NCBI GenBank assembly: GCA_050744865.1
Contig: JBOGHW010000032.1
Location: forward strand, 5,047-69,046
Reading direction: 5' to 3'
Source: Acidimicrobiales bacterium
Lineage (GTDB): Bacteria > Actinomycetota > Acidimicrobiia > Acidimicrobiales > Bog-793
Length of the DNA stretch: 64,000 bases
Numbering within the stretch: position 1 is the stretch's first letter; each line of letters begins with the position of its first letter. The notes under the pieces were generated by a model. That model saw nothing but the letters and a program-made list of their open reading frames with translations. It searched no databases and had not been told where the DNA came from. The translations under genes were made by a program, and so were the position numbers. Positions 1 to 64,000 of the stretch are shown piece by piece.

Positions 1-841
1 CGCTCGGTCGTGATCAGGCCCACCAGTTCGGCGGGGTCCATGTCTCGCATGATCACCGAGCACCCTCCGGCCGACATGCCGGCCAGAGCCCAGCCAGAGC
101 CGCCGATGTGGAACAGCGGCATGGCGACGAGGCTGACCGTCGACCGGTCGATACCAAAGGTCTGCGGCGCGGCTTTCGACAGGATCATCGCCAAGTTCCG
201 GTTGCTGAGCATGACGCCCTTCGGGAGGCCGGTCGTCCCGGAGGTGTAGAGCTGCATCGATACCTCGTCGGGCGACGCGAGGTACCCCGGGTCGTCGTCG
301 GGCTGGCTGTCGACCCAGTCGGCGTAGTCGAGGTAATGGGCCGGGCTCGGACCGGCGCCGACGCTGTCTCGATCAATGCCGTCTCGGCCGGGGCTGTCTC
401 GATCAATGCCGTCTCGGTCAGGGCTGTCTCGGCCGGTTGGGAAGCCGATGACTACGAAGGACTTGACGTCGGCCAGGACGCCCGTAATGGCGGCCAGCGC
501 CGGCACGAGTCGGCATGCAGCACGAGCACCTCGGCTCTGGAGTCGTCGATGATCGAGGCCATCTCTTGTGGGGCGAGCCGCCAATTCACCGCCACGTTGA
601 CTGCGCCGATAAGCGCCCCGCCGAAGAGAACTTCGAAGTACTCGGGGCCGTTGCGGTCCAGAAACGCCACCCGGTCGCCCGCTCCGACTCCCACGCCGCC
701 CAGCGCGTTGGCGACCCGGCACGCCCGGCCGAAGTGCTCGCCCCACGAGACGGTGCGGTCGCCAAAACGCAGCATCGGCGCCTCGGCGAACTCTCCCGCG
801 TTCGCCCGGAGCATGCCGGCCACCGTGAAACGTGAGTTCAT
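1..841 (-). pseudogene. AMP-dependent acyl-CoA synthetase/ligase, N-terminal ~280 codons (3' end beyond position 1); reading frame broken near 505-512
   Basis: ATG 841 opens MNSRFTVAGML...DRVAFLDRNGPEYFEVLFGGALIGAVNVAVNWRL...AEVLVLHAD (ORF 452..940), which then runs into a stop. A frame offset by 1 nt continues LVPALAAITGVLADVKSFVVIG...SMQLYTSGTTGLPKGVMLSNRNL...PLFHIGG to the window edge. The AMP-binding signature YTSGTTGxPKG is at 216-248. Confidence 0.6.
363..436 (-). repeat. 30-bp in-frame tandem repeat (2 copies + partial) inside the acyl-CoA synthetase gene
   Basis: gctgtctcgatcaatgccgtctcggccggg at 363-392 recurs at 393-422 (2 mismatches) and partially at 423-436. It encodes ...GRDSPDRDGIDRDSPGRDGIDRDS... 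Confidence 0.9.
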
Positions 842-1153
842 GTTCTCCCCTCGGGCGCTCCGAATCGTCGAGGTCAGCGCCCAGACTGTAGACCTCCGGA
901 CAGCCCACCAAGCTGTGCCCCCCTCCCCGGCGACGAACACGACCGCCGCTTGGTTCTGACAGGCACACCCGTCTGAATGGGTAATGCTTAAGACGACGGC
1001 TAACGCCCAAGCGGAGGAAGGTAGCGCCAGATGACCTCGAGCCTCAACGCCACCATGCTTTCAAACGCATGCGACCTTGCAGATGCGATGTTGAGCGGCA
1101 CGCATCAAGGCGGTTGGTGGCCTTCGTCGGCCGCGACCCGCATTTCGAGCCGG

Positions 1154-1187
1154 CTCGATGAGCACAGCAACTCGATGAGCACAGCAA
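1154..1187. repeat. 17-bp perfect tandem duplication, intergenic
   Basis: ctcgatgagcacagcaa at 1154-1170 and again at 1171-1187. Confidence 0.9.
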
Positions 1188-1232
1188 ACAGTCTCGCCCT
1201 TGCTGAGCGAGGTGGTCGATCCCCGTTAGCCC

Positions 1233-1622
1233 TTGCCTGAGTCGCCGGGACGGCCATTCGACCGGGACCGCCCGACGGGGACGGCCATTCGACCACCGAA
1301 GGGCTCTGGGGCTTTGAGTATTGACGACGTCGCCGTGTTTCTCGCCACGCTGGAGGGTGTACGCCGCACTGTGGTGAGGGGAGCCGCCGAGTGGAGATAC
1401 CACGGCAGGGTGGTCGCACGGCAGCTCGACACGGGGCACCTGGTGATACGCGCCGAGTTCGACTACCGGGACGCGGTGTTGCGGCAGTTTCCGCGTACCT
1501 TCAGCGTCCCACAGCGATTCGTCAAGCACATGATGGTCGTCGCTCACCTCGCCACCGGCGACGCCGAAGCCATCGAGGATGCTCTGGAGGCTGCCTGGCA
1601 GCTGCAACGGACTGGCAGCTGA
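1233..1622 (+). CDS. small MmcQ/YjbR-like protein (start uncertain; TTG 1314 plausible)
   Basis: The C-terminal two-thirds (DDVAVFLATLEGV...WRYHGRVVARQLD...LVIRAEFDYRDAVLRQFPRTF...HMMVVAHL...AEAIEDALEAAWQLQ) resembles the YjbR/MmcQ fold family as I remember it. The N-terminal 27 codons are low complexity and contain a 17-bp direct repeat. Confidence 0.45.
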   Translation: MPESPGRPFDRDRPTGTAIRPPKGSGALSIDDVAVFLATLEGVRRTVVRGAAEWRYHGRVVARQLDTGHLVIRAEFDYRDAVLRQFPRTFSVPQRFVKHMMVVAHLATGDAEAIEDALEAAWQLQRTGS

Positions 1623-1653
1623 AGGACTGGCAGCTGAAGGACTGGCAGCTGAA
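1609..1653 (+). repeat. 15-bp x3 perfect tandem repeat spanning the stop codon of the 1233..1622 ORF
   Basis: ggactggcagctgaa at 1609-1623, 1624-1638 and 1639-1653. The TGA stop (1620-1622) lies in copy 1. Confidence 0.95.
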
Positions 1654-1826
1654 ACGAGGAGCAGCGCCCCTGGCCCTGGCCCTGCCCCGCGGTCCCGGCC
1701 CTGGCCCTCGGTCTGCCTCCCGGTTGGCCGGGCAGGCGCTCAGCTTGGCCACGACACCGCCGCTACCATCGATATCGACTTCTTGCAGTGAACACCAGAC
1801 GCGGCACACCGGAGGCGAGGCGACAG

Positions 1827-3050
1827 ATGAACCCGCAACGGAAAGCCACGACCTGCGCAACTGCTCTCCTTTTGGCCTTCTTGTCTGCCGCCTGCAGCAA
1901 CAGAACCGCCCAGCCCGCCCAGCACGCCCATCCCGCGAGAACGCACCCGATTGCCGTCCACACCGTCGTCGAGACCTTCGGCGTCGCCGGAGACAAGGGG
2001 GCTGTGCTCCAGACCTTGCACGAGGCGCCAACTCCGATCCCCGGCATTGTCGGGACAGTGGTCCAGATCGCCACGTCCAACTCCGATACCTACGCGCTCA
2101 CTTCTATCGGAACCGTCTGGGCGTGGGGTGTCGCCAACGACGGCGAGCTCGGCAACGGGTCCACACCCACCTATACGGGGACAGCGACCAAAGTCGAGTT
2201 CCCGAGCGGCGTAAGGATCAGCCTGCTGGGGAACCCGATGCCGTTCGACGGCGGCCTGGCCATCGACTCTCGTGGGGATGCCTGGGGATGGGGGCTCAAT
2301 GCCGAAGGCGACCTGTGCCTGCAGAACCGACTGGTGGCGCTGCGGCCGGCGGAGATACCCCTGACTCACGTCAGCCTGGCTACCGGTGCGCGCACACACT
2401 CGCTGTTCGACGCGAACGGGTCGGTCTACGCCTGCGGCGATGGTGAATACGGAGAGCTCGGCAACGGCTCCACTGCGCCGCGCTCGGTTCCGGCTCGTGT
2501 CGTCGGGCTGCCCGAGGGAGGCGTCAAGGCGCTGACGTCCTCATGGGGTGGGTCTGGCGCCTTGATGGACAACGGCAGGTACTACGACTGGGGCTATAAC
2601 CAAGCAGGTCAACTTGGTGACGGAACCACCAAGGACAGCGATGTTCCTGTCCACGTCAGCCTGCCGGCCGCGGTCGTCCAAGTCTTCCAGGGCGGCAGTG
2701 GCCCCGCCAACGGGCAAACGCTTGCCATCGTGGCGGGCAACTCTCTGTGGGCATGGGGGAACGGGACGCACGGCCAACTTGGTGAAGACAGCACCAGAAG
2801 TTCGCCGATTCCGGTCCGGGTCACGCTCCCGGACGGGGCCAAGGCGGCCAAGGTGGCTTCCGGCGGCTTCGCCTGCTACGCCATCGACGAGGCGGGAAGA
2901 CTCTGGGCATGGGGTCGCGACAACTTCGGACAGCTTGGGACGGGTCGTGCCGGACCGGACCGGCTCACTCCGGTGCTGGCCGGGCTCTCGCTCTCGGAGA
3001 TCTCCTCGACGGCACAGAACGTCGCCGGGCTCGCTGATACACCAACCTGA
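1827..3050 (+). CDS. RCC1-repeat (beta-propeller) secreted protein, probable lipoprotein
   Basis: Six RCC1-type repeats are visible: GTVWAWGVANDGELGNGST, GDAWGWGLNAEGDLC, SVYACGDGEYGELGNGST, YYDWGYNQAGQLGDGTT, LWAWGNGTHGQLGEDST, RLWAWGRDNFGQLGTG. The N-terminus ...TALLLAFLSAACSN looks like a lipoprotein signal. ATG 1827 has GGAGG 11 nt upstream; GTG 1788 is also possible. Confidence 0.8.
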   Translation: MNPQRKATTCATALLLAFLSAACSNRTAQPAQHAHPARTHPIAVHTVVETFGVAGDKGAVLQTLHEAPTPIPGIVGTVVQIATSNSDTYALTSIGTVWAWGVANDGELGNGSTPTYTGTATKVEFPSGVRISLLGNPMPFDGGLAIDSRGDAWGWGLNAEGDLCLQNRLVALRPAEIPLTHVSLATGARTHSLFDANGSVYACGDGEYGELGNGSTAPRSVPARVVGLPEGGVKALTSSWGGSGALMDNGRYYDWGYNQAGQLGDGTTKDSDVPVHVSLPAAVVQVFQGGSGPANGQTLAIVAGNSLWAWGNGTHGQLGEDSTRSSPIPVRVTLPDGAKAAKVASGGFACYAIDEAGRLWAWGRDNFGQLGTGRAGPDRLTPVLAGLSLSEISSTAQNVAGLADTPT

Positions 3051-3278
3051 GAAACAGGCCCGCTTTCAGCCCCAGCCCCCAGTCGCTCACCCCCAGTCAC
3101 TCACCCCCGCCGGTCGGCCCCGGCTCCTCATCCCCAGCCGCTCAGCCCACGGCTCCCCAGCCCTCCAGACTCCCAGCCCTCGAAACCCCTCCTCGCCCTG
3201 CGCTGCCAAGGGGTAGTCTCGTCTCAGGAGCGCCGGGAAGACTGGTCGGCACGTCGAGTTTTCGCGGGAGCCGTCCAT

Positions 3279-4304
3279 GTGGTGTTCGTGTTTCTAGGGT
3301 CTCTGGCAACGGCCATCGCCGCCTTTGCCATCGGGGCCGTCGTCAGTCTCGGGACGAGCTGGCTCCTCGTCTCCCGCCTCGAGCGAGTCGGTGAGCGGCT
3401 AGGTCTCTCGGAAGCCCTGCTCGGCCTCATGGCGGCCCTGGCGGCGGACTCGCCCGAGATCACGGCCGCCGTGACAGCGCTTGTCCATCGCCAAGAGTCG
3501 GTCGGCGTAGGGGTCGTCGTCGGCTCGAACGTCTTCAATCTGGCCGCTCTGCTCGGCCTCGGTGCTCTGGTTGCCGGGCGCGTCCACCTGCATCGAAAGG
3601 TTGTCCTTCTCAGCGGCGTCGTGGCCGTGTGGGTGGCCGTCGTGTGCCTGGTGTCTGTGCTGGGCATCATCGATCCGGTGGCAGGCCTGGTTCTGGTCCT
3701 CGTCGTGATGATTCCTTACGTAGTTGCCCTTACCTCCCATCGCACGTGGCTGCGACGGCTTCCGCTACCTCCCCGGCTCACCGGCGCCATCCTCTCGGCT
3801 GTTGACGAGGAGGCGCTCGACCTGGTCTCCGCTGAACCTCCCAGGCGGGGAACCGGGCGCGACGGGCTCGTGGCCGCCGCCGCCCTCGTCGTCGTCGTCG
3901 CAGCCAGTGCTTTCATGGAAGGCGGCGCGTCCAGTCTCGGCCGCCACTTCGGCATCGCTCAGGAAGTCGTCGGGGGCCTCATCCTGGCTGCGGTCACCAG
4001 CATGCCGAACGCGGTGGCGGCTGTTCACCTCGCCTCCAGAGAGCGCGGTGCTGCCGTGCTCAGCACCGCTCTCAACAGCAACGCCCTCAACGTGACGGCC
4101 GGCCTGCTTGTGCCCGCCATCTTCCTCGGCCTTGCACGCCCATCGGGCGCAGGAGTGCTCGTCGTCTGCAGCTATGTGGGACTCACGCTCGTGACCCTTG
4201 CCATGGCGTACTCAGATCACGGGATCGGGCGCTCGGCCGGCTTGCTGGTCATCTTCCTCTACGCCGCATTTGTCGCGTCGCTCCTAGTTGTGGTGTCCGT
4301 CTAG
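3279..4304 (+). CDS. Ca2+/cation antiporter (CaCA, Na_Ca_ex family) membrane protein
   Basis: Polytopic hydrophobic ORF carrying both alpha-repeat motifs of the family: GSNVFNLAALLGLGALV and ALNSNALNVTAGLLVP. Confidence 0.75.
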   Translation: MVFVFLGSLATAIAAFAIGAVVSLGTSWLLVSRLERVGERLGLSEALLGLMAALAADSPEITAAVTALVHRQESVGVGVVVGSNVFNLAALLGLGALVAGRVHLHRKVVLLSGVVAVWVAVVCLVSVLGIIDPVAGLVLVLVVMIPYVVALTSHRTWLRRLPLPPRLTGAILSAVDEEALDLVSAEPPRRGTGRDGLVAAAALVVVVAASAFMEGGASSLGRHFGIAQEVVGGLILAAVTSMPNAVAAVHLASRERGAAVLSTALNSNALNVTAGLLVPAIFLGLARPSGAGVLVVCSYVGLTLVTLAMAYSDHGIGRSAGLLVIFLYAAFVASLLVVVSV

Positions 4305-4403
4305 CCGCTCTATCCCATTAGCCGCGTCATGGGGCAGAGCCCTGACAAGTCCCATTGATAACATGCGACGGCGCCACCACGAGCCACGAGAGGCGAGCTG
4401 CAC

Positions 4404-6467
4404 ATGACGCATCCTTACAACTGCAGGCAACTTGCACTGCTCGCGCTAGCCGCGACGACGGCGCTGGTGCTCGCCGGCATTCCCTCGGCATCAGCGACGG
4501 CAGCGCCATCAGCGGCATCAGCGTCCTCCCCGGGGCGCAACGTCGGTGCGCCGGCCGTGGCGTCGGGAAGGGTCGCACTGCCTGACCCGGTCCCGAGTTG
4601 GACGGCATACAGCACCGACGACGGCCCAGCGGGCAGCAAGGTCCACGTGCCGGTCCGCCTCTACCTCAGCGGACACGCCACTGCCGAAGCCGTCTTCGCC
4701 ACCGCCGCCTCCACACCGGGAAGCGCCGCTTACGGGCACTACTTGACGCCGGCGGAGTTCGAGGCGCGCTTCGGCCCGACGGCTGCGCAGGTGAGCGCCG
4801 TACAGGGTTGGGCGAAGTCCGAAGGGCTCAGCGTTACGAGCACGACGCTTCACTACGTCGCAGTCACCGGCGCGGCCCCTGTGCTCAGCCGTGCGCTCGC
4901 CACCTCGATTCACGCCTTCAGCAACAGCGGCGGACTTACTGGATACGCGCCGGTGGACGGGGCGTCTCTTCCGGCGTCCATTGCCTCCGACGTGACCACG
5001 GTGCTGGGTTTGGACTCCTACAACTACCCGACCAATGCCGTGCCTGCGGGCACGCCTGCCACGCCCGCCCCGCTACCGACGCCAGTCCCGGCACCGGGGG
5101 CTCCGGCGGCAACCTCGGCACCGGCGCCAACCGCGGCACCGGCGACAACCGCGGTGTCTGCCCTGACGAGCTCGTATCACTGCTCCTCCTGGTGGGGCGA
5201 GAACAGTGGGTCGATCCCGAAGGCCTACGGCGAGACCAACGCCCCAGATGCGGTCTGCGGATACTCCCCCCAGCAGCTCCGGTCGGCGTACGGCGTCGCG
5301 GCCTCCGCCGGCAAGGGCGCCACCATCGCCATCGTGCTCGACGGCCATTTGGCGAGTATGGATGCGGACGCGAACCGTTTCTTTGCTGCTCATCACGTGG
5401 CCGGGTTCGCCGCCGGTCAGTTCACACAGAACTTCGGACCTGGATTTGTCGCCTCCTGCGGTTCGACGTACGCCGATCTCCCCGAGGAGCCCCTGGACGT
5501 CGCGACGGCACACATCATCGCCCCCGCCGCCAAAGTCGTCTACGTCGCAGTCAATTGCAGCAACGACACTCCGGTCTTCGAGCGCAACTTCCTCGACGCC
5601 GAGACGCGCATAGTGGACGATCACCTGGCGGACGTGGAGACTGACTCGTACAGCACTCTCGAGTCCGAGTACACCCAGGCCATGGCTGCCGCCTGGACCC
5701 AAATCCTCGAGCAAGGGGCGGTCGAGGGCATCGGGTTCAACTTCGACGCCGGCGACGGCGACGTGGCACCGGCCGTCGAGTTTCCTGCTTCGGACCCTTG
5801 GGCGACCGCCGTCGGCGGGACGGCGCTCGAAATCGGCAAGTCCGGCGCCGTCACCGGCGAGCTCGGGTGGGGGGACGACATCGCCCAGGAGAACCGGGCC
5901 GGAACGGCGTACCTGCAGGCGCCCCCCGGGGACTACGTCGAAGGCTCGACAGGCGGGCGCAGCAACCTCTTCGCCCAGCCCGCCTATCAGCACGGCGTGG
6001 TCCCGTCATCGCTCTCCACGCTGGGCGGAACTGTCGCGGCGGGCCGCGAAGTACCCGACGTGGCGGCGGACGCCAGCCCCTTCACCGGGTGGCTCATCGG
6101 TTACACACCGCCTGGCGCGCCTTACCAGCAGGTGGTCGAAGGCGGGACGAGCGGCGCGTCTCCGATCGTGGCCGCCCTGGAGGCCGATGCCATGCACGTC
6201 GCCGGTCACGCCATTGGCTTCGCCAACCCGGCACTCTACGGACTGCGCCGCAGTGCCGCGATCCGTGACGTCACCCCGAGCGCGTCACCGGCAACGGCAG
6301 TCGCCCCGACGGCCGACTGCTTCAACTTCGTCGGCGGCGTACCCGTGCAGCGCTGTCTCGTCACCCTCGGCCTCGACGGGACCCAGAAGGTGACTGCCGG
6401 CTATGACGACGTCACTGGGATCGGTGCTCCGACAACTGACTTCGTGGCGCTGCTGGCCAGAGCCTGA
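4404..6467 (+). CDS. secreted peptidase S53 (sedolisin/kumamolisin-like) with pro-domain
   Basis: Signal peptide (LALLALAATTALVLAG..ASA), pro-kumamolisin-type activation segment (YLTPAEFEARFGPTAAQVSAVQGWAKSEGLSV), Pro/Ala linker, and the catalytic Ser motif GGTSGASPIVAA. Confidence 0.85.
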   Translation: MTHPYNCRQLALLALAATTALVLAGIPSASATAAPSAASASSPGRNVGAPAVASGRVALPDPVPSWTAYSTDDGPAGSKVHVPVRLYLSGHATAEAVFATAASTPGSAAYGHYLTPAEFEARFGPTAAQVSAVQGWAKSEGLSVTSTTLHYVAVTGAAPVLSRALATSIHAFSNSGGLTGYAPVDGASLPASIASDVTTVLGLDSYNYPTNAVPAGTPATPAPLPTPVPAPGAPAATSAPAPTAAPATTAVSALTSSYHCSSWWGENSGSIPKAYGETNAPDAVCGYSPQQLRSAYGVAASAGKGATIAIVLDGHLASMDADANRFFAAHHVAGFAAGQFTQNFGPGFVASCGSTYADLPEEPLDVATAHIIAPAAKVVYVAVNCSNDTPVFERNFLDAETRIVDDHLADVETDSYSTLESEYTQAMAAAWTQILEQGAVEGIGFNFDAGDGDVAPAVEFPASDPWATAVGGTALEIGKSGAVTGELGWGDDIAQENRAGTAYLQAPPGDYVEGSTGGRSNLFAQPAYQHGVVPSSLSTLGGTVAAGREVPDVAADASPFTGWLIGYTPPGAPYQQVVEGGTSGASPIVAALEADAMHVAGHAIGFANPALYGLRRSAAIRDVTPSASPATAVAPTADCFNFVGGVPVQRCLVTLGLDGTQKVTAGYDDVTGIGAPTTDFVALLARA

Positions 6468-6557
6468 GACGCAGTGAACCGTTGACATTCCGGCAGCGCC
6501 GGCCTCCGGCCGCGTCGTGGCGCTGCTGGCCAGAGCCTGAGACGCAGTGAACCGTTG
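6442..6557 (+). repeat. 43-bp perfect direct repeat (period 73 bp) duplicating the 3' end and stop codon of the S53 gene
   Basis: tcgtggcgctgctggccagagcctgagacgcagtgaaccgttg at 6442-6484 and identically at 6515-6557. The TGA stop at 6465-6467 lies inside copy 1. Confidence 0.95.
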
Positions 6558-6695
6558 GCCACGCGGTTGAGCTGGTTGCCATAGCCCGCCGCAAGACTGC
6601 GCGGCTCGCCATAGCCCAGCTCCAAGACTCAGCCGCCCGTACCCGTTGGCCGGCCAAGCCACCTCTTGCCCGGGCGATAGCCGTAAGTTAGGGGC

Positions 6696-7751
6696 ATGAC
6701 CCTCCCCACCCGCACCCTGGGCCCCTCAGCTCTAGAGGTCGGAGCCATCGGCCTCGGCTGCATGGGTATGAGCGACTTCTATGGCGCGACCGCCGAAGAC
6801 GAGCCCGAAGCGATCGCCACGATCCACCGCGCCGTCGAGTTGGGCGCCACGCTCCTCGACACCGCCGACATGTACGGCATCGGCGCCAACGAGGAGCTCG
6901 TCGGGCGCGCCATAGCCGCAAAGCGGGACCAAGTCGTGCTCGCCACCAAGTTCGGCATCCATCGCAAACCGGACGACCCCACCTACCGGGTCGTCAACGG
7001 CAGCCCCGAGTACATCCGCCAAGCCTGCGACGCCTCGCTGGCGAGGCTGGGTGTCGACCACATTGACCTCTATTACCAGCACCGCGCCGACCCGAGGGTT
7101 CCGATCGAGGACTCGGTCGGCGCTCTGGCCGAGCTCGTCGCCGCTGGCAAGATCCGCCACATCGGGCTCTCGGAAGCATCTGCCAGCACCATCAGGCGGG
7201 CAGCGGCAGTGCATCCCATCACCGCCCTGCAATCTGAATGGTCGCTGTTCAGCCGCGACATCGAGACCGACGTCGTGCCTGTCTGCAGGGAGCTGTCCAT
7301 CGGAATCGTGCCGTACAGCCCGCTCGGGCGCGGGCTGTTGACCGGCCATATCTCGCGAGCAGACGAGCTGTCGGCCGACGACTTCCGGCGCCGCGTGCAA
7401 CCACGCTTCCGGGGCGACAACCTCGACCACAACCTGTCCCTCGTGGGCACGGTGAGAGCGGTCGCCGCTCGCCATGGTGCCACTCCGGGGCAAGTTGCCC
7501 TGGCATGGGTACTAGCCCAGGGTGAGGACGTCGTGCCGATTCCCGGGACCCGTCGCCGGCACTACCTGGAGGAGAACCTCGGTGCCACCGCCGTCCGGCT
7601 CGACGACGAAGACCTCTCGCAGTTGACTGCCCTGGAGGCAGCCGGGGCGCGATACGAGGACATGTCGACCGTGGCGGGAGACACGCCGCTGGCGGCCGAG
7701 CGGGCGCGCCGGGCGCCCAACGAGCCTGGATTCACCGACATAGCTGGGTGA
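6696..7751 (+). CDS. aldo/keto reductase
   Basis: [39 protein letters not shown], typical 351-aa AKR layout. Confidence 0.9.
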
Positions 7752-7862
7752 CGGCAGCGACACTGGGCCGGCGACGAGCGACCAAGAATGACGAGCTCAC
7801 CCATCTCGTGCCGCCCACGAACCAGGTGCTCTCCCGCCCCGCTTGCCGGCTGCGAGAGACTC

Positions 7863-8771
7863 CTACCTCGTGACTGCCAGCTCGGGCTCGCCGGTCAGCA
7901 ATGCCAGCAGGCCGATCAGCTCGACTCGCTCGCCTGGCTGCAGGGGTGACAGGAACTCGGTCGCCGCGGCGCGCACCAGAAGCTTGGCCTCGCTCAAGAG
8001 CTTGACGCCGTCCGCAGTGACTTGGAGCGCGTAGCTGCGCCTGTCCGTCTCGCTCCGCCCACGCCTGGCACATCCGAGCTGCTCGAGCCGATCGACCAGA
8101 TCCACGGCGGCTGCACCTCCGATCGAGAGCCAGACCGCCAGCTCCTGCTGAGAACAGGGAGCTCGGCTCTCCAGGGCGGCCAGTGCCACGAACGTCCGGG
8201 TATCGAGCCCGAGCGGTCGGAATGTCACGTCCCCGATGGTGGCTACCCGGAAGTACGTGTGTGCAGTCAAGAAACCGCAGTGCTCCGCCAGTACCGGCGG
8301 TGGCGGCGGGTCGAGGTGGGGCAGGAGCAGCCGCTGCAGGTACGTCTTGAGACGCCTGTACTGAGCGGCGCTGAAACGCCCGCTGAGCTCTTCGTCGCAA
8401 GCCTGAACGGCTTTGCCGAGCGACTTGAGTCGACGTCGCCCGGCTGTCGTCACGACGAGGGCGTACGACCTGCGGTCGTTCTGGTTGCGGCGGCGCTCCA
8501 CTTCCCCGGCTTCCTCCAGCTGGTCGATGAGCTTCACCATGACGGACCGGTTGATGAGCAGGTAGTCGGCAAGCCACTGCTGCGATACCTGGCCGTAGCT
8601 GGCGAGGAGCTGCAGGATGGCCATGTCCCGGGGGTGGACGCCACCGGAAGCCTCCAGGAAGCTCTCGAGGACTCTCAGCTGGGCGCGCCGGAGAAGGTAA
8701 CCAAGCAATCCTGCGGGGTCCCTCTCGTTCGGTGCCACGACGAGCAGTGTAGCTGATGCTCCACTCACCAT
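7863..8771 (-). CDS. MarR-family regulator with two tandem winged-helix MarR units in one polypeptide
   Basis: Two MarR cores in a 302-aa ORF: ...VSQQWLADYLLINRSVMVKLIDQLEEAGEVERRRNQNDRRSYALVVTTAGRR... and ...CSQQELAVWLSIGGAAAVDLVDRLEQLGCARRGRSETDRRSYALQVTADGVK... The ATG is at 8771. The ORF-track extension to 9560 is antisense to the MFS gene. Confidence 0.8.
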   Translation of the reverse strand: MVSGASATLLVVAPNERDPAGLLGYLLRRAQLRVLESFLEASGGVHPRDMAILQLLASYGQVSQQWLADYLLINRSVMVKLIDQLEEAGEVERRRNQNDRRSYALVVTTAGRRRLKSLGKAVQACDEELSGRFSAAQYRRLKTYLQRLLLPHLDPPPPPVLAEHCGFLTAHTYFRVATIGDVTFRPLGLDTRTFVALAALESRAPCSQQELAVWLSIGGAAAVDLVDRLEQLGCARRGRSETDRRSYALQVTADGVKLLSEAKLLVRAAATEFLSPLQPGERVELIGLLALLTGEPELAVTR

Positions 8772-8784
8772 ACCATTCGGTCGG

Positions 8785-8813
8785 TTGACGATTCGCTCAC
8801 CAATCTGTACGAT
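8785..8813 (+). promoter_or_regulatory. sigma-70-type promoter giving a leaderless MFS transcript
   Basis: TTGACG (8785-8790), 17-nt spacer, TACGAT (8808-8813). The ATG at 8820 begins 7 nt after the -10 hexamer and has no Shine-Dalgarno sequence. Confidence 0.5.
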
Positions 8814-8819
8814 GTCACA

Positions 8820-10358
8820 ATGGATCGGAAGTGGTGGACCCTCGGTGCGGTTTGTGTCGGCACGTTCATGTTGCTGCTCGACCTCACCATCGTGAATGTT
8901 GCCCTGCCCCAGATCGAGCGCTCCTTCGGCGCCTCGCTCTCTGACCTGCAGTGGGTTATCGACGCATATGCGCTGACGCTGGCGGCATTGTTGCTCACGT
9001 CCGGCTCGCTGGCAGACAGGCTCGGTAGGCGGATCGTCTTCGCAGTCGGCCTCGTGATATTCACGCTTGGTTCTCTGCTCTGCGGCGTGTCGACTGACGC
9101 CTTGTTCATAATCCTGGCCCGGGCGTTCCAAGGAATAGGGGGGGCGGTCATGTTCGCCACCTCGCTCGCTCTGCTCGCCAACGCTTTCCAAGGCCGCGAG
9201 CGCGGAACTGCTTTCGCCGTCTACGGCGCTGTGACAGGTCTGGCAGTCGCCGTCGGACCTGTGCTCGGAGGCGTCATCACGAGCGGCCTGACGTGGCGCT
9301 GGATCTTCTTTGTGAACATCCCGATAGGAGCCGTTGCCCTGGCGATCACGCTTCTCAAGGTCGACGAGAGCAAGGTGCAACACCCCGGGAGAATGGACTG
9401 GGTCGGCTTCGCGACGTTCTCGCTTGCCCTGGCTGCACTCGTCTACGGCTTGATCGAGTCCGGCCGCGACGGCTGGGGCTCGAACTCCGTGATAGGTCCG
9501 CTCGTGTTCGCGGGAGTGCTGTTCGTCATCTTCTACCTGGCAGAGGTCCGCCAGAGCCACCCGATGCTCGACTTGTCGCTACTTCGGCTGCCCACCTTCA
9601 CGGGCGGGCTGGTGGCTGCGTTCGGTATGAACGCGGGGCTCTTCGCCCTGTTTACCTACCTGATCATCTACATGCAGAACGTGCTGGGTCTCTCCGCCGT
9701 TGCCACCGGCGTGAGGTTCTTGCTGCTCACTGGTGCCATGTTCGCTACTGCCGGCTTCGCCGGGCGCTTGACGAACAGCATGCCGATCAGATGGCTGATA
9801 GCACCTGGCTTCGTGCTCGTCGGGGTAGGGCTCCTGCTGATGGGCGGCATCACGCCGGCATCGAGCTGGACCCACCTGATCGCCGGGCTCGTCATCTCCG
9901 GCGTCGGGGCAGGCTTCATCAACGTGCCGCTCGCCTCGACTGCTGTCGGCGTAGTCGAGCCCGCTCGCGCCGGAATGGCATCGGGCATCAACTCGACGTT
10001 TCGCCAGGTCGGCACAGCCACCGGGATAGCGGCTCTCGGCTCGATCTTCGCCAGCACGGTTCGCTCGCAAGTGGCAAGCCACCTCGACGCCACGTCGCTG
10101 CGGCCACTGGCTCACAGCATTGCCAATTCCGTCGCGGCCGGAGGTGGGGCACCTGCCGGCACGCCGGCGGCAGGTGCCAGCGTCGTTCGCCCGATTGCCC
10201 TGTCCGGCTTCGTGACAGGCTTGAACGACATCCTGGAAATCGGCGCCGTCCTTTCCTTCCTGGCGGCCGTGGCCTGCGTCTTCCTTATCCGCCAGAAGGA
10301 CTTCCACGCCGCAGCCTCCGGCCAATCCTCGGTCCGCGAGCCGGCTGTCCTAGCCTGA
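8820..10358 (+). CDS. MFS transporter, DHA2 (EmrB/QacA) 14-TMS drug:H+ antiporter type
   Basis: LDLTIVNVALPQI, GSLADRLGRRIVF, 512 aa with about 14 hydrophobic segments. It is divergent from the MarR gene. Confidence 0.9.
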   Translation: MDRKWWTLGAVCVGTFMLLLDLTIVNVALPQIERSFGASLSDLQWVIDAYALTLAALLLTSGSLADRLGRRIVFAVGLVIFTLGSLLCGVSTDALFIILARAFQGIGGAVMFATSLALLANAFQGRERGTAFAVYGAVTGLAVAVGPVLGGVITSGLTWRWIFFVNIPIGAVALAITLLKVDESKVQHPGRMDWVGFATFSLALAALVYGLIESGRDGWGSNSVIGPLVFAGVLFVIFYLAEVRQSHPMLDLSLLRLPTFTGGLVAAFGMNAGLFALFTYLIIYMQNVLGLSAVATGVRFLLLTGAMFATAGFAGRLTNSMPIRWLIAPGFVLVGVGLLLMGGITPASSWTHLIAGLVISGVGAGFINVPLASTAVGVVEPARAGMASGINSTFRQVGTATGIAALGSIFASTVRSQVASHLDATSLRPLAHSIANSVAAGGGAPAGTPAAGASVVRPIALSGFVTGLNDILEIGAVLSFLAAVACVFLIRQKDFHAAASGQSSVREPAVLA

Positions 10359-10435
10359 CAGCAGTCTCATACGCCGCAGCCTCCGGCCAATCCTCGGTCC
10401 GCGAGCCGGCTGTCCTAGCCTGACGGCAGTCTCAG
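10306..10435 (+). repeat. 65-bp x2 tandem duplication spanning the MFS stop codon
   Basis: 10306-10370 and 10371-10435 are identical at 63 of 65 positions. The MFS TGA (10356-10358) lies in copy 1. Confidence 0.95.
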
Positions 10436-10520
10436 GGGAAGTTACTCTCGACCCTCGACTAAGGGCGGCGCCGCACGGACGCTTAGGCTCTTCTGGCTGT
10501 CGGGTTCACTGCTGGCTGGG

Positions 10521-10550
10521 GGATCGATCACCGGCGGATCGATCACCGGC
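10521..10550. repeat. 15-bp x2 tandem duplication, intergenic
   Basis: ggatcgatcaccggc at 10521-10535 and 10536-10550. Confidence 0.9.
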
Positions 10551-10689
10551 GACTCGTCCCGACTCGCGGTCTAAGGCCCGCTCCGGGAGCGACTCTCTCG
10601 GCCCAGGCCGCGTCACCAAGTCGGCGCCTGCGCCTGAGCAGATGGTGGCAAGCGCGCCGCCGAACCGGTCGGCTGGCGGCTACTGCGCC

Positions 10690-10837
10690 GCCGTGCCTGT
10701 GGTCGTCGCCGTGCTGGCGGTTACGGCGCGTTGTGCGGAGGTCGTCGCCGTGCTGGCGGTTACGGCGCGTTGTGGAGGTCGTCGCCGTGCTGGCGGTTAC
10801 GGCGTCGTTGTGCCCGTGGTCGTCGCCGTGCTGGCGG
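10690..10837 (-). repeat. ~37-41-bp tandem array (about 4 copies) spanning the UPF0182 stop codon
   Basis: gtcgtcgccgtgctggcggttacggcg... starts at 10702, 10741, 10778 and 10819. The TAA stop (10797-10799, minus strand) lies in copy 3; copies 1-2 are downstream of the gene and copy 4 is coding (Thr-rich tail). Confidence 0.9.
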
Positions 10838-13784
10838 TGCTGGTGGTGGTTGGCGTGGTGGTGGTTGTGGTGGTGGTTGTGGTTGTGGTCGACGTGGTGC
10901 CCGACCCAGATGACGGTGACGAGCCTTTCTTGCCGAGAGTAGCCAGCTGGGACTCAGCTTCGGAAAGCAACTGCTGGACCTTCTGCGAGTCCGACCCATA
11001 GGCGGCCCAGTCGCCGGACTTGGCCGCTGAGACAGCTTGACCCTCAAGCGTGTTGGCCTCGTCGATCTCGGCCGTGATCTCCGCCGGGATGCTGGTTGGT
11101 CCTGTTGAGCCGACGTGCCCGGCGGGAGACCCGAACAGGTTGGCGAGCACCCCGCTGCTCCCGGTGAAGGTAGCTTCGACGACGACCTTGGACCCGTAGA
11201 CCGCTGCTACGTCGAACAGCTGTGGGAGCGGGTTGCTCGACGAGGTGGAGAAGAACGCCTTCACGTACAGCAACGAGTTGTCGATCGGCACGAGCAGTGT
11301 CGGGCCGCTGACAACTTTTGACCCGTGTTGGTCGAGCTGCGTGATCTTCTGCGACAGGGTCGGGGTGGCGATGATCCGGGCGTTCGCAAGGGCCGGGCCG
11401 AGCACGACGGAATTGCCCTGGGGCACCGCGAACGACGTCAATTGCCCGTATGTGGACGCGCTGCAGCTGGCGACCATGAAGTCGGTGAGGTTCTGTGCGG
11501 AGGCTTGCGAAGACTGAGGCACCAGAGGTAAGTAGACGTCGAAGGTTGGAGTCGCCGACGCTGTCGTCCCTCCTGGGTCAGTCGTTCCCGGCAGCGCCAG
11601 CAGCTGGTAGGTCGGCTGAACGTAAGGGGCCGAGTTGCCGGCCGACGACTGCGCCACTGCCCAGGCAGCCTCGTTGTTGTAGAACTCCTGGGCGTCCTTG
11701 GCGCTGATGTGGTACTTCCCGTACATGGTCGCCTCGACCGTGAGGAGATTTTGCGGGTAGCGGAGGTGCTGCTGCAGCACCTCCGGCATGTCGCTGAGCG
11801 GGTGGAACTTCCCCGGGAAGATTCGCTCCCAGGCCTGCAGGATCGGATCGCTCGGATCCACGTCGTAGAACGTCACCTGTCCGGTGTAGGCGTCGACGAC
11901 TGCCTTGACGGAGTTCCGCACGTAGTTGTAGCTGCCGTTGAGCCCGCTGTTCGAGGGCAGCGCCTTGGTGTCAACGGGCTGCGAATACGGGTAGTTGCTG
12001 GAAGTCGTGTACGCGTCGACCACCCAGTCGATATGGCCGGACACGACCACCGGGTACGGATTCGAATCGACCTTGAGAAACGGCGCCGCCTTCTGCACAA
12101 GAGTCCTGACGTCCTGGTTGTACATAATCCGCGAACTCGGGGTCACGAGCTTTGAGACGAGCAAGTTGAAGTCGTGGAAGTTGAGGGCAAAGGCGGCCCG
12201 CTGCCAGAAGCCGCCGACTCGGATCCCGCCACTCCCCTCGTAGCGGCTGTTGACTACCGTGTTGCCAGCCTGGTAGTCGAATTCGGCCTGCGAGGTGTCG
12301 ACCACCACATAACCGCTCTCGCCTACGCCGTAGTAAACGTCCGGCTCTGTCAAGCTCGGCGCGCCTGAAGACGAAGTTGCCGGGACGCTCCCCATCACGA
12401 ACGGCGTCTGTGACGCCTCAGAATTGGCGGGAGCCATGACAACTCCGTAGCCGTGCGTGAAGACGAGGTGGCTGTTGACCCAGGTGTTACGGTTCAGGGT
12501 GCCGGATGATACTTCGCGCACGCCGACCACTACTGGTGTCACCTGGGTCGTGCTGTTCTCCTCCAGTGGGTATCTGTCAAGTGCGACTCCGTTGACTGAG
12601 TAGTAACCCTCTTTCTTTTCCTCGTTCTCGAACAGTGTCCCCGCCACCGACGGGTCCCACAGGTCGATGTCATCGAGAGACTGGTTGTACACCTCATTTA
12701 CTACGCCTTGTGTGACATTGCTGTCGGCATCGAACGGCACCGTCTTCACGGCGTTCAGGTTGTATGCGGCTTGCGTAGCCGAGACGTTACGCGCCAGATA
12801 GGTCGTCTCGAGCGTGCTCTGGGCAGGCGTGACACGCAGCCACTGGACCGCCGCCGGGAAGATCACTCCTACCCCGATGGCGACGAAGGCCCAAATGCCG
12901 GCACCAACCGCCGGGAGTAGCCACCCGCGGGCATAGACGTTGTAGACGAACAAGGCAAAGGAGGCCAGGGCGACCACCACGAGCAGTTCCAGGGCTGGGA
13001 GTCGCACATGGATCGCCGTGTAGCCGGCACCTTGCCCACCGGTGATAATGCCGTTCGGCGTGAGGTCTAGCTCGAAGCGATCCACGTAGAAGTAAGCCGC
13101 CGCCCTGAGGAGTGCCATCGCGGCAAGGATGACCGACAAGTGAGACGTGGCTCGAGGGTCGATACGCGGTGACGGCCCGGAGAAGCGGACTCCCCCGTTG
13201 AGGTAGTACGCCGCGACGCATACGATGAACAGCACGATCAGCGCAACTTGGGTCCAGTCGACCAGAAACGAAAGAAATGGCAGCTTGAACACATAGAAGC
13301 CAACATCACGATGAAATTCCGGATCCGTCACTCCGAAGCTCCCACCATGCAGGAAGAGGAGCCAGTTCTGCCACTGACCGGACGCACCCGAGCCGACGGC
13401 CAGCGCGACGAAGAAAGAGATCACTGTCCGCAGGGCAAACTTGTGCCTGCCGACTATCGTCTGGTAGCGGCGGATGAGCTCCTGCTCTGGAGCCATGAAC
13501 AAAGCTCGCCTGGCGACTCGGTCGACAATCAGCAAGCTGATCCAGCAAGCCAGGAAGAAAATCCCTGAGAAGAACAGGTCGAGCTCGGCCCTCGTCAGCG
13601 TCATGGATCGCCAGACGTCGTCGCTGCCTACCGAGCGGAACCAGAGGTAGTTCGTGAACAGCGACGCCACCTGCTCCACGGCGATCACGGCGATGATGAC
13701 GAGAATGACAATGGCGATGAGGACAACTTGGTAACGCCTGATCAAGCGACCGGTCGGGAGAGCGGCGTCGCTGGGAACCCTCAT
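10797..13784 (-). CDS. UPF0182 family large membrane protein (Rv3193c/Rv0064-like) with poly-Thr C-terminal tail
   Basis: YLWFRSVG, LFLHGGSFGVTDPEFHRDVGFYVFKLPF, WVNSHLVFTHGYGVVMAPAN, VDAYTTSSNYPYSQP, YVRNSVKAVVDAYTGQVTFY, HLRYPQNL. The ATG is at 13784, 10 nt after the upstream stop. The tail is ...SGTTSTTTTTTTTTTTTPTTTSTASTATTTGTTTP. Confidence 0.9.
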   Translation of the reverse strand: MRVPSDAALPTGRLIRRYQVVLIAIVILVIIAVIAVEQVASLFTNYLWFRSVGSDDVWRSMTLTRAELDLFFSGIFFLACWISLLIVDRVARRALFMAPEQELIRRYQTIVGRHKFALRTVISFFVALAVGSGASGQWQNWLLFLHGGSFGVTDPEFHRDVGFYVFKLPFLSFLVDWTQVALIVLFIVCVAAYYLNGGVRFSGPSPRIDPRATSHLSVILAAMALLRAAAYFYVDRFELDLTPNGIITGGQGAGYTAIHVRLPALELLVVVALASFALFVYNVYARGWLLPAVGAGIWAFVAIGVGVIFPAAVQWLRVTPAQSTLETTYLARNVSATQAAYNLNAVKTVPFDADSNVTQGVVNEVYNQSLDDIDLWDPSVAGTLFENEEKKEGYYSVNGVALDRYPLEENSTTQVTPVVVGVREVSSGTLNRNTWVNSHLVFTHGYGVVMAPANSEASQTPFVMGSVPATSSSGAPSLTEPDVYYGVGESGYVVVDTSQAEFDYQAGNTVVNSRYEGSGGIRVGGFWQRAAFALNFHDFNLLVSKLVTPSSRIMYNQDVRTLVQKAAPFLKVDSNPYPVVVSGHIDWVVDAYTTSSNYPYSQPVDTKALPSNSGLNGSYNYVRNSVKAVVDAYTGQVTFYDVDPSDPILQAWERIFPGKFHPLSDMPEVLQQHLRYPQNLLTVEATMYGKYHISAKDAQEFYNNEAAWAVAQSSAGNSAPYVQPTYQLLALPGTTDPGGTTASATPTFDVYLPLVPQSSQASAQNLTDFMVASCSASTYGQLTSFAVPQGNSVVLGPALANARIIATPTLSQKITQLDQHGSKVVSGPTLLVPIDNSLLYVKAFFSTSSSNPLPQLFDVAAVYGSKVVVEATFTGSSGVLANLFGSPAGHVGSTGPTSIPAEITAEIDEANTLEGQAVSAAKSGDWAAYGSDSQKVQQLLSEAESQLATLGKKGSSPSSGSGTTSTTTTTTTTTTTTPTTTSTASTATTTGTTTP

Positions 13785-13794
13785 CGGAGAAGCG

Positions 13795-15954
13795 TCACTC
13801 GCTTCGCACGAGCAGGCAACGGCAGCCAGGGTGAACCGGTGGGTGCACCTGCCCGGTCGGGAACTCGGCACCGGCCAGCGTGTCGCCGGCAAGACTGTTG
13901 TCGTCGCAATCCGGGCAAGGTTGGCCGTTGTCGTCCACCAGCCAGATGACCGATTGGCCCTCGCCCGCCGATATTGCGCCTGCGGAGAAGGCACGCGTGG
14001 CGTAGTCGCCGGCACTGCCTTCTATGCGAGAGCCCTTCCACTCCCGGTAGGCGGCGCCGGCGGCATCCTGGGCACCGTCGCCCACCTCGGCGAGACCACC
14101 GAGCGACTCGGTCAACCTGTGGCGGAGCAGCCCGACAAGGTCGTCCGCGAGCTCGTCGGCCAAGCTGCGGCCGGTCTCGTTGGCACGGGCGTGGACGGCG
14201 GCGTCGTCGAGGATGCCCGCTGGCTCGTTGCCAAGCCACGGCCGGCCGGCCAGCCAGGCCTCACGGAGGACTGAGGCAGCAGCTCTGGCATAGCGCTCTC
14301 GCTGAGCGTTTCTCGGCAGCAGCTCATCGAGCTGAGGTGCCCCGGAGGAATGACGGATAGCGTCGAGAAGCTCGTTCTGGTCGTCCTGGAGCGCTCGCTT
14401 GAGCGCCCGCGAGAGCCTCGTCATGATAGGCACCAAAGCCGCATCTCGCTTGATGAATGCCGCTTTGGTGCCATCGGACCTGGCTCCGGCGGGATCGGCG
14501 ACGGCTCCGGCAGGATCGATCAGCGCCGAGTCGGCTGCTTCGAGATCCGCCTGGGCAGAAGGCGCCTCTTGGTCGTCCTCGCTGCCCGACCGGATGCGAG
14601 CAAAGATCTCGTCCACGGCGCTGCGGGTCTCGCCCTGGCCAGCCAAATCGTCACCCTGCCCTGGGGCGCCGTGTTCAGCACCCGCAGGCTTGCCTGCGTC
14701 GTCCGGCCCGATGACAACGCCGTCGTCGGTGTGAGCTGCATCGTCGGTGTGAGCTGCATCGTCGGCCGACACACGCGCAAGGGCGGATTCGGGCTCATCG
14801 CCTACCGCCGCGCCAGCCTCAGCACCGCTGTCCTCGTCCACGGCGCCAATCCCCGGGGCGCCGTCGCCAGCCTCGGGGACGACGGCACTCTCGCCGCCGC
14901 CACTCTCGCTAGCGGTACTCTCGTCGGCACTGTCGCCACCGGCACTCTCGCCACCGGCACTCTCGCCACCGGCACTCTCCACGGCACTCTCGCCACCGGC
15001 ACTCTCCACGGCGCTCTCGCCACCGGCACTCGCGCCGGCACTCCCGCCGCCACTCTCGCTGCCGGCAGGCGTTGGCAGGTCCGCCTCTAGGAGTGCCTCG
15101 ACTTCTTCGTCACTTCCCTCGCTCTCGTCGTCAAAATCGTCGAAGGCGTCGGCGGCATGCTCGGCCCGCTGGCCGGCTTCGGCAGCCGCCACCCTCGCCT
15201 CGTGCTCGGCGCCGGCCAGACCGCCGCGGACGGCCTCCACAGCTTCGGCAACCGTCTCGACGACCTCGACAAGGTGGTCCCGGCCCGAGCGCAGCTGTTC
15301 GAGCTGGACATAGAGGGCTCTCCGCTGCTCGGCGAGGTCTGTCAGCGTGGCCGTCCGGCGATCCCGAGCCTGGCTGATCATCTGCCTGGCTCGTCGTTGG
15401 GCCGCCCCCACCAACGCAGTCGCCGAAGCTTGAGCGGTCGAAGTCACCTGCTCGGCCTCGGTCTCGGCGGCTTCCCTCACTTCGGCTGCCTTGGCTGAGG
15501 CGGCGGCTTCGATTGCCACGACCTCGGCCTGAGCCGCCTCTCGTACACGAACGCTCTCCTCTTCGGCAGCCGCAGCTCGCTCGGATGCCTGCGCTTCGGC
15601 ACCGGCGATCAGCTCCGCCGCTGTCCCTTCGGCCTTGGCCAACACGTCCCGCGCGGCATCGTGAGCCGCCTGAAGGATGCGCGCCGTCTCGGTTCCGACG
15701 GCTTGCATGAGCGTCTGCTCGTCGAGCACAGGCGGTTCCGCCGCCCTCCGCTCGACGTCGGCGAGGAGCCGCCGCAGCTGCGCCTCCTTGTCACTGAAGG
15801 CGCGCACCTCCTCGGCGAGCATCTCGAGGTAGCGCCGCACTGCCTCGGGGTCGGCCCCTTTTCGCACGGTTGGGAACGTCCGGCGCGGGATCTCCTCAGG
15901 GTTGAGGGCGGCGTTGGAGGATATGGACATAACGCGTGGCTCGTCGGGGGCCAT
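13795..15954 (-). CDS. DivIVA-domain / coiled-coil / acidic-repeat protein with C-terminal MuF (SPP1 gp7)-like domain
   Basis: N-terminus RRTFPTVRKGADPEAVRRYLEMLAEEV (DivIVA signature). Long Ala/Glu-rich helical region. Acidic repeats (GGESAVESA.., DDAAHTDDAAHT). C-terminus ...WLVDDNGQPCPDCDDNSLAG...FPTGQVHPPVHPGCRCLLV. An alternative ATG is at 15930. Confidence 0.75.
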   Translation of the reverse strand: MAPDEPRVMSISSNAALNPEEIPRRTFPTVRKGADPEAVRRYLEMLAEEVRAFSDKEAQLRRLLADVERRAAEPPVLDEQTLMQAVGTETARILQAAHDAARDVLAKAEGTAAELIAGAEAQASERAAAAEEESVRVREAAQAEVVAIEAAASAKAAEVREAAETEAEQVTSTAQASATALVGAAQRRARQMISQARDRRTATLTDLAEQRRALYVQLEQLRSGRDHLVEVVETVAEAVEAVRGGLAGAEHEARVAAAEAGQRAEHAADAFDDFDDESEGSDEEVEALLEADLPTPAGSESGGGSAGASAGGESAVESAGGESAVESAGGESAGGESAGGDSADESTASESGGGESAVVPEAGDGAPGIGAVDEDSGAEAGAAVGDEPESALARVSADDAAHTDDAAHTDDGVVIGPDDAGKPAGAEHGAPGQGDDLAGQGETRSAVDEIFARIRSGSEDDQEAPSAQADLEAADSALIDPAGAVADPAGARSDGTKAAFIKRDAALVPIMTRLSRALKRALQDDQNELLDAIRHSSGAPQLDELLPRNAQRERYARAAASVLREAWLAGRPWLGNEPAGILDDAAVHARANETGRSLADELADDLVGLLRHRLTESLGGLAEVGDGAQDAAGAAYREWKGSRIEGSAGDYATRAFSAGAISAGEGQSVIWLVDDNGQPCPDCDDNSLAGDTLAGAEFPTGQVHPPVHPGCRCLLVRSE
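14725..14760 (-). repeat. 18-bp x2 in-frame tandem duplication
   Basis: gtcggtgtgagctgcatc at 14725-14742 and 14743-14760; encodes DDAAHT DDAAHT. Confidence 0.9.
14881..15060 (-). repeat. in-frame short-unit tandem repeats (15- and 27-bp units) encoding Gly/Glu/Ser/Ala acidic repeats
   Basis: Repeated ggcactctcgccacc and ggcactctccacggcactctcgccacc units; translation is GGESAVESAGGESAVESAGGESAGGESAGGDSA. Confidence 0.85.
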
Positions 15955-15983
15955 TACGACAGACTAGGGCCACAGGCCGCCCC

Positions 15984-17234
15984 TTATGAAGCGCCCGGCT
16001 TGACGATCTTTCCGCCGTGACTCTCGAGCACCTTGAGCGCCTCGGTGATGCTCGACACGGAATAGATCTTCAGCGACGGGCCGGCGTACTTCTCGGCCTC
16101 GGCGTAGTTGCCGGGTGGGACGAGGAAGATCTTGGCTCCGGCTGCCCGCACCGCGAAGGTCTTCTGTTCGATGCCTCCGATCTCGCCCACCTGCCCGTTG
16201 ATGGACATCGTGCCGGTGCAGGCCACCTTCAGGCCGCCTGTCAAGTCGGCGGTATCGAGCTTCTGCATCAACCCGAGAGTGAAGGCGAGGCCCGCCGAAG
16301 GCCCGATGATGCCCTCGCTGCTGAGGTCGACCGCGAATGGGAGCTTGCTGATGTCGTACGACTGCTCCACGTTCAACAACCCGACGCAGGACGCCGGAGA
16401 GACCTTCTGCCCCTTTGCCGGTACGTAGAACTGCCCGTTCTTGTCGCCGAGCAGCGGCAGCGATGTCTTGACATCCGTCGGGACACAATCGGGTGTGGCG
16501 TTGGCGCCGGTGCCGAGGATGCGCCAGGTGCCGAGCTTGAAGGTTGCTTGCCTGGAGCCGCCCTTGGCGTACGGCCGGTACGTCAAGGTGACGCCGGAAC
16601 CGGGGGCACGCCCGGCGAGCGCGTCCGTCAAGGATGTCAACGTCGCCACCGGCTTGGAATCGACGGCGATTATGACGTCACCGACGCTGAGCGCCGTGGC
16701 CGCGGGCGAACCGGGGCCGATCTCGTAGACGAGGTCGCCGTTCTCCGACACAGTGACGCTGTAGCCGAGCTCTCGCAGCGCCACGACTTGTGCCGCCTGC
16801 TGGGCGTCCGCCATGTCCAAGACACCTTCGATGTAGGCCTGGGCGTTGGTCTCGGGCCCCTGCAGAGCCTGCGAAGAGATGATCGTCGCATGGTCGTCCA
16901 GCTTGAAGTAGAGGAAGTCGATGGCACGAAGCGGTGTCTCCTCGACGTCAACGAGGTTGACGCTGCCGGAGTGGTTGTGATCGAGGGAGCCGGGAACTTT
17001 GATCAGGAGCCCGACGTTCTGGGCGCTGCCGGGCGTAAGGGCGTAGTAAGGCAGGGACACGAACGACGAAACGACGGCCAGGATGAGCACGAGGGCCACC
17101 ACCCCCAGCACGACTCGACCCTTGGTAAACCGCCGCCGGCGGGGAGCGGGTATGGGCACGCCCTCCCCCGCTGAGGCACCCGCTGTGTCGTCGGGGCCGG
17201 GCGCGGTACCTAGGCTGTCGGCATCGATGCTCAC
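15984..17234 (-). CDS. membrane-anchored PDZ + Lon-like (S16) serine protease (Rv3194c-like)
   Basis: N-terminal TM (VVLGVVALVLILAVV), PDZ (GSPAATALSVGDVIIAVDSKPV), Lon catalytic Ser motif IIGPSAGLAFTLGL and Lys region GGIEQKTFAVRAAGAKIFLVP. GTG start at 17234. Confidence 0.85.
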   Translation of the reverse strand: MSIDADSLGTAPGPDDTAGASAGEGVPIPAPRRRRFTKGRVVLGVVALVLILAVVSSFVSLPYYALTPGSAQNVGLLIKVPGSLDHNHSGSVNLVDVEETPLRAIDFLYFKLDDHATIISSQALQGPETNAQAYIEGVLDMADAQQAAQVVALRELGYSVTVSENGDLVYEIGPGSPAATALSVGDVIIAVDSKPVATLTSLTDALAGRAPGSGVTLTYRPYAKGGSRQATFKLGTWRILGTGANATPDCVPTDVKTSLPLLGDKNGQFYVPAKGQKVSPASCVGLLNVEQSYDISKLPFAVDLSSEGIIGPSAGLAFTLGLMQKLDTADLTGGLKVACTGTMSINGQVGEIGGIEQKTFAVRAAGAKIFLVPPGNYAEAEKYAGPSLKIYSVSSITEALKVLESHGGKIVKPGAS

Positions 17235-17246
17235 GACGGATCAGCC

Positions 17247-17849
17247 TTGCATGCGGCAGGGTACGAGAGCGCGCGCAGGCGCCGTGCAGCCGCCTTGGCC
17301 GGCCACGATGGCGAGCTGGCTGTTGCCGCCGGGTACTTCGAGGACGCAGACGACACGGTTCGGGCCGTTGCCCTTGGCGCCCTGGTCCGTATGGGTAGCG
17401 CGACCCCTCTGGTGGCGGCCCGGGCACTGGCCGATCCGTCCCCGATCGTCCGCCGGCGTGCCGCTGAGCTGGCCGCGTCCCTACAAGGCGCCGACTTCAA
17501 GCAATTGCTTCAGGACGAGGACGCGAGCGTGGTCGAGGCTGCCTGCTTTGCTCTCGGCGAAGTGTGCGACACGGCGGCCGTCGCCGCGCTCGCCACGGTC
17601 GCGACAGAGCACCCCGATGCACTCTGCAGGGAGTCGGCCGTCGCCGCCCTCGGCTCGGTCGGCGACCCTGCCGGGCTTCCAGCCATCCTGGCGGCGCTGA
17701 AGGACAAGCCGGCGGTCCGGCGCCGCGCTGTCATTGCGTTGGCACCGTTCGCAGGTGACGAAGTCTCCGCGGCCCTGCGGAATGCCCTGAACGACCGCGA
17801 CTGGCAGGTGCGCCAGGCGGCCGAGGACCTCCTCTCGCCCGAGAGGTGA
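17247..17849 (+). CDS. HEAT-repeat protein (PBS-lyase HEAT-like repeats)
   Basis: Repeated D..VR..A..ALG units: DDTVRAVALGALV, SPIVRRRAAELA, DASVVEAACFALGEV, DALCRESAVAALGSVG, KPAVRRRAVIALA, DWQVRQAAEDLL. The start (TTG 17247) is uncertain. Confidence 0.65.
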   Translation: MHAAGYESARRRRAAALAGHDGELAVAAGYFEDADDTVRAVALGALVRMGSATPLVAARALADPSPIVRRRAAELAASLQGADFKQLLQDEDASVVEAACFALGEVCDTAAVAALATVATEHPDALCRESAVAALGSVGDPAGLPAILAALKDKPAVRRRAVIALAPFAGDEVSAALRNALNDRDWQVRQAAEDLLSPER

Positions 17850-17973
17850 GGTTGTGCACGGGCGCCGCAGCCGAACAGTCGACAGTCCACCCGGCGGGGA
17901 CCCGATTTCTCGAGGCTGTCCCGTTACTTGATGCTGGCCGGATGAAGCATGTCCGGACCCGGCACCGCATCGA

Positions 17974-18960
17974 TCAGGAGCCAGCGAGTCGCCTGTGCTT
18001 GCGCCGCATCGACACTACGGCGCCGCGCACGGTGACGACCTCCGGGTCGTGAACGAGGTGAATGGGAATGCCGGCAGCCGTGGCCATCCGTCTTGCAAAG
18101 CCGTGCAGCAGCGATCCCCCACCTGCGAGGTACAGGCCCATGCTCAACAAGTCGTTGGCCAGATCGGGAGGCGACTGGATGATGCACTCCACGGTGGCGG
18201 CGACGATCGACTCGACATGGGGGAAGAGGGCTCCCGCCACCTCCGAAGTAGACAGCGTGACGGTGCGTGCGCAACCGTTGCCGAGGTCGCGTCCTGCCAC
18301 CTCGACCTTCTTCTCCTCGTCCGGCCAGGCCGTGCCGATCACCATCTTGACCTGCTCGGCCAGCTCCGCCGGCACCGACAAGTCGAACGAAGACCTCAGC
18401 AGCGCTCGGATGGCGTCGTCGAAGTCCCCTCCTCCGACCTCGATCGAGGCCTCGGTCACCACACCGCCGAGCGCCATGACGGCCATGTCGCTCGTGCCCG
18501 CCCCGACGTCCACCACCATCGAAGCCAGGGGCTGGTCGATCCTCAGCCGGCTCCCGAGGGCGGCGCAAACCGCCTGATCAAGAAACGACACGTCCCGCGC
18601 CCCCGCCCGCTTGAACGACCGCTCGAGGGCGCGGCGTTGCACGCTGGTTGCTGAGGCCGGAACGCAGCAGGTGACATCGGGCTTATAGATCCTATGGTGC
18701 CGGGCCCGCGACAGGATCTCCCTCGCCACCTGGTGGGTGAGCTCCAGATCTGTCAGCTGGCCGTGGCGGACAGGTCGCACCAGGCCGATCTCACCGGCAG
18801 CACAACCAGTCAAGCCTTGCGCCTCCCTGCCGAAGGCGACGAGGCGGCCGGTGGTGATGTCTATGGCTGCCAGAGTGGGCTCGTCGACGATCGTCGAACC
18901 GCCCGAGTCGACGACAAGTGTTCGGGCAGTCCCGAGATCGACGGCCAGACCCGGGCTCAT
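17974..18960 (-). CDS. mreB: MreB-like actin-family protein (orphan, no mreCD)
   Basis: Collinear with MreB over the full length: VDLGTARTLVV, LVRPVRHGQLTD, CCVPASATSVQRRALERSFKRAGARDVSFLDQAVCAALG, MVVDVGAGTSDMAV, IEVGGGDFDDAI, LYLAGGGSLLHGF. Confidence 0.85.
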   Translation of the reverse strand: MSPGLAVDLGTARTLVVDSGGSTIVDEPTLAAIDITTGRLVAFGREAQGLTGCAAGEIGLVRPVRHGQLTDLELTHQVAREILSRARHHRIYKPDVTCCVPASATSVQRRALERSFKRAGARDVSFLDQAVCAALGSRLRIDQPLASMVVDVGAGTSDMAVMALGGVVTEASIEVGGGDFDDAIRALLRSSFDLSVPAELAEQVKMVIGTAWPDEEKKVEVAGRDLGNGCARTVTLSTSEVAGALFPHVESIVAATVECIIQSPPDLANDLLSMGLYLAGGGSLLHGFARRMATAAGIPIHLVHDPEVVTVRGAVVSMRRKHRRLAGS

Positions 18961-19643
18961 TGCTGGGCCCTGTCGCCTCGACCCGTGGCAGGGGCGGGGT
19001 CGGCGTCAGCAGGAGCGGGCTCGGCGTCGGCACCGGCGGGCTCGGCGGGCTCGGCAGGCTCGGCGTCGGCACCGGCAGGCTCGGCGGGCTCGGCGTCGCC
19101 ACCGGCGGGCTCGCCGGACGAGCCGACAGGCTGCAGCGCCTTGGCACTCGGGCTCCACCCTTGGCCCCCCGCCCAGTGCTCGTACTTCCAGATCGGCAAC
19201 GTCACCTTCAGGTCGTCGATCAGGTAGCGGCAGGCATCGAACGCCTCAGCTCGGTGCGGTGCCGAGACCGCGACTACGACCGAAGTCTCGCCAAGCGGGA
19301 CACGGCCAACACGGTGCCATAGGGCAACTCTCCCGAGCATCGGCACCCGCGCCCGAACGGCGGTGGCCAGCTCGCCGAGGCGGCGAAGGACGGGCGCCCC
19401 GTACGCCTCGTACTCGACGGCGTATACGCCGGTACGGCCCTCGGCGTTGTCCCGCACAACTCCCAAGAAGCCGACCACGCCCCCGCAATCAGGCATCCCC
19501 ACCCAGTCCAGGGCAACGGCAGCGTCGAGAACCAACCCGGTCAGTACCAGCCAGTCGGCCCCCGATGGCGGCACGAGTGGCACCACGAGAGCTGGCACGA
19601 CGGTCACTGGTGAATGGTACGCATCGCTCGACCCCTCCGTCAC
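18957..19643 (-). CDS. moaE: molybdopterin synthase catalytic subunit MoaE with Pro/Ala/Glu repeat C-terminal extension
   Basis: GGVVGFLGVVRDN...VEYEAYGAPV...VALWHRVGRVPLGETSVVVAVSAPHRAEAFDACRYLIDDLKVTLPIWKYE. The tail is GEPAGGDAEPAEPAGADAEPAEPAEPAGADAEPAPADADPAP. The start is uncertain (GTG 19643 or 19607). Confidence 0.75.
   Translation of the reverse strand: MTEGSSDAYHSPVTVVPALVVPLVPPSGADWLVLTGLVLDAAVALDWVGMPDCGGVVGFLGVVRDNAEGRTGVYAVEYEAYGAPVLRRLGELATAVRARVPMLGRVALWHRVGRVPLGETSVVVAVSAPHRAEAFDACRYLIDDLKVTLPIWKYEHWAGGQGWSPSAKALQPVGSSGEPAGGDAEPAEPAGADAEPAEPAEPAGADAEPAPADADPAPATGRGDRAQQ
18995..19115 (-). repeat. in-frame GC-rich tandem repeats encoding the MoaE PAE tail
   Basis: Reiterated ggctcggcgtcggcaccggc(g/a)ggctcggcggg units. 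Confidence 0.8.
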
Positions 19644-19723
19644 ACGAGGCAAGACGGCGATAGCGAAACCTCGTGTGCAGGCCGCGCCCCCTGAAAGCCC
19701 TCTGCTAGGTATCCTCGTATCCC

Positions 19724-20998
19724 GTGAGCCAACCGCCGGACGACTTCGAAAACCACTTCGAAGACCACTTCGACGACGACACTCAGAGGCCTCCGCTCCT
19801 GCCACCTGAGGACAGGATCTGGAGGCACCCGTCCGAGATCGGCGCCCTCGCCGGCACGTTCACGTCGGAGCCGACTGTCCTCGAAGACCGCTGGCTCCAG
19901 CGGACGCCGAGCCGCGCCAGCGCGTGGTCAGCCGGTGCCGTCGGCGCCATCCTGGCGACCGGCGTAGTGCTGGTCGGTATGCACCTGACGGCTTGGATCG
20001 GCCACTCGACCCTCGACGCCTCGAACCGAGCCGAGACTTCGAGCCGACCACCTGCCCAGCCCAGCGGCATTCTGCCGTCCGACATCGCCCAGGTCCGCGA
20101 CACCGTGGCCAAGAGCCTCGTCGTCGTGCAGAGCACCGTTGGAGGCAGAACGGCCGTTGCCGACGGTGTCGTGATCGCCGCCGGTGGGCTCGTCGCCGTA
20201 CCTGCCTCGGTCGTCGTGGGCGCCTCAGCAATTCAAGTGGGGGCTGCGGACCGGCAGTGGTTCGCAGCCGATCTCGTAGGATCGGATCCCGAGACCGGGC
20301 TCGCTGTTGTCAGCATCGGTGACAACAGCCTGCAGCCCATCAAAGCTGCTGCAGCTCCGTTGCAAGCCCACGAGTTCGTCGGAGTGGAGTCGGCCACCTC
20401 AGGCAAAGTCCGCCTGGCGCTTGGCGACGTTGGCTCTTTCGGTACCACATCGGCCAAGAAGGGCATGTACGACTTGTTGAGCTGGATCGACTTCCAGCCG
20501 ACGACGACGTCAAAGGTGTGCGGGTCTGTGCTCGTGAACGGCGCCGGCGAGTTCGTCGGGATGGTGACCGGCTCAGCCGGCAACTCGATGATCGAAGTGC
20601 CGGCGACAGTGGCCGAAGGCGTTGCGACCGAGATAGCCCGCTACGGAGAAGTCCGCAACGGATGGCTGGACTTCTCCGGCGTCACCAGCTACATGGCGAC
20701 ATCTCCCTCGACGATCACCACGCTGGGCACCGCGGTCGACACGGGCAACACTGCTGCAAGCAGCCAGCCGGCGCCGCTCGGTATCCGGGTCGAGACCATC
20801 GCAAAGAACAGCACCGCACAAGCGGCCGGCCTCAAGGTCGGCGACGTCATCGAGGCGGTCAACGGCCACGAAGTGACCTCGATGAACGCACTCGGCACGC
20901 AGCTGTACCTGACGCTGCCGTCGAGCGTGGTGAGACTGACAGTGCTGAGGGGTGCCTCCACCAAGGTGCTGGAGGCGCAGGTCCAAGGAGCCGGCTAG
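19724..20998 (+). CDS. membrane-anchored HtrA-like trypsin-fold + PDZ protein with degenerate catalytic triad
   Basis: Acidic N-terminus (DDFENHFEDHFDDD), one TM (AVGAILATGVVLVGM), trypsin-fold region alignable to HtrA, and a C-terminal PDZ (AAGLKVGDVIEAVNGHEVTS). At the His/Asp/Ser positions it reads PASVV, ETGLAVV and KVCGSVLVN. Confidence 0.7.
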   Translation: MSQPPDDFENHFEDHFDDDTQRPPLLPPEDRIWRHPSEIGALAGTFTSEPTVLEDRWLQRTPSRASAWSAGAVGAILATGVVLVGMHLTAWIGHSTLDASNRAETSSRPPAQPSGILPSDIAQVRDTVAKSLVVVQSTVGGRTAVADGVVIAAGGLVAVPASVVVGASAIQVGAADRQWFAADLVGSDPETGLAVVSIGDNSLQPIKAAAAPLQAHEFVGVESATSGKVRLALGDVGSFGTTSAKKGMYDLLSWIDFQPTTTSKVCGSVLVNGAGEFVGMVTGSAGNSMIEVPATVAEGVATEIARYGEVRNGWLDFSGVTSYMATSPSTITTLGTAVDTGNTAASSQPAPLGIRVETIAKNSTAQAAGLKVGDVIEAVNGHEVTSMNALGTQLYLTLPSSVVRLTVLRGASTKVLEAQVQGAG

Positions 20999-21086
20999 CT
21001 GCTCCTCAACCAGCGCCGGCGCCGACTGCCGGCACGAAGCAAGACGCCGGCCAGCGCGCCCCTAGCATGACCGGAGTGATTGACCT

Positions 21087-22370
21087 GTGAGCGACCTGCC
21101 CAACTTCGGTGGCGACATGTTCAAGAACATGATGAACGACATCATGCGCCTCATGCCCTCAGGAGGTGGCATGCAGTGGGGCGTCGCCTACCAACTGGCT
21201 AGCCAGATAGCCGCCGGCGAGACCGGGAGTGAGCCGAATCCCGATCCGCTCGAGAGGATTCGTTTCGAGGAGCTGAGCAACGTCGCCCAACTGCACGTGA
21301 GCGAAGTGATCGGCATGAGCGTCTCGCCTGCCGGAGAGAACGTGAAGTTGCTTCCCGCCAGCCGTGGCGATTGGGCCAAGCGCATCCTCGACACCTGGCT
21401 CCCTGTCCTGGAACGGCTGACTGCCGCGGCCGCGCCTGAGTCTGCCCAAGCTGACAGCGACGACTCGGCGGGGCCCGACCCTGCGCCGGCTCAGCCCTCG
21501 AGCCTCGACCCGTTCTCGGGCCGAGACGAAGACGGGGGTGAGGGGGATGCGATGATGGAGGTGTTCGGGCGTTTCTTCACGGCGATGGCTCCGACGATGA
21601 CCGCCATGCAGGCCGGGTCCGTGGCGGGGCACCTGGCGGAACGAGCGATCGGCCAGTACGACGTCCCGCTGGCGCCTGTCGCCAGCAGCGAGCTGCTCGT
21701 CGTGACTGCCAACCTCGACGCAGTCGCCGAGGACTGGAGCCTGCCGATCGACGGGCTGCGCCTGTGGCTGTGCGCCCACGAGATGGCTTGCCACGCCGTC
21801 CTCTCGCGGCCCGGCATCGCCACCAGGATCGCCGACCTGGTCGTGGCGCACGCACGGCTCGCCCAACCCGATCCCGCGTCCGTCCAGCAGCTCATGTCCG
21901 AGGCAGACCCGTCGGATCCGATGGCCCTTTCGCGGGTCTTGAGCGACCCCGGCAACTACGCGGCCGGGGCACTGAGCGGCAAGCTCGGGCGCATCCGCGG
22001 CGATCTCGACGCCATCACCGCTGCGGTGTCCGGCTACGTCGAGCACGTCACCGGCATCATCTCGGAGCGGGCCATCGGCAACTACGCGCCGATCGGCGAG
22101 GCTATGCGCCGCCGCAGAGTCAGCCGCGGCGAGGGCGAGAAGGTGGCCGAGGCCCTATTCGGCCTCAGCCTGGACCAGGGACAGATCGACCGAGGCGAAA
22201 GGTTCGTAGCAGGCGTCGTTCAAAGGGGCGGGGAAGTCCAGCTCACGAAGATGTGGTCGGATCCCCGATGGTTGCCGACACCGACGGAGATCGAGGCTCC
22301 GGGGCTGTGGCTCGCTCGAGTAGAGCTTCCCGGAGAGCCTGGTGGGGAACCTGCCGAGAGTCAGCCCTGA
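21087..22370 (+). CDS. zinc-dependent metalloprotease, DUF2342-type
   Basis: HEXXH motif in LWLCAHEMACHAVLSRP. The length and the C-terminal ...RGERFVAGVVQRGGEVQLTKMWSDPRWLPTPTEIEAP fit the actinobacterial DUF2342 family as I remember it. Confidence 0.7.
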   Translation: MSDLPNFGGDMFKNMMNDIMRLMPSGGGMQWGVAYQLASQIAAGETGSEPNPDPLERIRFEELSNVAQLHVSEVIGMSVSPAGENVKLLPASRGDWAKRILDTWLPVLERLTAAAAPESAQADSDDSAGPDPAPAQPSSLDPFSGRDEDGGEGDAMMEVFGRFFTAMAPTMTAMQAGSVAGHLAERAIGQYDVPLAPVASSELLVVTANLDAVAEDWSLPIDGLRLWLCAHEMACHAVLSRPGIATRIADLVVAHARLAQPDPASVQQLMSEADPSDPMALSRVLSDPGNYAAGALSGKLGRIRGDLDAITAAVSGYVEHVTGIISERAIGNYAPIGEAMRRRRVSRGEGEKVAEALFGLSLDQGQIDRGERFVAGVVQRGGEVQLTKMWSDPRWLPTPTEIEAPGLWLARVELPGEPGGEPAESQP

Positions 22371-22657
22371 GCCGCTTCCTCGTCTTCGGGAACACCGAGA
22401 TCCCACTCCAGTATCAGGTTCTCCCGCTCGGCGTCTCGCACGATCCTCTCGCGATTACGCCGAAACTGCGGGTCGTGCGGCGGCAGGAGCACCAGCCGGG
22501 CGAGGGCCCGGGAGCGGAAGTCCTCGATGACAGACCGCTCGCCGAAGTCCGAGTAGATCTCCCAGTGAGGCATCACCGGACCGAGGTAGACCATGCGAAC
22601 GTGGCCGCGCGGAGGCTCGGGCGCCTGCTGGGGCTCGGTGTCATCGCTCATCGTCAT
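22361..22657 (-). CDS. small hypothetical protein (98 aa)
   Basis: Protein-like composition (VRMVYLGPVMPHWEIYSDFGERSVIEDFRSRALARLVLLPPHDPQF...). Divergent from whiB. Its 3' end overlaps the convergent metalloprotease gene by 10 nt. No family recognised. Confidence 0.45.
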   Translation of the reverse strand: MTMSDDTEPQQAPEPPRGHVRMVYLGPVMPHWEIYSDFGERSVIEDFRSRALARLVLLPPHDPQFRRNRERIVRDAERENLILEWDLGVPEDEEAAQG

Positions 22658-22713
22658 CGGGCGGCAGTGTAGCCGTGAGCGCCGCGGCCCCAGATATTCA
22701 CAGCAAATCTGAA

Positions 22714-22735
22714 GGTGATTTCATGCATAATCACC
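22714..22735. promoter_or_regulatory. 22-bp inverted repeat (candidate operator) overlapping a CATAAT -10-like hexamer upstream of whiB
   Basis: GGTGATTtcATGCATaAATCACC: 7-bp arms GGTGATT/AATCACC around an ATGCAT core. CATAAT is at 22726-22731. It lies in an AT-richer 104-bp divergent spacer. Confidence 0.4.
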
Positions 22736-22761
22736 GCAACAAAAGAGTAACAATTGAGGTA

Positions 22762-23013
22762 ATGGACACTTCGTGGATGGCGCGGGGCAAGTGCAAGGAC
22801 CAACCGCCGGACATGTTCTTCCCGAGCGACGGGGTCGGTGTCGAGATCGCGCGCAGGATCTGCGCCGACTGCCCCGTGAAGTCACCCTGCCTGGAGTACG
22901 CCATGGCCAACCACATCGACCACGGCGTCTGGGGCGGCACGTCGGAGCGCGAGAGACGGAGGATCGCCCGTCGCCGGCGCCTGGCAGCAGCCGCCTCGAG
23001 CAACCCCGGCTGA
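22762..23013 (+). CDS. whiB: WhiB-family (Wbl) Fe-S transcription factor
   Basis: C-X22-C-X2-C-X5-C (CKDQPPDMFFP...ICADCPVKSPC) followed by GVWGGTSERERRRI. ATG 22762 is preceded by GAGG. Confidence 0.9.
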   Translation: MDTSWMARGKCKDQPPDMFFPSDGVGVEIARRICADCPVKSPCLEYAMANHIDHGVWGGTSERERRRIARRRRLAAAASSNPG

Positions 23014-23140
23014 ACCCTCGCGGGCCGATCGCGGGCCGAGCAGGAGCAGGTGCCGGTGGGCCGCCAGCAGCTGGCCAGCCGGCAGCCGGCACTAGCCGGC
23101 CGGACATCACGACCAGCCGCCAGCCACTACGGTCCGAATC

Positions 23141-23938
23141 GTGCTCGAGTGCGTGGTCAACGTCAGCGAGGGCCGCGACTCGTCGATCCTCGAGGACCTC
23201 GCCAACCGGGTCCGAGGCAACCTGCTCGACCTGCACTCGGACCCGACCCACAATCGCGCCGTGTTCACGCTGGCGGGTGCCGCGGTCGAGGTGGCAGCCC
23301 GCCTCCTGGCCCGTCGATGCGTGGAAGTACTCGACGTGTCTCGTCACTCCGGCGTTCACCCGCGCCTCGGCGTGGTCGACGTTGTCCCGTTCGTCCCACT
23401 GTCGACTGACACCGACCTCTCCTGTGCGATCGGCGCCCGGGACGACTTCGCGAAGTGGTTCGCCGGCTTAGGTGTCCCCTGCTTCGAGTACGGAGTCGAT
23501 CTCACCCTGCCGGAGATCCGGCGACGGGCTTGGATAGACCTGCTACCAGCCGAGGGGCCGAGCCAGCCGCATCCGACAGCCGGAGCGTGCTGCGTCGGGG
23601 CCAGGTCGTACCTGGTCGCTTACAACCTCTGGCTCACCAACGGGCGCTTGTCGGAGGCTCGTGCAGTCGCTCGTCGAATCCGTTGCGAGGACCTCCGGTC
23701 CCTCGGGCTCGGCATCGACGGGCAGGCTCAGGTGTCGATGAACTTGGTGGCGCCACTCGACCTCGGACCGGCGACGGCCTACGACTTGGTGGCCGAGCAG
23801 GCCTCCATCGACCATGCCGAACTTGTCGGCCTGATCCCGGCGGCGGTGCTGGCCGCCGTGCCTCGCCGGCGTTGGGCCGAGCTGGGCTTGTCGGAGTCAT
23901 CGACTATCGAAGCCCGCCTCGCCCACCTAACCCGTTGA
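23141..23938 (+). CDS. ftcD: glutamate formimidoyltransferase (FTCD N-terminal-type) domain protein
   Basis: Hallmark N-terminus MLECVVNVSEGRD (ECVPNxSEGR motif), ...DPTHNRAVFTLAG... Confidence 0.8.
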   Translation: MLECVVNVSEGRDSSILEDLANRVRGNLLDLHSDPTHNRAVFTLAGAAVEVAARLLARRCVEVLDVSRHSGVHPRLGVVDVVPFVPLSTDTDLSCAIGARDDFAKWFAGLGVPCFEYGVDLTLPEIRRRAWIDLLPAEGPSQPHPTAGACCVGARSYLVAYNLWLTNGRLSEARAVARRIRCEDLRSLGLGIDGQAQVSMNLVAPLDLGPATAYDLVAEQASIDHAELVGLIPAAVLAAVPRRRWAELGLSESSTIEARLAHLTR

Positions 23939-23961
23939 GCCGGCCGGGCCGGGTCGGCCGG
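23938..23961. terminator. GC hairpin between convergent ftcD and whiB (candidate bidirectional terminator, no U-tract)
   Basis: GCCGGCCG (23938-23945), 8-nt loop, CGGCCGGC (23954-23961). Confidence 0.3.
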
Positions 23962-23978
23962 CCGGATGCACAGTCAGG

Positions 23979-24254
23979 CTAGGAAGCGCTTTGGGCTGCC
24001 AGGACTCGAGCCCGGCGGACGCGGCGACGCTCCCGCTCGCTCATGCCACCCCAGATGCCGAACTTCTCGCCATTGCTGATGGCATAGTCCAGGCAGTCCT
24101 CGCGCACGACGCAGCCGCGGCAGACCTCTTTGGCCTCCCGCGTGGAAGCTCCCCTCTCCGGGAAGAACAGGTCAGGATCCACACCCATGCAGTTGGCGCG
24201 GACCTGCCACTCTCGGCTCGGTCCATCTATTTGCAGAAGCGACTGGAAGGCCAC
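23979..24254 (-). CDS. whiB: WhiB-family (Wbl) Fe-S transcription factor
   Basis: CMGVDPDLFFPERG...VCRGCVVREDC, then FGIWGGMSERERRRV. GTG 24254 has GGGGAGGAG 6 nt upstream. Confidence 0.9.
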   Translation of the reverse strand: MAFQSLLQIDGPSREWQVRANCMGVDPDLFFPERGASTREAKEVCRGCVVREDCLDYAISNGEKFGIWGGMSERERRRVRRARVLAAQSAS

Positions 24255-24296
24255 CGGCGTCTCCTCCCCTTGGTGGGACTCGCAGTCGTGTAATTA

Positions 24297-24310
24297 CACG
24301 GCTGTAATCA
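24297..24310. promoter_or_regulatory. 14-bp perfect palindrome upstream of the second whiB
   Basis: CGTGTAATTACACG at 24297-24310, 43-56 nt upstream of the GTG start, in an otherwise GC-rich spacer. Confidence 0.35.
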
Positions 24311-24479
24311 TCATGGACCCGTTTGACCGGCGATGCAAGGGGGAGGGCCAAGTTCGTCGCCGGGCGCGCCCTGGGGGTTGGCGATGGCAGCGCCCGGCGT
24401 TGAGCAGATGAGTACCTCCCTGGTGGCTAGGAACTCTCTTCGGGTTGGCCGGCGCGCCGGCAGGCGGCGGGCGTTCGCG

Positions 24480-24499
24480 GGCCTGACTCGGGTCAGGCC
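24480..24499 (-). terminator. hairpin overlapping the vWA-gene stop codon (candidate terminator)
   Basis: GGCCTGAC-tcgg-GTCAGGCC, a perfect 8-bp stem. A second 14-bp GC palindrome (GCCGGCGCGCCGGC) lies at about 24448-24461. Confidence 0.3.
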
Positions 24500-26544
24500 G
24501 AGCGGAGGCCGCGCCGCGATCGCCGGTGCTCGATGAAGTCGACGAGCACGTAGTCCCCGAGGGTCTCGGGAGTCGTGAAGAATGCCCGGCCGCCGTTCAG
24601 CTGACTGATCTTCTCGACGAAGTCCCTCAGGTGGCCAGCCGCATCGAGGGCGAACGTGTTCAGCCTGATCCCTTCGCGAGTCAGCCTGATCACCTCGGCC
24701 AGGGTCGCGTCGACCGTCGCCCGCACCGGCGGGTAGTTGAAGAACACCTCGCCGCCGTCGGTCAGGTGAGCGGTCGGCTCACCGTCGGTGATCATGATGA
24801 TCTGCTTGGTCCCGGCGCGACTCGCGAGCAGCCGCCGGGCCAGCATGAAGGCATGCTGCATGTTGGTCCCGTAGACGAAGTCCCAAGCGACCTCGGGCAG
24901 CTGCGCCACCTTGATCTCCCTGGCAGTCTCAGAGAAACCGACAATCCCCAAATAGTCCCGGGGGAACTGGCTCGAGATCAGAGCCTGCATGGCAATGGCC
25001 ACCTTCTTGGCTGCAAGGAAGTTGTCCCTCATGGGCATCGAGAGCGACAAGTCGAGCAGCAGCACAGTCGAGCAGGACGTCGAGTGCTCGGTCTGCTCGA
25101 TCTCGAAGTCGCCCGGCTCCAAACGCACCGGGAAGCGCACGCCGGGCACAGCAGCACGGACGGCGGAGCCGGCCTGGGATCCGGCCTGGCGAGCGATGGC
25201 GTTGCGGACCGTCCGTTCGACGTGGAGGTTGAAGGGATCGCCGAACTCGTAAGCCTTGGTGTGGTCGGACCGCTCGTGCCCGGTGCCGGCAAGCGCTGTC
25301 TCGTGGCCACCGAGGCGGTCCTTGGTGAGGCGGGCGAACAGCTCCCGGAGGGCCTTCTTTCCGATGTGGCGCAGGCCGCGTGGCGTCAACTCGAGCCTGC
25401 CCTCGACGTTCTCGACCAGTCCCGCCTCCTCCAGTCGTCTCGACAGCCGGGCCAGCTCTGCCAGCGAGGAGGCCGCCTCGGCACCCAGCAACTGGCGGGC
25501 CCGATCGATGTCGACCTCGGCCAGGGCGCCCGGCTGCGGCGAGCCGGACAGCAGCTGCTCCAGCTGGTCCATGTCGGCCAAGCGCCCGAACAAGTCGGAG
25601 GCTTCGGCAAGCCCGGGCGCCTCGGCGCCGGAGAACGACACCCGACGATCCCAGCTCGCATCGGGAAACATCGACCTGAGGTTCCCGGCCAACCGGCTCA
25701 CCTGCCACTGCAGATCCATGTCGCCGAGGAGCTCGTCCATGAGTCCTTGCAGCTGCTGGCGCTGGGCGGGCGTCATCGAGGCCAGCATCGCCGAGGTCGC
25801 CGCCATGCGATCTGCAAGCTGGGAAAGCAGCTCTTCGAGGTTCGCCGGGTCGCCGGGGAACAGGTCGCCGAACTCGGACATGAACGACTCGAAGCTCGGG
25901 TCGAGCTCCAGGCCCGCCTCATGCTGCTCGATCATCCGGTTGAGAGCGTCGATCCCCTGGCGTAAATGGTCCCGTTCGCCGGCACCCATAGAGGACATGG
26001 CGCCGGCCGCCTGGTCCAGGTACGACTGCACGATCTCGCCGCGAAGGCGCTCCATGAGCTCCTCGAAGTGCTCACGGGCTTGAGTCGACACGAACTCGTA
26101 GCCCGACAGCGCCCGGACGCGACCGGCGAGGTCGTCGAGCAGGAGGCTGAGCTCGGAGCGGCGATCAGCGACGGCGGCGCTCGTCACCTCCTGGCGCCGC
26201 TGGTCGCCCGACTCGCCGGCTTCCGCCTCGAGCTCGTCCAGCGCCGCCCTTTCCGTGGACACCACTTCAGCCAGCTCTGCGGCGATCTCCGAGTACACAC
26301 CGCCCAGGTCGTACTGTTCCCGGGCGGCCTGGCGCTCGTCACGCAGGCGCTCCAGCAGCTCGCGAAGGCCGGAGACGCGATTGCCCTGCCTGTCGGAGAA
26401 TCCCTGCTGCAACAGGCGCCTGAGTGCGGCGTTGACGTCTCCGTGGTACATGAGGTCGTCGTTGATCTCGCCGAGGATCGCGTCGGCATCGAGGTCGAAA
26501 CCCTGCTGCGACCCGTCCCAGCGCGAATACCTCGCATGCGTCAC
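24493..26544 (-). CDS. large vWA-domain protein (long helical N-terminal region + C-terminal von Willebrand A domain)
   Basis: C-terminal vWA with MIDAS DxSxS (VLLLDLSLSMPM), ...IVGFSETAREI..., ...IIMITDGEPTAH... The probable start is GTG 26544 (VTHARYSRWDG...). Confidence 0.8.
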   Translation of the reverse strand: MTHARYSRWDGSQQGFDLDADAILGEINDDLMYHGDVNAALRRLLQQGFSDRQGNRVSGLRELLERLRDERQAAREQYDLGGVYSEIAAELAEVVSTERAALDELEAEAGESGDQRRQEVTSAAVADRRSELSLLLDDLAGRVRALSGYEFVSTQAREHFEELMERLRGEIVQSYLDQAAGAMSSMGAGERDHLRQGIDALNRMIEQHEAGLELDPSFESFMSEFGDLFPGDPANLEELLSQLADRMAATSAMLASMTPAQRQQLQGLMDELLGDMDLQWQVSRLAGNLRSMFPDASWDRRVSFSGAEAPGLAEASDLFGRLADMDQLEQLLSGSPQPGALAEVDIDRARQLLGAEAASSLAELARLSRRLEEAGLVENVEGRLELTPRGLRHIGKKALRELFARLTKDRLGGHETALAGTGHERSDHTKAYEFGDPFNLHVERTVRNAIARQAGSQAGSAVRAAVPGVRFPVRLEPGDFEIEQTEHSTSCSTVLLLDLSLSMPMRDNFLAAKKVAIAMQALISSQFPRDYLGIVGFSETAREIKVAQLPEVAWDFVYGTNMQHAFMLARRLLASRAGTKQIIMITDGEPTAHLTDGGEVFFNYPPVRATVDATLAEVIRLTREGIRLNTFALDAAGHLRDFVEKISQLNGGRAFFTTPETLGDYVLVDFIEHRRSRRGLRSA

Positions 26545-26663
26545 CCTTGCGAGTGTAGGGACACCCGCCGCAGTAGGCAGTTCGACCGGGGCGTCTGCGC
26601 CAACTCGAGCCCGCCCGCCACTGTGGTCGCAAGAAGGCAACCGCTCACTAGGCTCGGGTACCC

Positions 26664-28079
26664 ATGCCAGACACGCCACTTGAAACTGCTAGGACGCTGG
26701 GCGAGCTCCGCTCCGCCGGATATACCAGCAAGCCAGTCAAAGAAGAGTTGCGCGCAAACCTGCTGAAGCGCCTTGCCGCCGGCGAGCCCGCCGTAACCGG
26801 CGTGCTCGGCTACGACGACGACGTCCTGCCGGCACTGGAGCACGCCATCATCGCCTGCCACGACGTCATCATCCTCGGCGAGCGCGGGCAGGCCAAGTCG
26901 AGGATCATCCGGTCGCTGGTCGGCCTCCTCGACGAGTGGATCCCCGTCGTCGCCGGCTCAGAGATCAACGACGACCCTTTCGCGCCGGTGTCCCGCCACG
27001 CTCGTGACCTGGTGGCCGAAAAGGGCGACGACACGCCGTTGACCTGGGTGCACCGTAGCCAGCGGTACGGCGAGAAGCTCGCTACGCCGGACACCTCGAT
27101 CGCCGACGTCATAGGAGAGGTCGACCCCATCAAAGTCGCAGAGGGCCGCTACTTGTCCGACGAGCTCACTATCCACTACGGCCTGGTACCACGCTCGAAC
27201 CGAGGCATCTTCGCAGTGAACGAGCTCCCCGACTTGGCCGAGCGCATCCAGGTCGGCCTGCTGGACGTGCTGGAGGAGCGCGACATCCAGATCCGCGGCC
27301 ACAAGGTCCGCCTTCCGCTCGACGTCATGCTCGTGGCTACGGCCAACCCTGAGGACTACACGAATCGGGGGAGAATAATCACGCCCCTCAAGGATCGTTT
27401 CGGTTCGAGAGTCCGCACCCACTACCCCACCGACACCGCAACGGAGCTGGCAATTGTCCACCAGGAGGCGAGATCGCTCGACGGCCTCGGCCTGCGTGTC
27501 TCCACGCCGCCGTTCATGGCCGAGATCGTCGCCCGCGTGAGCCAGCTCGCCCGCAACAATCCCAGGGTGTCACAGCACTCAGGCGTGTCTGTCCGCCTCA
27601 GCGTGGCCAACTACGAGACGCTGGAGGCCGCTGCTGTCCGGCGGGCGATGCGCCATGGCGAGCCGGAGGCAGTGCCGCGCGTCAGCGACCTCGACGCCAT
27701 CTATTCCTCGACGTTGGGCAAGCTCGAGATCGAGTCCATGGAAGAGGGCGAGGACGCCGAAGTGGTCGACAAGATCGTGAGAGCGGCCGTCCTGCTGACA
27801 TTTAGGGAGAATTGCCCGAGCGGGCAGCTGGGCCAGATCGTGGGCGGGTTCGAGGACGGCGGTGTCGTGCACGCCGGCGCCGACCTCGACTCGGCCGCCT
27901 ATCTCGAGGTGTTCGAGCGGATCGGGGCAATGCGCTCGCCTGCCGCTGAGCTTGCCGGCTCGGAGAGCCCGGCTGCTCTCGCCAGCGCCGTCGAGCTCAT
28001 CCTCGAGGGGCTTCATCTCTCCAAACGCCTCAACAAGGACGCCTCCGGACAGCGGGCGACCTACCGATCCCGCTCCTGA
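26664..28079 (+). CDS. ChlI/BchI-like AAA+ ATPase (often auto-named sigma-54-interacting), partner of the vWA protein
   Basis: Walker A ILGERGQAKS, Walker B-like GIFAVNELPDL, ...VATANPEDYTNRGRIITPLKDRFG... No C-terminal HTH is recognisable. Confidence 0.8.
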   Translation: MPDTPLETARTLGELRSAGYTSKPVKEELRANLLKRLAAGEPAVTGVLGYDDDVLPALEHAIIACHDVIILGERGQAKSRIIRSLVGLLDEWIPVVAGSEINDDPFAPVSRHARDLVAEKGDDTPLTWVHRSQRYGEKLATPDTSIADVIGEVDPIKVAEGRYLSDELTIHYGLVPRSNRGIFAVNELPDLAERIQVGLLDVLEERDIQIRGHKVRLPLDVMLVATANPEDYTNRGRIITPLKDRFGSRVRTHYPTDTATELAIVHQEARSLDGLGLRVSTPPFMAEIVARVSQLARNNPRVSQHSGVSVRLSVANYETLEAAAVRRAMRHGEPEAVPRVSDLDAIYSSTLGKLEIESMEEGEDAEVVDKIVRAAVLLTFRENCPSGQLGQIVGGFEDGGVVHAGADLDSAAYLEVFERIGAMRSPAAELAGSESPAALASAVELILEGLHLSKRLNKDASGQRATYRSRS

Positions 28080-28091
28080 CGGCCCCAACCG

Positions 28092-28925
28092 ATGACGAGC
28101 CGGCCAGACGCTGAAGCTCTGCTCGCCGGCCATCGGCTGGTCTTCGTAGGTGGCCTTCACCGCAGCGGCACGTCGTTCATCGCCCGCATGCTGGCCGGCC
28201 ACCCCGACGCCTCCGGCTTGACGGGTACGGGCGCCTACGAGGACGAGGGCCAGCACCTCCAAGACGTCTATCCCGCCGCCAACAAGTACGGCGGGCCAGG
28301 CCACTTCGCCTTGGCGCCCGAGATGCACCTCGTCGAGAGCGACGCCGGGAGCCCGCCCGACCGGGAGGCCAAGGCGCTCCGGCTCCTCAGCGGCTGGGTG
28401 CCGCACTGGGACATGGACAAGCAGATCCTGGTCGAGAAGTCTCCGCCGAACCTCGTAAAGGCCCGCTATTTGCAGAGCCTGTTCCCCGGCGCCGCCTTCC
28501 TCATGGTCACCAGGCACCCCATCGCCGTCTCGGAGGCGACTGCCCACTGGTCCAAGACGGACCGCTACCAGCTCACCCGTCACTGGTTGCATGCCCACGA
28601 GATCATGCGCGACGACACGTGCAAGCTCGACTGCGCCGTCACGGTCAGGTACGAGGACGTCGTGGCCGCCCCCCAGCACGAGTACGCCAAAGTGCTCGAG
28701 TGGCTCGGCCTGCTCAGCCACGACACCGGCGAGCCGGTCCGCGCCGGGGTCAACGAGAAGTACTTCGCCAGCTGGCAAGCCGGCGGTCCGTGGAAGCGCC
28801 GTGCCGCCCGGCGGGCGACTGCGGAGTACGCCGAGCGCGTCGCTAGCTTCGGCTACTCCCTCCATCCGCCTTACTCGCAACTCGTGGACGGCTCGCATCG
28901 TCGCTCGGGGGCGCAACCCGCTTGA
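28092..28925 (+). CDS. sulfotransferase-family protein
   Basis: P-loop-like 5'-PSB motif VGGLHRSGTSFIARML; later ...LVEKSPPN...MVTRHPIAV... It begins 12 nt after the AAA+ gene. Confidence 0.7.
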   Translation: MTSRPDAEALLAGHRLVFVGGLHRSGTSFIARMLAGHPDASGLTGTGAYEDEGQHLQDVYPAANKYGGPGHFALAPEMHLVESDAGSPPDREAKALRLLSGWVPHWDMDKQILVEKSPPNLVKARYLQSLFPGAAFLMVTRHPIAVSEATAHWSKTDRYQLTRHWLHAHEIMRDDTCKLDCAVTVRYEDVVAAPQHEYAKVLEWLGLLSHDTGEPVRAGVNEKYFASWQAGGPWKRRAARRATAEYAERVASFGYSLHPPYSQLVDGSHRRSGAQPA

Positions 28926-29118
28926 GCAAGCCGGTCCGGCTGCAGGCGCCGACTCGCCCAGGACTCGCCCGCCCAACAGGCTCCGACGCGCCCTGCAGCG
29001 ACTCGTTCAGCAGGCGCCGACTCGCCAGGCAGGCGCGTTTGATGGAAAGATCGGGCCGAGCAGTCGGCTCTGATCGCGCCCGCGTTCGGCCAACACACAG
29101 ACGGATGGAGGACCGCAT

Positions 29119-29979
29119 TTGAGCGTCATCGAGGACACGGCCGCGACACCGGCGCCGATCCCGGTCAAGATCGGTGCACCACGCGGCGGGCCGCCCAGAT
29201 CGGTGATCCTGCGTGCTGACAGGTGGTGGCTGGGGCCGGCGGCAACGGCATTCGGGCTGCTGTGCTTCGTTGGCTACGGTGTCTGGACGGCGTTCCGCAA
29301 CGTCGACTACTTCGCCGGAGCGGCGGTCGGGCGCGACTACCTCTCGCCGTTCTACTCCCCTTGCATCGCCAACAGTTGCGGGAACGCAGCCCAATTCGGC
29401 CATGTCGGCAGCATCGGCATCGTCTCGCCGGCGCTGCTGGTCCTCATCTTCCCGATGGGGTTCCGCCTCACCTGCTACTACTACCGCAAGGCCTACTACC
29501 GGTCGTTCTGGGCCTCCCCACCGGCCTGCGCCGTGGCTGATGCCGGCTCGACTGGGTCCGGCGGGTTACGAAGCAAGTACGGCGGCGAGACGCGCTTCCC
29601 CCTCGTCCTCAACAACATCCACCGCTACTTCTTCTACTTCGCTCTGCTATTTGCCGCCCTGCTCACTTACGACGCTGTCGAGGCCTTTAGGTTCCCGGGA
29701 GGCCTCGGCATGGGCCTCGGCACCCTCGTCCTGTGTGCCAACGCCGTGCTCATCTGGCTCTACACGGCGGGCTGCCACGCCTGCCGCCACCTGTGCGGGG
29801 GAGGCACCAAGCTGTTCTCCGCCTCGAAGACCCGGTTCAAGCTCTGGCGCCATGTCGTGACGCCGCTCAACGCCCGCCACCAGCTGTTCGCTTGGATGTC
29901 CCTCATCTGGGTGGCCTTGACAGACTTGTACGTCTACCTGGTCTCGAGCGGCGCCATCCACGACCCGAGGTTCTTCTGA
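29119..29979 (+). CDS. sdhC: succinate dehydrogenase membrane anchor subunit, Sdh1-type (single large subunit)
   Basis: Polytopic ORF immediately upstream of, and overlapping, sdhA. Motif TAGCHACRHLCGG. TTG start with GGAGGA 6 nt upstream. Confidence 0.65.
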   Translation: MSVIEDTAATPAPIPVKIGAPRGGPPRSVILRADRWWLGPAATAFGLLCFVGYGVWTAFRNVDYFAGAAVGRDYLSPFYSPCIANSCGNAAQFGHVGSIGIVSPALLVLIFPMGFRLTCYYYRKAYYRSFWASPPACAVADAGSTGSGGLRSKYGGETRFPLVLNNIHRYFFYFALLFAALLTYDAVEAFRFPGGLGMGLGTLVLCANAVLIWLYTAGCHACRHLCGGGTKLFSASKTRFKLWRHVVTPLNARHQLFAWMSLIWVALTDLYVYLVSSGAIHDPRFF

Positions 29980-31778
29980 TGCCCGAGGTAGAGACTCACT
30001 CCTACGACGTCCTCGTCGTGGGCGCCGGCGGGGCAGGGATGCGGGCTGCCGTCGAGTCCCTGCAGCTTGGCGCCCGTACCGCCCTCGTCTGCAAGTCTCT
30101 CCTCGGCAAAGCCCACACCGTGATGGCCGAGGGTGGCATAGCAGCCGCCATGGGCAACGTCTGGCCGGATGACAACTGGCAGGTCCACTTCCGCGACACC
30201 ATGCGCGGCGGGAAGATGCTCAACAACTGGCGGATGGCCCAGCTCCACGCCCAGGAGGCACCCGACCGCGTGTTCGAGCTCGAGGAGTGGGGGGCGCTCT
30301 TCGACCGGACTCCGGACGGCCGCATCCTGCAGCGGGACTTCGGTGGCCACCGGTACGCCCGCCTTGCCCATGTCGGCGACCGGACGGGGCTCGAGATGAT
30401 CCGGACGCTCCAGCACCGCGCCGTGAGCCTCGGCGTCGACGTCTACATGGAGTGCAAGATCGTGCGGCTCCTGCGTGACGCCGGCGGCAACGTCAACGGG
30501 GCACTCGGGTTCTGGCGCGAGAGCGGACGTTTCGTCCAGTTCCCGGCCAAGGCAGTCGTGCTTGCCACCGGCGGTGTCGGCAAGACCTGGAAGTTCACCT
30601 CGAACTCCTGGGAGTCGACAGGCGACGGCCACGCCCTTGCGCTGTTCGCCGGTGCGGACATGATCGACATGGAGTGCGTGCAGTTCCACCCGACAGGCAT
30701 GGTCTGGCCGACATCGGCCAGGGGCCTTCTCGTCACCGAGGGGGTGCGCGGCGACGGCGGCGTGCTCAAGAACCTTGACGGCAAGCGCTTCATGTTCGAC
30801 TACATATCGCCCTACTTCGCCGCCGAGACGGCCGACAGCATCGAGGAAGGCGACAAGTGGTACGACAACAAGAAGGACTACCGCCGCCCACCAGAGCTGC
30901 TGCCGCGTGACGAGGTCGCCCGCGCCATCAATTCCGAGGTGAAGGAGGGCCGGGGATCACCGCACGGCGGCGTGTTTCTCGACATCGCCTCCCGCCGGAG
31001 CGCCGAGTACATCCGGCGGCGCCTGCCTTCGATGTACCACCAGTTCAAGCAACTCGCCGATGTCGACATAACCACCGACGCCATGGAGGTGGGCCCGACT
31101 TGCCACTACATCATGGGGGGAGTGCGCGTCGACGCCGAGACGGCGGCCACGACAGTCGGCGGCCTCTATGCCGCCGGTGAGGTCGCCGGCGGGATGCACG
31201 GTGCCAACAGGCTGGGGGGGAACTCGTTGTCCGACCTCTTGGTGTTCGGGCGGCGTGCAGGCCTGGCAGCCGCCGAGCACGCCTTGGGCAAGGCTGGCGA
31301 CATCGTCGACGACGCTGCCCAGGTTCAAAGCGTCATCGATCATGCTCTCGCCCCGTTCGCCAACGAAGGCAGCGAGAACCCCTACACCGTCCACCATGAC
31401 CTGCAGGAGTCCATGCAGAGCCTCGTCGGCATCATCCGCACGGCTAGCGAGCTCGACGAGGCAAAAGGCAAGCTGGTGGAGCTTGGCGAGCGGGCGGCCA
31501 AGGTCTCGGTCGAGGGCAACCAGTCCTTCAACCCCGGCTGGCACCTCGCCCTCGACATCGAGTCCATGCTGGCCTGCGCCAACTGCACCACCCTCGGCGC
31601 CATCGAGCGCAAGGAGAGCCGGGGCGGCCACACCCGAGAGGACTTCCCCAAGGCCGACCCGGAGCTCGAGAAAGTGAACATGGTCACTCGGATCCGCGAC
31701 AAGGTCGTGACGGTCAGCCCGGAGCCCAAGCCGGTCATGCCGGGCGAGCTCGCCAAGCTCTTCGAGGAGGCGAACTGA
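29979..31778 (+). CDS. sdhA: succinate dehydrogenase/fumarate reductase flavoprotein subunit
   Basis: YDVLVVGAGGAGMRAA, SHTVMAEGGIAA-type region (AHTVMAEGGIAAA), RLGGNSLSDLLVFGR. The ATG overlaps the sdhC TGA. Confidence 0.95.
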   Translation: MPEVETHSYDVLVVGAGGAGMRAAVESLQLGARTALVCKSLLGKAHTVMAEGGIAAAMGNVWPDDNWQVHFRDTMRGGKMLNNWRMAQLHAQEAPDRVFELEEWGALFDRTPDGRILQRDFGGHRYARLAHVGDRTGLEMIRTLQHRAVSLGVDVYMECKIVRLLRDAGGNVNGALGFWRESGRFVQFPAKAVVLATGGVGKTWKFTSNSWESTGDGHALALFAGADMIDMECVQFHPTGMVWPTSARGLLVTEGVRGDGGVLKNLDGKRFMFDYISPYFAAETADSIEEGDKWYDNKKDYRRPPELLPRDEVARAINSEVKEGRGSPHGGVFLDIASRRSAEYIRRRLPSMYHQFKQLADVDITTDAMEVGPTCHYIMGGVRVDAETAATTVGGLYAAGEVAGGMHGANRLGGNSLSDLLVFGRRAGLAAAEHALGKAGDIVDDAAQVQSVIDHALAPFANEGSENPYTVHHDLQESMQSLVGIIRTASELDEAKGKLVELGERAAKVSVEGNQSFNPGWHLALDIESMLACANCTTLGAIERKESRGGHTREDFPKADPELEKVNMVTRIRDKVVTVSPEPKPVMPGELAKLFEEAN

Positions 31779-32623
31779 TGTCCGAAGTCGTGATGCGCGT
31801 CTGGCGGGGTGACGGGGCGGGCGGGGACTTCGTCGACTACACGCTGCCCGCCCAGGAGGGCGAGGTCGTGCTCGACGTCATCCACCGCCTGCAGGCGACC
31901 CAGACACCTGACCTTGCCGTCCGCTGGAACTGCAAGGCAGGAAAGTGCGGCTCGTGCTCGGCGGAGATCAACGGCCGGCCGCGGCTGATGTGCATGACGC
32001 GGATGAGCTCTCTGCCAGAGGGGCGCCCCGTCACTGTGTCGCCGATGCGCGCCTTCCCGGTCATGCGAGACCTCGTCACCGACGTCTCGTACAACTTCGA
32101 GGTCGCCAAGCAAATACCCGCCTTCACACCGCCGCCCAAACCGGAGGGCGGGTACCGGATGGCACAGGTCGACATCGACCGCGGGCAGGAGTTCCACAAG
32201 TGCATCGAGTGTTTCTTATGCCAGAACGTGTGCCACGTGATCCGCGACCACGAGGAGAACAAGCAGCACTATGCGGGGCCGCGCTTCTTCGTGCGGTTGG
32301 CCGAACTGGAGATGCACCCGCTCGACACGCTTGATCGCCGTGCTTACATCTCGGAGCGGATGGGGATCGGCTACTGCAACATCACCAAGTGCTGCACCGA
32401 AGTCTGCCCCGAGGACATCCATATCACCGACAACGCCATCATCCCTCTCAAGGAGCGAGTCGTCGACTCCCGCTACGACCCGGTGGCCTGGCTCGGGCGC
32501 AAGATACTCGGCCGGTCCTCGCCGACGAGCACCGCCGAGGCAGCCAAGCACACGGGAGCCGCTATGGCGGCGGCCAGGTCCAACGGGTCGAACGGGTCGG
32601 AAAGCACCGCCGCCGGCGACTGA
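31778..32623 (+). CDS. sdhB: succinate dehydrogenase iron-sulfur subunit
   Basis: WNCKAGKCGSCSAEINGRPRLMC and CIECFLCQNVCH / CTEVCPEDI cluster motifs. It has an Ala/Ser/Gly-rich C-terminal extension. Confidence 0.9.
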   Translation: MSEVVMRVWRGDGAGGDFVDYTLPAQEGEVVLDVIHRLQATQTPDLAVRWNCKAGKCGSCSAEINGRPRLMCMTRMSSLPEGRPVTVSPMRAFPVMRDLVTDVSYNFEVAKQIPAFTPPPKPEGGYRMAQVDIDRGQEFHKCIECFLCQNVCHVIRDHEENKQHYAGPRFFVRLAELEMHPLDTLDRRAYISERMGIGYCNITKCCTEVCPEDIHITDNAIIPLKERVVDSRYDPVAWLGRKILGRSSPTSTAEAAKHTGAAMAAARSNGSNGSESTAAGD

Positions 32624-33130
32624 GTGCTGGAATACCTCTCGGACGCCTGGCTGGAGGCGCTTGCGGCCACTCTGGCCTCCCTGCCCGGCGCCGAGACAGC
32701 CAATCCGCCGGTCGAGCTCTCCGCCGGCCCGGGCCAGTCTCCCGACGTGGGAGATCCACCGCTCGGCGTCGCACCTGAGCCGGCCGGGCCTTTGCCGATG
32801 CTGGCCCTCGGCCAGGTAGTCACGGGAGTTCCCAGGCTGACCGGAGGCGAGCTCCACTACACGATCGTCATGGGGGGACCCGCAGGCCCACGCCTCGAGG
32901 TCGGGACGATCCAGAGCGCCGACGTGGTACTGGTGACGAGCTATCCGGACGCCGCAGCCCTGTTCCTCGGCTCGAGCACGGCGGCGGATCTTCTCGCCCT
33001 CGGGCGCGTCAAGATCAGAGGAGACGCCGGCCGCGTCGTACAAGCTGCCGCGCTCGTCGAGCAGGCGGCAAGAGCCACTGCCCTGCTCCGGGACCGCACC
33101 GTCGTCGTCGCAGTGCCACAGGCAACGTGA
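32624..33130 (+). CDS. SCP2-like (sterol/lipid carrier fold) protein, fourth gene of the sdh operon
   Basis: GTG directly follows the sdhB TGA. N-terminus LSDAWLEALAATL and C-terminus AADLLALGRVKIRGDAGRVVQAAAL resemble SCP2-domain ends. Confidence 0.5.
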   Translation: MLEYLSDAWLEALAATLASLPGAETANPPVELSAGPGQSPDVGDPPLGVAPEPAGPLPMLALGQVVTGVPRLTGGELHYTIVMGGPAGPRLEVGTIQSADVVLVTSYPDAAALFLGSSTAADLLALGRVKIRGDAGRVVQAAALVEQAARATALLRDRTVVVAVPQAT

Positions 33131-33197
33131 CCAAGCGGTCCAGGATCTTCACTCGATCGTCAAGATCAGCGCCTGATCCGCGACGAGCCGGCGACTA

Positions 33198-33452
33198 GTG
33201 TTGCGGGATTACCTTCGAGGAAGGGAGCCAACGCAGATGACCCTCACCGGAGTGATCGATGATCACATGCTCCAGAAGTACCGGGCACTGCTCGATCAGG
33301 AGGACATCGCCTTCGACGAGCTGGAGCATGCGTACGAGGACGGCGACCGCGATCACTTCGACAAGGACTTATCCCACTGGGCTGAGGCTGCACAGCGTAG
33401 GCTTGCCTACTTGAAGAAGATGGGTGTCGAGCTGCAACTCGAAAAGGTTTGA
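33198..33452 (+). CDS. small acidic helical hypothetical protein (ATG 33237 with GGGAG upstream is a likely start)
   Basis: The ORF has protein-like composition (IDDHMLQKYRALLDQEDIAFDELEHAYEDGDRDHFDKDL...). No family recognised. Confidence 0.4.
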   Translation: MLRDYLRGREPTQMTLTGVIDDHMLQKYRALLDQEDIAFDELEHAYEDGDRDHFDKDLSHWAEAAQRRLAYLKKMGVELQLEKV

Positions 33453-33636
33453 CATCCGGTCCTTAGGCTTTGCCAAACTGAGGTACTGCGAATGTCACGT
33501 CTGGAACCTGCCACTTTCCTAACCACTGGCAAGCGGGTAGTGTGTTCGGCGTCGGGACGAAAGTCATGATTCGCCGAGATGCAACAGGCCGCCAGCGGAG
33601 ACCGCCTCGGTTCGTTGCACAGCACCGGGGGGCGCA

Positions 33637-35202
33637 GTGTCGGCTCAAAAGTCAGACGAGGTAGCACACCTCGCCGCCGCAAAGGATCGGGGGGCAGAGA
33701 CTGAGCACTCGGTTCCGCGCGTCCGCCTGACGGATCACTACTCCACCGGTCGCAGGCTCGCTGTGAGGGGGCCGGTAAAGCGACTTGGCTTCGTAGCCGC
33801 ATCAGTTCTGCTCTGCGGTGCGACTGCCTTCCTGGCTGTCGCCCTGGCTCACTTCCTCGTCGACGGGCAGCTGCTCGTCAAGAGGCACTACGAGAGCGGC
33901 GGATATACGACCAACCGGGCCTACATACTGATGGGGGGCGTGGCCGGCGTGGCGACGTGCGTCCTCACCCTCATGTCCCGCCTCGAGAAGTCCCGCGGCC
34001 CGGCCGGGTTCTTGGAGGAGTGGGTCGAAGCCAGTAAAGAGGCGTTCGTAGTCGGCATCGCCCTTGTGATCGTCGCCTTCTTCTGGCGCCCCGCTCTCGT
34101 CGCGAACTCGAACTTCTCCCGGGGCACCATCCTCATGTGCTGCCTCCTCCTCGTGTTCATGCTGGGCGCCATGAGGTCGGTGCTGCGCGCCTGCCTCTTG
34201 CAGATGCGAAAGCTCGGCCGCAACCTTGCCTCTGTCGTGGTCATCGGCGACGGGCCATCGGCCAGGTCGTTCATGGACACGCTGGAGCAGGACGGCTGCG
34301 GCTACAAGGTCGTGGCCCACGTGACCGACACCCAGATCGAGCATGACATCGGCGAGGTCCTCGGGGGGCTGTCGAGCGACCTGCCGATCGACGAGGTGGT
34401 CATCACGTCGTTCGCCATGGCACCCGAGCAACTGGCCCGGATCATCAGCCATCCGGGCATGCGCAATGCCAGGCTGCGTGCCGTACCTGAGATGTTCGGG
34501 CTCCCCCCTTCCAAGGTACAGATCGAGTCGTTCGGCGATTTCCCGCTGCTCACGCTGTTCGAGAACCCCGTGCGGGGTGTCCACTGGGTCGTCAAGCGGG
34601 CGGTCGACCTCGTCGGCGCCTCAGTCCTCCTCGTCGTCATGGGGCTGCCGATGCTCGTCATGGCGCTCGCAGTTCACGCCACCTCGGAGGGGCCTGTCCT
34701 GTTCCGCCAGGAGCGAGTGGGCATGGACGGCAAGCGATTCCAGCTCCTCAAGTTCCGGAGTATGGAGGCCGGCGTCTCCGACCAGGCGCACCGCGACTTC
34801 ATGACCCAGTTACTGAAGAGCCAGGTGTCCTCGGACAGCGCGGACGACGACTTCTTCAAGCTCACCGACGACCCGCGTGTAACCGCAATAGGTCATTTCC
34901 TCCGGCGCTTCTCGCTCGACGAGCTTCCCCAGTTGCTGAACGTGCTGCGAGGCGAGATGAGCCTTGTCGGTCCGCGCCCCGCCTTGGCCTACGAGGTCGA
35001 CCTATACGACGACTGGCAGCGGCGCCGGCTCGATGTTCTTCCCGGCATGACGGGTCTGTGGCAGGTGAGCGGGCGGTCTCGTCTCAGCCCCGCCGACATG
35101 CTCCGTCTCGACGTCCACTACGCCGACACCTGGTCGCTGGTGGGCGATCTGCTGATCATCTTGAAGACTGTCCCCGCCATTCTCCACGACAACGCCAGGT
35201 AG
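33637..35202 (+). CDS. polyprenyl-phosphate glycosyl-1-phosphate transferase (WbaP/EpsB-type priming sugar transferase)
   Basis: N-terminal TM bundle plus the C-terminal bacterial sugar transferase core: KRAVDLVGASVLLVV..., GPVLFRQERVGMDGKRFQLLKFRSM, DELPQLLNVLRGEMSLVGPRP. Confidence 0.85.
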   Translation: MSAQKSDEVAHLAAAKDRGAETEHSVPRVRLTDHYSTGRRLAVRGPVKRLGFVAASVLLCGATAFLAVALAHFLVDGQLLVKRHYESGGYTTNRAYILMGGVAGVATCVLTLMSRLEKSRGPAGFLEEWVEASKEAFVVGIALVIVAFFWRPALVANSNFSRGTILMCCLLLVFMLGAMRSVLRACLLQMRKLGRNLASVVVIGDGPSARSFMDTLEQDGCGYKVVAHVTDTQIEHDIGEVLGGLSSDLPIDEVVITSFAMAPEQLARIISHPGMRNARLRAVPEMFGLPPSKVQIESFGDFPLLTLFENPVRGVHWVVKRAVDLVGASVLLVVMGLPMLVMALAVHATSEGPVLFRQERVGMDGKRFQLLKFRSMEAGVSDQAHRDFMTQLLKSQVSSDSADDDFFKLTDDPRVTAIGHFLRRFSLDELPQLLNVLRGEMSLVGPRPALAYEVDLYDDWQRRRLDVLPGMTGLWQVSGRSRLSPADMLRLDVHYADTWSLVGDLLIILKTVPAILHDNAR

Positions 35203-35220
35203 CCCTCTGGCATCTCGGAG

Positions 35221-36960
35221 ATGAGCTTCAAAAGGGCGCGCCATAGCGCCGGAAGCCGAGCCCGGCAGTCCGGGCTCCTCGGCATCGAATTGCCGGGGAC
35301 CCACTTACCGGGGACCCACTTACCCGCGACCCAGGTGCCAGCGGCCGAGGTACAGGAGCAGGAAGCGGAGGAGGCAGACAGCGACCAGGCGCGAGGCGAG
35401 CTCCGCGTAGCTGCCCGCCGCGGTACTGCGTTCACCGTCGGCTTGTTCGCGAGCGCCATCGTCCAGTTCGCCTTCTTGACGCTCATAACCCACACGATCG
35501 ACCAGAAAGAGGCGGGCGCTCTCTTCGAAGCGATGGCCGTGTTCACGATCTGCAGCAACGCCGCCGAGCTGGGAGCCGACAGCGGGCTGCTCCGCCTGCT
35601 GCCCATCTACCGCAGGCGGAGGGCTCAGGACGTCCGCCGCCTGGCCCTTGTGGCGCTCGTGCCCGCCCTCGTCGTCTCCTGCCTGGCGGCGCTCGCCGTC
35701 TTCCTGTTCGCCGACCAGCTGACCAACGTATTCGTCCATCACGCTCCGAGGGCAAGCTCGGCGGACGATCTCAGGATCCTGGCGCTCTTCCTGCCTGCCT
35801 CCACCGTCTCGACAGTCGTGTGCGCCGGGCTCCTCAGCTGGTCGGCCAAGCAGTCTGTCGCCCTGAACAGCTTCTTTACGCCGTTCACGCGCCCTGTTCT
35901 GTTCGCTGGCTTCATGATCGTCGGGGTCACGCCAGAGCTGGCCGCCTTGGCCTGGGCGCTGCCTCTGGGCGCGACTTGCGTGGCGAGTGCCGTGCTATTG
36001 GCCCGCAAAGTGCGACGCTCCCCTGCCTCCCGGGAGTCGACGGGTTACTGGGTCCAGATGTGGCCGGCGTCCTTCGGCCGCATCGCAAAGGAGTTCTGGC
36101 TCTTCAGCCTGCCTCGGACGTTCGGGGCGATCTTCCAGATACTCGTCACCTACTTCGACGTCCTGCTTGTCGGCGCTTACATGGCGACGAAGTACGCGGC
36201 TGCATACTCTGTCGCCAGCAGATACGTCCTGTTGAGCACGTTCGCCCTGCAGGCGGTCGGGAACGCCGTGCCGACACAGCTCAGCCGCCTCATGGATGCG
36301 CGCAGTTACGGCAGGGTCCGCCAGGTCTACGCCTCGACGACTTGGTGGACCATCGCCTTCTCGTGGCCACCCCTCCTCGTGCTGGCTGTGTTCGGGCCCT
36401 TGTTCCTGTCCGTGTTCGGCCCCGGCTATGGCGTGGCGTCGACTGCCCTTGCCGTCTTGGCCCTCTCGATGCTGGCGAACATCGGAACGGGACCGAACGG
36501 CGTACTGCTGCTGATGGCCGGGCGCAGCCGGCTGAACCTCACCTTGCAGGCCGTCGGCCTGGTCACCAACATCGTTCTCAACCTGCTCCTCATCCCGCGT
36601 ATTGGGCTTCTCGGGGCGGCGATCGCCTGGGCTGTCACGATCCTGCTCACCTCGGGCCTGGCCTCGGCCATGCTCTGGCGCCAGATCGGCATCGAGCCGT
36701 TCGGGAAGGGATACGCGGTGGTGGCGGGCGCAGCGCTCGGGTGCTTCGGAGTGCTCGGCGCGCTCACCCGAGCGACCTTGGGGGTAGGACTGCTGCCCTT
36801 TGCAGGCTTTGCGGTCGTCAGTTGCTCCCTCTACGGCGTCATCCTCTGGAAGAGCCGCGGCGTCCTCAATCTCGACGCCTTCATGGCGACCTTCGGCCGC
36901 TTCGGCAAGCAGCTCCGGCGCTTTAGGCGGGACAGCCCGGCCGCAAAGGTGCGGGTCTAG
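35221..36960 (+). CDS. MOP/PST-family polysaccharide flippase (Wzx-like)
   Basis: About 12-14 hydrophobic segments, and position next to the priming transferase. The N-terminal ~60 codons are low complexity with a 15-bp repeat, so the start is uncertain. Confidence 0.7.
   Translation: MSFKRARHSAGSRARQSGLLGIELPGTHLPGTHLPATQVPAAEVQEQEAEEADSDQARGELRVAARRGTAFTVGLFASAIVQFAFLTLITHTIDQKEAGALFEAMAVFTICSNAAELGADSGLLRLLPIYRRRRAQDVRRLALVALVPALVVSCLAALAVFLFADQLTNVFVHHAPRASSADDLRILALFLPASTVSTVVCAGLLSWSAKQSVALNSFFTPFTRPVLFAGFMIVGVTPELAALAWALPLGATCVASAVLLARKVRRSPASRESTGYWVQMWPASFGRIAKEFWLFSLPRTFGAIFQILVTYFDVLLVGAYMATKYAAAYSVASRYVLLSTFALQAVGNAVPTQLSRLMDARSYGRVRQVYASTTWWTIAFSWPPLLVLAVFGPLFLSVFGPGYGVASTALAVLALSMLANIGTGPNGVLLLMAGRSRLNLTLQAVGLVTNIVLNLLLIPRIGLLGAAIAWAVTILLTSGLASAMLWRQIGIEPFGKGYAVVAGAALGCFGVLGALTRATLGVGLLPFAGFAVVSCSLYGVILWKSRGVLNLDAFMATFGRFGKQLRRFRRDSPAAKVRV
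35295..35339 (+). repeat. 15-bp tandem repeat (2 perfect + 1 diverged copy), in frame
   Basis: ggggacccacttacc at 35295-35309 and 35310-35324, then cgcgacccaggtgcc; encodes LPGTHLPGTHLPATQVP. Confidence 0.9.
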
Positions 36961-37718
36961 GGCAACGGGGTGTTACCCCCGGGGGCAATCTCGTCGACAA
37001 CCTCCAAGAAACGATAGTCCGCCGCATACCACGCCCTCAGATTCCCCACCGCTGCCTGGCTGAGAACGGCGGGACAGTCCTTGCTGGGACCGGCAACGCC
37101 CGAGCCTGCCGCTTCGGCGAAGCGCCTGTGGGCGCGGCTGTCGTCGCTCGGAAGCTCGATGGAGGCCAGCTCGAGGGCGGTTGCAAGGCAGGTGACGTCG
37201 AGCGACTCCTGGTGCCCGACCCAGAGCAGGCGGGGAGCCTGCCGGCGAAAGTACGCCTCGTCGCCGAACCAGTGCCAGTAGGACTGGTTGACGTGGCGGA
37301 TCGAGGCCATGGCATGCTCGGCAGCGCGCTGCTCCTCACCGCCGGCACTGAGCGCCTGGCCAAGCTCGTCAGGAGACCCGTAACGAGCGAACGCCGCCTC
37401 TTCCTCCGGCCGCCACGGCACGAAGTGCGCCGGTCGACCCTGCCGCTGCCGGCTGCGAAAGCCGCTCTCGTAACGGCTGAGGGGATCGCGCACGCAGAAG
37501 AAGAAGGCGTCGCCGGCCGGCAGATCCATCAAACGGAGCGGGTGCGTGTGCAACATCAGGTAGTACCGGCCGCTGTTGCTCTGGTGGCTGAGCCCGGCCT
37601 TGATGGCCGTCCCGGCCGTCTTGCCGACGTGGATGAAGTGCGCGACTTTGCGGCCGCGGGCGCGCTGGCGCAGCCGCTCGACCCGGCGCGCCGGCGTGAA
37701 GCGGGGCTTTGACAGCAC
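36957..37718 (-). CDS. sulfotransferase-family protein (family-2-like)
   Basis: VAHFIHVGKTAGTAIKAGL matches the FIH(I/V)PKTGGT-type PAPS-binding motif of Sulfotransfer_2 proteins; ...YLMLHTHPL... Confidence 0.6.
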   Translation of the reverse strand: MLSKPRFTPARRVERLRQRARGRKVAHFIHVGKTAGTAIKAGLSHQSNSGRYYLMLHTHPLRLMDLPAGDAFFFCVRDPLSRYESGFRSRQRQGRPAHFVPWRPEEEAAFARYGSPDELGQALSAGGEEQRAAEHAMASIRHVNQSYWHWFGDEAYFRRQAPRLLWVGHQESLDVTCLATALELASIELPSDDSRAHRRFAEAAGSGVAGPSKDCPAVLSQAAVGNLRAWYAADYRFLEVVDEIAPGGNTPLP

Positions 37719-38944
37719 GCCGCCGACACTACCGGCTGGCGCCTGCAGCCGTGAGGCCCGCTGTGAGCCTTAGACTCGCCAACTTGTCCGATCCAGGTTC
37801 ACCCAGCCGCCCGCAACGGCCCGTCCTCGTTATCGGGACGCTCGTGGTTGCCATCGTCGCCCTGACAACTGTCGGCATCGTGCTGGCTGCGCACGACCGC
37901 GGCCCCACCCGCGCTGCCTCCGTCCCGACTTCACAGCCGCCGGCAGGTGCCGGCATCCGCGTGGTGGGGACGCAGATCCTCGGCCCCGGCGGCAAGCCCT
38001 TCGTCCCTTACGGGATCGTCGTCACCGGGTTCTCGGACAGCGGGTGGAGGGCCAGCCTGCCAAGCGACAACGCCCAGATCAAGGCGATAGCCACGGCCTG
38101 GCACGGCAACACCGTGCGCCTTCAGGTGGCGCCGGAGGACCTGTTCCCCGGCGGGAGCACACACCCGGACGCCACCTTCCTGGCGGACCTCAACAAGACT
38201 GTCACCTACGCCAGGTCGCTCGGTCTGGTGGTCATCATCACCGCCCAGACCGAGCACAGTACGCAGGCCACGATGCCCGACGCATCGATCGTGGCCTTCT
38301 GGAAGTTGATCGCGCCCGCCTACTCCCACGACCCGGACGTATGGTTCGACCTATTCAACGAACCGCGTCTCAAGCACGCCGAGAGCTCGGTCTGGGACAT
38401 CTGGCAGAACGGCGGGGACGGCTACGTGGGCATGCAGAGCCTCGTCGACACGATCCGGGCTTCGGCCGGCAACGTCATCCTCGCCGAGGGAGTGGACTTC
38501 GCACGCACTCTCGCCGGGCTCTCGGGCCATTGGCTGTCTGGCTACAACATCGTCTACGAAGTGCACGCCTTCTTCGTGCGCCCGGGCGACGTGACACCGA
38601 CGGCCTGGAGCCGCAACTGGGGAAACCTCTCCAAGAAGGTGCCGATCGTGATAGGAGCCTGGTCGGAGTACGCGGCAAAGAAGGCCGACTGCGTCACGAA
38701 CGCCAAGACTCTGGTGCCCGAGTTCCTCGACTACGTGAACAGTCACGGCCTAGGCCTCATCGGTTGGACCCTCCGGCCCGGCGTGCTCATCGACGGGACG
38801 GATCTCGCCAAGCCGACGACATTCAGCCCGGACGCTCCCTACGTCTGCAGCAACCAGGAGGCGAAGGCCGACCCTCAGGGCGCCGGCCAGGACCTGATGA
38901 GATTCTTCGCCGCCAACGCGCTGCCGGCTCCCGCGGTGGGGTGA
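37709..38944 (+). CDS. membrane-anchored glycoside hydrolase family 5-like protein
   Basis: N-terminal TM (VLVIGTLVVAIVALTTVGIVLAA). WHGNTVRL, WFDLFNEPRL (NEP acid/base Glu), VPIVIGAWSEY (candidate nucleophile Glu). The start is uncertain (TTG 37709, GTG 37751/37763). Confidence 0.6.
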   Translation: MTARRRHYRLAPAAVRPAVSLRLANLSDPGSPSRPQRPVLVIGTLVVAIVALTTVGIVLAAHDRGPTRAASVPTSQPPAGAGIRVVGTQILGPGGKPFVPYGIVVTGFSDSGWRASLPSDNAQIKAIATAWHGNTVRLQVAPEDLFPGGSTHPDATFLADLNKTVTYARSLGLVVIITAQTEHSTQATMPDASIVAFWKLIAPAYSHDPDVWFDLFNEPRLKHAESSVWDIWQNGGDGYVGMQSLVDTIRASAGNVILAEGVDFARTLAGLSGHWLSGYNIVYEVHAFFVRPGDVTPTAWSRNWGNLSKKVPIVIGAWSEYAAKKADCVTNAKTLVPEFLDYVNSHGLGLIGWTLRPGVLIDGTDLAKPTTFSPDAPYVCSNQEAKADPQGAGQDLMRFFAANALPAPAVG

Positions 38945-38946
38945 TC

Positions 38947-40116
38947 TCAGCGCCGGCCGGCAGCGGGCCGGGCGGCACCGGAGGCGGGCATCTGGTCGGC
39001 CGTCTGGCGAGGCGTCTGGCCGGCTGTCTGCAGCAGCACCTCCAGGGCGGACGTGCCGCCGGAAGCGTAGGCAGGACTCACACCGGCCGGTTCGGAGGGC
39101 GGGAGGGACAGCGCCTCCTCGATTGCCATCGCCAGGGCGCCGGCGTCTCCTGCAGGCACGAGCACGTGCCCGGGCGTGCCTTCGACCATCTCGGCGAGCG
39201 GCCCTACGCGTGTGGCGATCACCTGGGTGCCCGACGCCAAAGCTTCCTGCACGACGAGGCAGCCGCCCTCGGTGAAGCTCGGCACGACGCAGACCCAGGC
39301 GCGCCTCAGCCACTCGTAGCGCTCGTCGCCGTACACCGGCCCGACGCGCACGACGCGCTCGTCGCCGTCGATGATCTCGAGCGCCCTGGACCACTCCGCC
39401 TGCCCACAGAAACGTGCCTCGTAGCCCGGCAGCCGCCTGTACTCCGGCCCGACCAGCACGAGCCGGGCGGGGACCGTTACCTGCCTGAAGGCGGACATCA
39501 GGACCTGGCAGCCTTTGGCGGGCGAGATGACGCCGAGGTACACCACCGTCGGCTCGGCTGACTTGGGACGCGAGCGCGCCTCAGCCACCGCAGCCGGCAG
39601 GCTCGGACGGTTGGGCACGAACGTCGTGGCACGGCCGCAGAAGCGCAGCCCCCTTACGTTGGCGACGAAAGACGTCCGCGGCATCCTGGCAACGATTCGA
39701 TAGGCAAGCTTGGCGACCCGGGGGCGCGTCTGCATCTCGGCCCGGAACTCGCCGTGCAGGTGCACGACAGTGGACCGCCGAGCGCCTCCGCTCAGCGCGG
39801 CCAGGGCAAGGGCGGCGATGTCGCGGCCGAGGCCCCAGCCTTGCTGGGACAGCGGTGCGTACACGACGGTCCCAGCTCGGCGATGCCTGAAACATGCCCG
39901 CGCCAACCCGGCGATAGTCGAGGCGGCACCGCCGAGCGCGTTGAACGAGAACCACCCGCGTTCGTCGCTCGGCGTGTATGCGGACCAGTCCAGCCACTCG
40001 AAGCGGGCACCCGAAGCCTCCAGCGCGTGTTTGAGGTCGTTGTTGAGCTGCTCGACACCGCTCTGGCGGACGTCGGTCCGGCCCACGCAAACGACAAGAG
40101 CGCCGCTGCCGCGCAT
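38947..40116 (-). CDS. glycosyltransferase family 4 (GT-B)
   Basis: VVPSFTEGGCLVVQEALASGTQVIATRVGPLAEMV (EX7E region). Confidence 0.8.
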   Translation of the reverse strand: MRGSGALVVCVGRTDVRQSGVEQLNNDLKHALEASGARFEWLDWSAYTPSDERGWFSFNALGGAASTIAGLARACFRHRRAGTVVYAPLSQQGWGLGRDIAALALAALSGGARRSTVVHLHGEFRAEMQTRPRVAKLAYRIVARMPRTSFVANVRGLRFCGRATTFVPNRPSLPAAVAEARSRPKSAEPTVVYLGVISPAKGCQVLMSAFRQVTVPARLVLVGPEYRRLPGYEARFCGQAEWSRALEIIDGDERVVRVGPVYGDERYEWLRRAWVCVVPSFTEGGCLVVQEALASGTQVIATRVGPLAEMVEGTPGHVLVPAGDAGALAMAIEEALSLPPSEPAGVSPAYASGGTSALEVLLQTAGQTPRQTADQMPASGAARPAAGRR

Positions 40117-40119
40117 GCC

Positions 40120-41142
40120 TCAAGCAGCCACAAGCGGGTGGACCCTGCTCAGCAGCAGGGCGACGAACGATCGGAGCGCTTCTCTGCCAGGCGCCCGGCG
40201 CTCGCCCATCACCTGTCGTGCGGGGAGGTCGAGATCCTTCAGGTCCCGCAGGCAGACCAAACGGCCTTTGGTCTCCAGCCAGCTGTCGACGGCTGCCGGC
40301 TTGCCCTCGAAGATCGAGTAGGTAGGCGTGCCCAGCACCGCCGACTCCCTGGTCATGGATCCGCCGCCACCCACGAAGACGTCAGCGGCATAGAGGAGGT
40401 CTGGGCCCGACACGGGGTCGAAGAGAACACGCACACCCTGGCGGTGTTCGTAACGCTCTCCCTGTGATCTCGTGCGCGGGCTGATAAGGACCGAGCAGCC
40501 GAGCTCAGCGAGCCTGTCGATTACGGCGTCGCAGATCGAGTTGGCGTGGCGATGGTAGAGCGCGCCTTCGGCCGCCGGCCTCACGACGGCGAGACGATCC
40601 CTCTCGCCAACCCCGAGCTTGGCCCTGAACCCCGCTTCTGGCCGGAAGCCCGCCAATGCGATGTCCTCCTTGAGTCCGGCATAGGGCATGTAGCGGCGGC
40701 GGGACAGCCCGAACTTGCGCACGGCTCCGTAGGGGATCACGTCAGGCAGGGCCACCAGGTTCGACGCTCGGAAGCCGACGTGGTTGGCGGGGTGGTGCTC
40801 GTAGTCCATCATCGTCACCGACGGGACCCGCAAGGCGCGGGCCGCCACTGCCTGGGCATTGGAGGCGTGACCGAGGGCGACGTCGACGTGCTGGCGGCGC
40901 ATTGCCAAATAAAGAGCAGCAGCGCGGCCGGCAATTGCCGTCCCCTTCGAGGCCTGGTCCATCCGGAATCCCTGCGACCCGATGACTTGCGTGTCGGGCC
41001 ACGTACGTTCTGCCAATGCTCTGGCCTGCCCGCGGTCCCAGACCGTGAACACGAACCTGTGGCCCTCTTCCTGCAGCGCCTCGACGACCGGCTTGAAGAC
41101 CGTCACGTTGGGCGCGTTGGCTATGTCAACCCACCACTTCAT
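40120..41142 (-). CDS. DUF354 protein (GT-B/epimerase-like, polysaccharide loci)
   Basis: MKWWVDIANAPNVTVFKPVVEALQEEGHRFVFTVWDRGQ..., MMDYEHH, PYAGLKEDIALAGF, GGGGSMTRESAVLGTPTYSIFEG; collinear with DUF354 as I remember it. Confidence 0.7.
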   Translation of the reverse strand: MKWWVDIANAPNVTVFKPVVEALQEEGHRFVFTVWDRGQARALAERTWPDTQVIGSQGFRMDQASKGTAIAGRAAALYLAMRRQHVDVALGHASNAQAVAARALRVPSVTMMDYEHHPANHVGFRASNLVALPDVIPYGAVRKFGLSRRRYMPYAGLKEDIALAGFRPEAGFRAKLGVGERDRLAVVRPAAEGALYHRHANSICDAVIDRLAELGCSVLISPRTRSQGERYEHRQGVRVLFDPVSGPDLLYAADVFVGGGGSMTRESAVLGTPTYSIFEGKPAAVDSWLETKGRLVCLRDLKDLDLPARQVMGERRAPGREALRSFVALLLSRVHPLVAA

Positions 41143-41175
41143 CTCAGTTCCCCCCTGTTTTGCTTGATCAACTAG

Positions 41176-42447
41176 TCAGAGATGCTCCACGCCCTCCCGG
41201 AATACCTTGTGCCTCGTGTCGAGGAAGCATTTCGAAGCCTCCGCCAACGAGCGCAAGTCGAAGTCGTCATGGTCCGTGAGCAACAGGACGCCGTCGGCGC
41301 GGGCTGCCTCGGCTGGGGAAGCTTCTACTCTCGTCACGCGGTCGTCCAGCGGGTTCGGCCCGGCCATGCAGTCAGCCAGCCTGACAGTGGCCCCGAGGTC
41401 GAGCAGCCGCTCGACCACCGGGACGGCTGGAGACTGGCGCGAGTCCGAGGAATTCGCCTTGTAGCCGAGGCCGAGCACAAGGATCGTCGAGCCCTTGACG
41501 GAGCGCTCGCGCTCGTTGAACATCAACATCAGGCGCCGCACGACGTAGTCCGGCATGTGCTCGTTGACGTCGTTGGCGATCTCGACAAACCTGAACGGGT
41601 GCCCTAGGCGCCTCGACACGCGCCACGACAAGTACGTCGGGTCGACGGGGATGCAATGCCCTCCGACTCCAGGGCCGGGCAGGAACTGCATGTAGCCGAA
41701 GGGCTTGGTGGCCGCCCCTCGCAGTGCTTCCCAGATGTCTATGCCGAGCTCGAACGACGCCATCGCCAGCTCGTTGACCAAGGCGATGTTGACGTGGCGG
41801 AAGGTGTTCTCGACGAGCTTGGCCAGCTCGGCCTCGGCCGTTCCTGTCATCGCCACGGTATGGTCGACGACAGTGTCGTAGAACGCCTTGACGACCGCCA
41901 GGGAACCCTCGTCGATGCCCGCCACGAGCTTCGGCGTGTTCCGGAGATGCCACTCCGGGTTACCGGGGTCGATCCGCTCAGGGCTGTAGCCGAGGTGGAA
42001 GTCGACGCCGGCCAATAGGCCGGAGCCACGCTCGAGGATGGGCGCGACGACCTCGTCAGTCGTCCCGGGGTAAGTCGTCGACTCCAGCACGACGCAACAG
42101 CCTGGCGTCAGGTACGGCGTCAGCAGCTCACAGGCCTGCTCGATGTAAGAGACATCGGGCAGTCCTTCGCGCAGCGGTGTCGGCACTGTGATGACAGCCA
42201 CGGCGAAGCCTTCGAGCGCGACGATGTCGGTCGTCGGGCGATACCTGCCTGTCGCCAGAGCCACCTGCAGGTGCTCGTCTGTGACATCTTCGATGTAGGA
42301 CTCCCCTGCCGCCAAGGAGTCGACGCGCAGCTTGTCGACGTCGTAGCCGACCACGTCATAGCCTGCCTCGACCGCCCTCACGGCCAAGGGCAGGCCGACG
42401 TAGCCCTGTCCTACTACTGCAACTAACCCCCCAGTCACTTTTTTCAC
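41176..42447 (-). CDS. nucleotide-sugar dehydrogenase (UDP-ManNAc/UDP-GlcNAc 6-dehydrogenase type)
   Basis: VAVVGQGYVGLPLAV Rossmann motif, ...GPGVGGHCIPVDP (catalytic Cys)... Confidence 0.85.
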   Translation of the reverse strand: MKKVTGGLVAVVGQGYVGLPLAVRAVEAGYDVVGYDVDKLRVDSLAAGESYIEDVTDEHLQVALATGRYRPTTDIVALEGFAVAVITVPTPLREGLPDVSYIEQACELLTPYLTPGCCVVLESTTYPGTTDEVVAPILERGSGLLAGVDFHLGYSPERIDPGNPEWHLRNTPKLVAGIDEGSLAVVKAFYDTVVDHTVAMTGTAEAELAKLVENTFRHVNIALVNELAMASFELGIDIWEALRGAATKPFGYMQFLPGPGVGGHCIPVDPTYLSWRVSRRLGHPFRFVEIANDVNEHMPDYVVRRLMLMFNERERSVKGSTILVLGLGYKANSSDSRQSPAVPVVERLLDLGATVRLADCMAGPNPLDDRVTRVEASPAEAARADGVLLLTDHDDFDLRSLAEASKCFLDTRHKVFREGVEHL

Positions 42448-42489
42448 CTTACGTTACGTGCCGGGGAAACTGCAAACTTGGAGCCGTCT

Positions 42490-43353
42490 TCACACCCACA
42501 TCTCCCGCCCGAGCAACTCGAACAGCTCGTTGTTGTGTCGTGCGAAGTGGCCGCGGAGGCTGTCGATGGTGCTGCTCGGAGCGTCCGACGCCCGGGCCGC
42601 CCCGTTGAGGACGGGCAAGCTCGAGGAGCTGGCCGGAAGACCCAGCCACTCGAGGACCTCGCCGGCAGCCACCGGGTCGCGGAGCACCTGCTCGCTCTCG
42701 ACGACAAGGAGCCGGTCCCGCCCGACTGCTTCGAACCAGCGACGCAGCTGCGATGCGTACTCCCCCCTGGCGGCATAGGAGTGGTGCTGGTGGGAGTAAT
42801 GCCCCTCCCCGCGGAGGACGACGTCATGCGAACCCTGCAGGCGCTCGGCCTCGAGGGCTATCGCCCTGTCGAATGGTTCGTGCTCGTGACCGGCCGCGTA
42901 CTCGTGCCAGTACTGGCTGACGGCCCGGGCCACAGGCTCGCGCAACAGGGCGACGTAACGAGTCGCGCCGTCGAGGTCTCGGGCAGCCCGCTCCGGCGAG
43001 AGGGGGTGGAAGAGCATGTAAGGGCTCGCCTCGCCCGTGGCCATGCCCGGGCGGCCCGCCCGGAAGTGCGACTTGTACCAGTTCTCTCCGCGGTCGTAAT
43101 TGACGTCGAAGTAGTGGATCTCTTTCCTGACCGCCGCCATGGCGCCGGGTTGCGAGCAGATCCACTCGTACACCGACGTCGTGCCGGCCCGTTGCGCACC
43201 GATGATCACGAACGACGGGAGGGGGCGCCGGCCTGGCGTGGCCAGGCGCAACCGGTAGCCCGGCAGCCGCGACAGTGCCCGCACCTGCGAACGAGCGCGA
43301 GCTTTCGCACCAGCCCGGGCGGAGGCAGGGTCGGAGCGAGGGTCGGCGCTCAT
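42490..43353 (-). CDS. sulfotransferase-family protein
   Basis: FVIIGAQRAGTTSVYEWI (5'-PSB motif). ATG 43353 overlaps the wecB TGA (ATGA). Confidence 0.7.
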   Translation of the reverse strand: MSADPRSDPASARAGAKARARSQVRALSRLPGYRLRLATPGRRPLPSFVIIGAQRAGTTSVYEWICSQPGAMAAVRKEIHYFDVNYDRGENWYKSHFRAGRPGMATGEASPYMLFHPLSPERAARDLDGATRYVALLREPVARAVSQYWHEYAAGHEHEPFDRAIALEAERLQGSHDVVLRGEGHYSHQHHSYAARGEYASQLRRWFEAVGRDRLLVVESEQVLRDPVAAGEVLEWLGLPASSSSLPVLNGAARASDAPSSTIDSLRGHFARHNNELFELLGREMWV

Positions 43354-44438
43354 GGCAGCGCCTCTGCCAGCACGGCCGCCACCCTCTCTGCTGCCCGGCC
43401 GTCCCAAAACGGCGGCCGGAACGGACCGGGCGGGGCACCATGGACAGCCAAGCGCCGGTTCGCTGCCGCGACGATCCGTCCCGGCTCGGTCCCGACGATC
43501 TCGTTGCGCCCACCCTGCAACGTGATCGGGCGCTCGGTCTCGTCCCGGAGGGTCAGGCAGGGTATCCCCAGCACCACGGCCTCTTCCTGGATGCCACCGG
43601 AGTCGGTGAGGACGAGAGACGACGAGGCCAAGAGGCCGATGAAGTCGGGGTAATTGACGGGTGGGAGCACCGTCACGCCATCTCCGAGCCCAATCCCTCC
43701 CAACTCCAGGCGCTGCCGGGTACGCGGGTGAACGGCGAACAGCAGGGGCAGCGTCTCGCTGATGGTGGCGAGAGCCGAGACCAAGCCGGCCAGAACGGCG
43801 GGTTGGTCGACGTTGGCCGGACGGTGCAGCGTGACGACGCCGAAGTCGCTCCCGGCGACGCCGTAGCGACGGCGGATCTCGGCGGTGTCGAGGCGCGGCA
43901 GCACCCAGTCGAGCGAGTCGATCATGACGTTGCCGACCAAGTGGACCGCCTCGGGCGGGACCGCCTCAGCCACCAGGTTGGCGATGGCGTCGGGCGACGG
44001 CGAGAAAAGCCACCGCGCCATGTGGTCGGTGAGGATGCGGTTGCGTTCCTCAGGCATCGAGGAGTTGAAGCTGCGCAGCCCGGCTTCGACGTGACCTACC
44101 GGCACGCCAACGGTGGACGACACCAGGGCAGCGGCCAACGTCGAGCTGACGTCGCCGACAACGAGCGTGCAGTCGGGCTTCACGTCCTCCAAGACGGTCT
44201 CGAGCCGCTCCATGATCGCGGCAATCTGGCGAGCTTGTGTACTCGCACCGACATCGAGGCGAATGTCGGCGGCCGGTAGCTCGAGAGCCATGATGATGTC
44301 GTCGGACATCGAAGCGTCGAAGTGCTGCCCCGTGTGCACGAGCACTGGCTCGACGCCGGGCAGGGCAGTCAGAGCCCGGTGCAGCGGAGCCACTTTGACG
44401 AAGTTGGGCCGCGTCCCGAACACCAGGAGGGGCCTCAC
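43350..44438 (-). CDS. wecB: UDP-N-acetylglucosamine 2-epimerase (non-hydrolysing)
   Basis: LLVFGTRPNFVKVAPL, VHTGQHFD..MSD, VGDVSSTLAAAL, LTDSGGIQEEA. GTG 44438 overlaps the upstream TGA; the ORF-track start is 44468. Confidence 0.9.
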   Translation of the reverse strand: MRPLLVFGTRPNFVKVAPLHRALTALPGVEPVLVHTGQHFDASMSDDIIMALELPAADIRLDVGASTQARQIAAIMERLETVLEDVKPDCTLVVGDVSSTLAAALVSSTVGVPVGHVEAGLRSFNSSMPEERNRILTDHMARWLFSPSPDAIANLVAEAVPPEAVHLVGNVMIDSLDWVLPRLDTAEIRRRYGVAGSDFGVVTLHRPANVDQPAVLAGLVSALATISETLPLLFAVHPRTRQRLELGGIGLGDGVTVLPPVNYPDFIGLLASSSLVLTDSGGIQEEAVVLGIPCLTLRDETERPITLQGGRNEIVGTEPGRIVAAANRRLAVHGAPPGPFRPPFWDGRAAERVAAVLAEALP

Positions 44439-45088
44439 GGGCGAGCTCCGAGGACGGTGGCCAGGCACCCGCCGGCCGGCTCGACTTCGACCGGGCCGCC
44501 AGTCACGACGGCCCGCGCCAAGCGCGAAGTCGCCAGCGTGGTCCAGAGCGACAACCGGAAGTCAGACTCCGCCGTCTCCTCGCCACGCAACAGAGCCACG
44601 AAGCCCGCCATCTCCTCGGCGTGCCCCTTGGCCGGTGCCTTCCAGCGCCGCTTGGCCGCGCCAGTTCCCCAGATCGACAGAGTGCGAGGTATAACGACGT
44701 ACTCGCAATGGTTGGCATAACCGGCCCCGGCGCAGGCGACCAGCTCGCCCGGGCGGATGTCGCCAACCCCTGAGCCGACCTCCACGACGGTGCCGGCCGA
44801 CGAATAGCCCGTCAGCATGGGGCTCGAGAGCCTGTCGCTCACAACTCTCCACGTCTCGACCGGCCCGGTCAGCCGGACACTCTGCATGACTTGGTGCACC
44901 TGGTCGGGCCGCCTGCGGGCTTTGCCAAGCAGCGAGTCCTTCCCGGTCTGAAGGCGCGCCCGCTCGGTCCCGGCACTGATGAGCGAGAAGTGGTTGCGCA
45001 CGAGGACCTGGCCGGGCCTGGTGCTCGGCGCCGGTACGTCGGCAACCGAGATCCTGCCGTCCTTTGCCCGGAAGAGAACTGCTTTCAT
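44435..45088 (-). CDS. internally deleted remnant of a bi-domain (Zn-ADH + Gfo/Idh/MocA) oxidoreductase; possible pseudogene
   Basis: Residues 1-135 match the GroES-like ADH N-terminus of bi-domain oxidoreductases (VPAPSTRPGQVLVRNHFSLISAGTER...LLGKARRRPDQVHQV...GYSSAGTVVEVG). Residues ~150-200 (KGHAEEMAGFVALLRGEE...) resemble that family's extreme C-terminus. The ~500 aa in between is absent. Confidence 0.5.
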   Translation of the reverse strand: MKAVLFRAKDGRISVADVPAPSTRPGQVLVRNHFSLISAGTERARLQTGKDSLLGKARRRPDQVHQVMQSVRLTGPVETWRVVSDRLSSPMLTGYSSAGTVVEVGSGVGDIRPGELVACAGAGYANHCEYVVIPRTLSIWGTGAAKRRWKAPAKGHAEEMAGFVALLRGEETAESDFRLSLWTTLATSRLARAVVTGGPVEVEPAGGCLATVLGARP

Positions 45089-46131
45089 GATCCTGGTCGT
45101 CCCTTGGTCAGATCCTCGCCAACAGATGCGCGCGGGCGCCAGCCAAGTGCCTTGCTGCCCCCCTTCCGGTCGACCCTACTCAAGGCCGCCAGCCCGTCGG
45201 TGCTCGTCCTGCTCGGCAACAGCGGGTAGCCGTAGCGGTGCAGGAGGGGGACGGCCGGCAGCGTCGCCTTGCCGAGATCGCGTCCTGACATTGCCTGGCG
45301 CCAGCGCTCGTCCAGCGCCAGCTCGACGGTGCCTGACTGGAAGCGGTTCGGATTGCCGCCCACGAGGTGACACGACGACCCCACGTGGACGGCACCGCTG
45401 CCTTCGAGCGGTAGGTCCTCGGCCCTGCAGCCGAAAGCTTCCGCAGCCGCGCCGAGCACCTGTCGGGGCGCTGTCACGAAGTCCTCGTAGCGCAAGCGCT
45501 GGTAGCGCGAGCCGAGCCGCCTGCGCACGAAGAGCTCCGCCTCGCCGTTGGCGGCGGCCCACCAGAACGAGCTCATGGCCGGGCTGAACGTCTGCAACGA
45601 CTCTCCTTGCCGACCCGGGTCGGCCGTCGGCCGTGACCACGAGAAGGCCGCCGCCCGCGGGTCGCGGACGAGGTGGATCACATACAGGTCGACTCGCGGA
45701 TCCCTGCAGAGGATGAGGATGTCACTCACGAACTTGGACGAGTCGATGACACCTGTCGTGCCGCAGTAGGCGGTGGCCGCCTGGTACAGATTCACGAGGA
45801 GCTCGCCGTAGGGATTGAGCGGACGTCCCGGGCGCCGGCGCAGCTCCCACCACAAGCGGGGGATGTGACGTTGGCGCTCCTCGGCGGCTCGCAGCGAGGT
45901 TGCCTGCTGCTCGTCGATACCGCTTGACGCCAGGGCGTCCTTCAGCACGACGGACCAGAAGTCGCAGTCCAGCACGGTGCTGCCACACGAGCAGCGGTGG
46001 GCGGCGACACCCCGGTCGTCGAACAGGTCGCGCACCTCGCCGAGGGACGTGAACCCAGGCAGCTGGCCAAGGATCCGGTCGAGCAGTGTCGACCCGCTAC
46101 GCCCGTGGCCCGTCACGCAGACGACCTTCAT
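45085..46131 (-). CDS. sulfotransferase-family protein
   Basis: VCVTGHGRSGSTLLDRILG (5'-PSB), Cys cluster RCSCGSTVLDCDFW, IDSSKF, HLVRDPRAAAFS. Confidence 0.75.
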   Translation of the reverse strand: MKVVCVTGHGRSGSTLLDRILGQLPGFTSLGEVRDLFDDRGVAAHRCSCGSTVLDCDFWSVVLKDALASSGIDEQQATSLRAAEERQRHIPRLWWELRRRPGRPLNPYGELLVNLYQAATAYCGTTGVIDSSKFVSDILILCRDPRVDLYVIHLVRDPRAAAFSWSRPTADPGRQGESLQTFSPAMSSFWWAAANGEAELFVRRRLGSRYQRLRYEDFVTAPRQVLGAAAEAFGCRAEDLPLEGSGAVHVGSSCHLVGGNPNRFQSGTVELALDERWRQAMSGRDLGKATLPAVPLLHRYGYPLLPSRTSTDGLAALSRVDRKGGSKALGWRPRASVGEDLTKGRPGS

Positions 46132-48128
46132 GCCCGCCCTGACTTCGGTGTGGTACCGCCAGTCCCTCGCTTCAGAGCCACGGCCACCGGGCCCGCAATC
46201 AAGCCCGTCAGCAGCTGTGATCCGGCCGGCATGGCGCGACGCCAGCCGTCGTCAAGACGAACGACTCGCCTGTTGCCTGCTGTCCGGCTCGGGTTGCCGG
46301 CCAGTACGTGGGATGTCGCCAAGCCCACAGTGGCTCCCTCGAACCGCGGCCCGCCACCTTCCAGCCCGAGCAGGGCGCCGAGGCGAGCCAGCTCCGCCGC
46401 CGGTTCTGCGCAGAGCGCCTCGTAAGAGGCGGTCGCCGAGTGCATGACCCGGCCGGCGACGAGGCGGCACTCGAGGTTGGCCGTCGCGTAGCCCCTGGCG
46501 CTGCTCAGCGTCGAGCGCACGGGCGGGGGAGCCGTGGTCTGCGCGTCCCGCTCGTGGGGGCGCTGCGACTCGGACCAGGCGACGGCTCGCGGGTCTCGCA
46601 GAAGATGCACGCCCGCTATCTGCTCTCCGAGCGCCAGCCTCATGATGGCCAAGCCAGTAGCCGACTTGGAGGAGTCGACCAACGTCGACGCGCCCGAACC
46701 CTCGAGAAGCAGGTCTACGAGCGATCTCAGCCAGTCGGCGTACTCGGCGACGTCGGCCGGCCAGCTCGAAGGCGGCCGCCGAGCCAGTGCCACCAGCTCG
46801 ACAAGGCGCCGCTGGCGTTCGACTCCGCGCCGGAGCTGCCATACCCGCCGGCGCTCCTCTCCTGTCAGGAGCTTGGCGGTTGGCATGGCCCACACAGGGC
46901 AGTCGACAGCCTCCGCGCCACACGAGCAGCGCTGGCCAAGGCTGGTCGGGAGTGCGGCGTTGTTGAGCTCGCCGACGGCGACCGCACCGGGAAACGACCC
47001 GAGAAGCTCGCCAACCAGGGTGCTCCCGCTCCGCATCGACCCGGCGACGTAGACGAGCCGCGGCGCTAAGGCCGGCACTCTTGGCACTGCGGGTGTGCTG
47101 CCGGCGGGCGTCGGGCCGCCTGGCGAGCCGGCCGGCGGGTCGGCGGGTACCTCGGCCAGCGGGCGGCAGGCCGGCGACGACAGACGGCCGATGGCGATGC
47201 GTCCCAGCGCCTGCACCGTGCCGAGAGCCCTGGAAAGCTCCGCCTTGTCGCGCCGGGCAAGACCGAGGCCGACCCGCAGGCACGCATCGCCTGCTGCCGA
47301 CCAGGCGAAGGCGAGCCGAGAGATGCCGTTGCCGGCCTGCTCGGCTGCCCAAGCTGCCACGATCACGGTCGCCTCGTAGGCGTGCCGCCGCGATCCCCAG
47401 CGGTTGGCGGGAGACAGGTCGTGCACGCAGCGCGCCCTCGTTTCTACGGCTAGGCGCCCGCTCCGCGAGACCCTGAAGCCGAAGTCTTTGTCCTCGGCCT
47501 TCGAGTAGCCCTCCAGCCTGTCGTCGAAACGATGCCTCAGCACGACATCGAGGCGGTAGCTCATCGCACAGCCGCTCAGCCAGTCGAGGCGACCGCCGTC
47601 GGGTCCACCCGGGTATTGGCCCATGACGGCTCGGCCGGACTTCAACACCGAGCCCGGCACCGGGCCCCACAACCCGAAGAGGCGCTTCAGTTGCTTGAAC
47701 GACGGCACCGGCTGGTTCTCGACCACGGCACCGACGCCGGCGAGGTCCTTCTCCGCAGCCAGCCGCGCCTCGATCGCTTCTTGGTACCCGGGCCGGATCC
47801 TCGTGTCGTCGTCGATGAAGTGGACGATCTCCACCCCAAGGCGCCGACAGTAGAGGGCAGAGTCGTTGCGCTGGCGGGCCAGCCCGGGACGCTCGGCCCG
47901 CACGTAGTGCAGGTCGAGAGGCAGCTCCGAGGCCGAGCAGAGACCTGCCGTCGCCTCGCCGGCGCTGGCGTCGTAGACCACCACGCATGACCCGGGGCGA
48001 TCCTGCGCCACGCAGCAGAGGGCAGCTGCCAACTCACCGGGTCGGTCGCGGGTGCAAATGACCACCGCAGCTTTGGGTCTGTCGATCCCCGCCGGCGGAG
48101 CTTCGAAAGCTGTCATAGACGCCGTCAC
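46128..48128 (-). CDS. fusion protein: N-terminal GT2 glycosyltransferase + C-terminal sulfotransferase
   Basis: N-terminal half: VVICTRDRPGEL, VVVYDAS, HFIDDD (DxD). C-terminal half after a Pro-rich linker: VYVAGSMRSGSTLVGELLG, QRCSCGAEAVDCPVW, VDSSKS, HLLRDPRAVAWS, which is paralogous to the 45085 ORF. Confidence 0.75.
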   Translation of the reverse strand: MTASMTAFEAPPAGIDRPKAAVVICTRDRPGELAAALCCVAQDRPGSCVVVYDASAGEATAGLCSASELPLDLHYVRAERPGLARQRNDSALYCRRLGVEIVHFIDDDTRIRPGYQEAIEARLAAEKDLAGVGAVVENQPVPSFKQLKRLFGLWGPVPGSVLKSGRAVMGQYPGGPDGGRLDWLSGCAMSYRLDVVLRHRFDDRLEGYSKAEDKDFGFRVSRSGRLAVETRARCVHDLSPANRWGSRRHAYEATVIVAAWAAEQAGNGISRLAFAWSAAGDACLRVGLGLARRDKAELSRALGTVQALGRIAIGRLSSPACRPLAEVPADPPAGSPGGPTPAGSTPAVPRVPALAPRLVYVAGSMRSGSTLVGELLGSFPGAVAVGELNNAALPTSLGQRCSCGAEAVDCPVWAMPTAKLLTGEERRRVWQLRRGVERQRRLVELVALARRPPSSWPADVAEYADWLRSLVDLLLEGSGASTLVDSSKSATGLAIMRLALGEQIAGVHLLRDPRAVAWSESQRPHERDAQTTAPPPVRSTLSSARGYATANLECRLVAGRVMHSATASYEALCAEPAAELARLGALLGLEGGGPRFEGATVGLATSHVLAGNPSRTAGNRRVVRLDDGWRRAMPAGSQLLTGLIAGPVAVALKRGTGGTTPKSGRA

Positions 48129-49570
48129 GAGATCGGCGCTAGCTCTGCCTCGAGGGCGACGAGTGCATCGCCGTCCTCGAGATCCGGGGCGTCCATGAGC
48201 TTTGCCGACAGACCGAAGGCGAGCGCAACCACTAGCCAGCTCGGGCCTCCCATGTAAGTGACCTCCAGCGAGACATTCGTCGCAGCGGTGACAATGGCGG
48301 CAACGAGGGCACCGAAGACGGCTGGAGCGTAGATACTTCGTCGCCGGACCTTCCAGATTCGCCAGAGCGCCAACAGGAAGACGAAGATCACCAGGAGGCC
48401 TGCCGGATAGCCGGCGTAGAACGTGTAGCCGACGAAGGAGTCATGCACGCCCATGCCGGCCTTGGTCGCGATGTTGTTGTTCTTCAGCTGCACGTCGATC
48501 GGGTGGTAGGCGCCGACTCCGAGAAGTGGGTCGTCGTCCCAGGTGGTATGCAAGGCGTAGCTCCACATGAGCTCGCGCAGCGTGACGTTGTCGGCCGCCG
48601 CGACCTGCGCCCCGCTGGCACGCTCGGCAAGCCTGCCTACCAGCGGAACGGACCGTGGCACGACGATGAAGCCACTGATGACCGCGAGGCTGAACAGGGC
48701 CGTGCAAAAGCCCAAGGCGAGCGTCAGGAGCATTCGCCGGGACAGGTATCGGAGCTGCTGGCTCGCCATCCAGGCCGCCGCGCACGACAGCAGCAGCGTG
48801 AGCGTCACGCCCCGCTTGGCAGAGTACGCGATGAGCATCACCGAGCCCATGAGGAACGTGGCCGTCAGCAGCTTGCGGCCAGGCATACCGCCCACCACGG
48901 CAAAGGCACCGGCAATCCCGAGCTCGAGCCCGAAGGCCGAAGGGATCATGTGGTGGCCGTGGTCGAGCAACAAGCCGAGCGGGATGACCGGCAAGATGAT
49001 CCTCGGCAGCCACTGCAGCAGGCGCTCGGGCTCGTGCAGCTGTGACAGCCATCCTGCGATCGGCACGGCGGCCAAGGGGTAGAGCACGAGGACGAGACCC
49101 TTGATGGCATCTGGGTATTTGTGATGCCGGCCGACGTCGACGCCGTGCAGCATCAACAGGGAGACCGCAGTGCAGCAAGCGGCCATCACCCCGAGGTGCC
49201 TCCAGCGCGCCCGGCCGAGCGACGCCAACGCTGCCAGCGTGGCCAGGACGTCAGGCAAGTAGATCGGGTTGAAACCGATCAGCGAGTACGACCTGCTCAG
49301 CAAGAACATCGGCAGGAGATAGGCGAGCAGGATCAAGCTGACCCAGGACCATCGGTCCGCGTGGTCCTTCACGCCGCCCGGCCGGACAGCCCTCCAGCTC
49401 AGAGTGGCGAACAGGACAAGGCCCGCCCCTCCGGCGACGGCGAGGGCCGGGATCGGCTCCATGGCCGTAGCAGTGCCGGCGATGGCCGCCAGCAGCACAA
49501 CGCCCATGGTTGTCAGCACCCGACGAGCATGTTCGCCCGCAGGCGCCATGCCTGATTCAACCCCCCTCAA
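48125..49570 (-). CDS. O-antigen polymerase/ligase-like (Wzy-type) polytopic membrane protein
   Basis: About 10-12 hydrophobic segments with one larger loop, located between the glycosyltransferase and the Wzz/BY-kinase gene. No sharper motif recognised. Confidence 0.6.
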   Translation of the reverse strand: MRGVESGMAPAGEHARRVLTTMGVVLLAAIAGTATAMEPIPALAVAGGAGLVLFATLSWRAVRPGGVKDHADRWSWVSLILLAYLLPMFLLSRSYSLIGFNPIYLPDVLATLAALASLGRARWRHLGVMAACCTAVSLLMLHGVDVGRHHKYPDAIKGLVLVLYPLAAVPIAGWLSQLHEPERLLQWLPRIILPVIPLGLLLDHGHHMIPSAFGLELGIAGAFAVVGGMPGRKLLTATFLMGSVMLIAYSAKRGVTLTLLLSCAAAWMASQQLRYLSRRMLLTLALGFCTALFSLAVISGFIVVPRSVPLVGRLAERASGAQVAAADNVTLRELMWSYALHTTWDDDPLLGVGAYHPIDVQLKNNNIATKAGMGVHDSFVGYTFYAGYPAGLLVIFVFLLALWRIWKVRRRSIYAPAVFGALVAAIVTAATNVSLEVTYMGGPSWLVVALAFGLSAKLMDAPDLEDGDALVALEAELAPIS

Positions 49571-49591
49571 CTGCTGTCCCCCCTCAGGGCT

Positions 49592-51265
49592 TTACACCCT
49601 GGTACGCACTTTCTCCGATCCTCTCCGGCCGCTGCCGCTGCCGTTGGATCGGCTGGTGAAATGAGTCGCCGCCGTCTCGCGGCCTTGCCCGGTATCGGGC
49701 TTCTTCTCGGCGTGCCCGTAGTAGCCGTAGTAGCCGTAGTACGAGTCGGACCTCTTGATGGCTGCACCGTTCAGGACACTGCCTATGACAGGCGCATCGA
49801 CTTGGCTGAGGACACGGCGGAGCTTGGCAAGGCTGCGCCTGCGGGTGCGATTCTGAGCTACGACGAGCACCACGCCGTCTGCATAGCGCGACATGACGAC
49901 GGCGTCGGTCACGGGAAGGACCGGGGGTGCATCGATGAGGACGACGTCGAACCTCTCCCGCAGGTCGCTCAGCACCGACTGCAGGCGAGGGCTGCTGAGG
50001 AACTCGGCAGCTCCGTCGGGAAGAGGCCCGGTGCCGAGGAAGTAGAGCCCGGCGACGTCGACGACAGGTTGGATGGCATCTTCCACGCCAGCCACGCCAA
50101 GTGCGATCGACGTCAACCCGACAGTCTCTTGCAGGCCGAGAAAGCTACCGAGGCGGGGGCGGCGGAGGTCGCCGGACAGCACGAGCGTCTTCTTGCCCGA
50201 GCGCGCAAAGGTGACCCCAAGGTTGGCGACCGTCGAGGTCTTGCCTTCCAAGCCGACCGAGCTCGTCACGACAAGGGTCCTCACTGACTGGTTGAGCCGC
50301 GTGAACTCGACTGCGGTGCGCAACGACCTGTAAGCCTCCGAAACGATGTTGCGTGGCGCTTGCAAGCTCACCACGTACGGGCTGGAGACGTCGTTCCAGC
50401 TGTCGACGATTGGTATGACGCCCAGGTGCGGCATCTCGGGGCACGTGCGATCTATGTCGGCCTCGCTCCTGACAGAGTCGTCGAAAGCGTCGACGACGAA
50501 CGCAAGCACGAGGCCGAGGATGAGCCCGACGACGAGCCCGAGGCCGAGGTCGCGGCTCGTCTTGGGTGAGCTCGGGCTCTTCGGGGGATTGGCAACAGAC
50601 GTCTGCTGCACGGTGCTGCCTGCCTTCTCCAGCTGGGCCTGCAGCGCCACGTCGGCACTCTGAACACTGATGACGGTCTGGATATCCTGCTGCAGCGTTG
50701 CCTTGTCCACGTTCTCGGTCGGGCTGAGTGGCTGGCCCGCCGGGACGGCGTCGAGGACCTTCTCGAGCGAGACCTCGTTGCTCTGCAGATTGATGACCTC
50801 GGCCTTGTTGTCGGCGATCTGGCTGTTGACCGACGTCTGCTGCTGCTCGCCCATCACCTGGATGAACGCCTTGGCGTAGTCGTTGGCGATGGTGGCGGCC
50901 TTGATGGGCGACGAGTTCGCAACCGAGATCGCGATGAGGCTGGTCGTGCCGGAGGCGGACGCCGTAGCCGGCGGTGGCGGCGTGACGCCGAGGTCCTTGC
51001 TCACGAGTTGCTTCACCCACGTCGAGGTGACGAGAGCAGCGTCCGTATCGACGTTGCCCTTGCTCCCGCTCGTGCCGCCCAGCACCTCAACGGTCGCCTG
51101 GGCCGTGTACACCTTCGTCTCGGAGTACGAGTACAGCCCGGCGGCAACCACGACTATCAGCGCCGTGGCAGCTATCCACCACCCACGGCGCCGGATGGTC
51201 CGCAAATAGTCGTTGACAGGGGAGTCGGGAGCGCGTTGGTCCGTCGCCACCGGCGTAGTATACAT
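49592..51265 (-). CDS. polysaccharide co-polymerase (Wzz) fused to BY-type tyrosine kinase (Wzc-like)
   Basis: N-terminal TM + coiled periplasmic-type domain + second TM. Walker A SSVGLEGKTSTVANLG, Walker A' LVLSGDLRRP, Walker B VVLIDAPPVLPVTDA. C-terminal Tyr cluster SDSYYGYYGYYGH. Likely ATG 51265. Confidence 0.85.
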   Translation of the reverse strand: MYTTPVATDQRAPDSPVNDYLRTIRRRGWWIAATALIVVVAAGLYSYSETKVYTAQATVEVLGGTSGSKGNVDTDAALVTSTWVKQLVSKDLGVTPPPPATASASGTTSLIAISVANSSPIKAATIANDYAKAFIQVMGEQQQTSVNSQIADNKAEVINLQSNEVSLEKVLDAVPAGQPLSPTENVDKATLQQDIQTVISVQSADVALQAQLEKAGSTVQQTSVANPPKSPSSPKTSRDLGLGLVVGLILGLVLAFVVDAFDDSVRSEADIDRTCPEMPHLGVIPIVDSWNDVSSPYVVSLQAPRNIVSEAYRSLRTAVEFTRLNQSVRTLVVTSSVGLEGKTSTVANLGVTFARSGKKTLVLSGDLRRPRLGSFLGLQETVGLTSIALGVAGVEDAIQPVVDVAGLYFLGTGPLPDGAAEFLSSPRLQSVLSDLRERFDVVLIDAPPVLPVTDAVVMSRYADGVVLVVAQNRTRRRSLAKLRRVLSQVDAPVIGSVLNGAAIKRSDSYYGYYGYYGHAEKKPDTGQGRETAATHFTSRSNGSGSGRRGSEKVRTRV

Positions 51266-51316
51266 ACGGTAACTAGGTGCGAAATCTCCTCGGTCGCCGC
51301 CGCCGGCGCCGGTCAC

Positions 51317-52333
51317 TCAGGGCAGGAGCGACTGCACCTCGGAGCGCTCTTCGAGCAGCTCAGCGGTGGTTGCAGCGATCCGCTGCCTGGCCGCCTCGCT
51401 GTGCTCGAGGCCCTCGACGACCTCGTAGACCGAGCCGTCGGAGCGCACGGGGAAGCCGAACTGCAGGCCCTCCGGCACGCCGTACTCGCCGTGGGAGGCG
51501 ACCGCCAAAGACGTCCAGTCACCGGCCGGAGTCGGAGTCGACGCGCTCACCACCGAGTCCACGACGGCGTTGGCCGCCGACGCGGCCGAGGAGGCGCCCC
51601 TCGCCTCGATGATCGCCGCCCCGCGCTTTTGCACGGTCGTTATGAACTCGCCAGACAGCCAGTCGTGGTCACCGATTACCTCGGTGGCAGGACGTCCCCC
51701 GACAAGGGCGTTCTCGAAGTCCGGGTACTGCGTGGCGGAGTGGTTACCCCAGATCGCGACGTTCGACACCGCCGAGACGGCCACACCGGCCCTGGCGGCC
51801 AGTTGCGACTTCGCCCTGTTCTCGTCGAGCCGAGTCATGGCGAACCACCTCTCGGCCGGCACGTCCGGAGCGTTCGAGCGAGCAATCAGGCAGTTGGTGT
51901 TGCAGGGGTTGCCCACGACGAGCACCCGGACGTCGGCAGCGGCGTTCTCGCTGATGGCACGGCCGTAGGGCTTGAAGATGCCTCCGTTGATGCTGAGGAG
52001 GTCCTTGCGCTCCATGCCTGCCTTACGCGGAACCGATCCGAGCAGCAGCACCCATGACGCCCCGTCGAATCCCTTGGCCGGATCCGACGTGGTCTCGATG
52101 CCCGCCAGCAACCCGAAAGCGCAGTCCTGCAGCTCCATGACGACGCCGTGCAGAGCCGGCATGGCCGCCTCGATGTCGAGCAGGCGCAGGACCACCGGCT
52201 GATGCGGGCCGAGCAGCTGGCCGGAGGCAATCCGGAACAGCAGCGAGTAGCTGATCTGCCCGGACGCGCCCGAGACCGTCACATGGACTGGCGGGAGGGC
52301 GAACGGGGGCTGGGTGGAGGAGGAGTCTGGCAC
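51317..52333 (-). CDS. mdh: malate dehydrogenase
   Basis: [41 protein letters not shown]. Confidence 0.9.
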
Positions 52334-52342
52334 ACCTCGAAT

Positions 52343-53371
52343 CTATACAGGACGGAGCCGGAGGACGGTGAGCGGCGGCTCTTGGCTCCGGCCTGGGCTC
52401 GCCTCCTCGAAGGACACGATGGAGCTCGCCACGGCTGTCACCTGGGCGACTATGTCGTGATGACGGCGGTTGACTCTGTGCTCTTCGATCGACAGCGTCA
52501 TCTGCGAGGTCAGGATCGCCCCGTCGGCGCCGGCGTCGGACACGGCCTTGTTGACCTGGCCGCGGGCATGGCTCCTGGCCATGGTCACCAGCTCGGTTAT
52601 GTACGCGACCTCGCGCACCGACGAGAACCTGTTGCGGGCCAGCTGAGCCCTGCGCAGGTCGTGGGTGATCGCCATCGTCATCCCGACGGCGACCGAGGCC
52701 GGGATAAAGCCCGAGCGCAGCAGCTTGGCGCTGTCGGCGCCGGAGAGCGTGGTGACGAAGGGGCGTCTCGCATGAACCGATCCGCGGGCTCGCACCGCCG
52801 TACCCCAAGCGGTGCACTCCCAGACGCCGTGCCCGACCTCGGTGTGACTGATCTCCACGGCGACGACCCCGTCGGCGCCGAGCTCGGAGGCCTCGAGCAG
52901 CATCCGCTCGATAGCCGATCGAGTCGGAGCGGTTGCGGCATGCGTATAGGTCACCGCGTTCATCCGCGACCCGGCACCGAGGGACGGGGTCGAGGCCGAG
53001 GTGGCGGCCAGCTGTGGCACTTGCGCGAGGACACCGCCCGGAAGCGACGTCGCCGCGCCGGTGCCGCCGGAGCGGTTGTACCCGGTCGAGACGGACCACG
53101 GGTTCTTGGCTATACGGCGCGGTACGTAACCGCAGCCGACCTCGCCGAGCCCGAACTCGCCCCAGTCGACCCGCTCGGCCCGGCAGCCGACGACAGAACC
53201 GACTGGGTCGAACTCCGCCGATTCGATCGACGCCCAGTCGCGGGCGCTCAGCAGGCTGGAGCGCAGGCCCGACTTCTTCGACTCGGTGATGCGCCAGCTT
53301 GCCGAAGGTGGCAGGCCCACACCTCGCCAGGACCCGGGTGCCGGGGGCGGCGCGTCGCCTTGCCCGCTCAC
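52343..53371 (-). CDS. tandem YbjQ/UPF0145-like domain protein
   Basis: Two halves each with YbjQ-like cores (EASELGADGVVAVEISHTEV...WGTAV and SDAGADGAILTSQMTLSIEEH...). Confidence 0.5.
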   Translation of the reverse strand: MSGQGDAPPPAPGSWRGVGLPPSASWRITESKKSGLRSSLLSARDWASIESAEFDPVGSVVGCRAERVDWGEFGLGEVGCGYVPRRIAKNPWSVSTGYNRSGGTGAATSLPGGVLAQVPQLAATSASTPSLGAGSRMNAVTYTHAATAPTRSAIERMLLEASELGADGVVAVEISHTEVGHGVWECTAWGTAVRARGSVHARRPFVTTLSGADSAKLLRSGFIPASVAVGMTMAITHDLRRAQLARNRFSSVREVAYITELVTMARSHARGQVNKAVSDAGADGAILTSQMTLSIEEHRVNRRHHDIVAQVTAVASSIVSFEEASPGRSQEPPLTVLRLRPV

Positions 53372-53405
53372 ATGACTCGACCCGTCTGCGAGATCGCCGC
53401 AGGCT

Positions 53406-54602
53406 TCACAGTCGGTCGACGATCGCCTGGGCGAACTCGCTGCATCGCACCTCGGTGGCGCCGTCCATCAACCTGGCGAAGTCGTAGGTGACGATACTGT
53501 CCGCGATCGTCTTCTCGAGGGCGCCCACGATGTCGTCGGCCGCGTCCTGCCAGCCCAGGTGCTCGTACATCATCACACCCGACAACAGCAACGAGCCCGG
53601 GTTGACCTTGTCCTGGCCCGCGTACTTGGGCGCTGTGCCGTGCGTCGCCTCGAACACGCCGTGCCCGCTCACGTAATTGATATTGCCGCCCGGCGCGATG
53701 CCGATGCCGCCGACTTGGGCCGCCAGGGCGTCCGACAGGTAGTCGCCGTTCAAGTTGGTCGTGGCGATCACGTCGAACTCGTCGGGCCGGGTCAGCACCT
53801 GCTGCAGCGTGATGTCGGCGATGGCGTCCTTCACCAGGATCCTGTCGCCCGGGTCGCCGCCACAATCGTCCCACCCGACGGCCACCTCGGCGAACTCGTC
53901 GCGCACGACGTCGTAGCCCCAGCTGCGAAACGCTCCCTCGGTGAACTTCTGGATATTCCCCTTGTGCACGAGCGTGACGCTCTTGCGGTTGCGGTGGACG
54001 GCGTAGTTGACGGCCGCTCTGACGAGGCGCTTCGACCCTGTCTCGGACACCGGCTTGATACCGATGCCGGAGTCGGCCCGGATCGACCAACCGTAAGTCT
54101 TCTCGAGGAAGGAGATGAGCTCTTGGACCTCTGAGCTGCCCTCTTGAAGCTCGAGGCCGGCATAGACGTCCTCGGTGTTCTCCCGGAAGATCACCATGTC
54201 GACGTTCTCCGGGTGGCGGACAGGCGAGGGCACGCCCTGGAACCAGCGCACCGGCCGGAGGCACACGTAGAGGTCGAGGATCTGCCGGAGCGCGACGTTG
54301 AGCGAGCGGATGCCGCCGCCGACCGGGGTCGTGAGCGGCCCCTTGATTCCGATCAGGTGCTCCCGGAAGGCCTCGACCGTGTCCTCGGGCAGCCACTCGC
54401 CCGTCTCGTCGAACGCCTTCTGGCCCGCGAGGACCTCTTTCCAGGACACAGAGCGGCCGTGCTTGGCGGCAGCGGCGTCGAGCACCAGCCGGGCGGCCGG
54501 CCAGATGTCGACACCTGTCCCGTCCCCCTCGATGAACGGGATGATGGGCTCTGTCGGGACGTTGAGAACGCCGTCGGGCGACATGGTGATCTTCTCGGGC
54601 AT
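53406..54602 (-). CDS. icd: NADP-dependent isocitrate dehydrogenase (homodimeric type)
   Basis: [59 protein letters not shown]. Confidence 0.95.
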
Positions 54603-54618
54603 CTCCGCACACTAGGTC

Positions 54619-54690
54619 GAGACGGCGGGCGGAGACGAGACGGCGGGCTGAGGTGAGACGGCGGGCTGAGGCGAGACGGCGCGGTGCCGT
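54619..54690. repeat. 18-bp x4 tandem repeat in the icd / SDR divergent intergenic region
   Basis: gagacggcgggcggagac, gagacggcgggctgaggt, gagacggcgggctgaggc, gagacggcgcggtgccgt, starting at 54619, 54637, 54655 and 54673. Confidence 0.9.
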
Positions 54691-54729
54691 CGTGGCGCCG
54701 AGCGTCCCGGTTGGGAGAGACTTACCTGT

Positions 54730-55560
54730 ATGGAACAGCTCGAAGGTCGTGTCGCCATCGTTACCGGAGCAGCCAGCGGGATAGGGCTGGCCATGGCGCA
54801 CGCCTTCGCCGCAGAGGGGATGAAGGTGGTGCTGGCCGACGTCGACGAGCCGGGCCTTGCTTCTGTGCTGGGCGAGATCACCGCCGGCGGTGGCCAGGCG
54901 GTCTCGGTACCGACAGACGTCTCCGACTCCGCCCAGGTAGACGCCCTTCGCCAGGCTGCACTGGCGGCCTTCGGGGGTGCACACGTGATCTGCAACAACG
55001 CCGGCGTGGCAGTCGGCGGCCCCCTCTGGGACGTGCCGCTCGAGTCCTGGAAGTGGGTTTTCGGAGTCAACTTCTGGGGGGTGGTGCACGGCATCAGGTC
55101 GTTTGCACCCCTCCTGCGAGAGCAGGGTGCAGGCCACATCGTCAACACCGCGTCGGCCGCCGGGATCGTGTCGACGCCCTGGCTTGGTCCCTACTCGGCG
55201 ACCAAGCACGCCGTCGTGGCGCTGTCCGAGACTCTTGCCCTCGAGCTGGCGGGTTCGGGCGTCGGCGTCTCGGTGCTCTGCCCCATGTGGGTGAAGACCC
55301 GTATCCACGAGTCGGACCGCAACGCCCCGGCCGAGGTGGCCCGCCTCGTGAGCGACGAGCAGGTCGGCGCCATGCGCAGTGCCGTCGGCGCCTTGGTGGC
55401 TACGGGCGCCGAGCCTTCTCACGTCGCGGGCTTGGTAGTGAAGGCCGTGAAGGAGGACACCTTCTACGTGTTCCCACACGACCAAGTGCGCGAGGCAGCC
55501 CGTCGCCGCGGCCAGCGGATCGCCGACGGCAAGATGCCGGACCTGACCCTGTTCTCCTGA
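54730..55560 (+). CDS. short-chain dehydrogenase/reductase (SDR)
   Basis: VAIVTGAASGIGLA, NNAG, YSATKHAV. Confidence 0.9.
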   Translation: MEQLEGRVAIVTGAASGIGLAMAHAFAAEGMKVVLADVDEPGLASVLGEITAGGGQAVSVPTDVSDSAQVDALRQAALAAFGGAHVICNNAGVAVGGPLWDVPLESWKWVFGVNFWGVVHGIRSFAPLLREQGAGHIVNTASAAGIVSTPWLGPYSATKHAVVALSETLALELAGSGVGVSVLCPMWVKTRIHESDRNAPAEVARLVSDEQVGAMRSAVGALVATGAEPSHVAGLVVKAVKEDTFYVFPHDQVREAARRRGQRIADGKMPDLTLFS

Positions 55561-55593
55561 GGCGCCCGAACTCCGCCGCCGACCTCCACCAGG

Positions 55594-56454
55594 TCACGCC
55601 TGCGCGGCGCGACCGGCTGCTTGGACGGCATTGCGGAGGAGCATCGCCCGCGTCATCGGGCCGACGCCACCGAGGCGCGGAGTCATCCAACCGGCGACCT
55701 CGGCAACTCCCTCGTCGACGTCGGACAGCACACGCCTGCCGACGAACGTCGTCCCCGCCCCGACGACGGCGGCGCCGGGTTTGACCATCTCGGGCGTCAC
55801 GAGCCCGGCCCGCCCGGCGGCCGCCACCACGACGTCGGCAGTTGCGACGTAGGACCCCAGGTCTCCGACGCCGCTGTGGAGGACCGTCACAGCAGCGTTG
55901 CAACCGGCGCGCTTCAAGCTGAGAAGCACTGCGAGCGGCCGCCCGATGGTGAGCCCGCGGCCGATTATCACGACGTGGCGGCCTTCCACCGGCACGTCGT
56001 TGTCGGCCAGCAGCTCGACGATCCCCTGCGGAGTGCACGGCAGGGCACGAGGCGTTCCCTGCACCAGCAAGCCGAGATTCACCGGGTGCAAGCCGTCGAC
56101 GTCCTTGCGGGGATCGACGGCCAGCAGGACTTCGGCTGCGTCGATGTGAGCCGGCAGCGGCACCTGGACAAGAAACGCAGACACCCCTTCGTCCCCGTTG
56201 AACCGCCTCACGGCCTCGAGCACCTCGGCCTGGCTCGCCGTCGCCGGCAAGTGCACCTGGGCGGAGGCTATTCCCATGGCTGCACAGTCCTCGTGCTTCA
56301 TCTCCACGTAGCGGGCGCTCGGGGCGTCGTCACCGACGAGGATGGTCCCGAGGCCGGGCGTCACTCCTCGAGCCTTCAAGGCGGAGATCTCCGCCCGCAG
56401 GCCGGCCTTGATCCGGGCGGCCAGCGCCTCGCCGTCGAGCAACGACGCCGTCAT
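55594..56454 (-). CDS. folD: bifunctional methylene-THF dehydrogenase / methenyl-THF cyclohydrolase
   Basis: LLDGEALAARIK, PGLGTILVGDDAPSARYVEMK, VIIGRGLTIGRPLA, PRLGGVGPMT. ATG at 56454. Confidence 0.9.
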   Translation of the reverse strand: MTASLLDGEALAARIKAGLRAEISALKARGVTPGLGTILVGDDAPSARYVEMKHEDCAAMGIASAQVHLPATASQAEVLEAVRRFNGDEGVSAFLVQVPLPAHIDAAEVLLAVDPRKDVDGLHPVNLGLLVQGTPRALPCTPQGIVELLADNDVPVEGRHVVIIGRGLTIGRPLAVLLSLKRAGCNAAVTVLHSGVGDLGSYVATADVVVAAAGRAGLVTPEMVKPGAAVVGAGTTFVGRRVLSDVDEGVAEVAGWMTPRLGGVGPMTRAMLLRNAVQAAGRAAQA

Positions 56455-56526
56455 CGGCAACCCTCCTCGGTGCCGCAGGCCGCAGTCAGGTTGCACGCCT
56501 TTGCGCTCGACACGGTGGCCGGCACC

Positions 56527-58077
56527 TCAGTGCCGGAAATGGCGCTCTCCGGTCATCACCATGGCGAGACCCCGCTCGTCGGCGGCCGCCACGATCTCGT
56601 CATCCCTGAGCGAACCGCCGGGCTGGACCACGACGCTCGCGCCGGCGTCGGCGACAGCGTCGAGGCCGTCGCGGAAGGGGAAGAAGGCATCGCTGGCGCC
56701 GGCTCCTCCACGCGCCCTGTCGCCGGCTTTGCCGGCGGCGAGCCTGGCTGCGTCCACGCGGCTCTGCTGCCCACAGCCGATGCCGACGACTTGGCCGTCG
56801 CGGGCCAGGACGATGGCGTTCGACGACGTCCGGGCGCAGACGAGCCAGGCGAGCTGCGCATCGCGCCACTGCTCGGCGGACGGCTCCCGCTCGGTTACGC
56901 ATCGCCAGTCGTCAAGCCGAAGGTTGACTTGGTCTGCCTCCTGCACGAGCCAGCCTCCGTCGATCTGCCTGAGAGCCAGGCCGGCAGCACCGGGGGGTGC
57001 GAGGGTGAGGACGCGCATGTTCTTGCGTTTCGATACGAGGAGGTCGACGGCTACCTCGGTGTACCCCGGCGCCACCAGCACGTCGGCCAGCGGATTGGCG
57101 ACTATCTGCTCGGCCAGCTCTTCGTCGACGCCTTGTGACAGGGCCACGATGCCGCCGAATGCAGAGAGCGGGTCGCCCGCGAAGGCCTTGGCGTAGGCGT
57201 CGGCGAGTGAGCCCGCGATGGCGACGCCACAAGGGTTGGCGTGCTTGACGATGACCGCGGCAGCAGCCCGCTCGCCTCTTGGCGGCAATGCTGCCACTTC
57301 GTGTACCAGCCGCCAGGCAGCGTCGGCGTCGAACAGGTTGAGGTACGACAGCTCGCGCCCGCCGTGCTGCAAGGCCGAGTCCCACACACCGGCCCGGCCA
57401 AGGTCACTGCTGTCCCTGTAACGGGCACCGACTTGGTGGGGATTCTCCCCATAGCGGAGGTCCTGGACGCGCTCGATCGAGATGTGCAGCGTGGCTGGCA
57501 GGGCGCCCTGCCCGGGGCGGCCGGCTACGGCCGGCGAGTCGAACCAGTTCACGATCGCCGCGTCGTATGCCGCCACGTGGGCGAAGGCCTTGCGTGCCAA
57601 AGCCAGCCGGGTCGTTGCTGTGATCTCGCCCTCGTTGCGCAGCTCGTCGAGGATCGACCCGTAGTCAGCCGGGTCGACGACGACGGTGACGTGGGCATAG
57701 TTCTTGGCCGCCGAGCGCACCATCGTCGGGCCGCCGATGTCGATCGTCTCCACGGAGGGCTCGGCCTGGAAGGGGTAGAGGTTGCACGCCACGAGCGAGA
57801 TCGGGGTGATCCCGGCTGCTTCGAGCTCGGCCAGGTGCGAGGGCTGGTCGAGGTCGGCGAGGATCCCGCCGTGCACGGCTGGGTGAAGGGTCTTCACTCG
57901 CCCGCCCAGCATCTCGCCGGCCTGGGTCACGGCCTCGACGGTGAGGTGAGCCACGCCCGCCTCCGACAGGGCACGAGCTGTGCCGCCGCTGGCCACGAGC
58001 TCGATGTCCAGGCTCGCAAGACCCTTTGCAAAGGCTTCGAGGCCGACCTTGTCGTATACACTGAGCAGCGCTCTCAT
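56527..58077 (-). CDS. purH: bifunctional AICAR transformylase / IMP cyclohydrolase
   Basis: RALLSVYDKVGL, SGGTARAL, GGRVKTLHP, IVKHANPCG, VVQPGGSLRD. Confidence 0.95.
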   Translation of the reverse strand: MRALLSVYDKVGLEAFAKGLASLDIELVASGGTARALSEAGVAHLTVEAVTQAGEMLGGRVKTLHPAVHGGILADLDQPSHLAELEAAGITPISLVACNLYPFQAEPSVETIDIGGPTMVRSAAKNYAHVTVVVDPADYGSILDELRNEGEITATTRLALARKAFAHVAAYDAAIVNWFDSPAVAGRPGQGALPATLHISIERVQDLRYGENPHQVGARYRDSSDLGRAGVWDSALQHGGRELSYLNLFDADAAWRLVHEVAALPPRGERAAAAVIVKHANPCGVAIAGSLADAYAKAFAGDPLSAFGGIVALSQGVDEELAEQIVANPLADVLVAPGYTEVAVDLLVSKRKNMRVLTLAPPGAAGLALRQIDGGWLVQEADQVNLRLDDWRCVTEREPSAEQWRDAQLAWLVCARTSSNAIVLARDGQVVGIGCGQQSRVDAARLAAGKAGDRARGGAGASDAFFPFRDGLDAVADAGASVVVQPGGSLRDDEIVAAADERGLAMVMTGERHFRH

Positions 58078-58658
58078 GCCCGTCCTTTCCAGGATTCAAG
58101 ACTCCCGCCGTGCCGGAGCACCGACGAGATCGTGGCCGGGTAAAGCCGGCGCTCGACCTGTTTGATGCGCTCCGATAGCGTGCCAACGGTGTCGCCGGGC
58201 AGGACCTTGACCACCTCCTGGGCCAAGATCGGCCCCACGTCGGTTTCCAGCGTGGCTACGTGAACGGTACAGCCCGTCTCGTCCACCCCGGCCGCCAGAG
58301 CCTCCTCCACCGCATGCCAACCTTTGAAGGCCGGCAGGAGCGCCGGGTGCGTGTTGAGGATCCGCTCCGGGTAGGCCTCGTGTATGGCGGCTCCGAGGAC
58401 CGTGCCGTAACCAGCCATGGCGACGAGACGGAAGTCGTACCGCTGCAGGGCCGCCACCACCTCGACGGTGAAGCCATCCCTGTCGAATCCGGCACCGAAG
58501 CCCGACCGCATCACCCGCTCGAGCGGGATACCCGCCTCGACCGCGATCGCCTCGGCGTCGCACGGCCTGTCCACAACCACGACGGCTATGTCCAGTCCTG
58601 CCTCGGCCAGGGCCCGCAGGATCGTTCCCTTGCCGGAGGCGAGCACTGCGATGCACAC
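58074..58658 (-). CDS. purN: phosphoribosylglycinamide formyltransferase
   Basis: IAVLASGKGTILRAL, RILNTHPALLPAFKG, TGCTVHVAT..D.GPIL. GTG 58658. The stop overlaps the purH start. Confidence 0.85.
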   Translation of the reverse strand: MCIAVLASGKGTILRALAEAGLDIAVVVVDRPCDAEAIAVEAGIPLERVMRSGFGAGFDRDGFTVEVVAALQRYDFRLVAMAGYGTVLGAAIHEAYPERILNTHPALLPAFKGWHAVEEALAAGVDETGCTVHVATLETDVGPILAQEVVKVLPGDTVGTLSERIKQVERRLYPATISSVLRHGGSLESWKGRA

Positions 58659-58867
58659 GAGCGTGCACCGTACCAGCGGTTGGCGAGCCCGGCCGAATCT
58701 CGACCTCCCGTACTGGAACCGCTCAGAGTACGCATACGACCACTTTCTGTAGCGAGAAGTAGGCAGGCACGCTTCAGGCGAGTTAGGGTCAGGAGCCTGT
58801 TCGGGAATGCGAAAGGGGTGTCTCGGACCGAAATGCACTCTATGCACGACGCAGCGGGGGAGGACGG

Positions 58868-59593
58868 CTGAGCGACAGTCCACTGGGCACGGGCTGGTGG
58901 ATGGCGTCGGATGGGAACTGGTACCCACCCGAGTTGCATCCCGACGCGAGAACGTATCCGGCCGGCGCGCCCGATGCCACCACCAAGGAACCACAAAGCG
59001 CCCACCCGGCTCGCCCCGTGACACAGCGCACGCCCGCTCCACAGGCCTCGCTCGAGAACCCACCCCTCAAGGGATGGTGGTTGGCCTCCGACGGCAACTG
59101 GTACCCACCTGAGCAACATGCCGACCCTGCCTACCGGGCCGCCGCGCTGCGGCCTGTCACCCCGGCTCCTGAGTTCGCAATCCCGCCTGACAACCCCCTC
59201 GCGATCCTGACGCGCGACAGCCCCAAGGGGCCACGTCCTGTTCGGGCATCCGGCTCCGGACCCGGCGCTATTGGCGCCGGGCGACCGACGGCGTCTTTCG
59301 ACGACGACTGGCGCAAGGGCGGCAGCGACCCCTACGCGCTGCAGTCGTTCGGCCCGGACTCGGACTCCCTCATCCGCTCCAGGGCGGCGATAGGCGGGCC
59401 GGTGTCGGCCGTGCCACCTGTCCCGGCGTGGGACAGCGACACCTATGCAGTGCTGCCTACCCGGCAACGGCAACAACGGCGGCGCTCAGGCCAGCCTCGG
59501 TCCAAGCTCGCCACTGTGTTGTTCTTCTTGGTTCTGCTCGTCGTCGTAGGCGGAGCCGTGGTGCTGATCCTTGTCATCCACCACGGCTTTTGA
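58868..59593 (+). CDS. C-terminally membrane-anchored Pro-rich protein with two GWW(M/L)ASDGNWYPPE repeats; probable non-canonical CTG start
   Basis: The ORF track starts at ATG 58901, inside the first repeat (..GT GWW M ASDGNWYPPE). In-frame CTG 58868 has GGGGGAGGA 3 nt upstream. The C-terminal TM is LATVLFFLVLLVVVGGAVVLILVI. Confidence 0.55.
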   Translation: MSDSPLGTGWWMASDGNWYPPELHPDARTYPAGAPDATTKEPQSAHPARPVTQRTPAPQASLENPPLKGWWLASDGNWYPPEQHADPAYRAAALRPVTPAPEFAIPPDNPLAILTRDSPKGPRPVRASGSGPGAIGAGRPTASFDDDWRKGGSDPYALQSFGPDSDSLIRSRAAIGGPVSAVPPVPAWDSDTYAVLPTRQRQQRRRSGQPRSKLATVLFFLVLLVVVGGAVVLILVIHHGF

Positions 59594-59600
59594 GCGTCTC

Positions 59601-60944
59601 TCAGCCGAGGTGAGGATAGATGGGGAAGGCGTCGGTGAGCGACCGGACGCGGCCCGCTAAGGCGCCGTCATGCGAGCCGCTCGTTGCCAGTGCATCGGCC
59701 AGGATGGAGCCGACCTCGACAAACTCGGCCGTGCCAAAGCCTCTCGACGCCAGGGCCGCGCTGCCGATCCTGATCCCTGAGACGAGGGGCGCCTGCTGGC
59801 TGTCATAGGCAAGGGGAATGCAGTTGGCCGAGATCCTGAGTGAATTGAGACGTGCCATCTCTGCTCCGGCCTCGCGGCCCGATGGGCCAAGGTCGACCAG
59901 GAGTTGGTGGACGTCGGTGCCGCCCGTTACGACCTCGGCCCCCACGCGTGCAGGGTCGGCGGCCAATGCCGCCGCCATGGCGGCGGCGCCTGCGACGGTG
60001 CGTTCCATTCGCTCCCTGTAGGCGTCCGTGCCGGCGACGGCAAAGGTCACGGCCTTGGCTGCGATGACGTGTGGCAGTGGGCAGCCCTGCTCGCCCGGGA
60101 AGACAGCGGCGTCCACGCGTTCGGCCAGTTCCGCCGAACACAGGATCGTCCCGCCCCGCGCTCCCCCGAGCGTCTTGTGGACCGTCATGGTGCATGCGTC
60201 CGCATAGGTCACAGGATCCGGGTGCAGGCCGGCTGCGACCAAACCGGCGAAGTGCGCCATGTCGACCACCAGGTAGGCGCCGACCTCGTCGCATATCTCA
60301 CGGAATGCCCTGAAGTCGAGGAACCTCGGGTAGCAGGACCAGCCGGCGAAGATCACCTTCGGCATGTGTAGCCGGGCGAGGCTGGCGACCTGCTCCATGT
60401 CGACAAGGCGGTCCGATCGGCGCACGCCATACGAGAACGTCGTGTAATAGCGGCCGGCGAAGGTGTCGGGGCTGTAGTGGGTCGGGTGCCCGCCCTGGTT
60501 GAAGTCGAACCCGAGCACAACGTCTCCTGGCTGGCAGAGCGCACGCAAGACGGACTGGTTGGCGCTCGAACCCGAATACGGCTGCACGTTGGCGTGATCG
60601 GCACAGAAGAGCGCCTTCGCCCGCTCGATCGCCAAGCTCTCGATGGCGTCGATCACCTCGCACGTGTCGTACTGGCGGGCACCCGGGTAGCCGTCGGCGT
60701 ACTTGGCAGTGAGGATCGAGCCCTGAGCTTCCAGCACGGCCCGGGGCGGTACGTTCTCGGACGCCACGAGGTCGAGCGTGGTCCGCTGGCGCTCCAACTC
60801 GGCCTCGATCAGGTCTGCGACCTCCGGATCGATCAGCTTGAGCGGCGCAACCAGCACTCGTGACGGGTCCTCTATCGGCTCGGTGGAACCCTCGCCGCCA
60901 TCTTGCGCATCCGCCCGGTCTCCCCCCGGAAGCTGCTCAGCCAT
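59601..60944 (-). CDS. glyA: serine hydroxymethyltransferase
   Basis: LVASENVPPRAVLEAQGS, YPGARQY, TVHKTLGGARGG. ATG 60944 overlaps the ilvA 3' end by 8 nt. Confidence 0.95.
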   Translation of the reverse strand: MAEQLPGGDRADAQDGGEGSTEPIEDPSRVLVAPLKLIDPEVADLIEAELERQRTTLDLVASENVPPRAVLEAQGSILTAKYADGYPGARQYDTCEVIDAIESLAIERAKALFCADHANVQPYSGSSANQSVLRALCQPGDVVLGFDFNQGGHPTHYSPDTFAGRYYTTFSYGVRRSDRLVDMEQVASLARLHMPKVIFAGWSCYPRFLDFRAFREICDEVGAYLVVDMAHFAGLVAAGLHPDPVTYADACTMTVHKTLGGARGGTILCSAELAERVDAAVFPGEQGCPLPHVIAAKAVTFAVAGTDAYRERMERTVAGAAAMAAALAADPARVGAEVVTGGTDVHQLLVDLGPSGREAGAEMARLNSLRISANCIPLAYDSQQAPLVSGIRIGSAALASRGFGTAEFVEVGSILADALATSGSHDGALAGRVRSLTDAFPIYPHLG

Positions 60945-62178
60945 CTTCACTCCCGGCAGCGTAGGCATGGCCGACGGCGTGCACGTCGTAGCCCGCCTGC
61001 TTGGCTTGCTCGATGACGGCGGCGGCGTGCGCCGGATTGCGCGTCTCCAGCACCAGATGGACGGCGGTCTCCCTGATGTGCAAGTCGAAACCCTCCCGCA
61101 AGTGCACAACGTCCACGATGTTGGCCCCGCTCGAGGCAACTTGGCTGAGCAGCCTGGCAAGGTTGCCCGGCCTGTCCGAGATGCGGGCGAAGAGCACGAG
61201 CCGGCGGCCGGCGCGGGTCTCCTGGCGGCGGATGGCCGGTCCCAGCACGCCCGTGTCCACGTTGCCGCCCGAGAGCACCACGACCGTCGTCCCGGAACCC
61301 GGTGCCGGCGCTTCGACGCTCCCGTTCATGAGCGCAGCCACACCCACGGCACCGGCTCCCTCGACGACGAGCTTGGCTCGCTCCATCAACAGCACCATCG
61401 CGTTTGCGATCTCGTCCTCGTCGACTGTCACGACTTGATCGACGTAGGTGGCGATGAGCGGGAGCGTGAGGTCTCCCGGGCGGTTGACGGCGATCCCGTC
61501 GGCCAAGGTGGCCCGCCGTTCGACTTCGACCGGAACGCCGGCGGCCAACGACGCCGGCCAGGGTGCCACGTTGGCAGCCTGCACAGCCACGACCCGAACC
61601 GCTGGACGCAGCGCCTTCAGCGCCAGCGCGGTGCCGCCGGCCAAGCCTCCCCCGCCGAGCGGCACGACGACCAGTGCGAGATCGGGTACGTCCTCGACCA
61701 GCTCGATACCCAAAGTGCCCTGGCCGGCGATGACCGCCGGGTCGTCGTAAGGGTGGACGAGGACTGTTCCTCGTTCGAGGGCGCGGGCCTTGGCGAGCTC
61801 GATGCAGTCGCCGAGTGTGCCGCCGCCCAGGTGGACCGTCGCTCCGTAGGCGAGCGTCGCCTCGGACTTGGCCACCGACGCCTCGGCCGGCATGAAGACC
61901 TCGCAGGGAAAGCCGCGCCTGGCGGCGACATAAGCCGCCGCCTGAGCGTGGTTCCCGGCACTGGCGACGACAATGCCCGCGGCGGCCACATCGCCGAGCG
62001 AGGCGAGCTTGTTCGAGACCCCACGGACCTTGAACGACCCCGTCCGCTGCAGGTTCTCGGCCTTGTAGAGGACCGGCGCTCCGAGCTGCTCTGACAGCAC
62101 CCGCGAACCGAACACCGGTGTCCGGTTCGCAACCTCTTCCACGATGGGGCGCGCCCGCTCGACGTCCCCGAAGTCCAC
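60937..62178 (-). CDS. ilvA: threonine ammonia-lyase (PLP-dependent, with one C-terminal ACT-like domain)
   Basis: YKAENLQRTGSFKVRG (PLP Lys), ASAGNHAQ, VPLGGGGLAGG. The C-terminal segment is LVLFARISDRPGNLARLL. Confidence 0.9.
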   Translation of the reverse strand: MDFGDVERARPIVEEVANRTPVFGSRVLSEQLGAPVLYKAENLQRTGSFKVRGVSNKLASLGDVAAAGIVVASAGNHAQAAAYVAARRGFPCEVFMPAEASVAKSEATLAYGATVHLGGGTLGDCIELAKARALERGTVLVHPYDDPAVIAGQGTLGIELVEDVPDLALVVVPLGGGGLAGGTALALKALRPAVRVVAVQAANVAPWPASLAAGVPVEVERRATLADGIAVNRPGDLTLPLIATYVDQVVTVDEDEIANAMVLLMERAKLVVEGAGAVGVAALMNGSVEAPAPGSGTTVVVLSGGNVDTGVLGPAIRRQETRAGRRLVLFARISDRPGNLARLLSQVASSGANIVDVVHLREGFDLHIRETAVHLVLETRNPAHAAAVIEQAKQAGYDVHAVGHAYAAGSEDG

Positions 62179-62229
62179 AACCGGCCCGGCCGGCCCGCCC
62201 GTCAGAGGGACCTCGGCCGATCGCCCTTG

Positions 62230-63123
62230 CTAGACGGCACCGAGGTCACCGACGACAGCGACCATGAGGTCGCCTGCCTCGGTCGGGTTCCTGGCCACGG
62301 TAACGCCAGCCGCCGCGAGGGCCTCCATCTTGGCCTTGGCGGTGCCCTTTGAGCCGGACACTATGGCGCCGGCATGACCCATCTTCCGTCCCTCCGGGGC
62401 GGTGACGCCTGCCACGTAAGCAACGACGGGCTTGGTCATGCAGTCGCGAATGTAGTCGGCCGCCCTCTCCTCCCCGTCGCCGCCTATCTCGCCGATCATC
62501 ATGACAGCCCGAGTGTCGGGATCTGCCTGGAAGGCCGCCAGGACGTCCACGAACGACGTGCCGGGCACCGGATCGCCCCCGATGCCCACGCAAGTCGTTT
62601 GCCCGACACCCTGCTGCGAGAGCTCATGCAGCGCCTGGTAGGTCAGCGTGCCGGAGCGGCTGACGATGCCCACCGGCCCGCCCGGCAGGGCTATGTCGCC
62701 CGAGGTGATGCCGATGTTGCACTTGCCGGGGGAGATGACGCCAGGGCAGTTCGGTCCGAGCAGCCGGGTCCCGGGGAAGTCACGGCGCAGCCGGGCTCCT
62801 ACGACGGCTTCGTCCTTGGCCGGGATGTGCTCGGTAATGCAGACCACGAAGCCGATCCCGGCTCGGGCCGCTTGCAGGACGGCTTCTGCGGCTGCGCGTG
62901 GCGGCACCGCCACGAACGAGGCGTCGGCGCCAGTCTCGGCCACCGCCTCTGCCATCGAGTCGAACACAGGTATGCCCTCGACGTCGGTACCGCCCTTGCC
63001 AGGCGTCACGCCGGCCACGACGTTGGTGCCGTAAGCCTTGTTGCGAAGCCCGTGGAAGCGCCCCTGGCTGCCGGTAAGGCCCTGGACCACGACACGCGTC
63101 TTCTCGTCCACGAAAATGCTCAC
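62230..63123 (-). CDS. sucD: succinyl-CoA synthetase alpha subunit
   Basis: [32 protein letters not shown] (phospho-His). GTG 63123 overlaps the sucC TGA. Confidence 0.95.
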
Positions 63124-64000
63124 GAGGCTTCTCCTGCGATCTCGACGGCGCGCCTGGCGGCGCCCATCATCGTGGTTTCGGGAATGATGCGGTCCGAGCT
63201 GTGCTCCTCCAGTATCCGGCGAGCTTCGACGGCGTTGGTCCCGTCCAGCCGGATCACGATCGGCGACCCCAGCTCGACCCTGCCGAGCGCGGTGATGACG
63301 CCGCGGGCGACTTCGTCGCAACGGACGATGCCACCGAAGATGTTGACGAGGATGACACGCACCTTGTCATCTGTGTTGATGACCTCGAGGGCGTCGGCCA
63401 TCACGTCGGCGTTGGCCCCGCCGCCGATGTCGAGGAAGTTCGCGGCTGATCCGCCGACCTGGTTGACGACGTCAAGGGTGGACATGGCCAAACCGGCCCC
63501 GTTCGCGATGATGCCGACGGACCCGTCCAGGCCGATGTAGTTGAGACCCTTCTGTTTGGCGAGAGCCTCGCGGCTGTCGGTGTCGCCGGCAGCTTCGAAG
63601 TCGACCCAGTCGGGATGGCGGAAGGCGGCGTCGTCGTCGAGCGTCACCTTGGCATCGAGAGCGTGCACGTGCCCTTCGGTCGTCAGCACGAGCGGGTTGA
63701 TCTCGACCAGGTCGGCGTCACCGTCGACGTAGCACTGGTAGAGCTGGGTGAGTATCTCGGCCGCCTCGGCCCGCGCCTCCAGGTCGAGGCCGGCAGCCGT
63801 CACGAGCTCGAGAGCCTGCTCGAGACCGAGACCGTCGAGCGGGTCGATGTGGAGACGAGCGATTGCACCGGGATCCTCGTCGACGACCTGCTCGATGTCG
63901 ACGCCGCCACGGGCTGACACCATCGCCAGGTGCTGGCGCTCGGAACGATCCAGCGTGATGCTGGCGTAGTACTCCTTGGCGATGTCGGTGGCGTGCTCGA
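63120..64000 (-). CDS. sucC: succinyl-CoA synthetase beta subunit, C-terminal ~290 codons (5' end beyond window)
   Basis: LVEINPLVLT, NYIGLDGSVGIIANGAGLAMSTLD, FLDIGGGA, VNIFGGIVRCD. The frame stays open to position 64000. Confidence 0.9.
   Translation of the reverse strand, partial: EHATDIAKEYYASITLDRSERQHLAMVSARGGVDIEQVVDEDPGAIARLHIDPLDGLGLEQALELVTAAGLDLEARAEAAEILTQLYQCYVDGDADLVEINPLVLTTEGHVHALDAKVTLDDDAAFRHPDWVDFEAAGDTDSREALAKQKGLNYIGLDGSVGIIANGAGLAMSTLDVVNQVGGSAANFLDIGGGANADVMADALEVINTDDKVRVILVNIFGGIVRCDEVARGVITALGRVELGSPIVIRLDGTNAVEARRILEEHSSDRIIPETTMMGAARRAVEIAGEAS

Follow-up and report, generated by a model that had tools for sequence, protein, structure and literature searches.

How does a domain of the kind that phages use in building their heads come to sit at the end of a DivIVA-type protein, among housekeeping genes of a bacterial chromosome, and what might it do there? 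The question is raised by one gene in the window, by which we mean the whole 64-kb stretch of Acidimicrobiales DNA that was analysed. The gene is a single open reading frame of 719 aa on the minus strand with an ATG start, and an in-frame TAG located 9 nt 5' of this ATG makes the start codon unambiguous. From N- to C-terminus the protein consists of a DivIVA N-domain with a long helix, an acidic disordered linker that contains a short helix, and a C-terminal domain of ~230 aa; it has neither a transmembrane segment nor a signal peptide and is cytoplasmic. No second DivIVA or MuF paralogue was found within the 64 kb, and a collection of 15 billion proteins contains no identical copy of the protein. 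We hold the combination of DivIVA and MuF, and the homology to MuF on which it depends, with high confidence. Database entries call such proteins "DivIVA domain-containing" or "hypothetical", and Pfam overlooks the MuF-like domain in most members; our literature search found no description of a DivIVA::MuF architecture, as the original prediction had believed. The features of the protein and of its gene are as follows.

13795..15954, minus strand: whole gene, DivIVA - acidic linker - MuF-like protein (ORF list of the window; same single-ORF layout in 68/80 related loci)
15730..15906, minus strand: DivIVA N-terminal domain, aa 17-75, LNPEEIPRRTFPTVRKGADPEAVRRYL... (PF05103 match, residue conservation)
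15163..15720, minus strand: Ala/Glu-rich helix, aa 79-264, presumed coiled-coil oligomerisation rod (AF2 model)
14494..15162, minus strand: acidic, disordered linker of variable length, aa 265-487 (pLDDT <50; pI 4.05)
14880..15067, minus strand: tandem repeats of GGESA/VESAGGESA units (TRF periods 15/27/42/57, 78-85% matches)
14723..14765, minus strand: second short tandem repeat, DDAAHT x2.4 (TRF period 18, 100% matches)
14587..14631, minus strand: short conserved helix within the linker, VDEIFARIRS, aa 442-456 (conservation and AF2)
13798..14493, minus strand: MuF-like domain, aa 488-719, four long helices and a small beta/knuckle end (AF2, BFVD, hhalign, phrog_2662)
13816..13917, minus strand: Cys/His knuckle C680-x2-C683 ... 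H708-x-G-C711-R-C713, candidate zinc site (invariant in homologues)

The DivIVA scaffold and its acidic tether

The DivIVA signature that had been predicted at the N-terminus corresponds to a PF05103 match over aa 18-131, which at 32.0 bits (E 1.4e-7) exceeds the Pfam gathering cutoff of 28 bits. PF05103 is also found at E<0.01 in 58 of 61 relatives, with a best value of 7.5e-19; conservation at F27, G33, V39 and L43 reaches 90% or more among these 61, and aa 17-66 align with a DivIVA N-domain of known structure, 7o39_A (E 0.0014). The fusion protein resembles DivIVA, Wag31 and GpsB in being cytoplasmic and in carrying the signature L-x-P-x-[DE]-I...F...[RK]-G-x-D...V..[FY]L ahead of a long helix. 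This helix, modelled as one piece from aa 79 to 264 (pLDDT 85-92, AF2 full-length monomer model), is predicted to form the coiled coil that members of the DivIVA family carry after the N-domain, and a conserved Q217..QL..GR..L block lies inside it in the conservation profile of the relatives.

The likeness to known members of the family nevertheless has its bounds. The protein falls far short of the NCBIfam equivalogs for Wag31 (NF050102, 13.6 bits against a cutoff of 260) and GpsB (NF010725, 13.3 bits against a cutoff of 91), and stays below the 22-bit cutoff of the DivI1A domain model TIGR03544 with 14.8 bits. By our reading of the 7o39_A alignment, V30-R31-K32 sits at the loop that bears F17/R18 in Bacillus subtilis DivIVA; the equivalent of F17 is an Arg, so that the hydrophobic residue is not kept in position and membrane binding is not assured. 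The fusion protein further differs from DivIVA, Wag31 and GpsB in its acidic tether and its folded 230-aa MuF-like domain, and its gene lies in a PDZ-Lon/UPF0182 operon rather than in a dcw cluster. A search with the N-terminal 270 aa as query yielded one homologue only, low-complexity candidates having swamped it.

The acidic centre of the protein had been described as ~200 aa of acidic tandem repeats. An acidic region of ~220 aa is indeed present, but the true tandem repeats span only ~75 aa, and their extent was thus overstated. Residues 263-499 have a pI of 4.05, with 59 Asp and Glu residues against 8 Lys and Arg, and are predicted to be disordered in the AF2 full-length model (pLDDT <50). 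In relatives the linker ranges from 135 to 433 aa and its net charge from -7 to -68, negative throughout, with no conservation of sequence outside the short helix, in which conservation at V447, F451, A452 and A456 reaches 90% or more among the 61 relatives; a motif of the VDEIFARIRS type occurs in at least 45 of them. The helix is a candidate short linear binding motif. In the AF2 monomer model it stands isolated (pLDDT ~60) and docks on no other domain; an autoinhibitory contact with the MuF-like domain, which we had considered, is accordingly unsupported.

Ancestry and conserved residues of the C-terminal domain

The C-terminal domain descends, with much divergence and under strong purifying selection, from the same ancestor as MuF/SPP1 gp7, a homology established at the level of the family rather than of the single sequence. 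The Pfam check that had been proposed for aa ~480-719 misses the PF04233 cutoff: the protein encoded here reaches 15.2 bits (E 0.038) where 29.6 are required, and likewise 15.2 bits against the NCBIfam cutoff of 39.65 for TIGR01641. Homology emerges instead from relatives, from profiles and from the predicted fold. PF04233 is reached at E<0.01 by 8 of 37 and 12 of 61 relatives (best E 5.2e-6), and the best PHROG match is phrog_2662, a portal::MuF family, with E 4.8e-7 over 204 aa. When the family profile was aligned by hhalign with 47 viral domains, a set retrieved by motif patterns, the match reached 99.6% probability and E 2.5e-24 over 166 columns; all nine of the viral ORFs that were checked exceed the PF04233 cutoff. 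The structure prediction that had been called for yielded an AF2 model of the domain with a pLDDT of 90.3 and a pTM of 0.87, and its fold search gave almost exclusively phage models: among the predicted structures of BFVD, Foldseek returned 56 matches at E<1e-3 (best 2.8e-6, query TM up to 0.75), nearly all of them MuF, minor capsid or portal::MuF models.

Other searches returned nothing of this kind. Foldseek against the PDB, run with both the domain and the full-length models, gave no match at E<=0.001, the best being the helical bundles of PA28 and FadR at E>=0.07; sequence searches of the PDB with the C-terminal domain, as single sequence or as profile, gave no meaningful match, and the uS19 and helical-bundle matches among them (E>0.03) were discarded as noise. 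A tblastn search of the domain against 50,697 GenBank phage genomes found no match, and when hhalign compared the family profile with the single prototypes SPP1 gp7 and Mu F, the match fell short of significance and aligned CRC only.

With phage MuF/SPP1 gp7 proteins (PF04233/TIGR01641) the domain shares its predicted fold, a helical bundle with a C-terminal knuckle, and with a large viral subgroup it shares the ending W-x-(n)-C-P-x-C...PP-x-H-P-G-C-R-C. It differs from them in replacing the phage 'A-T-E' by 'A-G-D' and in a first-helix motif, LKRALQDDQN, specific to the fusion family. In portal::MuF proteins (phrog_2662; IMG/VR loci L091, L110 and L150) MuF is likewise the C-terminal part of a larger oligomeric protein, but its N-terminal partner there is the portal, and here a DivIVA scaffold.

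The original prediction quoted the C-terminal sequence and its motif correctly and made the claim depend on conservation of the Cys/His residues in orthologues. This conservation is complete: C680, C683, H708, C711 and C713 are invariant in the sets of 37 and 61 homologues and in the 120 listed of 190, all 120 of which show CxxC...HxxCxC. As the conserved end of MuF domains at large the motif holds in part. CRC is common to the prototypes, but SPP1 gp7 and Mu F, which have no detectable single-sequence similarity to the fusion family, lack CxxC and the His, which makes CxxC/His a trait of a MuF subgroup. The five residues are candidate metal ligands, and the knuckle may bind zinc.

Besides the knuckle, K519, R520, D524, N527, R534, R637, R643, W671, D685 and T700 are invariant. 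So many invariant positions with charged or polar side chains are unusual and would suit an enzyme or a sensor of a small ligand or metal, possibly with a catalytic activity retained from MuF, whose biochemical function is unknown (PMC5576092). We consider this rather improbable: the PDB fold search returned helical bundles and no enzyme-like match, the model of a bundle with a small knuckle offers no obvious catalytic scaffold, and in the hhalign alignment it is the conserved T-E of the phage 'ATE...A' that is swapped for G-D.

A further possibility is that the MuF-like domain keeps a DNA-binding capacity and that the DivIVA end tethers the chromosome to the membrane or the pole. Several bacteria use DivIVA proteins to anchor their chromosome origins, as in the DivIVA-RacA and Wag31-ParB systems. 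A work cited in PMC5576092 describes SPP1 gp7 as a DNA-binding protein that reaches the procapsid by way of the portal. The charge of the protein argues against such an anchor, the domain being acidic (pI 4.99, equal to the family median within a range of 4.52-6.25) and the linker negative in all relatives, and the conserved neighbourhood contains no par, smc or origin-related genes. This makes a nucleoid anchor quite improbable.

Distribution of the fusion and its genomic setting

The survey of the architecture that had been suggested was run on Acidimicrobiales, where the fusion is no one-off but the standard form of the gene among those sampled. The gene is present in every genome of this sample, which comprises 80 species-representative loci, and the fused form prevails, one uninterrupted ORF being present in 68 of the 80 loci. 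In the remaining 12, the gene is cut by contig ends (4) or changes frame between the halves (8). Naturally split genes in the latter would have supplied Rosetta-stone evidence, but this reading was rejected. The open frames overlap within the repetitive linker, four of the eight loci contain runs of N, and the frame tails and heads are mostly rich in Arg and Pro, as in wrong-frame translation; these loci are probably assembly gaps or frame errors. Altogether, the family comprises 1141 cluster representatives at E<1e-30, many of them 600-890 aa long and with the same single-ORF layout.

The surroundings of the gene include the following features.

10797..13784, minus strand: UPF0182 membrane protein, downstream partner (PF03699, 755 bits)
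15984..17234, minus strand: membrane-anchored PDZ + Lon_C (S16) protease, upstream partner (PDZ_2 4.2e-11, Lon_C 1.1e-8)
17247-17849, plus strand: divergent HEAT-repeat gene between MreB and the operon (HEAT_2)
17974..18960, minus strand: MreB, conserved neighbour farther upstream (PF06723, 288 bits)

The PDZ-Lon gene stops 29 nt before the ATG of the fusion gene, whose TGA is followed after 10 nt by the ATG of UPF0182, and neither gap contains a terminator-like site. UPF0182 lies directly downstream in all 80 loci and PDZ-Lon directly upstream on the same strand in 63. A tight, conserved PDZ-Lon -> DivIVA::MuF -> UPF0182 arrangement amid housekeeping genes is thereby shown. The same UPF0182, PDZ-Lon and Zincin_2 neighbourhood is found in the actinobacterial UPF0182/PDZ-Lon locus, and we take the surroundings to be equivalent to Rv3193c-Rv3195 of Mycobacterium tuberculosis (an Rv3193c-Rv3194c-type locus). 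To our knowledge, mycobacteria have no gene between UPF0182 and PDZ-Lon, and DivIVA::MuF is, as far as sampled, an inserted gene specific to the Acidimicrobiales lineage. UPF0182 itself is, as far as we know, universal in Actinobacteria including M. tuberculosis, yet enigmatic.

This setting bears on whether the gene could be what remains of a prophage, a polymorphic toxin of the MuF type, a decoy against phages or two genes joined by artefact. MuF domains are otherwise borne by phages, and the eight frame changes between the halves could be read as signs of an artefact. The neighbours (MFS, MarR, UPF0182, PDZ-Lon, the HEAT-repeat protein, MreB, MoaE, an HtrA-like protease and Zincin_2) include no phage gene, in keeping with the claim that none lies nearby; GC content is even across the window, the locus is not island-like, and its housekeeping synteny is kept across 80 species, with no portal, terminase or capsid genes such as accompany phage MuF. 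MuF polymorphic toxins (Jamet et al. 2017, PMC5576092) and the MuF-effector fusions of polyvalent proteins (Iyer et al. 2017, PMC5512222) do resemble the fusion protein in using MuF as a carrier or docking module. They carry it at the N-terminus, the reverse of the order seen here, with a toxin or enzyme at the C-terminus, in the head module of a (pro)phage and often beside an immunity gene; the fusion locus has none of these, and Pfam, PHROG and PADLOC detect no toxin domain in the protein. Together with the negative phage-genome search and the position of the frame changes in the repetitive linker, with overlapping open frames and, in four loci, runs of N, this effectively refutes all of these readings. 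A role in defence or as a decoy was rejected on the same synteny and on a negative PADLOC result.

The neighbourhood also bears on whether the protein organises growth or division. DivIVA proteins organise growth zones in Actinobacteria. The fusion protein could be the Wag31/DivIVA-like polar or septal determinant of its lineage, with the MuF-derived domain recruiting cell-wall synthesis or cytoskeletal factors such as MreB; its DivIVA domain passes the Pfam cutoff, and 59 of the 80 loci have MreB upstream in the same orientation. Yet the divergent HEAT-repeat gene parts MreB from the operon, the invariant adjacent partner is UPF0182, the context is not of dcw type and the Wag31 equivalog score is far too low, all of which renders a division organiser unlikely.

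A possible adaptor for membrane-protein quality control

The functional statements that we make about the fusion protein are all ones that we infer. Our preferred reading as a whole, to which we would give slightly less than an even chance, is that it acts as a cytoplasmic, membrane-associated scaffold or adaptor and uses its MuF-derived domain to dock a partner from the UPF0182/PDZ-Lon envelope quality-control module. Early in the lineage, a phage MuF gene would have been captured on a single occasion and joined to a paralogue of DivIVA. With its DivIVA end the protein would oligomerise and attach to the membrane from the cytoplasmic side, probably where the membrane curves, for example at poles or septa. 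The MuF-derived end would serve as a protein-docking module that holds or positions a cellular partner, most likely the cytoplasmic face of the UPF0182/PDZ-Lon quality-control machinery, or FtsH. In phages the one known activity of MuF is docking onto the ring-shaped portal oligomer, which SPP1 gp7 binds (PMC5576092; PMC5512222). UPF0182 has been linked to FtsH/YccA and the quality control of membrane proteins, and its predicted structure is a tetramer shaped like a dome (bioRxiv 10.1101/2025.11.14.688347). Most of UPF0182 and of PDZ-Lon lies outside the cytoplasm, which leaves little cytoplasmic surface for docking. The more specific role of an adaptor for the envelope quality-control module of the operon is somewhat more tentative. 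We speculate, as a possible but doubtful extension, that a MuF module domesticated once, at or near the root of Acidimicrobiales, became the cargo-binding end of the DivIVA scaffold, docks a ring- or dome-shaped machine, namely the tetramer of UPF0182, the hexamer of FtsH or both, and so fixes membrane-protein quality control at particular sites in the cell. If this were true, a function within the cell would be known for a MuF domain for the first time, and two enigmatic families, MuF and UPF0182, would become easier to approach.

The gene is a clean example of how a domain from a structural protein of phages came to serve core cell biology, which current annotation hides. By the count of Jamet et al. 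(2017, PMC5576092), roughly one tailed phage in three carries MuF. With the domain among the commonest of the phage head, a conserved cellular copy free of the virion provides a simpler system for finding its binding partners. Acidimicrobiales are poorly tractable experimentally. Since the gene is locked to UPF0182, it may reveal a cytoplasmic partner or a layer of spatial organisation in FtsH-dependent quality control.

Two further points weigh against the adaptor reading. The invariant polar residues of the MuF-like domain are as compatible with catalysis or ligand binding as they are with docking, and for a physical link with UPF0182/PDZ-Lon the gene neighbourhood is no more than circumstantial evidence.

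Layout of the fusion protein

The fusion protein is encoded by a single unbroken frame in the ORF list (13795..15954, minus strand; 719 aa), which starts with ATG, has an in-frame TAG 9 nt 5' of that codon and lies in a region of even GC content. Pfam places the DivIVA family PF05103 at aa 18-131 (E 1.4e-7; 32.0 bits, gathering score 28). A solved structure of the DivIVA N-domain, 7o39_A, matches aa 17-66 (E 0.0014); in our reading of that alignment, F17 of B. subtilis DivIVA becomes Arg at the equivalent loop site. By the Pfam criterion, the protein is thus a member of the DivIVA-domain family. The NCBIfam models TIGR03544 (14.8 vs 22 bits), Wag31 (13.6 vs 260) and GpsB (13.3 vs 91) remained below cutoff, the latter two so far that a Wag31 or GpsB orthologue was ruled out. 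A full-length AlphaFold2 model, built with 61 relatives, gives the following layout:

aa 19-72: small N-domain
aa 79-264: one long helix (pLDDT 85-92)
aa 259-441 and 457-487: disorder
aa 442-456 (window 14587-14631): isolated short helix
aa 488-719: confident C-terminal domain

The ORF list, Pfam and this layout bear out the original prediction of one ORF with a DivIVA N-terminus and helix, an acidic centre and a separate C-terminal part. The centre, described there as about 200 aa of acidic tandem repeats, is indeed acidic (pI 4.05; 59 D+E vs 8 K+R), but only about 75 residues of it are genuine tandem repeats. When relatives are aligned, conservation clusters in four places:

the DivIVA domain
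the second half of the rod, with a near-invariant Q..QL..GR..L block
a linker island, V-x-x-[LIM]-F-A-[RK]-[IL]-[RK]-A
the MuF-like domain

The linker of relatives spans 135-433 aa and is always acidic, its sequence being unconserved apart from the short island. This island, the basic or amphipathic helix at aa 442-456, is kept in at least 45 of 61 relatives. It has the look of a short linear motif for interactions; in the monomer AF2 model it is not docked onto the MuF-like domain.

The C-terminal domain and its relation to MuF

The C-terminal part had been assigned to MuF, the phage MuF/SPP1-gp7 head-morphogenesis domain. Direct scans do not reach the family cutoffs: PF04233 scores 15.2 bits (E 0.038) vs 29.6, over profile positions 60-111 only, and TIGR01641 15.2 vs 39.65 bits. 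Despite these sub-threshold scans the homology stands, and four independent lines identify the domain as a divergent MuF. First, the portal-annotated PHROG family phrog_2662 matches it over 204 residues (E 4.8e-7) on family positions 493-708 of 717, a region whose identity is revealed by viral portal::MuF fusions in IMG/VR. Second, relatives scanned singly match PF04233 at E<0.01 in 8 of 37 and 12 of 61 cases (best 5.2e-6 and 8.4e-6). Third, an IMG/VR scan with the family motifs yielded 73 viral loci; all nine viral ORFs checked exceed the PF04233 cutoff (31-59 bits), three of them being portal::MuF fusions, and hhalign matches the cellular profile to 47 aligned viral domains, themselves retrieved by motif, with 99.6% probability (E 2.5e-24, 166 columns). 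Fourth, the AF2 model of the isolated domain (pLDDT 90.3, pTM 0.87), four long helices followed by a small beta/knuckle end, matches 56 BFVD models at E<1e-3 (best E 2.8e-6, query TM up to 0.75), nearly all labelled phage head morphogenesis, minor capsid, portal::MuF or MuF-toxin; solved structures gave no significant fold match. The domain is homologous to MuF and presumably works like it. Since it neither reaches the model cutoff nor occurs in a head-module context, two defining features of the curated family, it is best filed as a divergent, domesticated MuF-like domain and not as a MuF protein.

The candidate metal ligands C680, C683, H708, C711 and C713 never vary, either among the 120 homologues listed (of 190) or within the two alignments, so the expected conservation among orthologues was found. 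The wider claim that this pattern is the conserved end of MuF in general did not hold for the prototypes. Both SPP1 gp7 (gene 7; 3802-4728 in the SPP1 locus L156) and Mu F (3074-4393 in the Mu locus L157) carry RTRxxH, as D-x-R-T-R-x-x-H, where CxxC is expected, and have no His ahead of G-C-R-C; hhalign detected no similarity between these single sequences and the family profile. CxxC and His ligands occur throughout the cellular family as well as in many of the viral MuF proteins from metagenomes. Because the prototypes lack them, the pattern marks a subgroup and not the whole of MuF, and MuF proteins fall into a putatively metal-binding and a putatively non-binding subgroup. An unrecognised enzymatic or ligand-sensing role is suggested by the domain's many invariant polar residues; we nevertheless regard it as decidedly improbable.

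Distribution and gene neighbourhood

A word-indexed search with the C-terminal domain returned 190 matches; Acidimicrobiales MAGs make up most of those with a taxon label, and nearly every named one is a 'hypothetical protein'. A HMMER profile search of 1.84 billion representatives found 5055 proteins at E<=1e-3 and 1141 at E<=1e-30, and many of the best 150 have 600-890 aa and end in this domain. PF05103 matches 58 of 61 full-length relatives, which databases name 'DivIVA domain-containing protein' or 'hypothetical protein'. At least 455 stretches of GTDB species representatives encode a relative. The best 80 of these were surveyed as loci; they are labelled Acidimicrobiales/Acidimicrobiaceae or only more broadly (Actinomycetota, Actinomycetes, one 'uncultured bacterium'), and include the cultured Aciditerrimonas ferrireducens.

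Both parts share one unbroken ORF at 68 of the 80 loci (stop-to-stop 560-1130 aa, median 704), and contig ends cut four. At the remaining eight, open frames overlap within the repetitive linker, with runs of N in four, and the frame tails and heads are mostly Arg/Pro-rich, as expected of wrong-frame translation; we attribute these cases to gaps in the assembly or to frame errors, not to natural gene splits. In the related locus L001 (8916-11812), gene calling breaks UPF0182 into three and the fusion into two, apparently through frameshift errors in what we suspect is a long-read assembly. Such errors would explain the many 'hypothetical' family fragments of 200-420 aa in databases.

The fusion gene and its neighbours are arranged as follows:

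15984..17234, minus strand: membrane-anchored PDZ + Lon_C protease (PDZ-Lon), stop 29 nt 5' of the fusion ATG
13795..15954, minus strand: fusion gene
10797..13784, minus strand: UPF0182 membrane protein (PF03699, 755 bits), ATG 10 nt past the fusion TGA

No terminator-like site was found within this three-gene cluster. UPF0182 lies directly downstream at 80 of 80 loci (estimated gaps 9-196 nt). PDZ-Lon is immediately upstream at 63 and farther upstream at eight (2.7-4.1 kb extra in seven), is missing at two, and contigs are truncated at seven. In L020, the only one examined of those eight, a HAMP-PAS sensor gene fills the interval. A membrane HAMP-PAS sensor or full histidine kinase (L020 1561-4020; L036 283-2853) lies between or beside PDZ-Lon and the fusion gene in a minority of related genomes, as would suit a cluster concerned with envelope stress. 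MreB is encoded upstream on the same strand at 59 of 80 loci; that the protein organises growth or division by recruiting cell-wall or MreB factors seems rather unlikely to us. A divergent HEAT-repeat gene (17247-17849, plus strand) sits between MreB and the PDZ-Lon operon, as in the related locus L002.

The wider neighbourhood is cellular throughout (MFS, MarR, HEAT repeat, MoaE, HtrA-like protease, Zincin_2), in agreement with the non-prophage context first proposed. PADLOC gave no call on either the fusion protein or UPF0182, and no close relative was found among 50,697 phage genomes. Together these results rule out a prophage, toxin cassette or defence island, and they leave a phage remnant, toxin, decoy or artefact with hardly any probability.

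Proposed role and other genes in the window

DivIVA proteins oligomerise and attach to the membrane on its inner side, and the DivIVA end and rod would be expected to do likewise because this behaviour is established for the family. With the acidic tether, the C-terminal domain could extend tens of nanometres away from the scaffold. For MuF proteins, the only activity known from experiment is that of SPP1 gp7, docking onto the portal oligomer, plus DNA binding (PMC5576092, PMC5512222). A DNA anchor is very doubtful, since the MuF-like domain is acidic (pI ~5 across the family). Chemical genomics has recently tied UPF0182, predicted to form a tetrameric dome, to FtsH/YccA quality control of membrane proteins (bioRxiv 10.1101/2025.11.14.688347). 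Given the invariant UPF0182 linkage, we tentatively infer, as the best-supported reading, that the MuF-derived domain might be a docking module that joins the DivIVA scaffold either to FtsH or to the UPF0182 machinery for quality control of the envelope.

The fusion protein is of a known kind, that of DivIVA scaffolds whose partner-binding ends are particular to a lineage. In the full-text literature we found no paper joining DivIVA with MuF in the fusion sense, no study of DivIVA in Acidimicrobiia and no case of PF04233 serving a cellular purpose; through this protein, both MuF and UPF0182 may become open to experiment. The UPF0182 C-terminus (window 10797-10950) is a long Thr/Ser-rich tail ending in GTTSTTTTTTTTTTTTPTTTSTASTATTTGTTTP, an extension that may be O-glycosylated or may span the cell wall.

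Elsewhere in the window we noted:

1788-3050, plus strand: bacterial RCC1-repeat (beta-propeller) protein; PF25390 and PF00415 well over cutoffs
4404-6467, plus strand: 687-aa protein, probably a secreted protease of the sedolisin type, carrying a pro-kumamolisin activation domain
24493-26679, minus strand: VWA-domain protein, adjoining the next gene on the opposite strand
26664-28079, plus strand: MoxR/AAA_5-type ATPase, with the former a possible MoxR-VWA pair
7863-9560, minus strand: 565-aa ORF with two MarR-type stretches, overlapping a well-supported MFS transporter ORF (8820-10358, plus strand); the real MarR gene is probably much shorter

Follow-up and report, generated by a model that had tools for sequence, protein, structure and literature searches.

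A sulfotransferase-rich Wzx/Wzy locus in an uncultured Acidimicrobiales bacterium and its probable product, a sulfated polysaccharide

Positions 33637 to 51265 of the 64-kb window (the whole stretch of DNA that was analyzed) hold a Wzx/Wzy/BY-kinase polysaccharide locus from the MAG of an uncultured Acidimicrobiales bacterium. The locus has four sulfotransferase (ST) domains of three subfamilies, one of them joined to a GT2 glycosyltransferase, and both PAPS-binding motifs, 5'-PSB and 3'-PB, are present in all four. We think that the region probably directs the Wzx/Wzy-dependent synthesis of a heteropolysaccharide that is sulfated, contains uronic acid, and is placed on the cell surface or outside the cell. 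Because the STs are unusually many for a standard assembly locus, the sugar polymer is probably heavily sulfated. The first-pass annotation had proposed an acidic heteropolysaccharide sulfated at several positions, a reading that is supported, at the level of sequence, by the PAPS motifs, the ST fusions, the conservation of the island, and homologs linked to cysDNC.

Gene content and organization

The first-pass annotation had counted 15 contiguous glycan genes, 11 of them in a minus-strand array. The total is 14 ORFs (15 if the GT2-ST fusion is taken as two), in agreement with independent gene calls on L001, and the array has 10. Its ORFs, described as mostly joined by 4-nt overlaps, are so joined at 5 of 9 junctions, which indicates an operon. 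Codon-position GC backs the coding status of all ORFs, and each gene identity that had been named was reproduced in Pfam, NCBIfam, or PDB searches (Table 1).

TABLE 1 Features of the polysaccharide locus and the outlying ST gene, in window coordinates
Coordinates	Strand	Product	Evidence
28092..28925	+	ST, Sulfotransfer_3, weakly TPST/NoeE-like	PF13469, 82.6 bits (> gathering), E = 6e-23
33637..35202	+	Priming polyprenyl-phosphate hexose-1-phosphate transferase, large WbaP/WcaJ-type PGT	Bac_transf, E = 3e-60
35221..36960	+	Wzx-type MOP flippase	MatE, 48.5 bits; Polysacc_synt_3, 29.2 bits (both > gathering)
36957..37718	-	ST, small family related to Sulfotransfer_2	Homologs' PF03567, motifs, fold
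37709..38944	+	GH5 glycoside hydrolase, membrane-anchored	Cellulase PF00150, E = 1e-22
38947..40116	-	GT4 glycosyltransferase	Glyco_trans_1_4 and Glycos_transf_1 matches
40120..41142	-	DUF354 protein	PF04007, E = 1e-36
41176..42447	-	NDP-sugar 6-dehydrogenase, UDP-N-acetylhexosamine clade	All three UDPG_MGDP_dh domains
42490..43353	-	ST, heparan-sulfate (HS) 3-O-sulfotransferase type (Sulfotransfer_1; ST1)	PF00685, 33.6 bits (> gathering), E = 3.5e-8
43350..44438	-	Non-hydrolysing UDP-GlcNAc 2-epimerase (WecB)	Epimerase_2, E = 1.5e-95
44435..45088	-	Bi-domain oxidoreductase remnant (Zn-ADH + Gfo/Idh/MocA), 217 aa	Alignment to 759-aa Streptomyces protein
45085..46131	-	ST, Sulfotransfer_3 (ST3), CxCG subfamily	PF13469, 44.0 bits (> gathering)
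46128..48128	-	Bifunctional GT2 (~1-320), Pro/Ala linker, Sulfotransfer_3 domain (~355-666)	Homolog domains, PF13469
48125..49570	-	Wzy-like polymerase (O-antigen polymerase/ligase superfamily)	Wzy_C, 29.0 bits (under gathering, 31.7)
49592..51265	-	Polysaccharide co-polymerase (PCP; Wzz) fused to BY-kinase	Wzz, 30.7 bits

The PGT scored 354 bits with TIGR03025 (cutoff, 296) and has 5 to 6 transmembrane (TM)-like segments. The flippase has about 12, and its orthologs in L010, L015, and L016 are 45 to 50% identical; the Wzy-like protein has about 10 and an ortholog in L004 (phmmer E = 1e-171). The Wzz/BY-kinase, which has two TM segments and scored 159 bits with TIGR01007 (cutoff, 108), carries Walker A (GLEGKTS), Walker B (VVLIDAPP), and variant Walker A' (SGDLRRP) motifs and a Tyr cluster, SYYGYYGYYGH, at its tail. 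The GH5 hydrolase, whose start is probably at 37763, matching the L001 call, has a single N-terminal TM segment and an NEP motif, and there is a 46% identical ortholog in the L015 locus. TM prediction on the locus proteins identified the GH5, Wzx, Wzy, PCP, and PGT as membrane proteins and found no TM or signal-like segment in any ST or GT; the prediction for every ST is a soluble protein of the cytoplasm.

WecB scored 294 bits with TIGR00236 (cutoff, 210). The dehydrogenase scored 377 bits with TIGR03026 (cutoff, 190), and its top PDB matches are the UDP-ManNAcA dehydrogenase 4r16 (E = 9e-68) and Cap5O (E = 9e-54). That these two enzymes supply UDP-ManNAcA, as first annotated, is plausible, but the dehydrogenase attains the subfamily model only, and UDP-ManNAc dehydrogenase equivalog models scored far under their cutoffs. 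The GT4 has a 60% identical ortholog in L015. The DUF354 protein, with neither an NCBIfam match nor a PDB sequence match, is presumed to be a transferase of the GT-B fold.

The 217-aa ORF at 44435-45088 was absent from the first-pass description. Its residues 1-151 align to residues 1-151 of the Streptomyces protein (56% identity) and its residues 113-214 to residues 626-725 (42% identity), an in-frame loss of about 480 to 500 residues that probably leaves the product inactive. The L015 locus has an intact homolog of 758 aa. With one operon gene a deletion remnant, the locus is somewhat decayed.

Sulfotransferase domains

All of the ST motifs quoted in the first-pass annotation were found where they had been placed, and a 3'-PB motif is seen in all five STs (the four of the locus and the one at 28092). 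The 5'-PSB and 3'-PB motifs, which are invariant inside each ST family, are, respectively, GGLHRSGTS and RHPIAVS at 28092, FIHVGKTAGT and RDPLSRYES at 36957, IIGAQRAGTTS and REPVARAVS at 42490, TGHGRSGSTL and RDPRAAAFS at 45085, and AGSMRSGSTL and RDPRAVAWS in the C-terminal half of 46128. With the Sulfotransfer_1/2/3 models, the STs at 28092, 42490, and 45085 scored over gathering, the fusion was borderline, and ST 36957 failed.

The best Pfam match of ST 36957 (253 aa) was not significant (Sulfotransfer_2, E = 0.16); its homologs, at 36 to 50% identity, have PF03567. Invariant in the family are H30, K33, and G36 (HxGKTxGT); R77, D78, P79, R82, and S85 (RDPxxRxxS); and H142. The top PDB folds for its AF2 model (pLDDT 88.7) are all carbohydrate STs with weak scores (E = 0.02 to 0.06, TM 0.42 to 0.47), so the model weakly confirms a sulfotransferase fold.

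ST1 42490 matched HS 3-OST-3A and the bacterial structure 3rnl in the PDB (E = 8e-16). Its family, with at least 697 homologs, many of them named Acidimicrobiales, has as invariants R55 in GAQRxGTTS, E78 (which aligns to the catalytic Glu), R138, and S146. An invariant Arg replaces the canonical 5'-PSB Lys in this family, and an RxG 5'-PSB has been reported for the ST3 family, NodH included (PMC11625862).

For ST 45085, the PDB sequence match was to the OLS/CurM ST (E = 7e-8); the resemblance to CurM is remote (17% identity). A sulfotransferase fold is confirmed in its AF2 model (pLDDT 87), for which Foldseek returned the CurM ST (E = 7.6e-7) and TPST (~1e-5). Weaker fold matches include LGS1 and retinol dehydratase, both of sulfation-assisted chemistry. 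The family invariants are G..RSGST, GE, CxCG..C..W, DSSK, RDPR..S, YE, and H...GNP.R. CurM and TPST, to which the ST3 domains are structurally nearest, are not polysaccharide STs, so acceptor specificity cannot be inferred from them.

The C-terminal half of the GT2-ST fusion is a paralog of ST 45085 (30% identity, E = 9e-25) and scored 28.6 bits alone and 26.0 bits within the whole protein with Sulfotransfer_3 (gathering, 27). The nearest homolog of the N-terminal half, P0036 (54% identity), has Glycos_transf_2 over gathering. In L010 and L004 the orthologs are two separate genes; P0080 is an independent GT2-ST3 fusion with the same domain order. Further ST3 fusions are GT28C-ST3-GT2 in P0139 and Wzy_C-ST3 in P0122.

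ST 28092 is separate from the contiguous locus and is encoded downstream of a MoxR-type ATPase. Its L010 ortholog (59% identity) has the same position, its L016 ortholog (49%) lies between ST1 and Wzx, and its L015 ortholog (46%) is fused to the N terminus of the Wzx ortholog. With orthologs beside or fused to the orthologous flippase, ST 28092 is part of the pathway, and the first-pass guess that it is related is supported.

Conservation of the island and PAPS genes

The chromosomal site of the locus, sdhCAB/island/mdh-icd, is conserved, and related MAGs have variant islands there that keep PGT, Wzx, ST1, and ST3. The L010 island has PGT, ST1, Wzx, two ST3s, GT2, Wzy, and BYK; that of L016 has only ST1, ST3, Wzx, and PGT; and the partial island of L004 has BYK, Wzy, ST3, GT2, and GT14. 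Identities to the relatives are 72 to 87% for the housekeeping flanks versus 45 to 65% for island genes, and the four ST types are kept across the diverged islands at 45 to 59%. Since at least three other genomes also have orthologous STs together in this island, the clustering is not due to chance.

A search of the 64-kb window for PAPS-synthesis (cys) genes, cysQ, sulfate-transporter genes, and sulfatases found none, in keeping with the earlier statement that it contains no cysDNC or sulfatase gene. On L011, an Acidimicrobiales contig, an ST1 homolog (54% identity) is in a glycan locus adjoining PAPS-type genes: Inositol_P (CysQ-like), PAPS_reduct (CysD), GTP_EFTU (CysN), and APS_kinase. An APS kinase gene directly follows a cyanobacterial homolog of ST 36957. 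Homologous STs elsewhere are situated in glycan loci; some homologs of ST 36957 and of ST1 42490 sit outside such loci.

Alternative readings

Instead of a free polymer, the locus might make a short, lipid-linked sulfated glycan destined for a protein acceptor (S-layer or O-glycoprotein) or for the cell wall; the Wzy_C protein would then be a ligase or oligosaccharyltransferase. The Wzy_C superfamily includes both O-antigen ligases and polymerases, and the match here is under gathering. The minimal island of L016 is without polymerase, PCP, and extra GT, so the conserved core can yield nothing beyond a sulfated sugar attached to a lipid carrier, and another Acidimicrobiales multi-ST locus adjoins a TMEM260_N protein and large CW_binding_2 or NIDO/TIG proteins. 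However, the locus in the window includes a complete PCP/BY-kinase, whose Tyr cluster and Walker A and Walker B motifs are intact, a Wzy-like protein with its many TM segments, and an extracellular GH5; together these are typical of high-molecular-weight EPS/CPS loci, and we consider the transfer of a short glycan unlikely.

Doubts about the sulfation itself take two forms. Several STs could be inactive or use small-molecule or lipid acceptors, giving a polysaccharide with at most one sulfate or none. Such a product would accord with the decayed gene inside the operon, the failure of ST 36957 with its own Pfam model, the Arg in place of Lys in the ST1 family, the ST homologs in nonglycan contexts, and a window without PAPS genes. 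We nevertheless judge it distinctly improbable, because the motif residues are invariant in each family, that Arg included (and RxG has its reported precedent in ST3), four ST types are retained in diverged islands, and the joining of STs to GT2 and to Wzx points to glycan acceptors. It is very improbable that sulfation by the CurM-like ST3 domains is transient, serving to turn a hydroxyl into a leaving group ahead of elimination or ring formation, with no sulfate left in the product: the locus has no thioesterase, PKS, or lyase partner, and the ST3 subfamily is elsewhere fused to GT2, GT28, and Wzy_C. In structure and in sequence, ST 45085 is indeed matched best by the activating STs of curacin and olefin synthases, and LGS1 and retinol dehydratase are among the weaker matches, but the CurM match is a remote one.

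Comparison with known systems

Likened by gene types, the locus resembles the xss cluster of Synechocystis sp. PCC 6803, whose product, synechan, is chemically proven (PMC8205485). Both are Wzx/Wzy/PCP EPS clusters with STs of different subfamilies among glycosyltransferases, for both the assumed substrate of sulfation is the lipid-linked repeat unit in the cytoplasm, and the PAPS genes of xss lie outside the cluster, as would those here. In xss, 2 STs accompany 8 GTs, in line with 2 sulfates for every 8 sugars, whereas this locus has 5 ST domains and about 3 GTs plus the PGT. The regulators XssQ/R/S, and xssT, the OPX gene carried by the main chromosome, have no counterpart found in this locus (the organism is presumably a monoderm), and the GT-ST fusion is absent from xss.

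The first-pass annotation held that the actinobacterial STs studied so far (Stf family) act on trehalose/sulfolipids and not on Wzy-dependent polymers. This framing is dated, since the wps-1 cluster of Actinoplanes missouriensis, in the same phylum (Actinomycetota), is a Wzx/Wzy/Wzz cluster with two STs, both needed for sporangium formation (PMC13390465, 2026). As described, it likewise combines an HS-type ST (WpsH) and a Gal/GlcNAc-type ST (WpsB) with a glycoside hydrolase, and sulfation is inferred in both cases. The differences are in ST number (2 versus 5), in the hydrolase (GH26 versus GH5), in the methyltransferase and kinase-like protein that wps-1 also has, and in the genetic phenotypes of wps-1, in contrast to a locus known from an uncultured MAG.

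Structurally proven sulfated capsules with ST-bearing clusters are those of Vibrio sp. KMM 8419 and Cobetia marina KMM 1449 (PMC11641403, PMC11766843). They share the cysDNC and cysQ linkage with relative L011. Unlike this locus, these gammaproteobacterial clusters use ABC-transporter (Kps-type) assembly, include their PAPS genes, and have fewer STs per repeat unit.

Among animal enzymes, the HS 3-O-sulfotransferases are sequence homologs of ST1 42490, with the catalytic Glu and 3'-PB residues aligned, although their 5'-PSB Lys is Arg in the bacterial family. The ST 36957 model is weakly like 2-OST, 6-OST, and NDST, and NDST offers a parallel to the bifunctional design of the GT2-ST fusion. 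As type II membrane proteins of the Golgi lumen, the animal HS enzymes modify the finished polymer, whereas the STs here, predicted to be soluble and cytoplasmic, presumably act on the lipid-linked repeat unit before export.

Proposed pathway

From the observed gene families, motifs, fusions, and synteny we infer all mechanistic steps of the sulfated-polysaccharide pathway. The PGT would load hexose-1-phosphate onto undecaprenyl phosphate, and WecB and the dehydrogenase would provide a UDP-N-acetyl-hexosaminuronic acid, most likely UDP-ManNAcA. A repeat unit of roughly 3 to 4 sugars would be built by the GT4, the DUF354 protein, and the GT2 domain. While lipid linked, it would be O-sulfated by five soluble cytoplasmic PAPS-dependent ST domains: the HS-3-OST-like ST1, the Sulfotransfer_2-like enzyme, the two paralogous CxCG-type ST3 domains, and the ST3 of 28092. 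The GT2-ST fusion would mean that one sugar is added and sulfated in coupled steps. PAPS supply (cysDNC) and PAP removal (cysQ) would have to be encoded elsewhere in the genome. Wzx would then flip the polyanionic unit, Wzy would polymerize it under the control of the Wzz/BY-kinase, and the membrane-anchored GH5 may trim or release the polymer extracellularly. Pathways of this kind are already known; here one is found in a lineage from which none had been described.

Gene content and genomic setting

Family searches reproduced the gene list that the first-pass annotation had given for the locus. Its totals were revised: there are 14 ORFs rather than 15 genes, with 10 rather than 11 in the minus-strand array, and independent gene calls on a second assembly agree. 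The 4-nt overlaps said to join most of the array are present, at 5 of the 9 junctions. The second assembly (contig CDBEPM010000172.1, GCA_974104365.1) also contains the window proteins. The GC content of the window is ~67%, and every ORF of the region is coding by third-position GC. Upstream lie genes for MreB, MoaE, a VWA protein, and a MoxR ATPase, followed by sdhCAB; downstream lie mdh, icd, folD, purH, purN, glyA, and sucCD.

Our searches agreed with the earlier statement that no gene for a sulfatase or for synthesis of the sulfate donor PAPS is present within the 64-kb window. An Rfam search of the window returned no RNA family, and a scan for promoters and terminators gave nothing exceeding the shuffled expectation. 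ARAGORN called a 93-nt tRNA-Pro(CGG) at 29221-29313 (+), inside a 286-aa ORF preceding sdhA; its unusual length and the conservation of that ORF in L010, a related Acidimicrobiales locus, suggest that the call is a false positive.

The gene for the Sulfotransfer_2-like sulfotransferase is on the minus strand, wedged between two plus-strand genes (36957-37763). Its stop overlaps the stop of the flippase (Wzx) gene by 4 nt. If GH5 begins at its probable start, ~44 nt separate the two starts; on the longest GH5 ORF, the genes overlap. Either arrangement leaves almost no space for divergent promoters.

ORFs of the sulfotransferase-rich polysaccharide locus, in window coordinates
Feature	Coordinates	Strand	Remarks
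Large WbaP-type priming transferase	33637-35202	+	TIGR03025 above cutoff
MOP flippase	35221-36960	+	~12 TM segments
253-aa ORF	36957-37718	-	HVGKTAGT
GH5	37709-38944	+	One N-terminal membrane anchor
GT4	38947-40116	-	
DUF354	40120-41142	-	
NDP-sugar dehydrogenase	41176-42447	-	
Sulfotransfer_1 protein	42490-43353	-	
WecB	43350-44438	-	Above equivalog cutoff
217-aa ORF	44435-45088	-	
Sulfotransfer_3 protein	45085-46131	-	
GT2-Sulfotransfer_3 fusion, 666 aa	46128-48128	-	
Wzy_C protein	48125-49570	-	~10 TM segments; below Pfam gathering score
Wzz/BY-kinase	49592-51265	-	C-terminal end SYYGYYGYYGH

Sulfotransferase domains

Five ORFs had been proposed to carry the 5'-PSB motif of PAPS-dependent sulfotransferases, and all five do; the motif is invariant within each family alignment. 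The second PAPS-binding motif, 3'-PB (R-x-P...S), is likewise present in all five, and alignments A1, A2, and A5 show no exception at its R or S. No TM or signal segment was found in any of the five. Against the Pfam sulfotransferase models, three of the proteins scored above threshold, the fusion was borderline, and the 36957 ORF fell short.

PAPS-binding motifs and Pfam Sulfotransfer scores of the five domains
Domain	5'-PSB	3'-PB	Score/threshold (bits)
28092	HRSGTS	RHPIAVS	82.6/27
36957	GKTAGT	RDPLSRYES	12.5/22
42490	QRAGTTS	REPVARAVS	33.6/22
45085	GRSGST	RDPRAAAFS	44.0/27
46128 C-half	MRSGST	RDPRAVAWS	26.0 (whole protein), 28.6 (C-half alone)/27

The 28092 ORF is a solid Sulfotransfer_3 member. 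The 42490 protein (ST1) is a homolog of heparan sulfate (HS) 3-O-sulfotransferases and of a bacterial sulfotransferase structure (E = 8e-16), and it conserves the Glu that aligns with the 3-OST catalytic residue. In place of the canonical 5'-PSB Lys, ST1 has an Arg; because the Arg recurs without exception across 27 family members, we consider it a family trait and not decay. The 45085 protein and the C-terminal half of the fusion are paralogs (30% identity, E = 9e-25) belonging to a Sulfotransfer_3 subfamily with the invariants G..RSGST, GE, CxCG..C..W, DSSK, RDPR..S, YE, and H...GNP.R. The invariant Cys triad, CxCG...C..W, lies just past the 5'-PSB loop (alignment A2; 45085-46131 and 46128-47099 in the window) and may bind a metal or form a disulfide.

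Structure models were made for two of the five domains, 45085 and 36957. The 45085 model (pLDDT 87) has a sulfotransferase fold, its Foldseek matches being the CurM sulfotransferase (E = 7.6e-7), tyrosylprotein sulfotransferases (~1e-5), and mycobacterial Stf9 and Stf0. The 36957 model (pLDDT 88.7) had HS 2-OST, NDST, and 6-OST as its first fold matches, at only E = 0.02-0.06; six of the top eight were sulfotransferases. No library model was reached by this 253-aa protein in Pfam, NCBIfam, or PDB sequence searches, and the PDB sequence searches with the GT2-sulfotransferase fusion and the DUF354 protein also gave nothing useful. A word-indexed protein search returned 33 matches to the 36957 family, many of which carry PF03567, and the residues invariant in the family are confined to the two PAPS motifs and one His. 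On the combined evidence we accept this ORF as a sulfotransferase, with less certainty than the other four.

Sulfotransferase fusions

An exhaustive protein search with the 666-aa fusion showed that each half occurs mostly as a separate protein of ~300 aa, the nearest homolog of the N-terminal half being a GT2 above threshold; a word-indexed search returned only the query itself and one weak GT2. We rejected an assembly or frameshift artefact because both halves have homology in one frame, the identical ORF is present on the second assembly, the third-position GC signature is continuous across the linker, and independent fusions with identical domain order are known. The Sulfotransfer_3 subfamily has been fused repeatedly to glycan enzymes, as GT2-ST3 (P0080), GT28C-ST3-GT2 (P0139), and Wzy_C-ST3 (P0122). 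In L010 the GT2 and Sulfotransfer_3 genes are separate neighbors, from which we conclude that the window fusion arose from adjacent genes.

A second type of fusion was found in locus L015 of another genome, where an 891-aa protein (2082-4757, +) joins an N-terminal 28092-type sulfotransferase (46% identity) to an ortholog of the window Wzx (50% identity). We know of no described sulfotransferase-flippase fusion, and a metagenome scan for further examples gave remote partial matches only.

Assembly machinery and probable nucleotide-sugar supply

The priming transferase scored 354 bits against TIGR03025 (cutoff, 296) and matched Bac_transf at E = 3e-60. The flippase scored above gathering for both MatE and Polysacc_synt_3. 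The Wzy candidate reached 29.0 bits against Wzy_C (gathering, 31.7); its gene lies between those for the polysaccharide copolymerase (PCP) and the glycosyltransferases, and is conserved in L004, a locus from an Acidimicrobiales SPRUCE peat MAG. The PCP/BY-kinase scored 159 bits against TIGR01007 (cutoff, 108) and 30.7 against Wzz (25.5), and has Walker A, Walker B, and a cluster of six Tyr. Its Walker A' is SGDLRRP versus the canonical DxDxR, a lineage form, S[GA]DLRRP, also present in L004 (7064-8797) and L010 (16961-18664). The tails of all three kinases are Tyr clusters in YG repeats, up to (YG)x9 in L010.

WecB and the dehydrogenase had been taken as established suppliers of UDP-ManNAcA. 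For WecB this stood at the equivalog level (TIGR00236, 294 bits; cutoff, 210), and for the dehydrogenase at the subfamily level only (TIGR03026). The dehydrogenase was far under the cutoffs of the equivalog models (257 versus 750 and 213 versus 459), a shortfall that leaves some room for a WbpA/WbpI-type route through UDP-GlcNAcA as a less likely alternative. Its best PDB relatives are the UDP-ManNAcA dehydrogenase 4r16 (E = 9e-68) and Cap5O (E = 9e-54), and on this structural relationship to UDP-ManNAcA dehydrogenases we take UDP-ManNAcA to be the most likely product.

The 217-aa ORF consists of the N-terminal ~150 and C-terminal ~75 residues of a 759-aa bi-domain oxidoreductase and, to judge from this alignment, is an in-frame deletion remnant of a Zn-ADH plus Gfo/Idh/MocA enzyme. 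It retains 4-nt overlaps with both neighbors and is identical in the second assembly. In Streptomyces, the bi-domain oxidoreductase adjoins wecC, wecB, and asnB; in L015 it is intact, next to a heparinase II/III-like gene. The remnant here and the intact gene in L015 imply that the window pathway has lost a sugar-modifying step.

A conserved island in relatives

Although the fifth sulfotransferase gene (28092) is outside the array, its inclusion by the first-pass annotation was borne out: in L016 the ortholog is flanked by ST1 and Wzx, and in L015 it is the one fused to Wzx. On these contexts we rejected the possibility that it is unrelated to the locus, and conclude that it belongs to the pathway. 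In L016 (10001-15073) a minimal island of ST1, 28092-type ST3, Wzx, and priming transferase lies between sdhCAB and mdh, with no polymerase, PCP, or further glycosyltransferase; the one product within reach of such a gene set is a lipid-carried sulfated sugar. In L010 the order is MoxR, ST3 (28092 type), sdhCAB, priming transferase, ST1, Wzx, ST3, ST3, GT2, Wzy, BY-kinase, mdh, and icd, and the island occupies the same chromosomal site as in the window. L004 has mdh, BY-kinase, Wzy, ST3, GT2, and a GT14-like gene, with the Sulfotransfer_2-like gene on the opposite side of mdh. The priming transferase, Wzx, ST1, and the 28092-type ST3 together make up a conserved core.

Identity to relatives was 72-87% for the housekeeping flanks and 45-65% for the island genes, and no orthology was detectable between the GT2 and Wzy proteins of the window and those of L010. 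Conserved flanks around a diverged island are what is usually seen where hypervariable surface-polysaccharide loci occupy a fixed site.

Other contexts of the sulfotransferase families

Six of the seven ST1-family contexts examined were glycan-assembly loci. In the Acidimicrobiales locus L011, which contains a 54%-identical ST1 homolog, genes for Inositol_P (CysQ-like), PAPS_reduct (CysD), GTP_EFTU (CysN), and APS_kinase proteins (14220-17934) directly adjoin the glycan locus, which also holds GT14, DegT, Glycos_transf_4, methyltransferase, and acetyltransferase genes. The exception was L014 (10001-13685), where an ST1 homolog (53% identity) is beside a PIG-L-family deacetylase, a rhodanese, a cysteine dioxygenase, and TauD. 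The pairing of a deacetylase with an HS-type sulfotransferase recalls NDST, but the setting is sulfur metabolism, not glycan.

A scan of genome contigs with the narrow four-sequence alignment A4 returned five loci. Glycan loci of the ABC-transporter type with at least three sulfotransferases were found in an Acidimicrobiales MAG (L003/L005, 3040-14356) and on a 1.1-Mb contig (L012, 2559-16814). L003 further encodes a TMEM260_N protein, along with large proteins that contain CW_binding_2 or NIDO/TIG/DUF4214 domains, a gene content that hints at sulfated wall or S-layer glycans.

Among the Sulfotransfer_2-like contexts, two were lone genes beside a regulator, and a cyanobacterial family member has an APS kinase gene as its next gene downstream. 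Together with the cysQ-cysDNC neighborhood in L011, this arrangement lends indirect support to PAPS-dependent sulfuryl transfer to a sugar acceptor. In a Syntrophobacteraceae MAG (L006, 5026-10660) the domain is fused to an NTP_transf_5 domain and comes after a PqqD-GT2-GT25 multidomain protein and an HPr-kinase-like protein; such a neighborhood resembles one for modifying a peptide or other small substrate, not an EPS.

Proposed pathway

The domain fusions, the synteny, the linkage to PAPS genes in relatives, and the other multi-sulfotransferase loci are evidence that the sulfotransferases work in glycan assembly. The family assignments are observations; every other step of the following pathway is what we infer from them. 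The priming transferase would load undecaprenyl phosphate; WecB and the dehydrogenase would supply a UDP-N-acetyl-hexosaminuronic acid, most likely UDP-ManNAcA; and GT4, the putative glycosyltransferase DUF354, and the GT2 domain would extend the repeat unit. The five sulfotransferases would then sulfate the lipid-linked unit, as proposed for synechan (PMC8205485). Since PAPS is found in the cytoplasm and the five proteins lack both TM and signal segments, this step has to precede flipping. Wzx would flip the unit, Wzy would polymerize it under the PCP/BY-kinase, and the anchored GH5 would act extracellularly. Five sulfotransferase domains versus about three glycosyltransferases plus the priming transferase suggest a high sulfate density, the stoichiometry being speculation.

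An acidic Wzx/Wzy-type heteropolysaccharide sulfated at several positions, as originally proposed, is the best interpretation of the locus and its predicted product. We also put forward, tentatively and as a rather doubtful extension, that sulfation, rather than being decoration, could be obligatory and coupled to export in the making of a surface glycan common to the Acidimicrobiales lineage, with the pathway elaborated here to about one sulfotransferase per sugar, giving a glycosaminoglycan-like polyanion of heparin-like charge density with N-acetyl-hexosaminuronic acid. The basis for this suggestion is the four-gene core at a fixed chromosomal site and the one relative with a sulfotransferase fused to the flippase.

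Relation to known systems and significance

The closest characterized system is xss of Synechocystis, which is Wzx/Wzy dependent, has two sulfotransferases, and is of proven chemistry (PMC8205485). Both loci have sulfotransferase genes embedded in a Wzx/Wzy cluster. The xss system also has XssS/XssR/XssQ-type regulators; in our Pfam domain searches no ORF of 33637-51265 had a regulator domain. The closest system in the phylum is wps-1 of Actinoplanes missouriensis (2026), with an HS-type sulfotransferase, a Gal/GlcNAc-type sulfotransferase, and a glycoside hydrolase; both sulfotransferases are needed for sporangium formation, and sulfate itself is not yet shown (PMC13390465). Sulfated capsules are structurally proven in Vibrio and Cobetia, whose clusters bear sulfotransferase and cysDNC genes (PMC11641403, PMC11766843). 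A literature search on sulfotransferases of Acidimicrobiia/Acidimicrobiales found nothing relevant. The assembly logic is already known, and this is no new kind of system; the points of interest are the sulfotransferase density, the GT2-sulfotransferase fusion here, the sulfotransferase-Wzx fusion in a relative, and the conserved island site.

In uncultured Acidimicrobiales, three to five sulfotransferases per glycan locus are a repeated finding, and some of these loci are linked to PAPS-synthesis genes, an indication that multi-sulfotransferase glycan loci may be a recurrent, undescribed trait of the order. Bacterial sulfated polysaccharides, which one review counts in six genera (PMC11625862), are still widely called rare or exclusive to cyanobacteria (PMC8205485, PMC13390465); together with its relatives, this locus suggests that they are neither. 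The predicted enzymes are compact, soluble bacterial carbohydrate sulfotransferases, including an HS 3-OST homolog and a GT2-sulfotransferase bifunctional enzyme, and could serve to make engineered sulfated glycans. If the export-coupled reading is true, no Gram-positive lineage would have yielded such a Wzy-dependent polymer before, and peat and soil could have in it a bacterial source of sulfated glycans that has gone unrecognized. Such a polyanion would, speculatively, keep its charge at low pH. Provided that the products are sulfated, bacteria of this lineage would supply peat, soil, and water with sulfated glycans and organosulfur, which bears on who feeds sulfatase-rich degraders.
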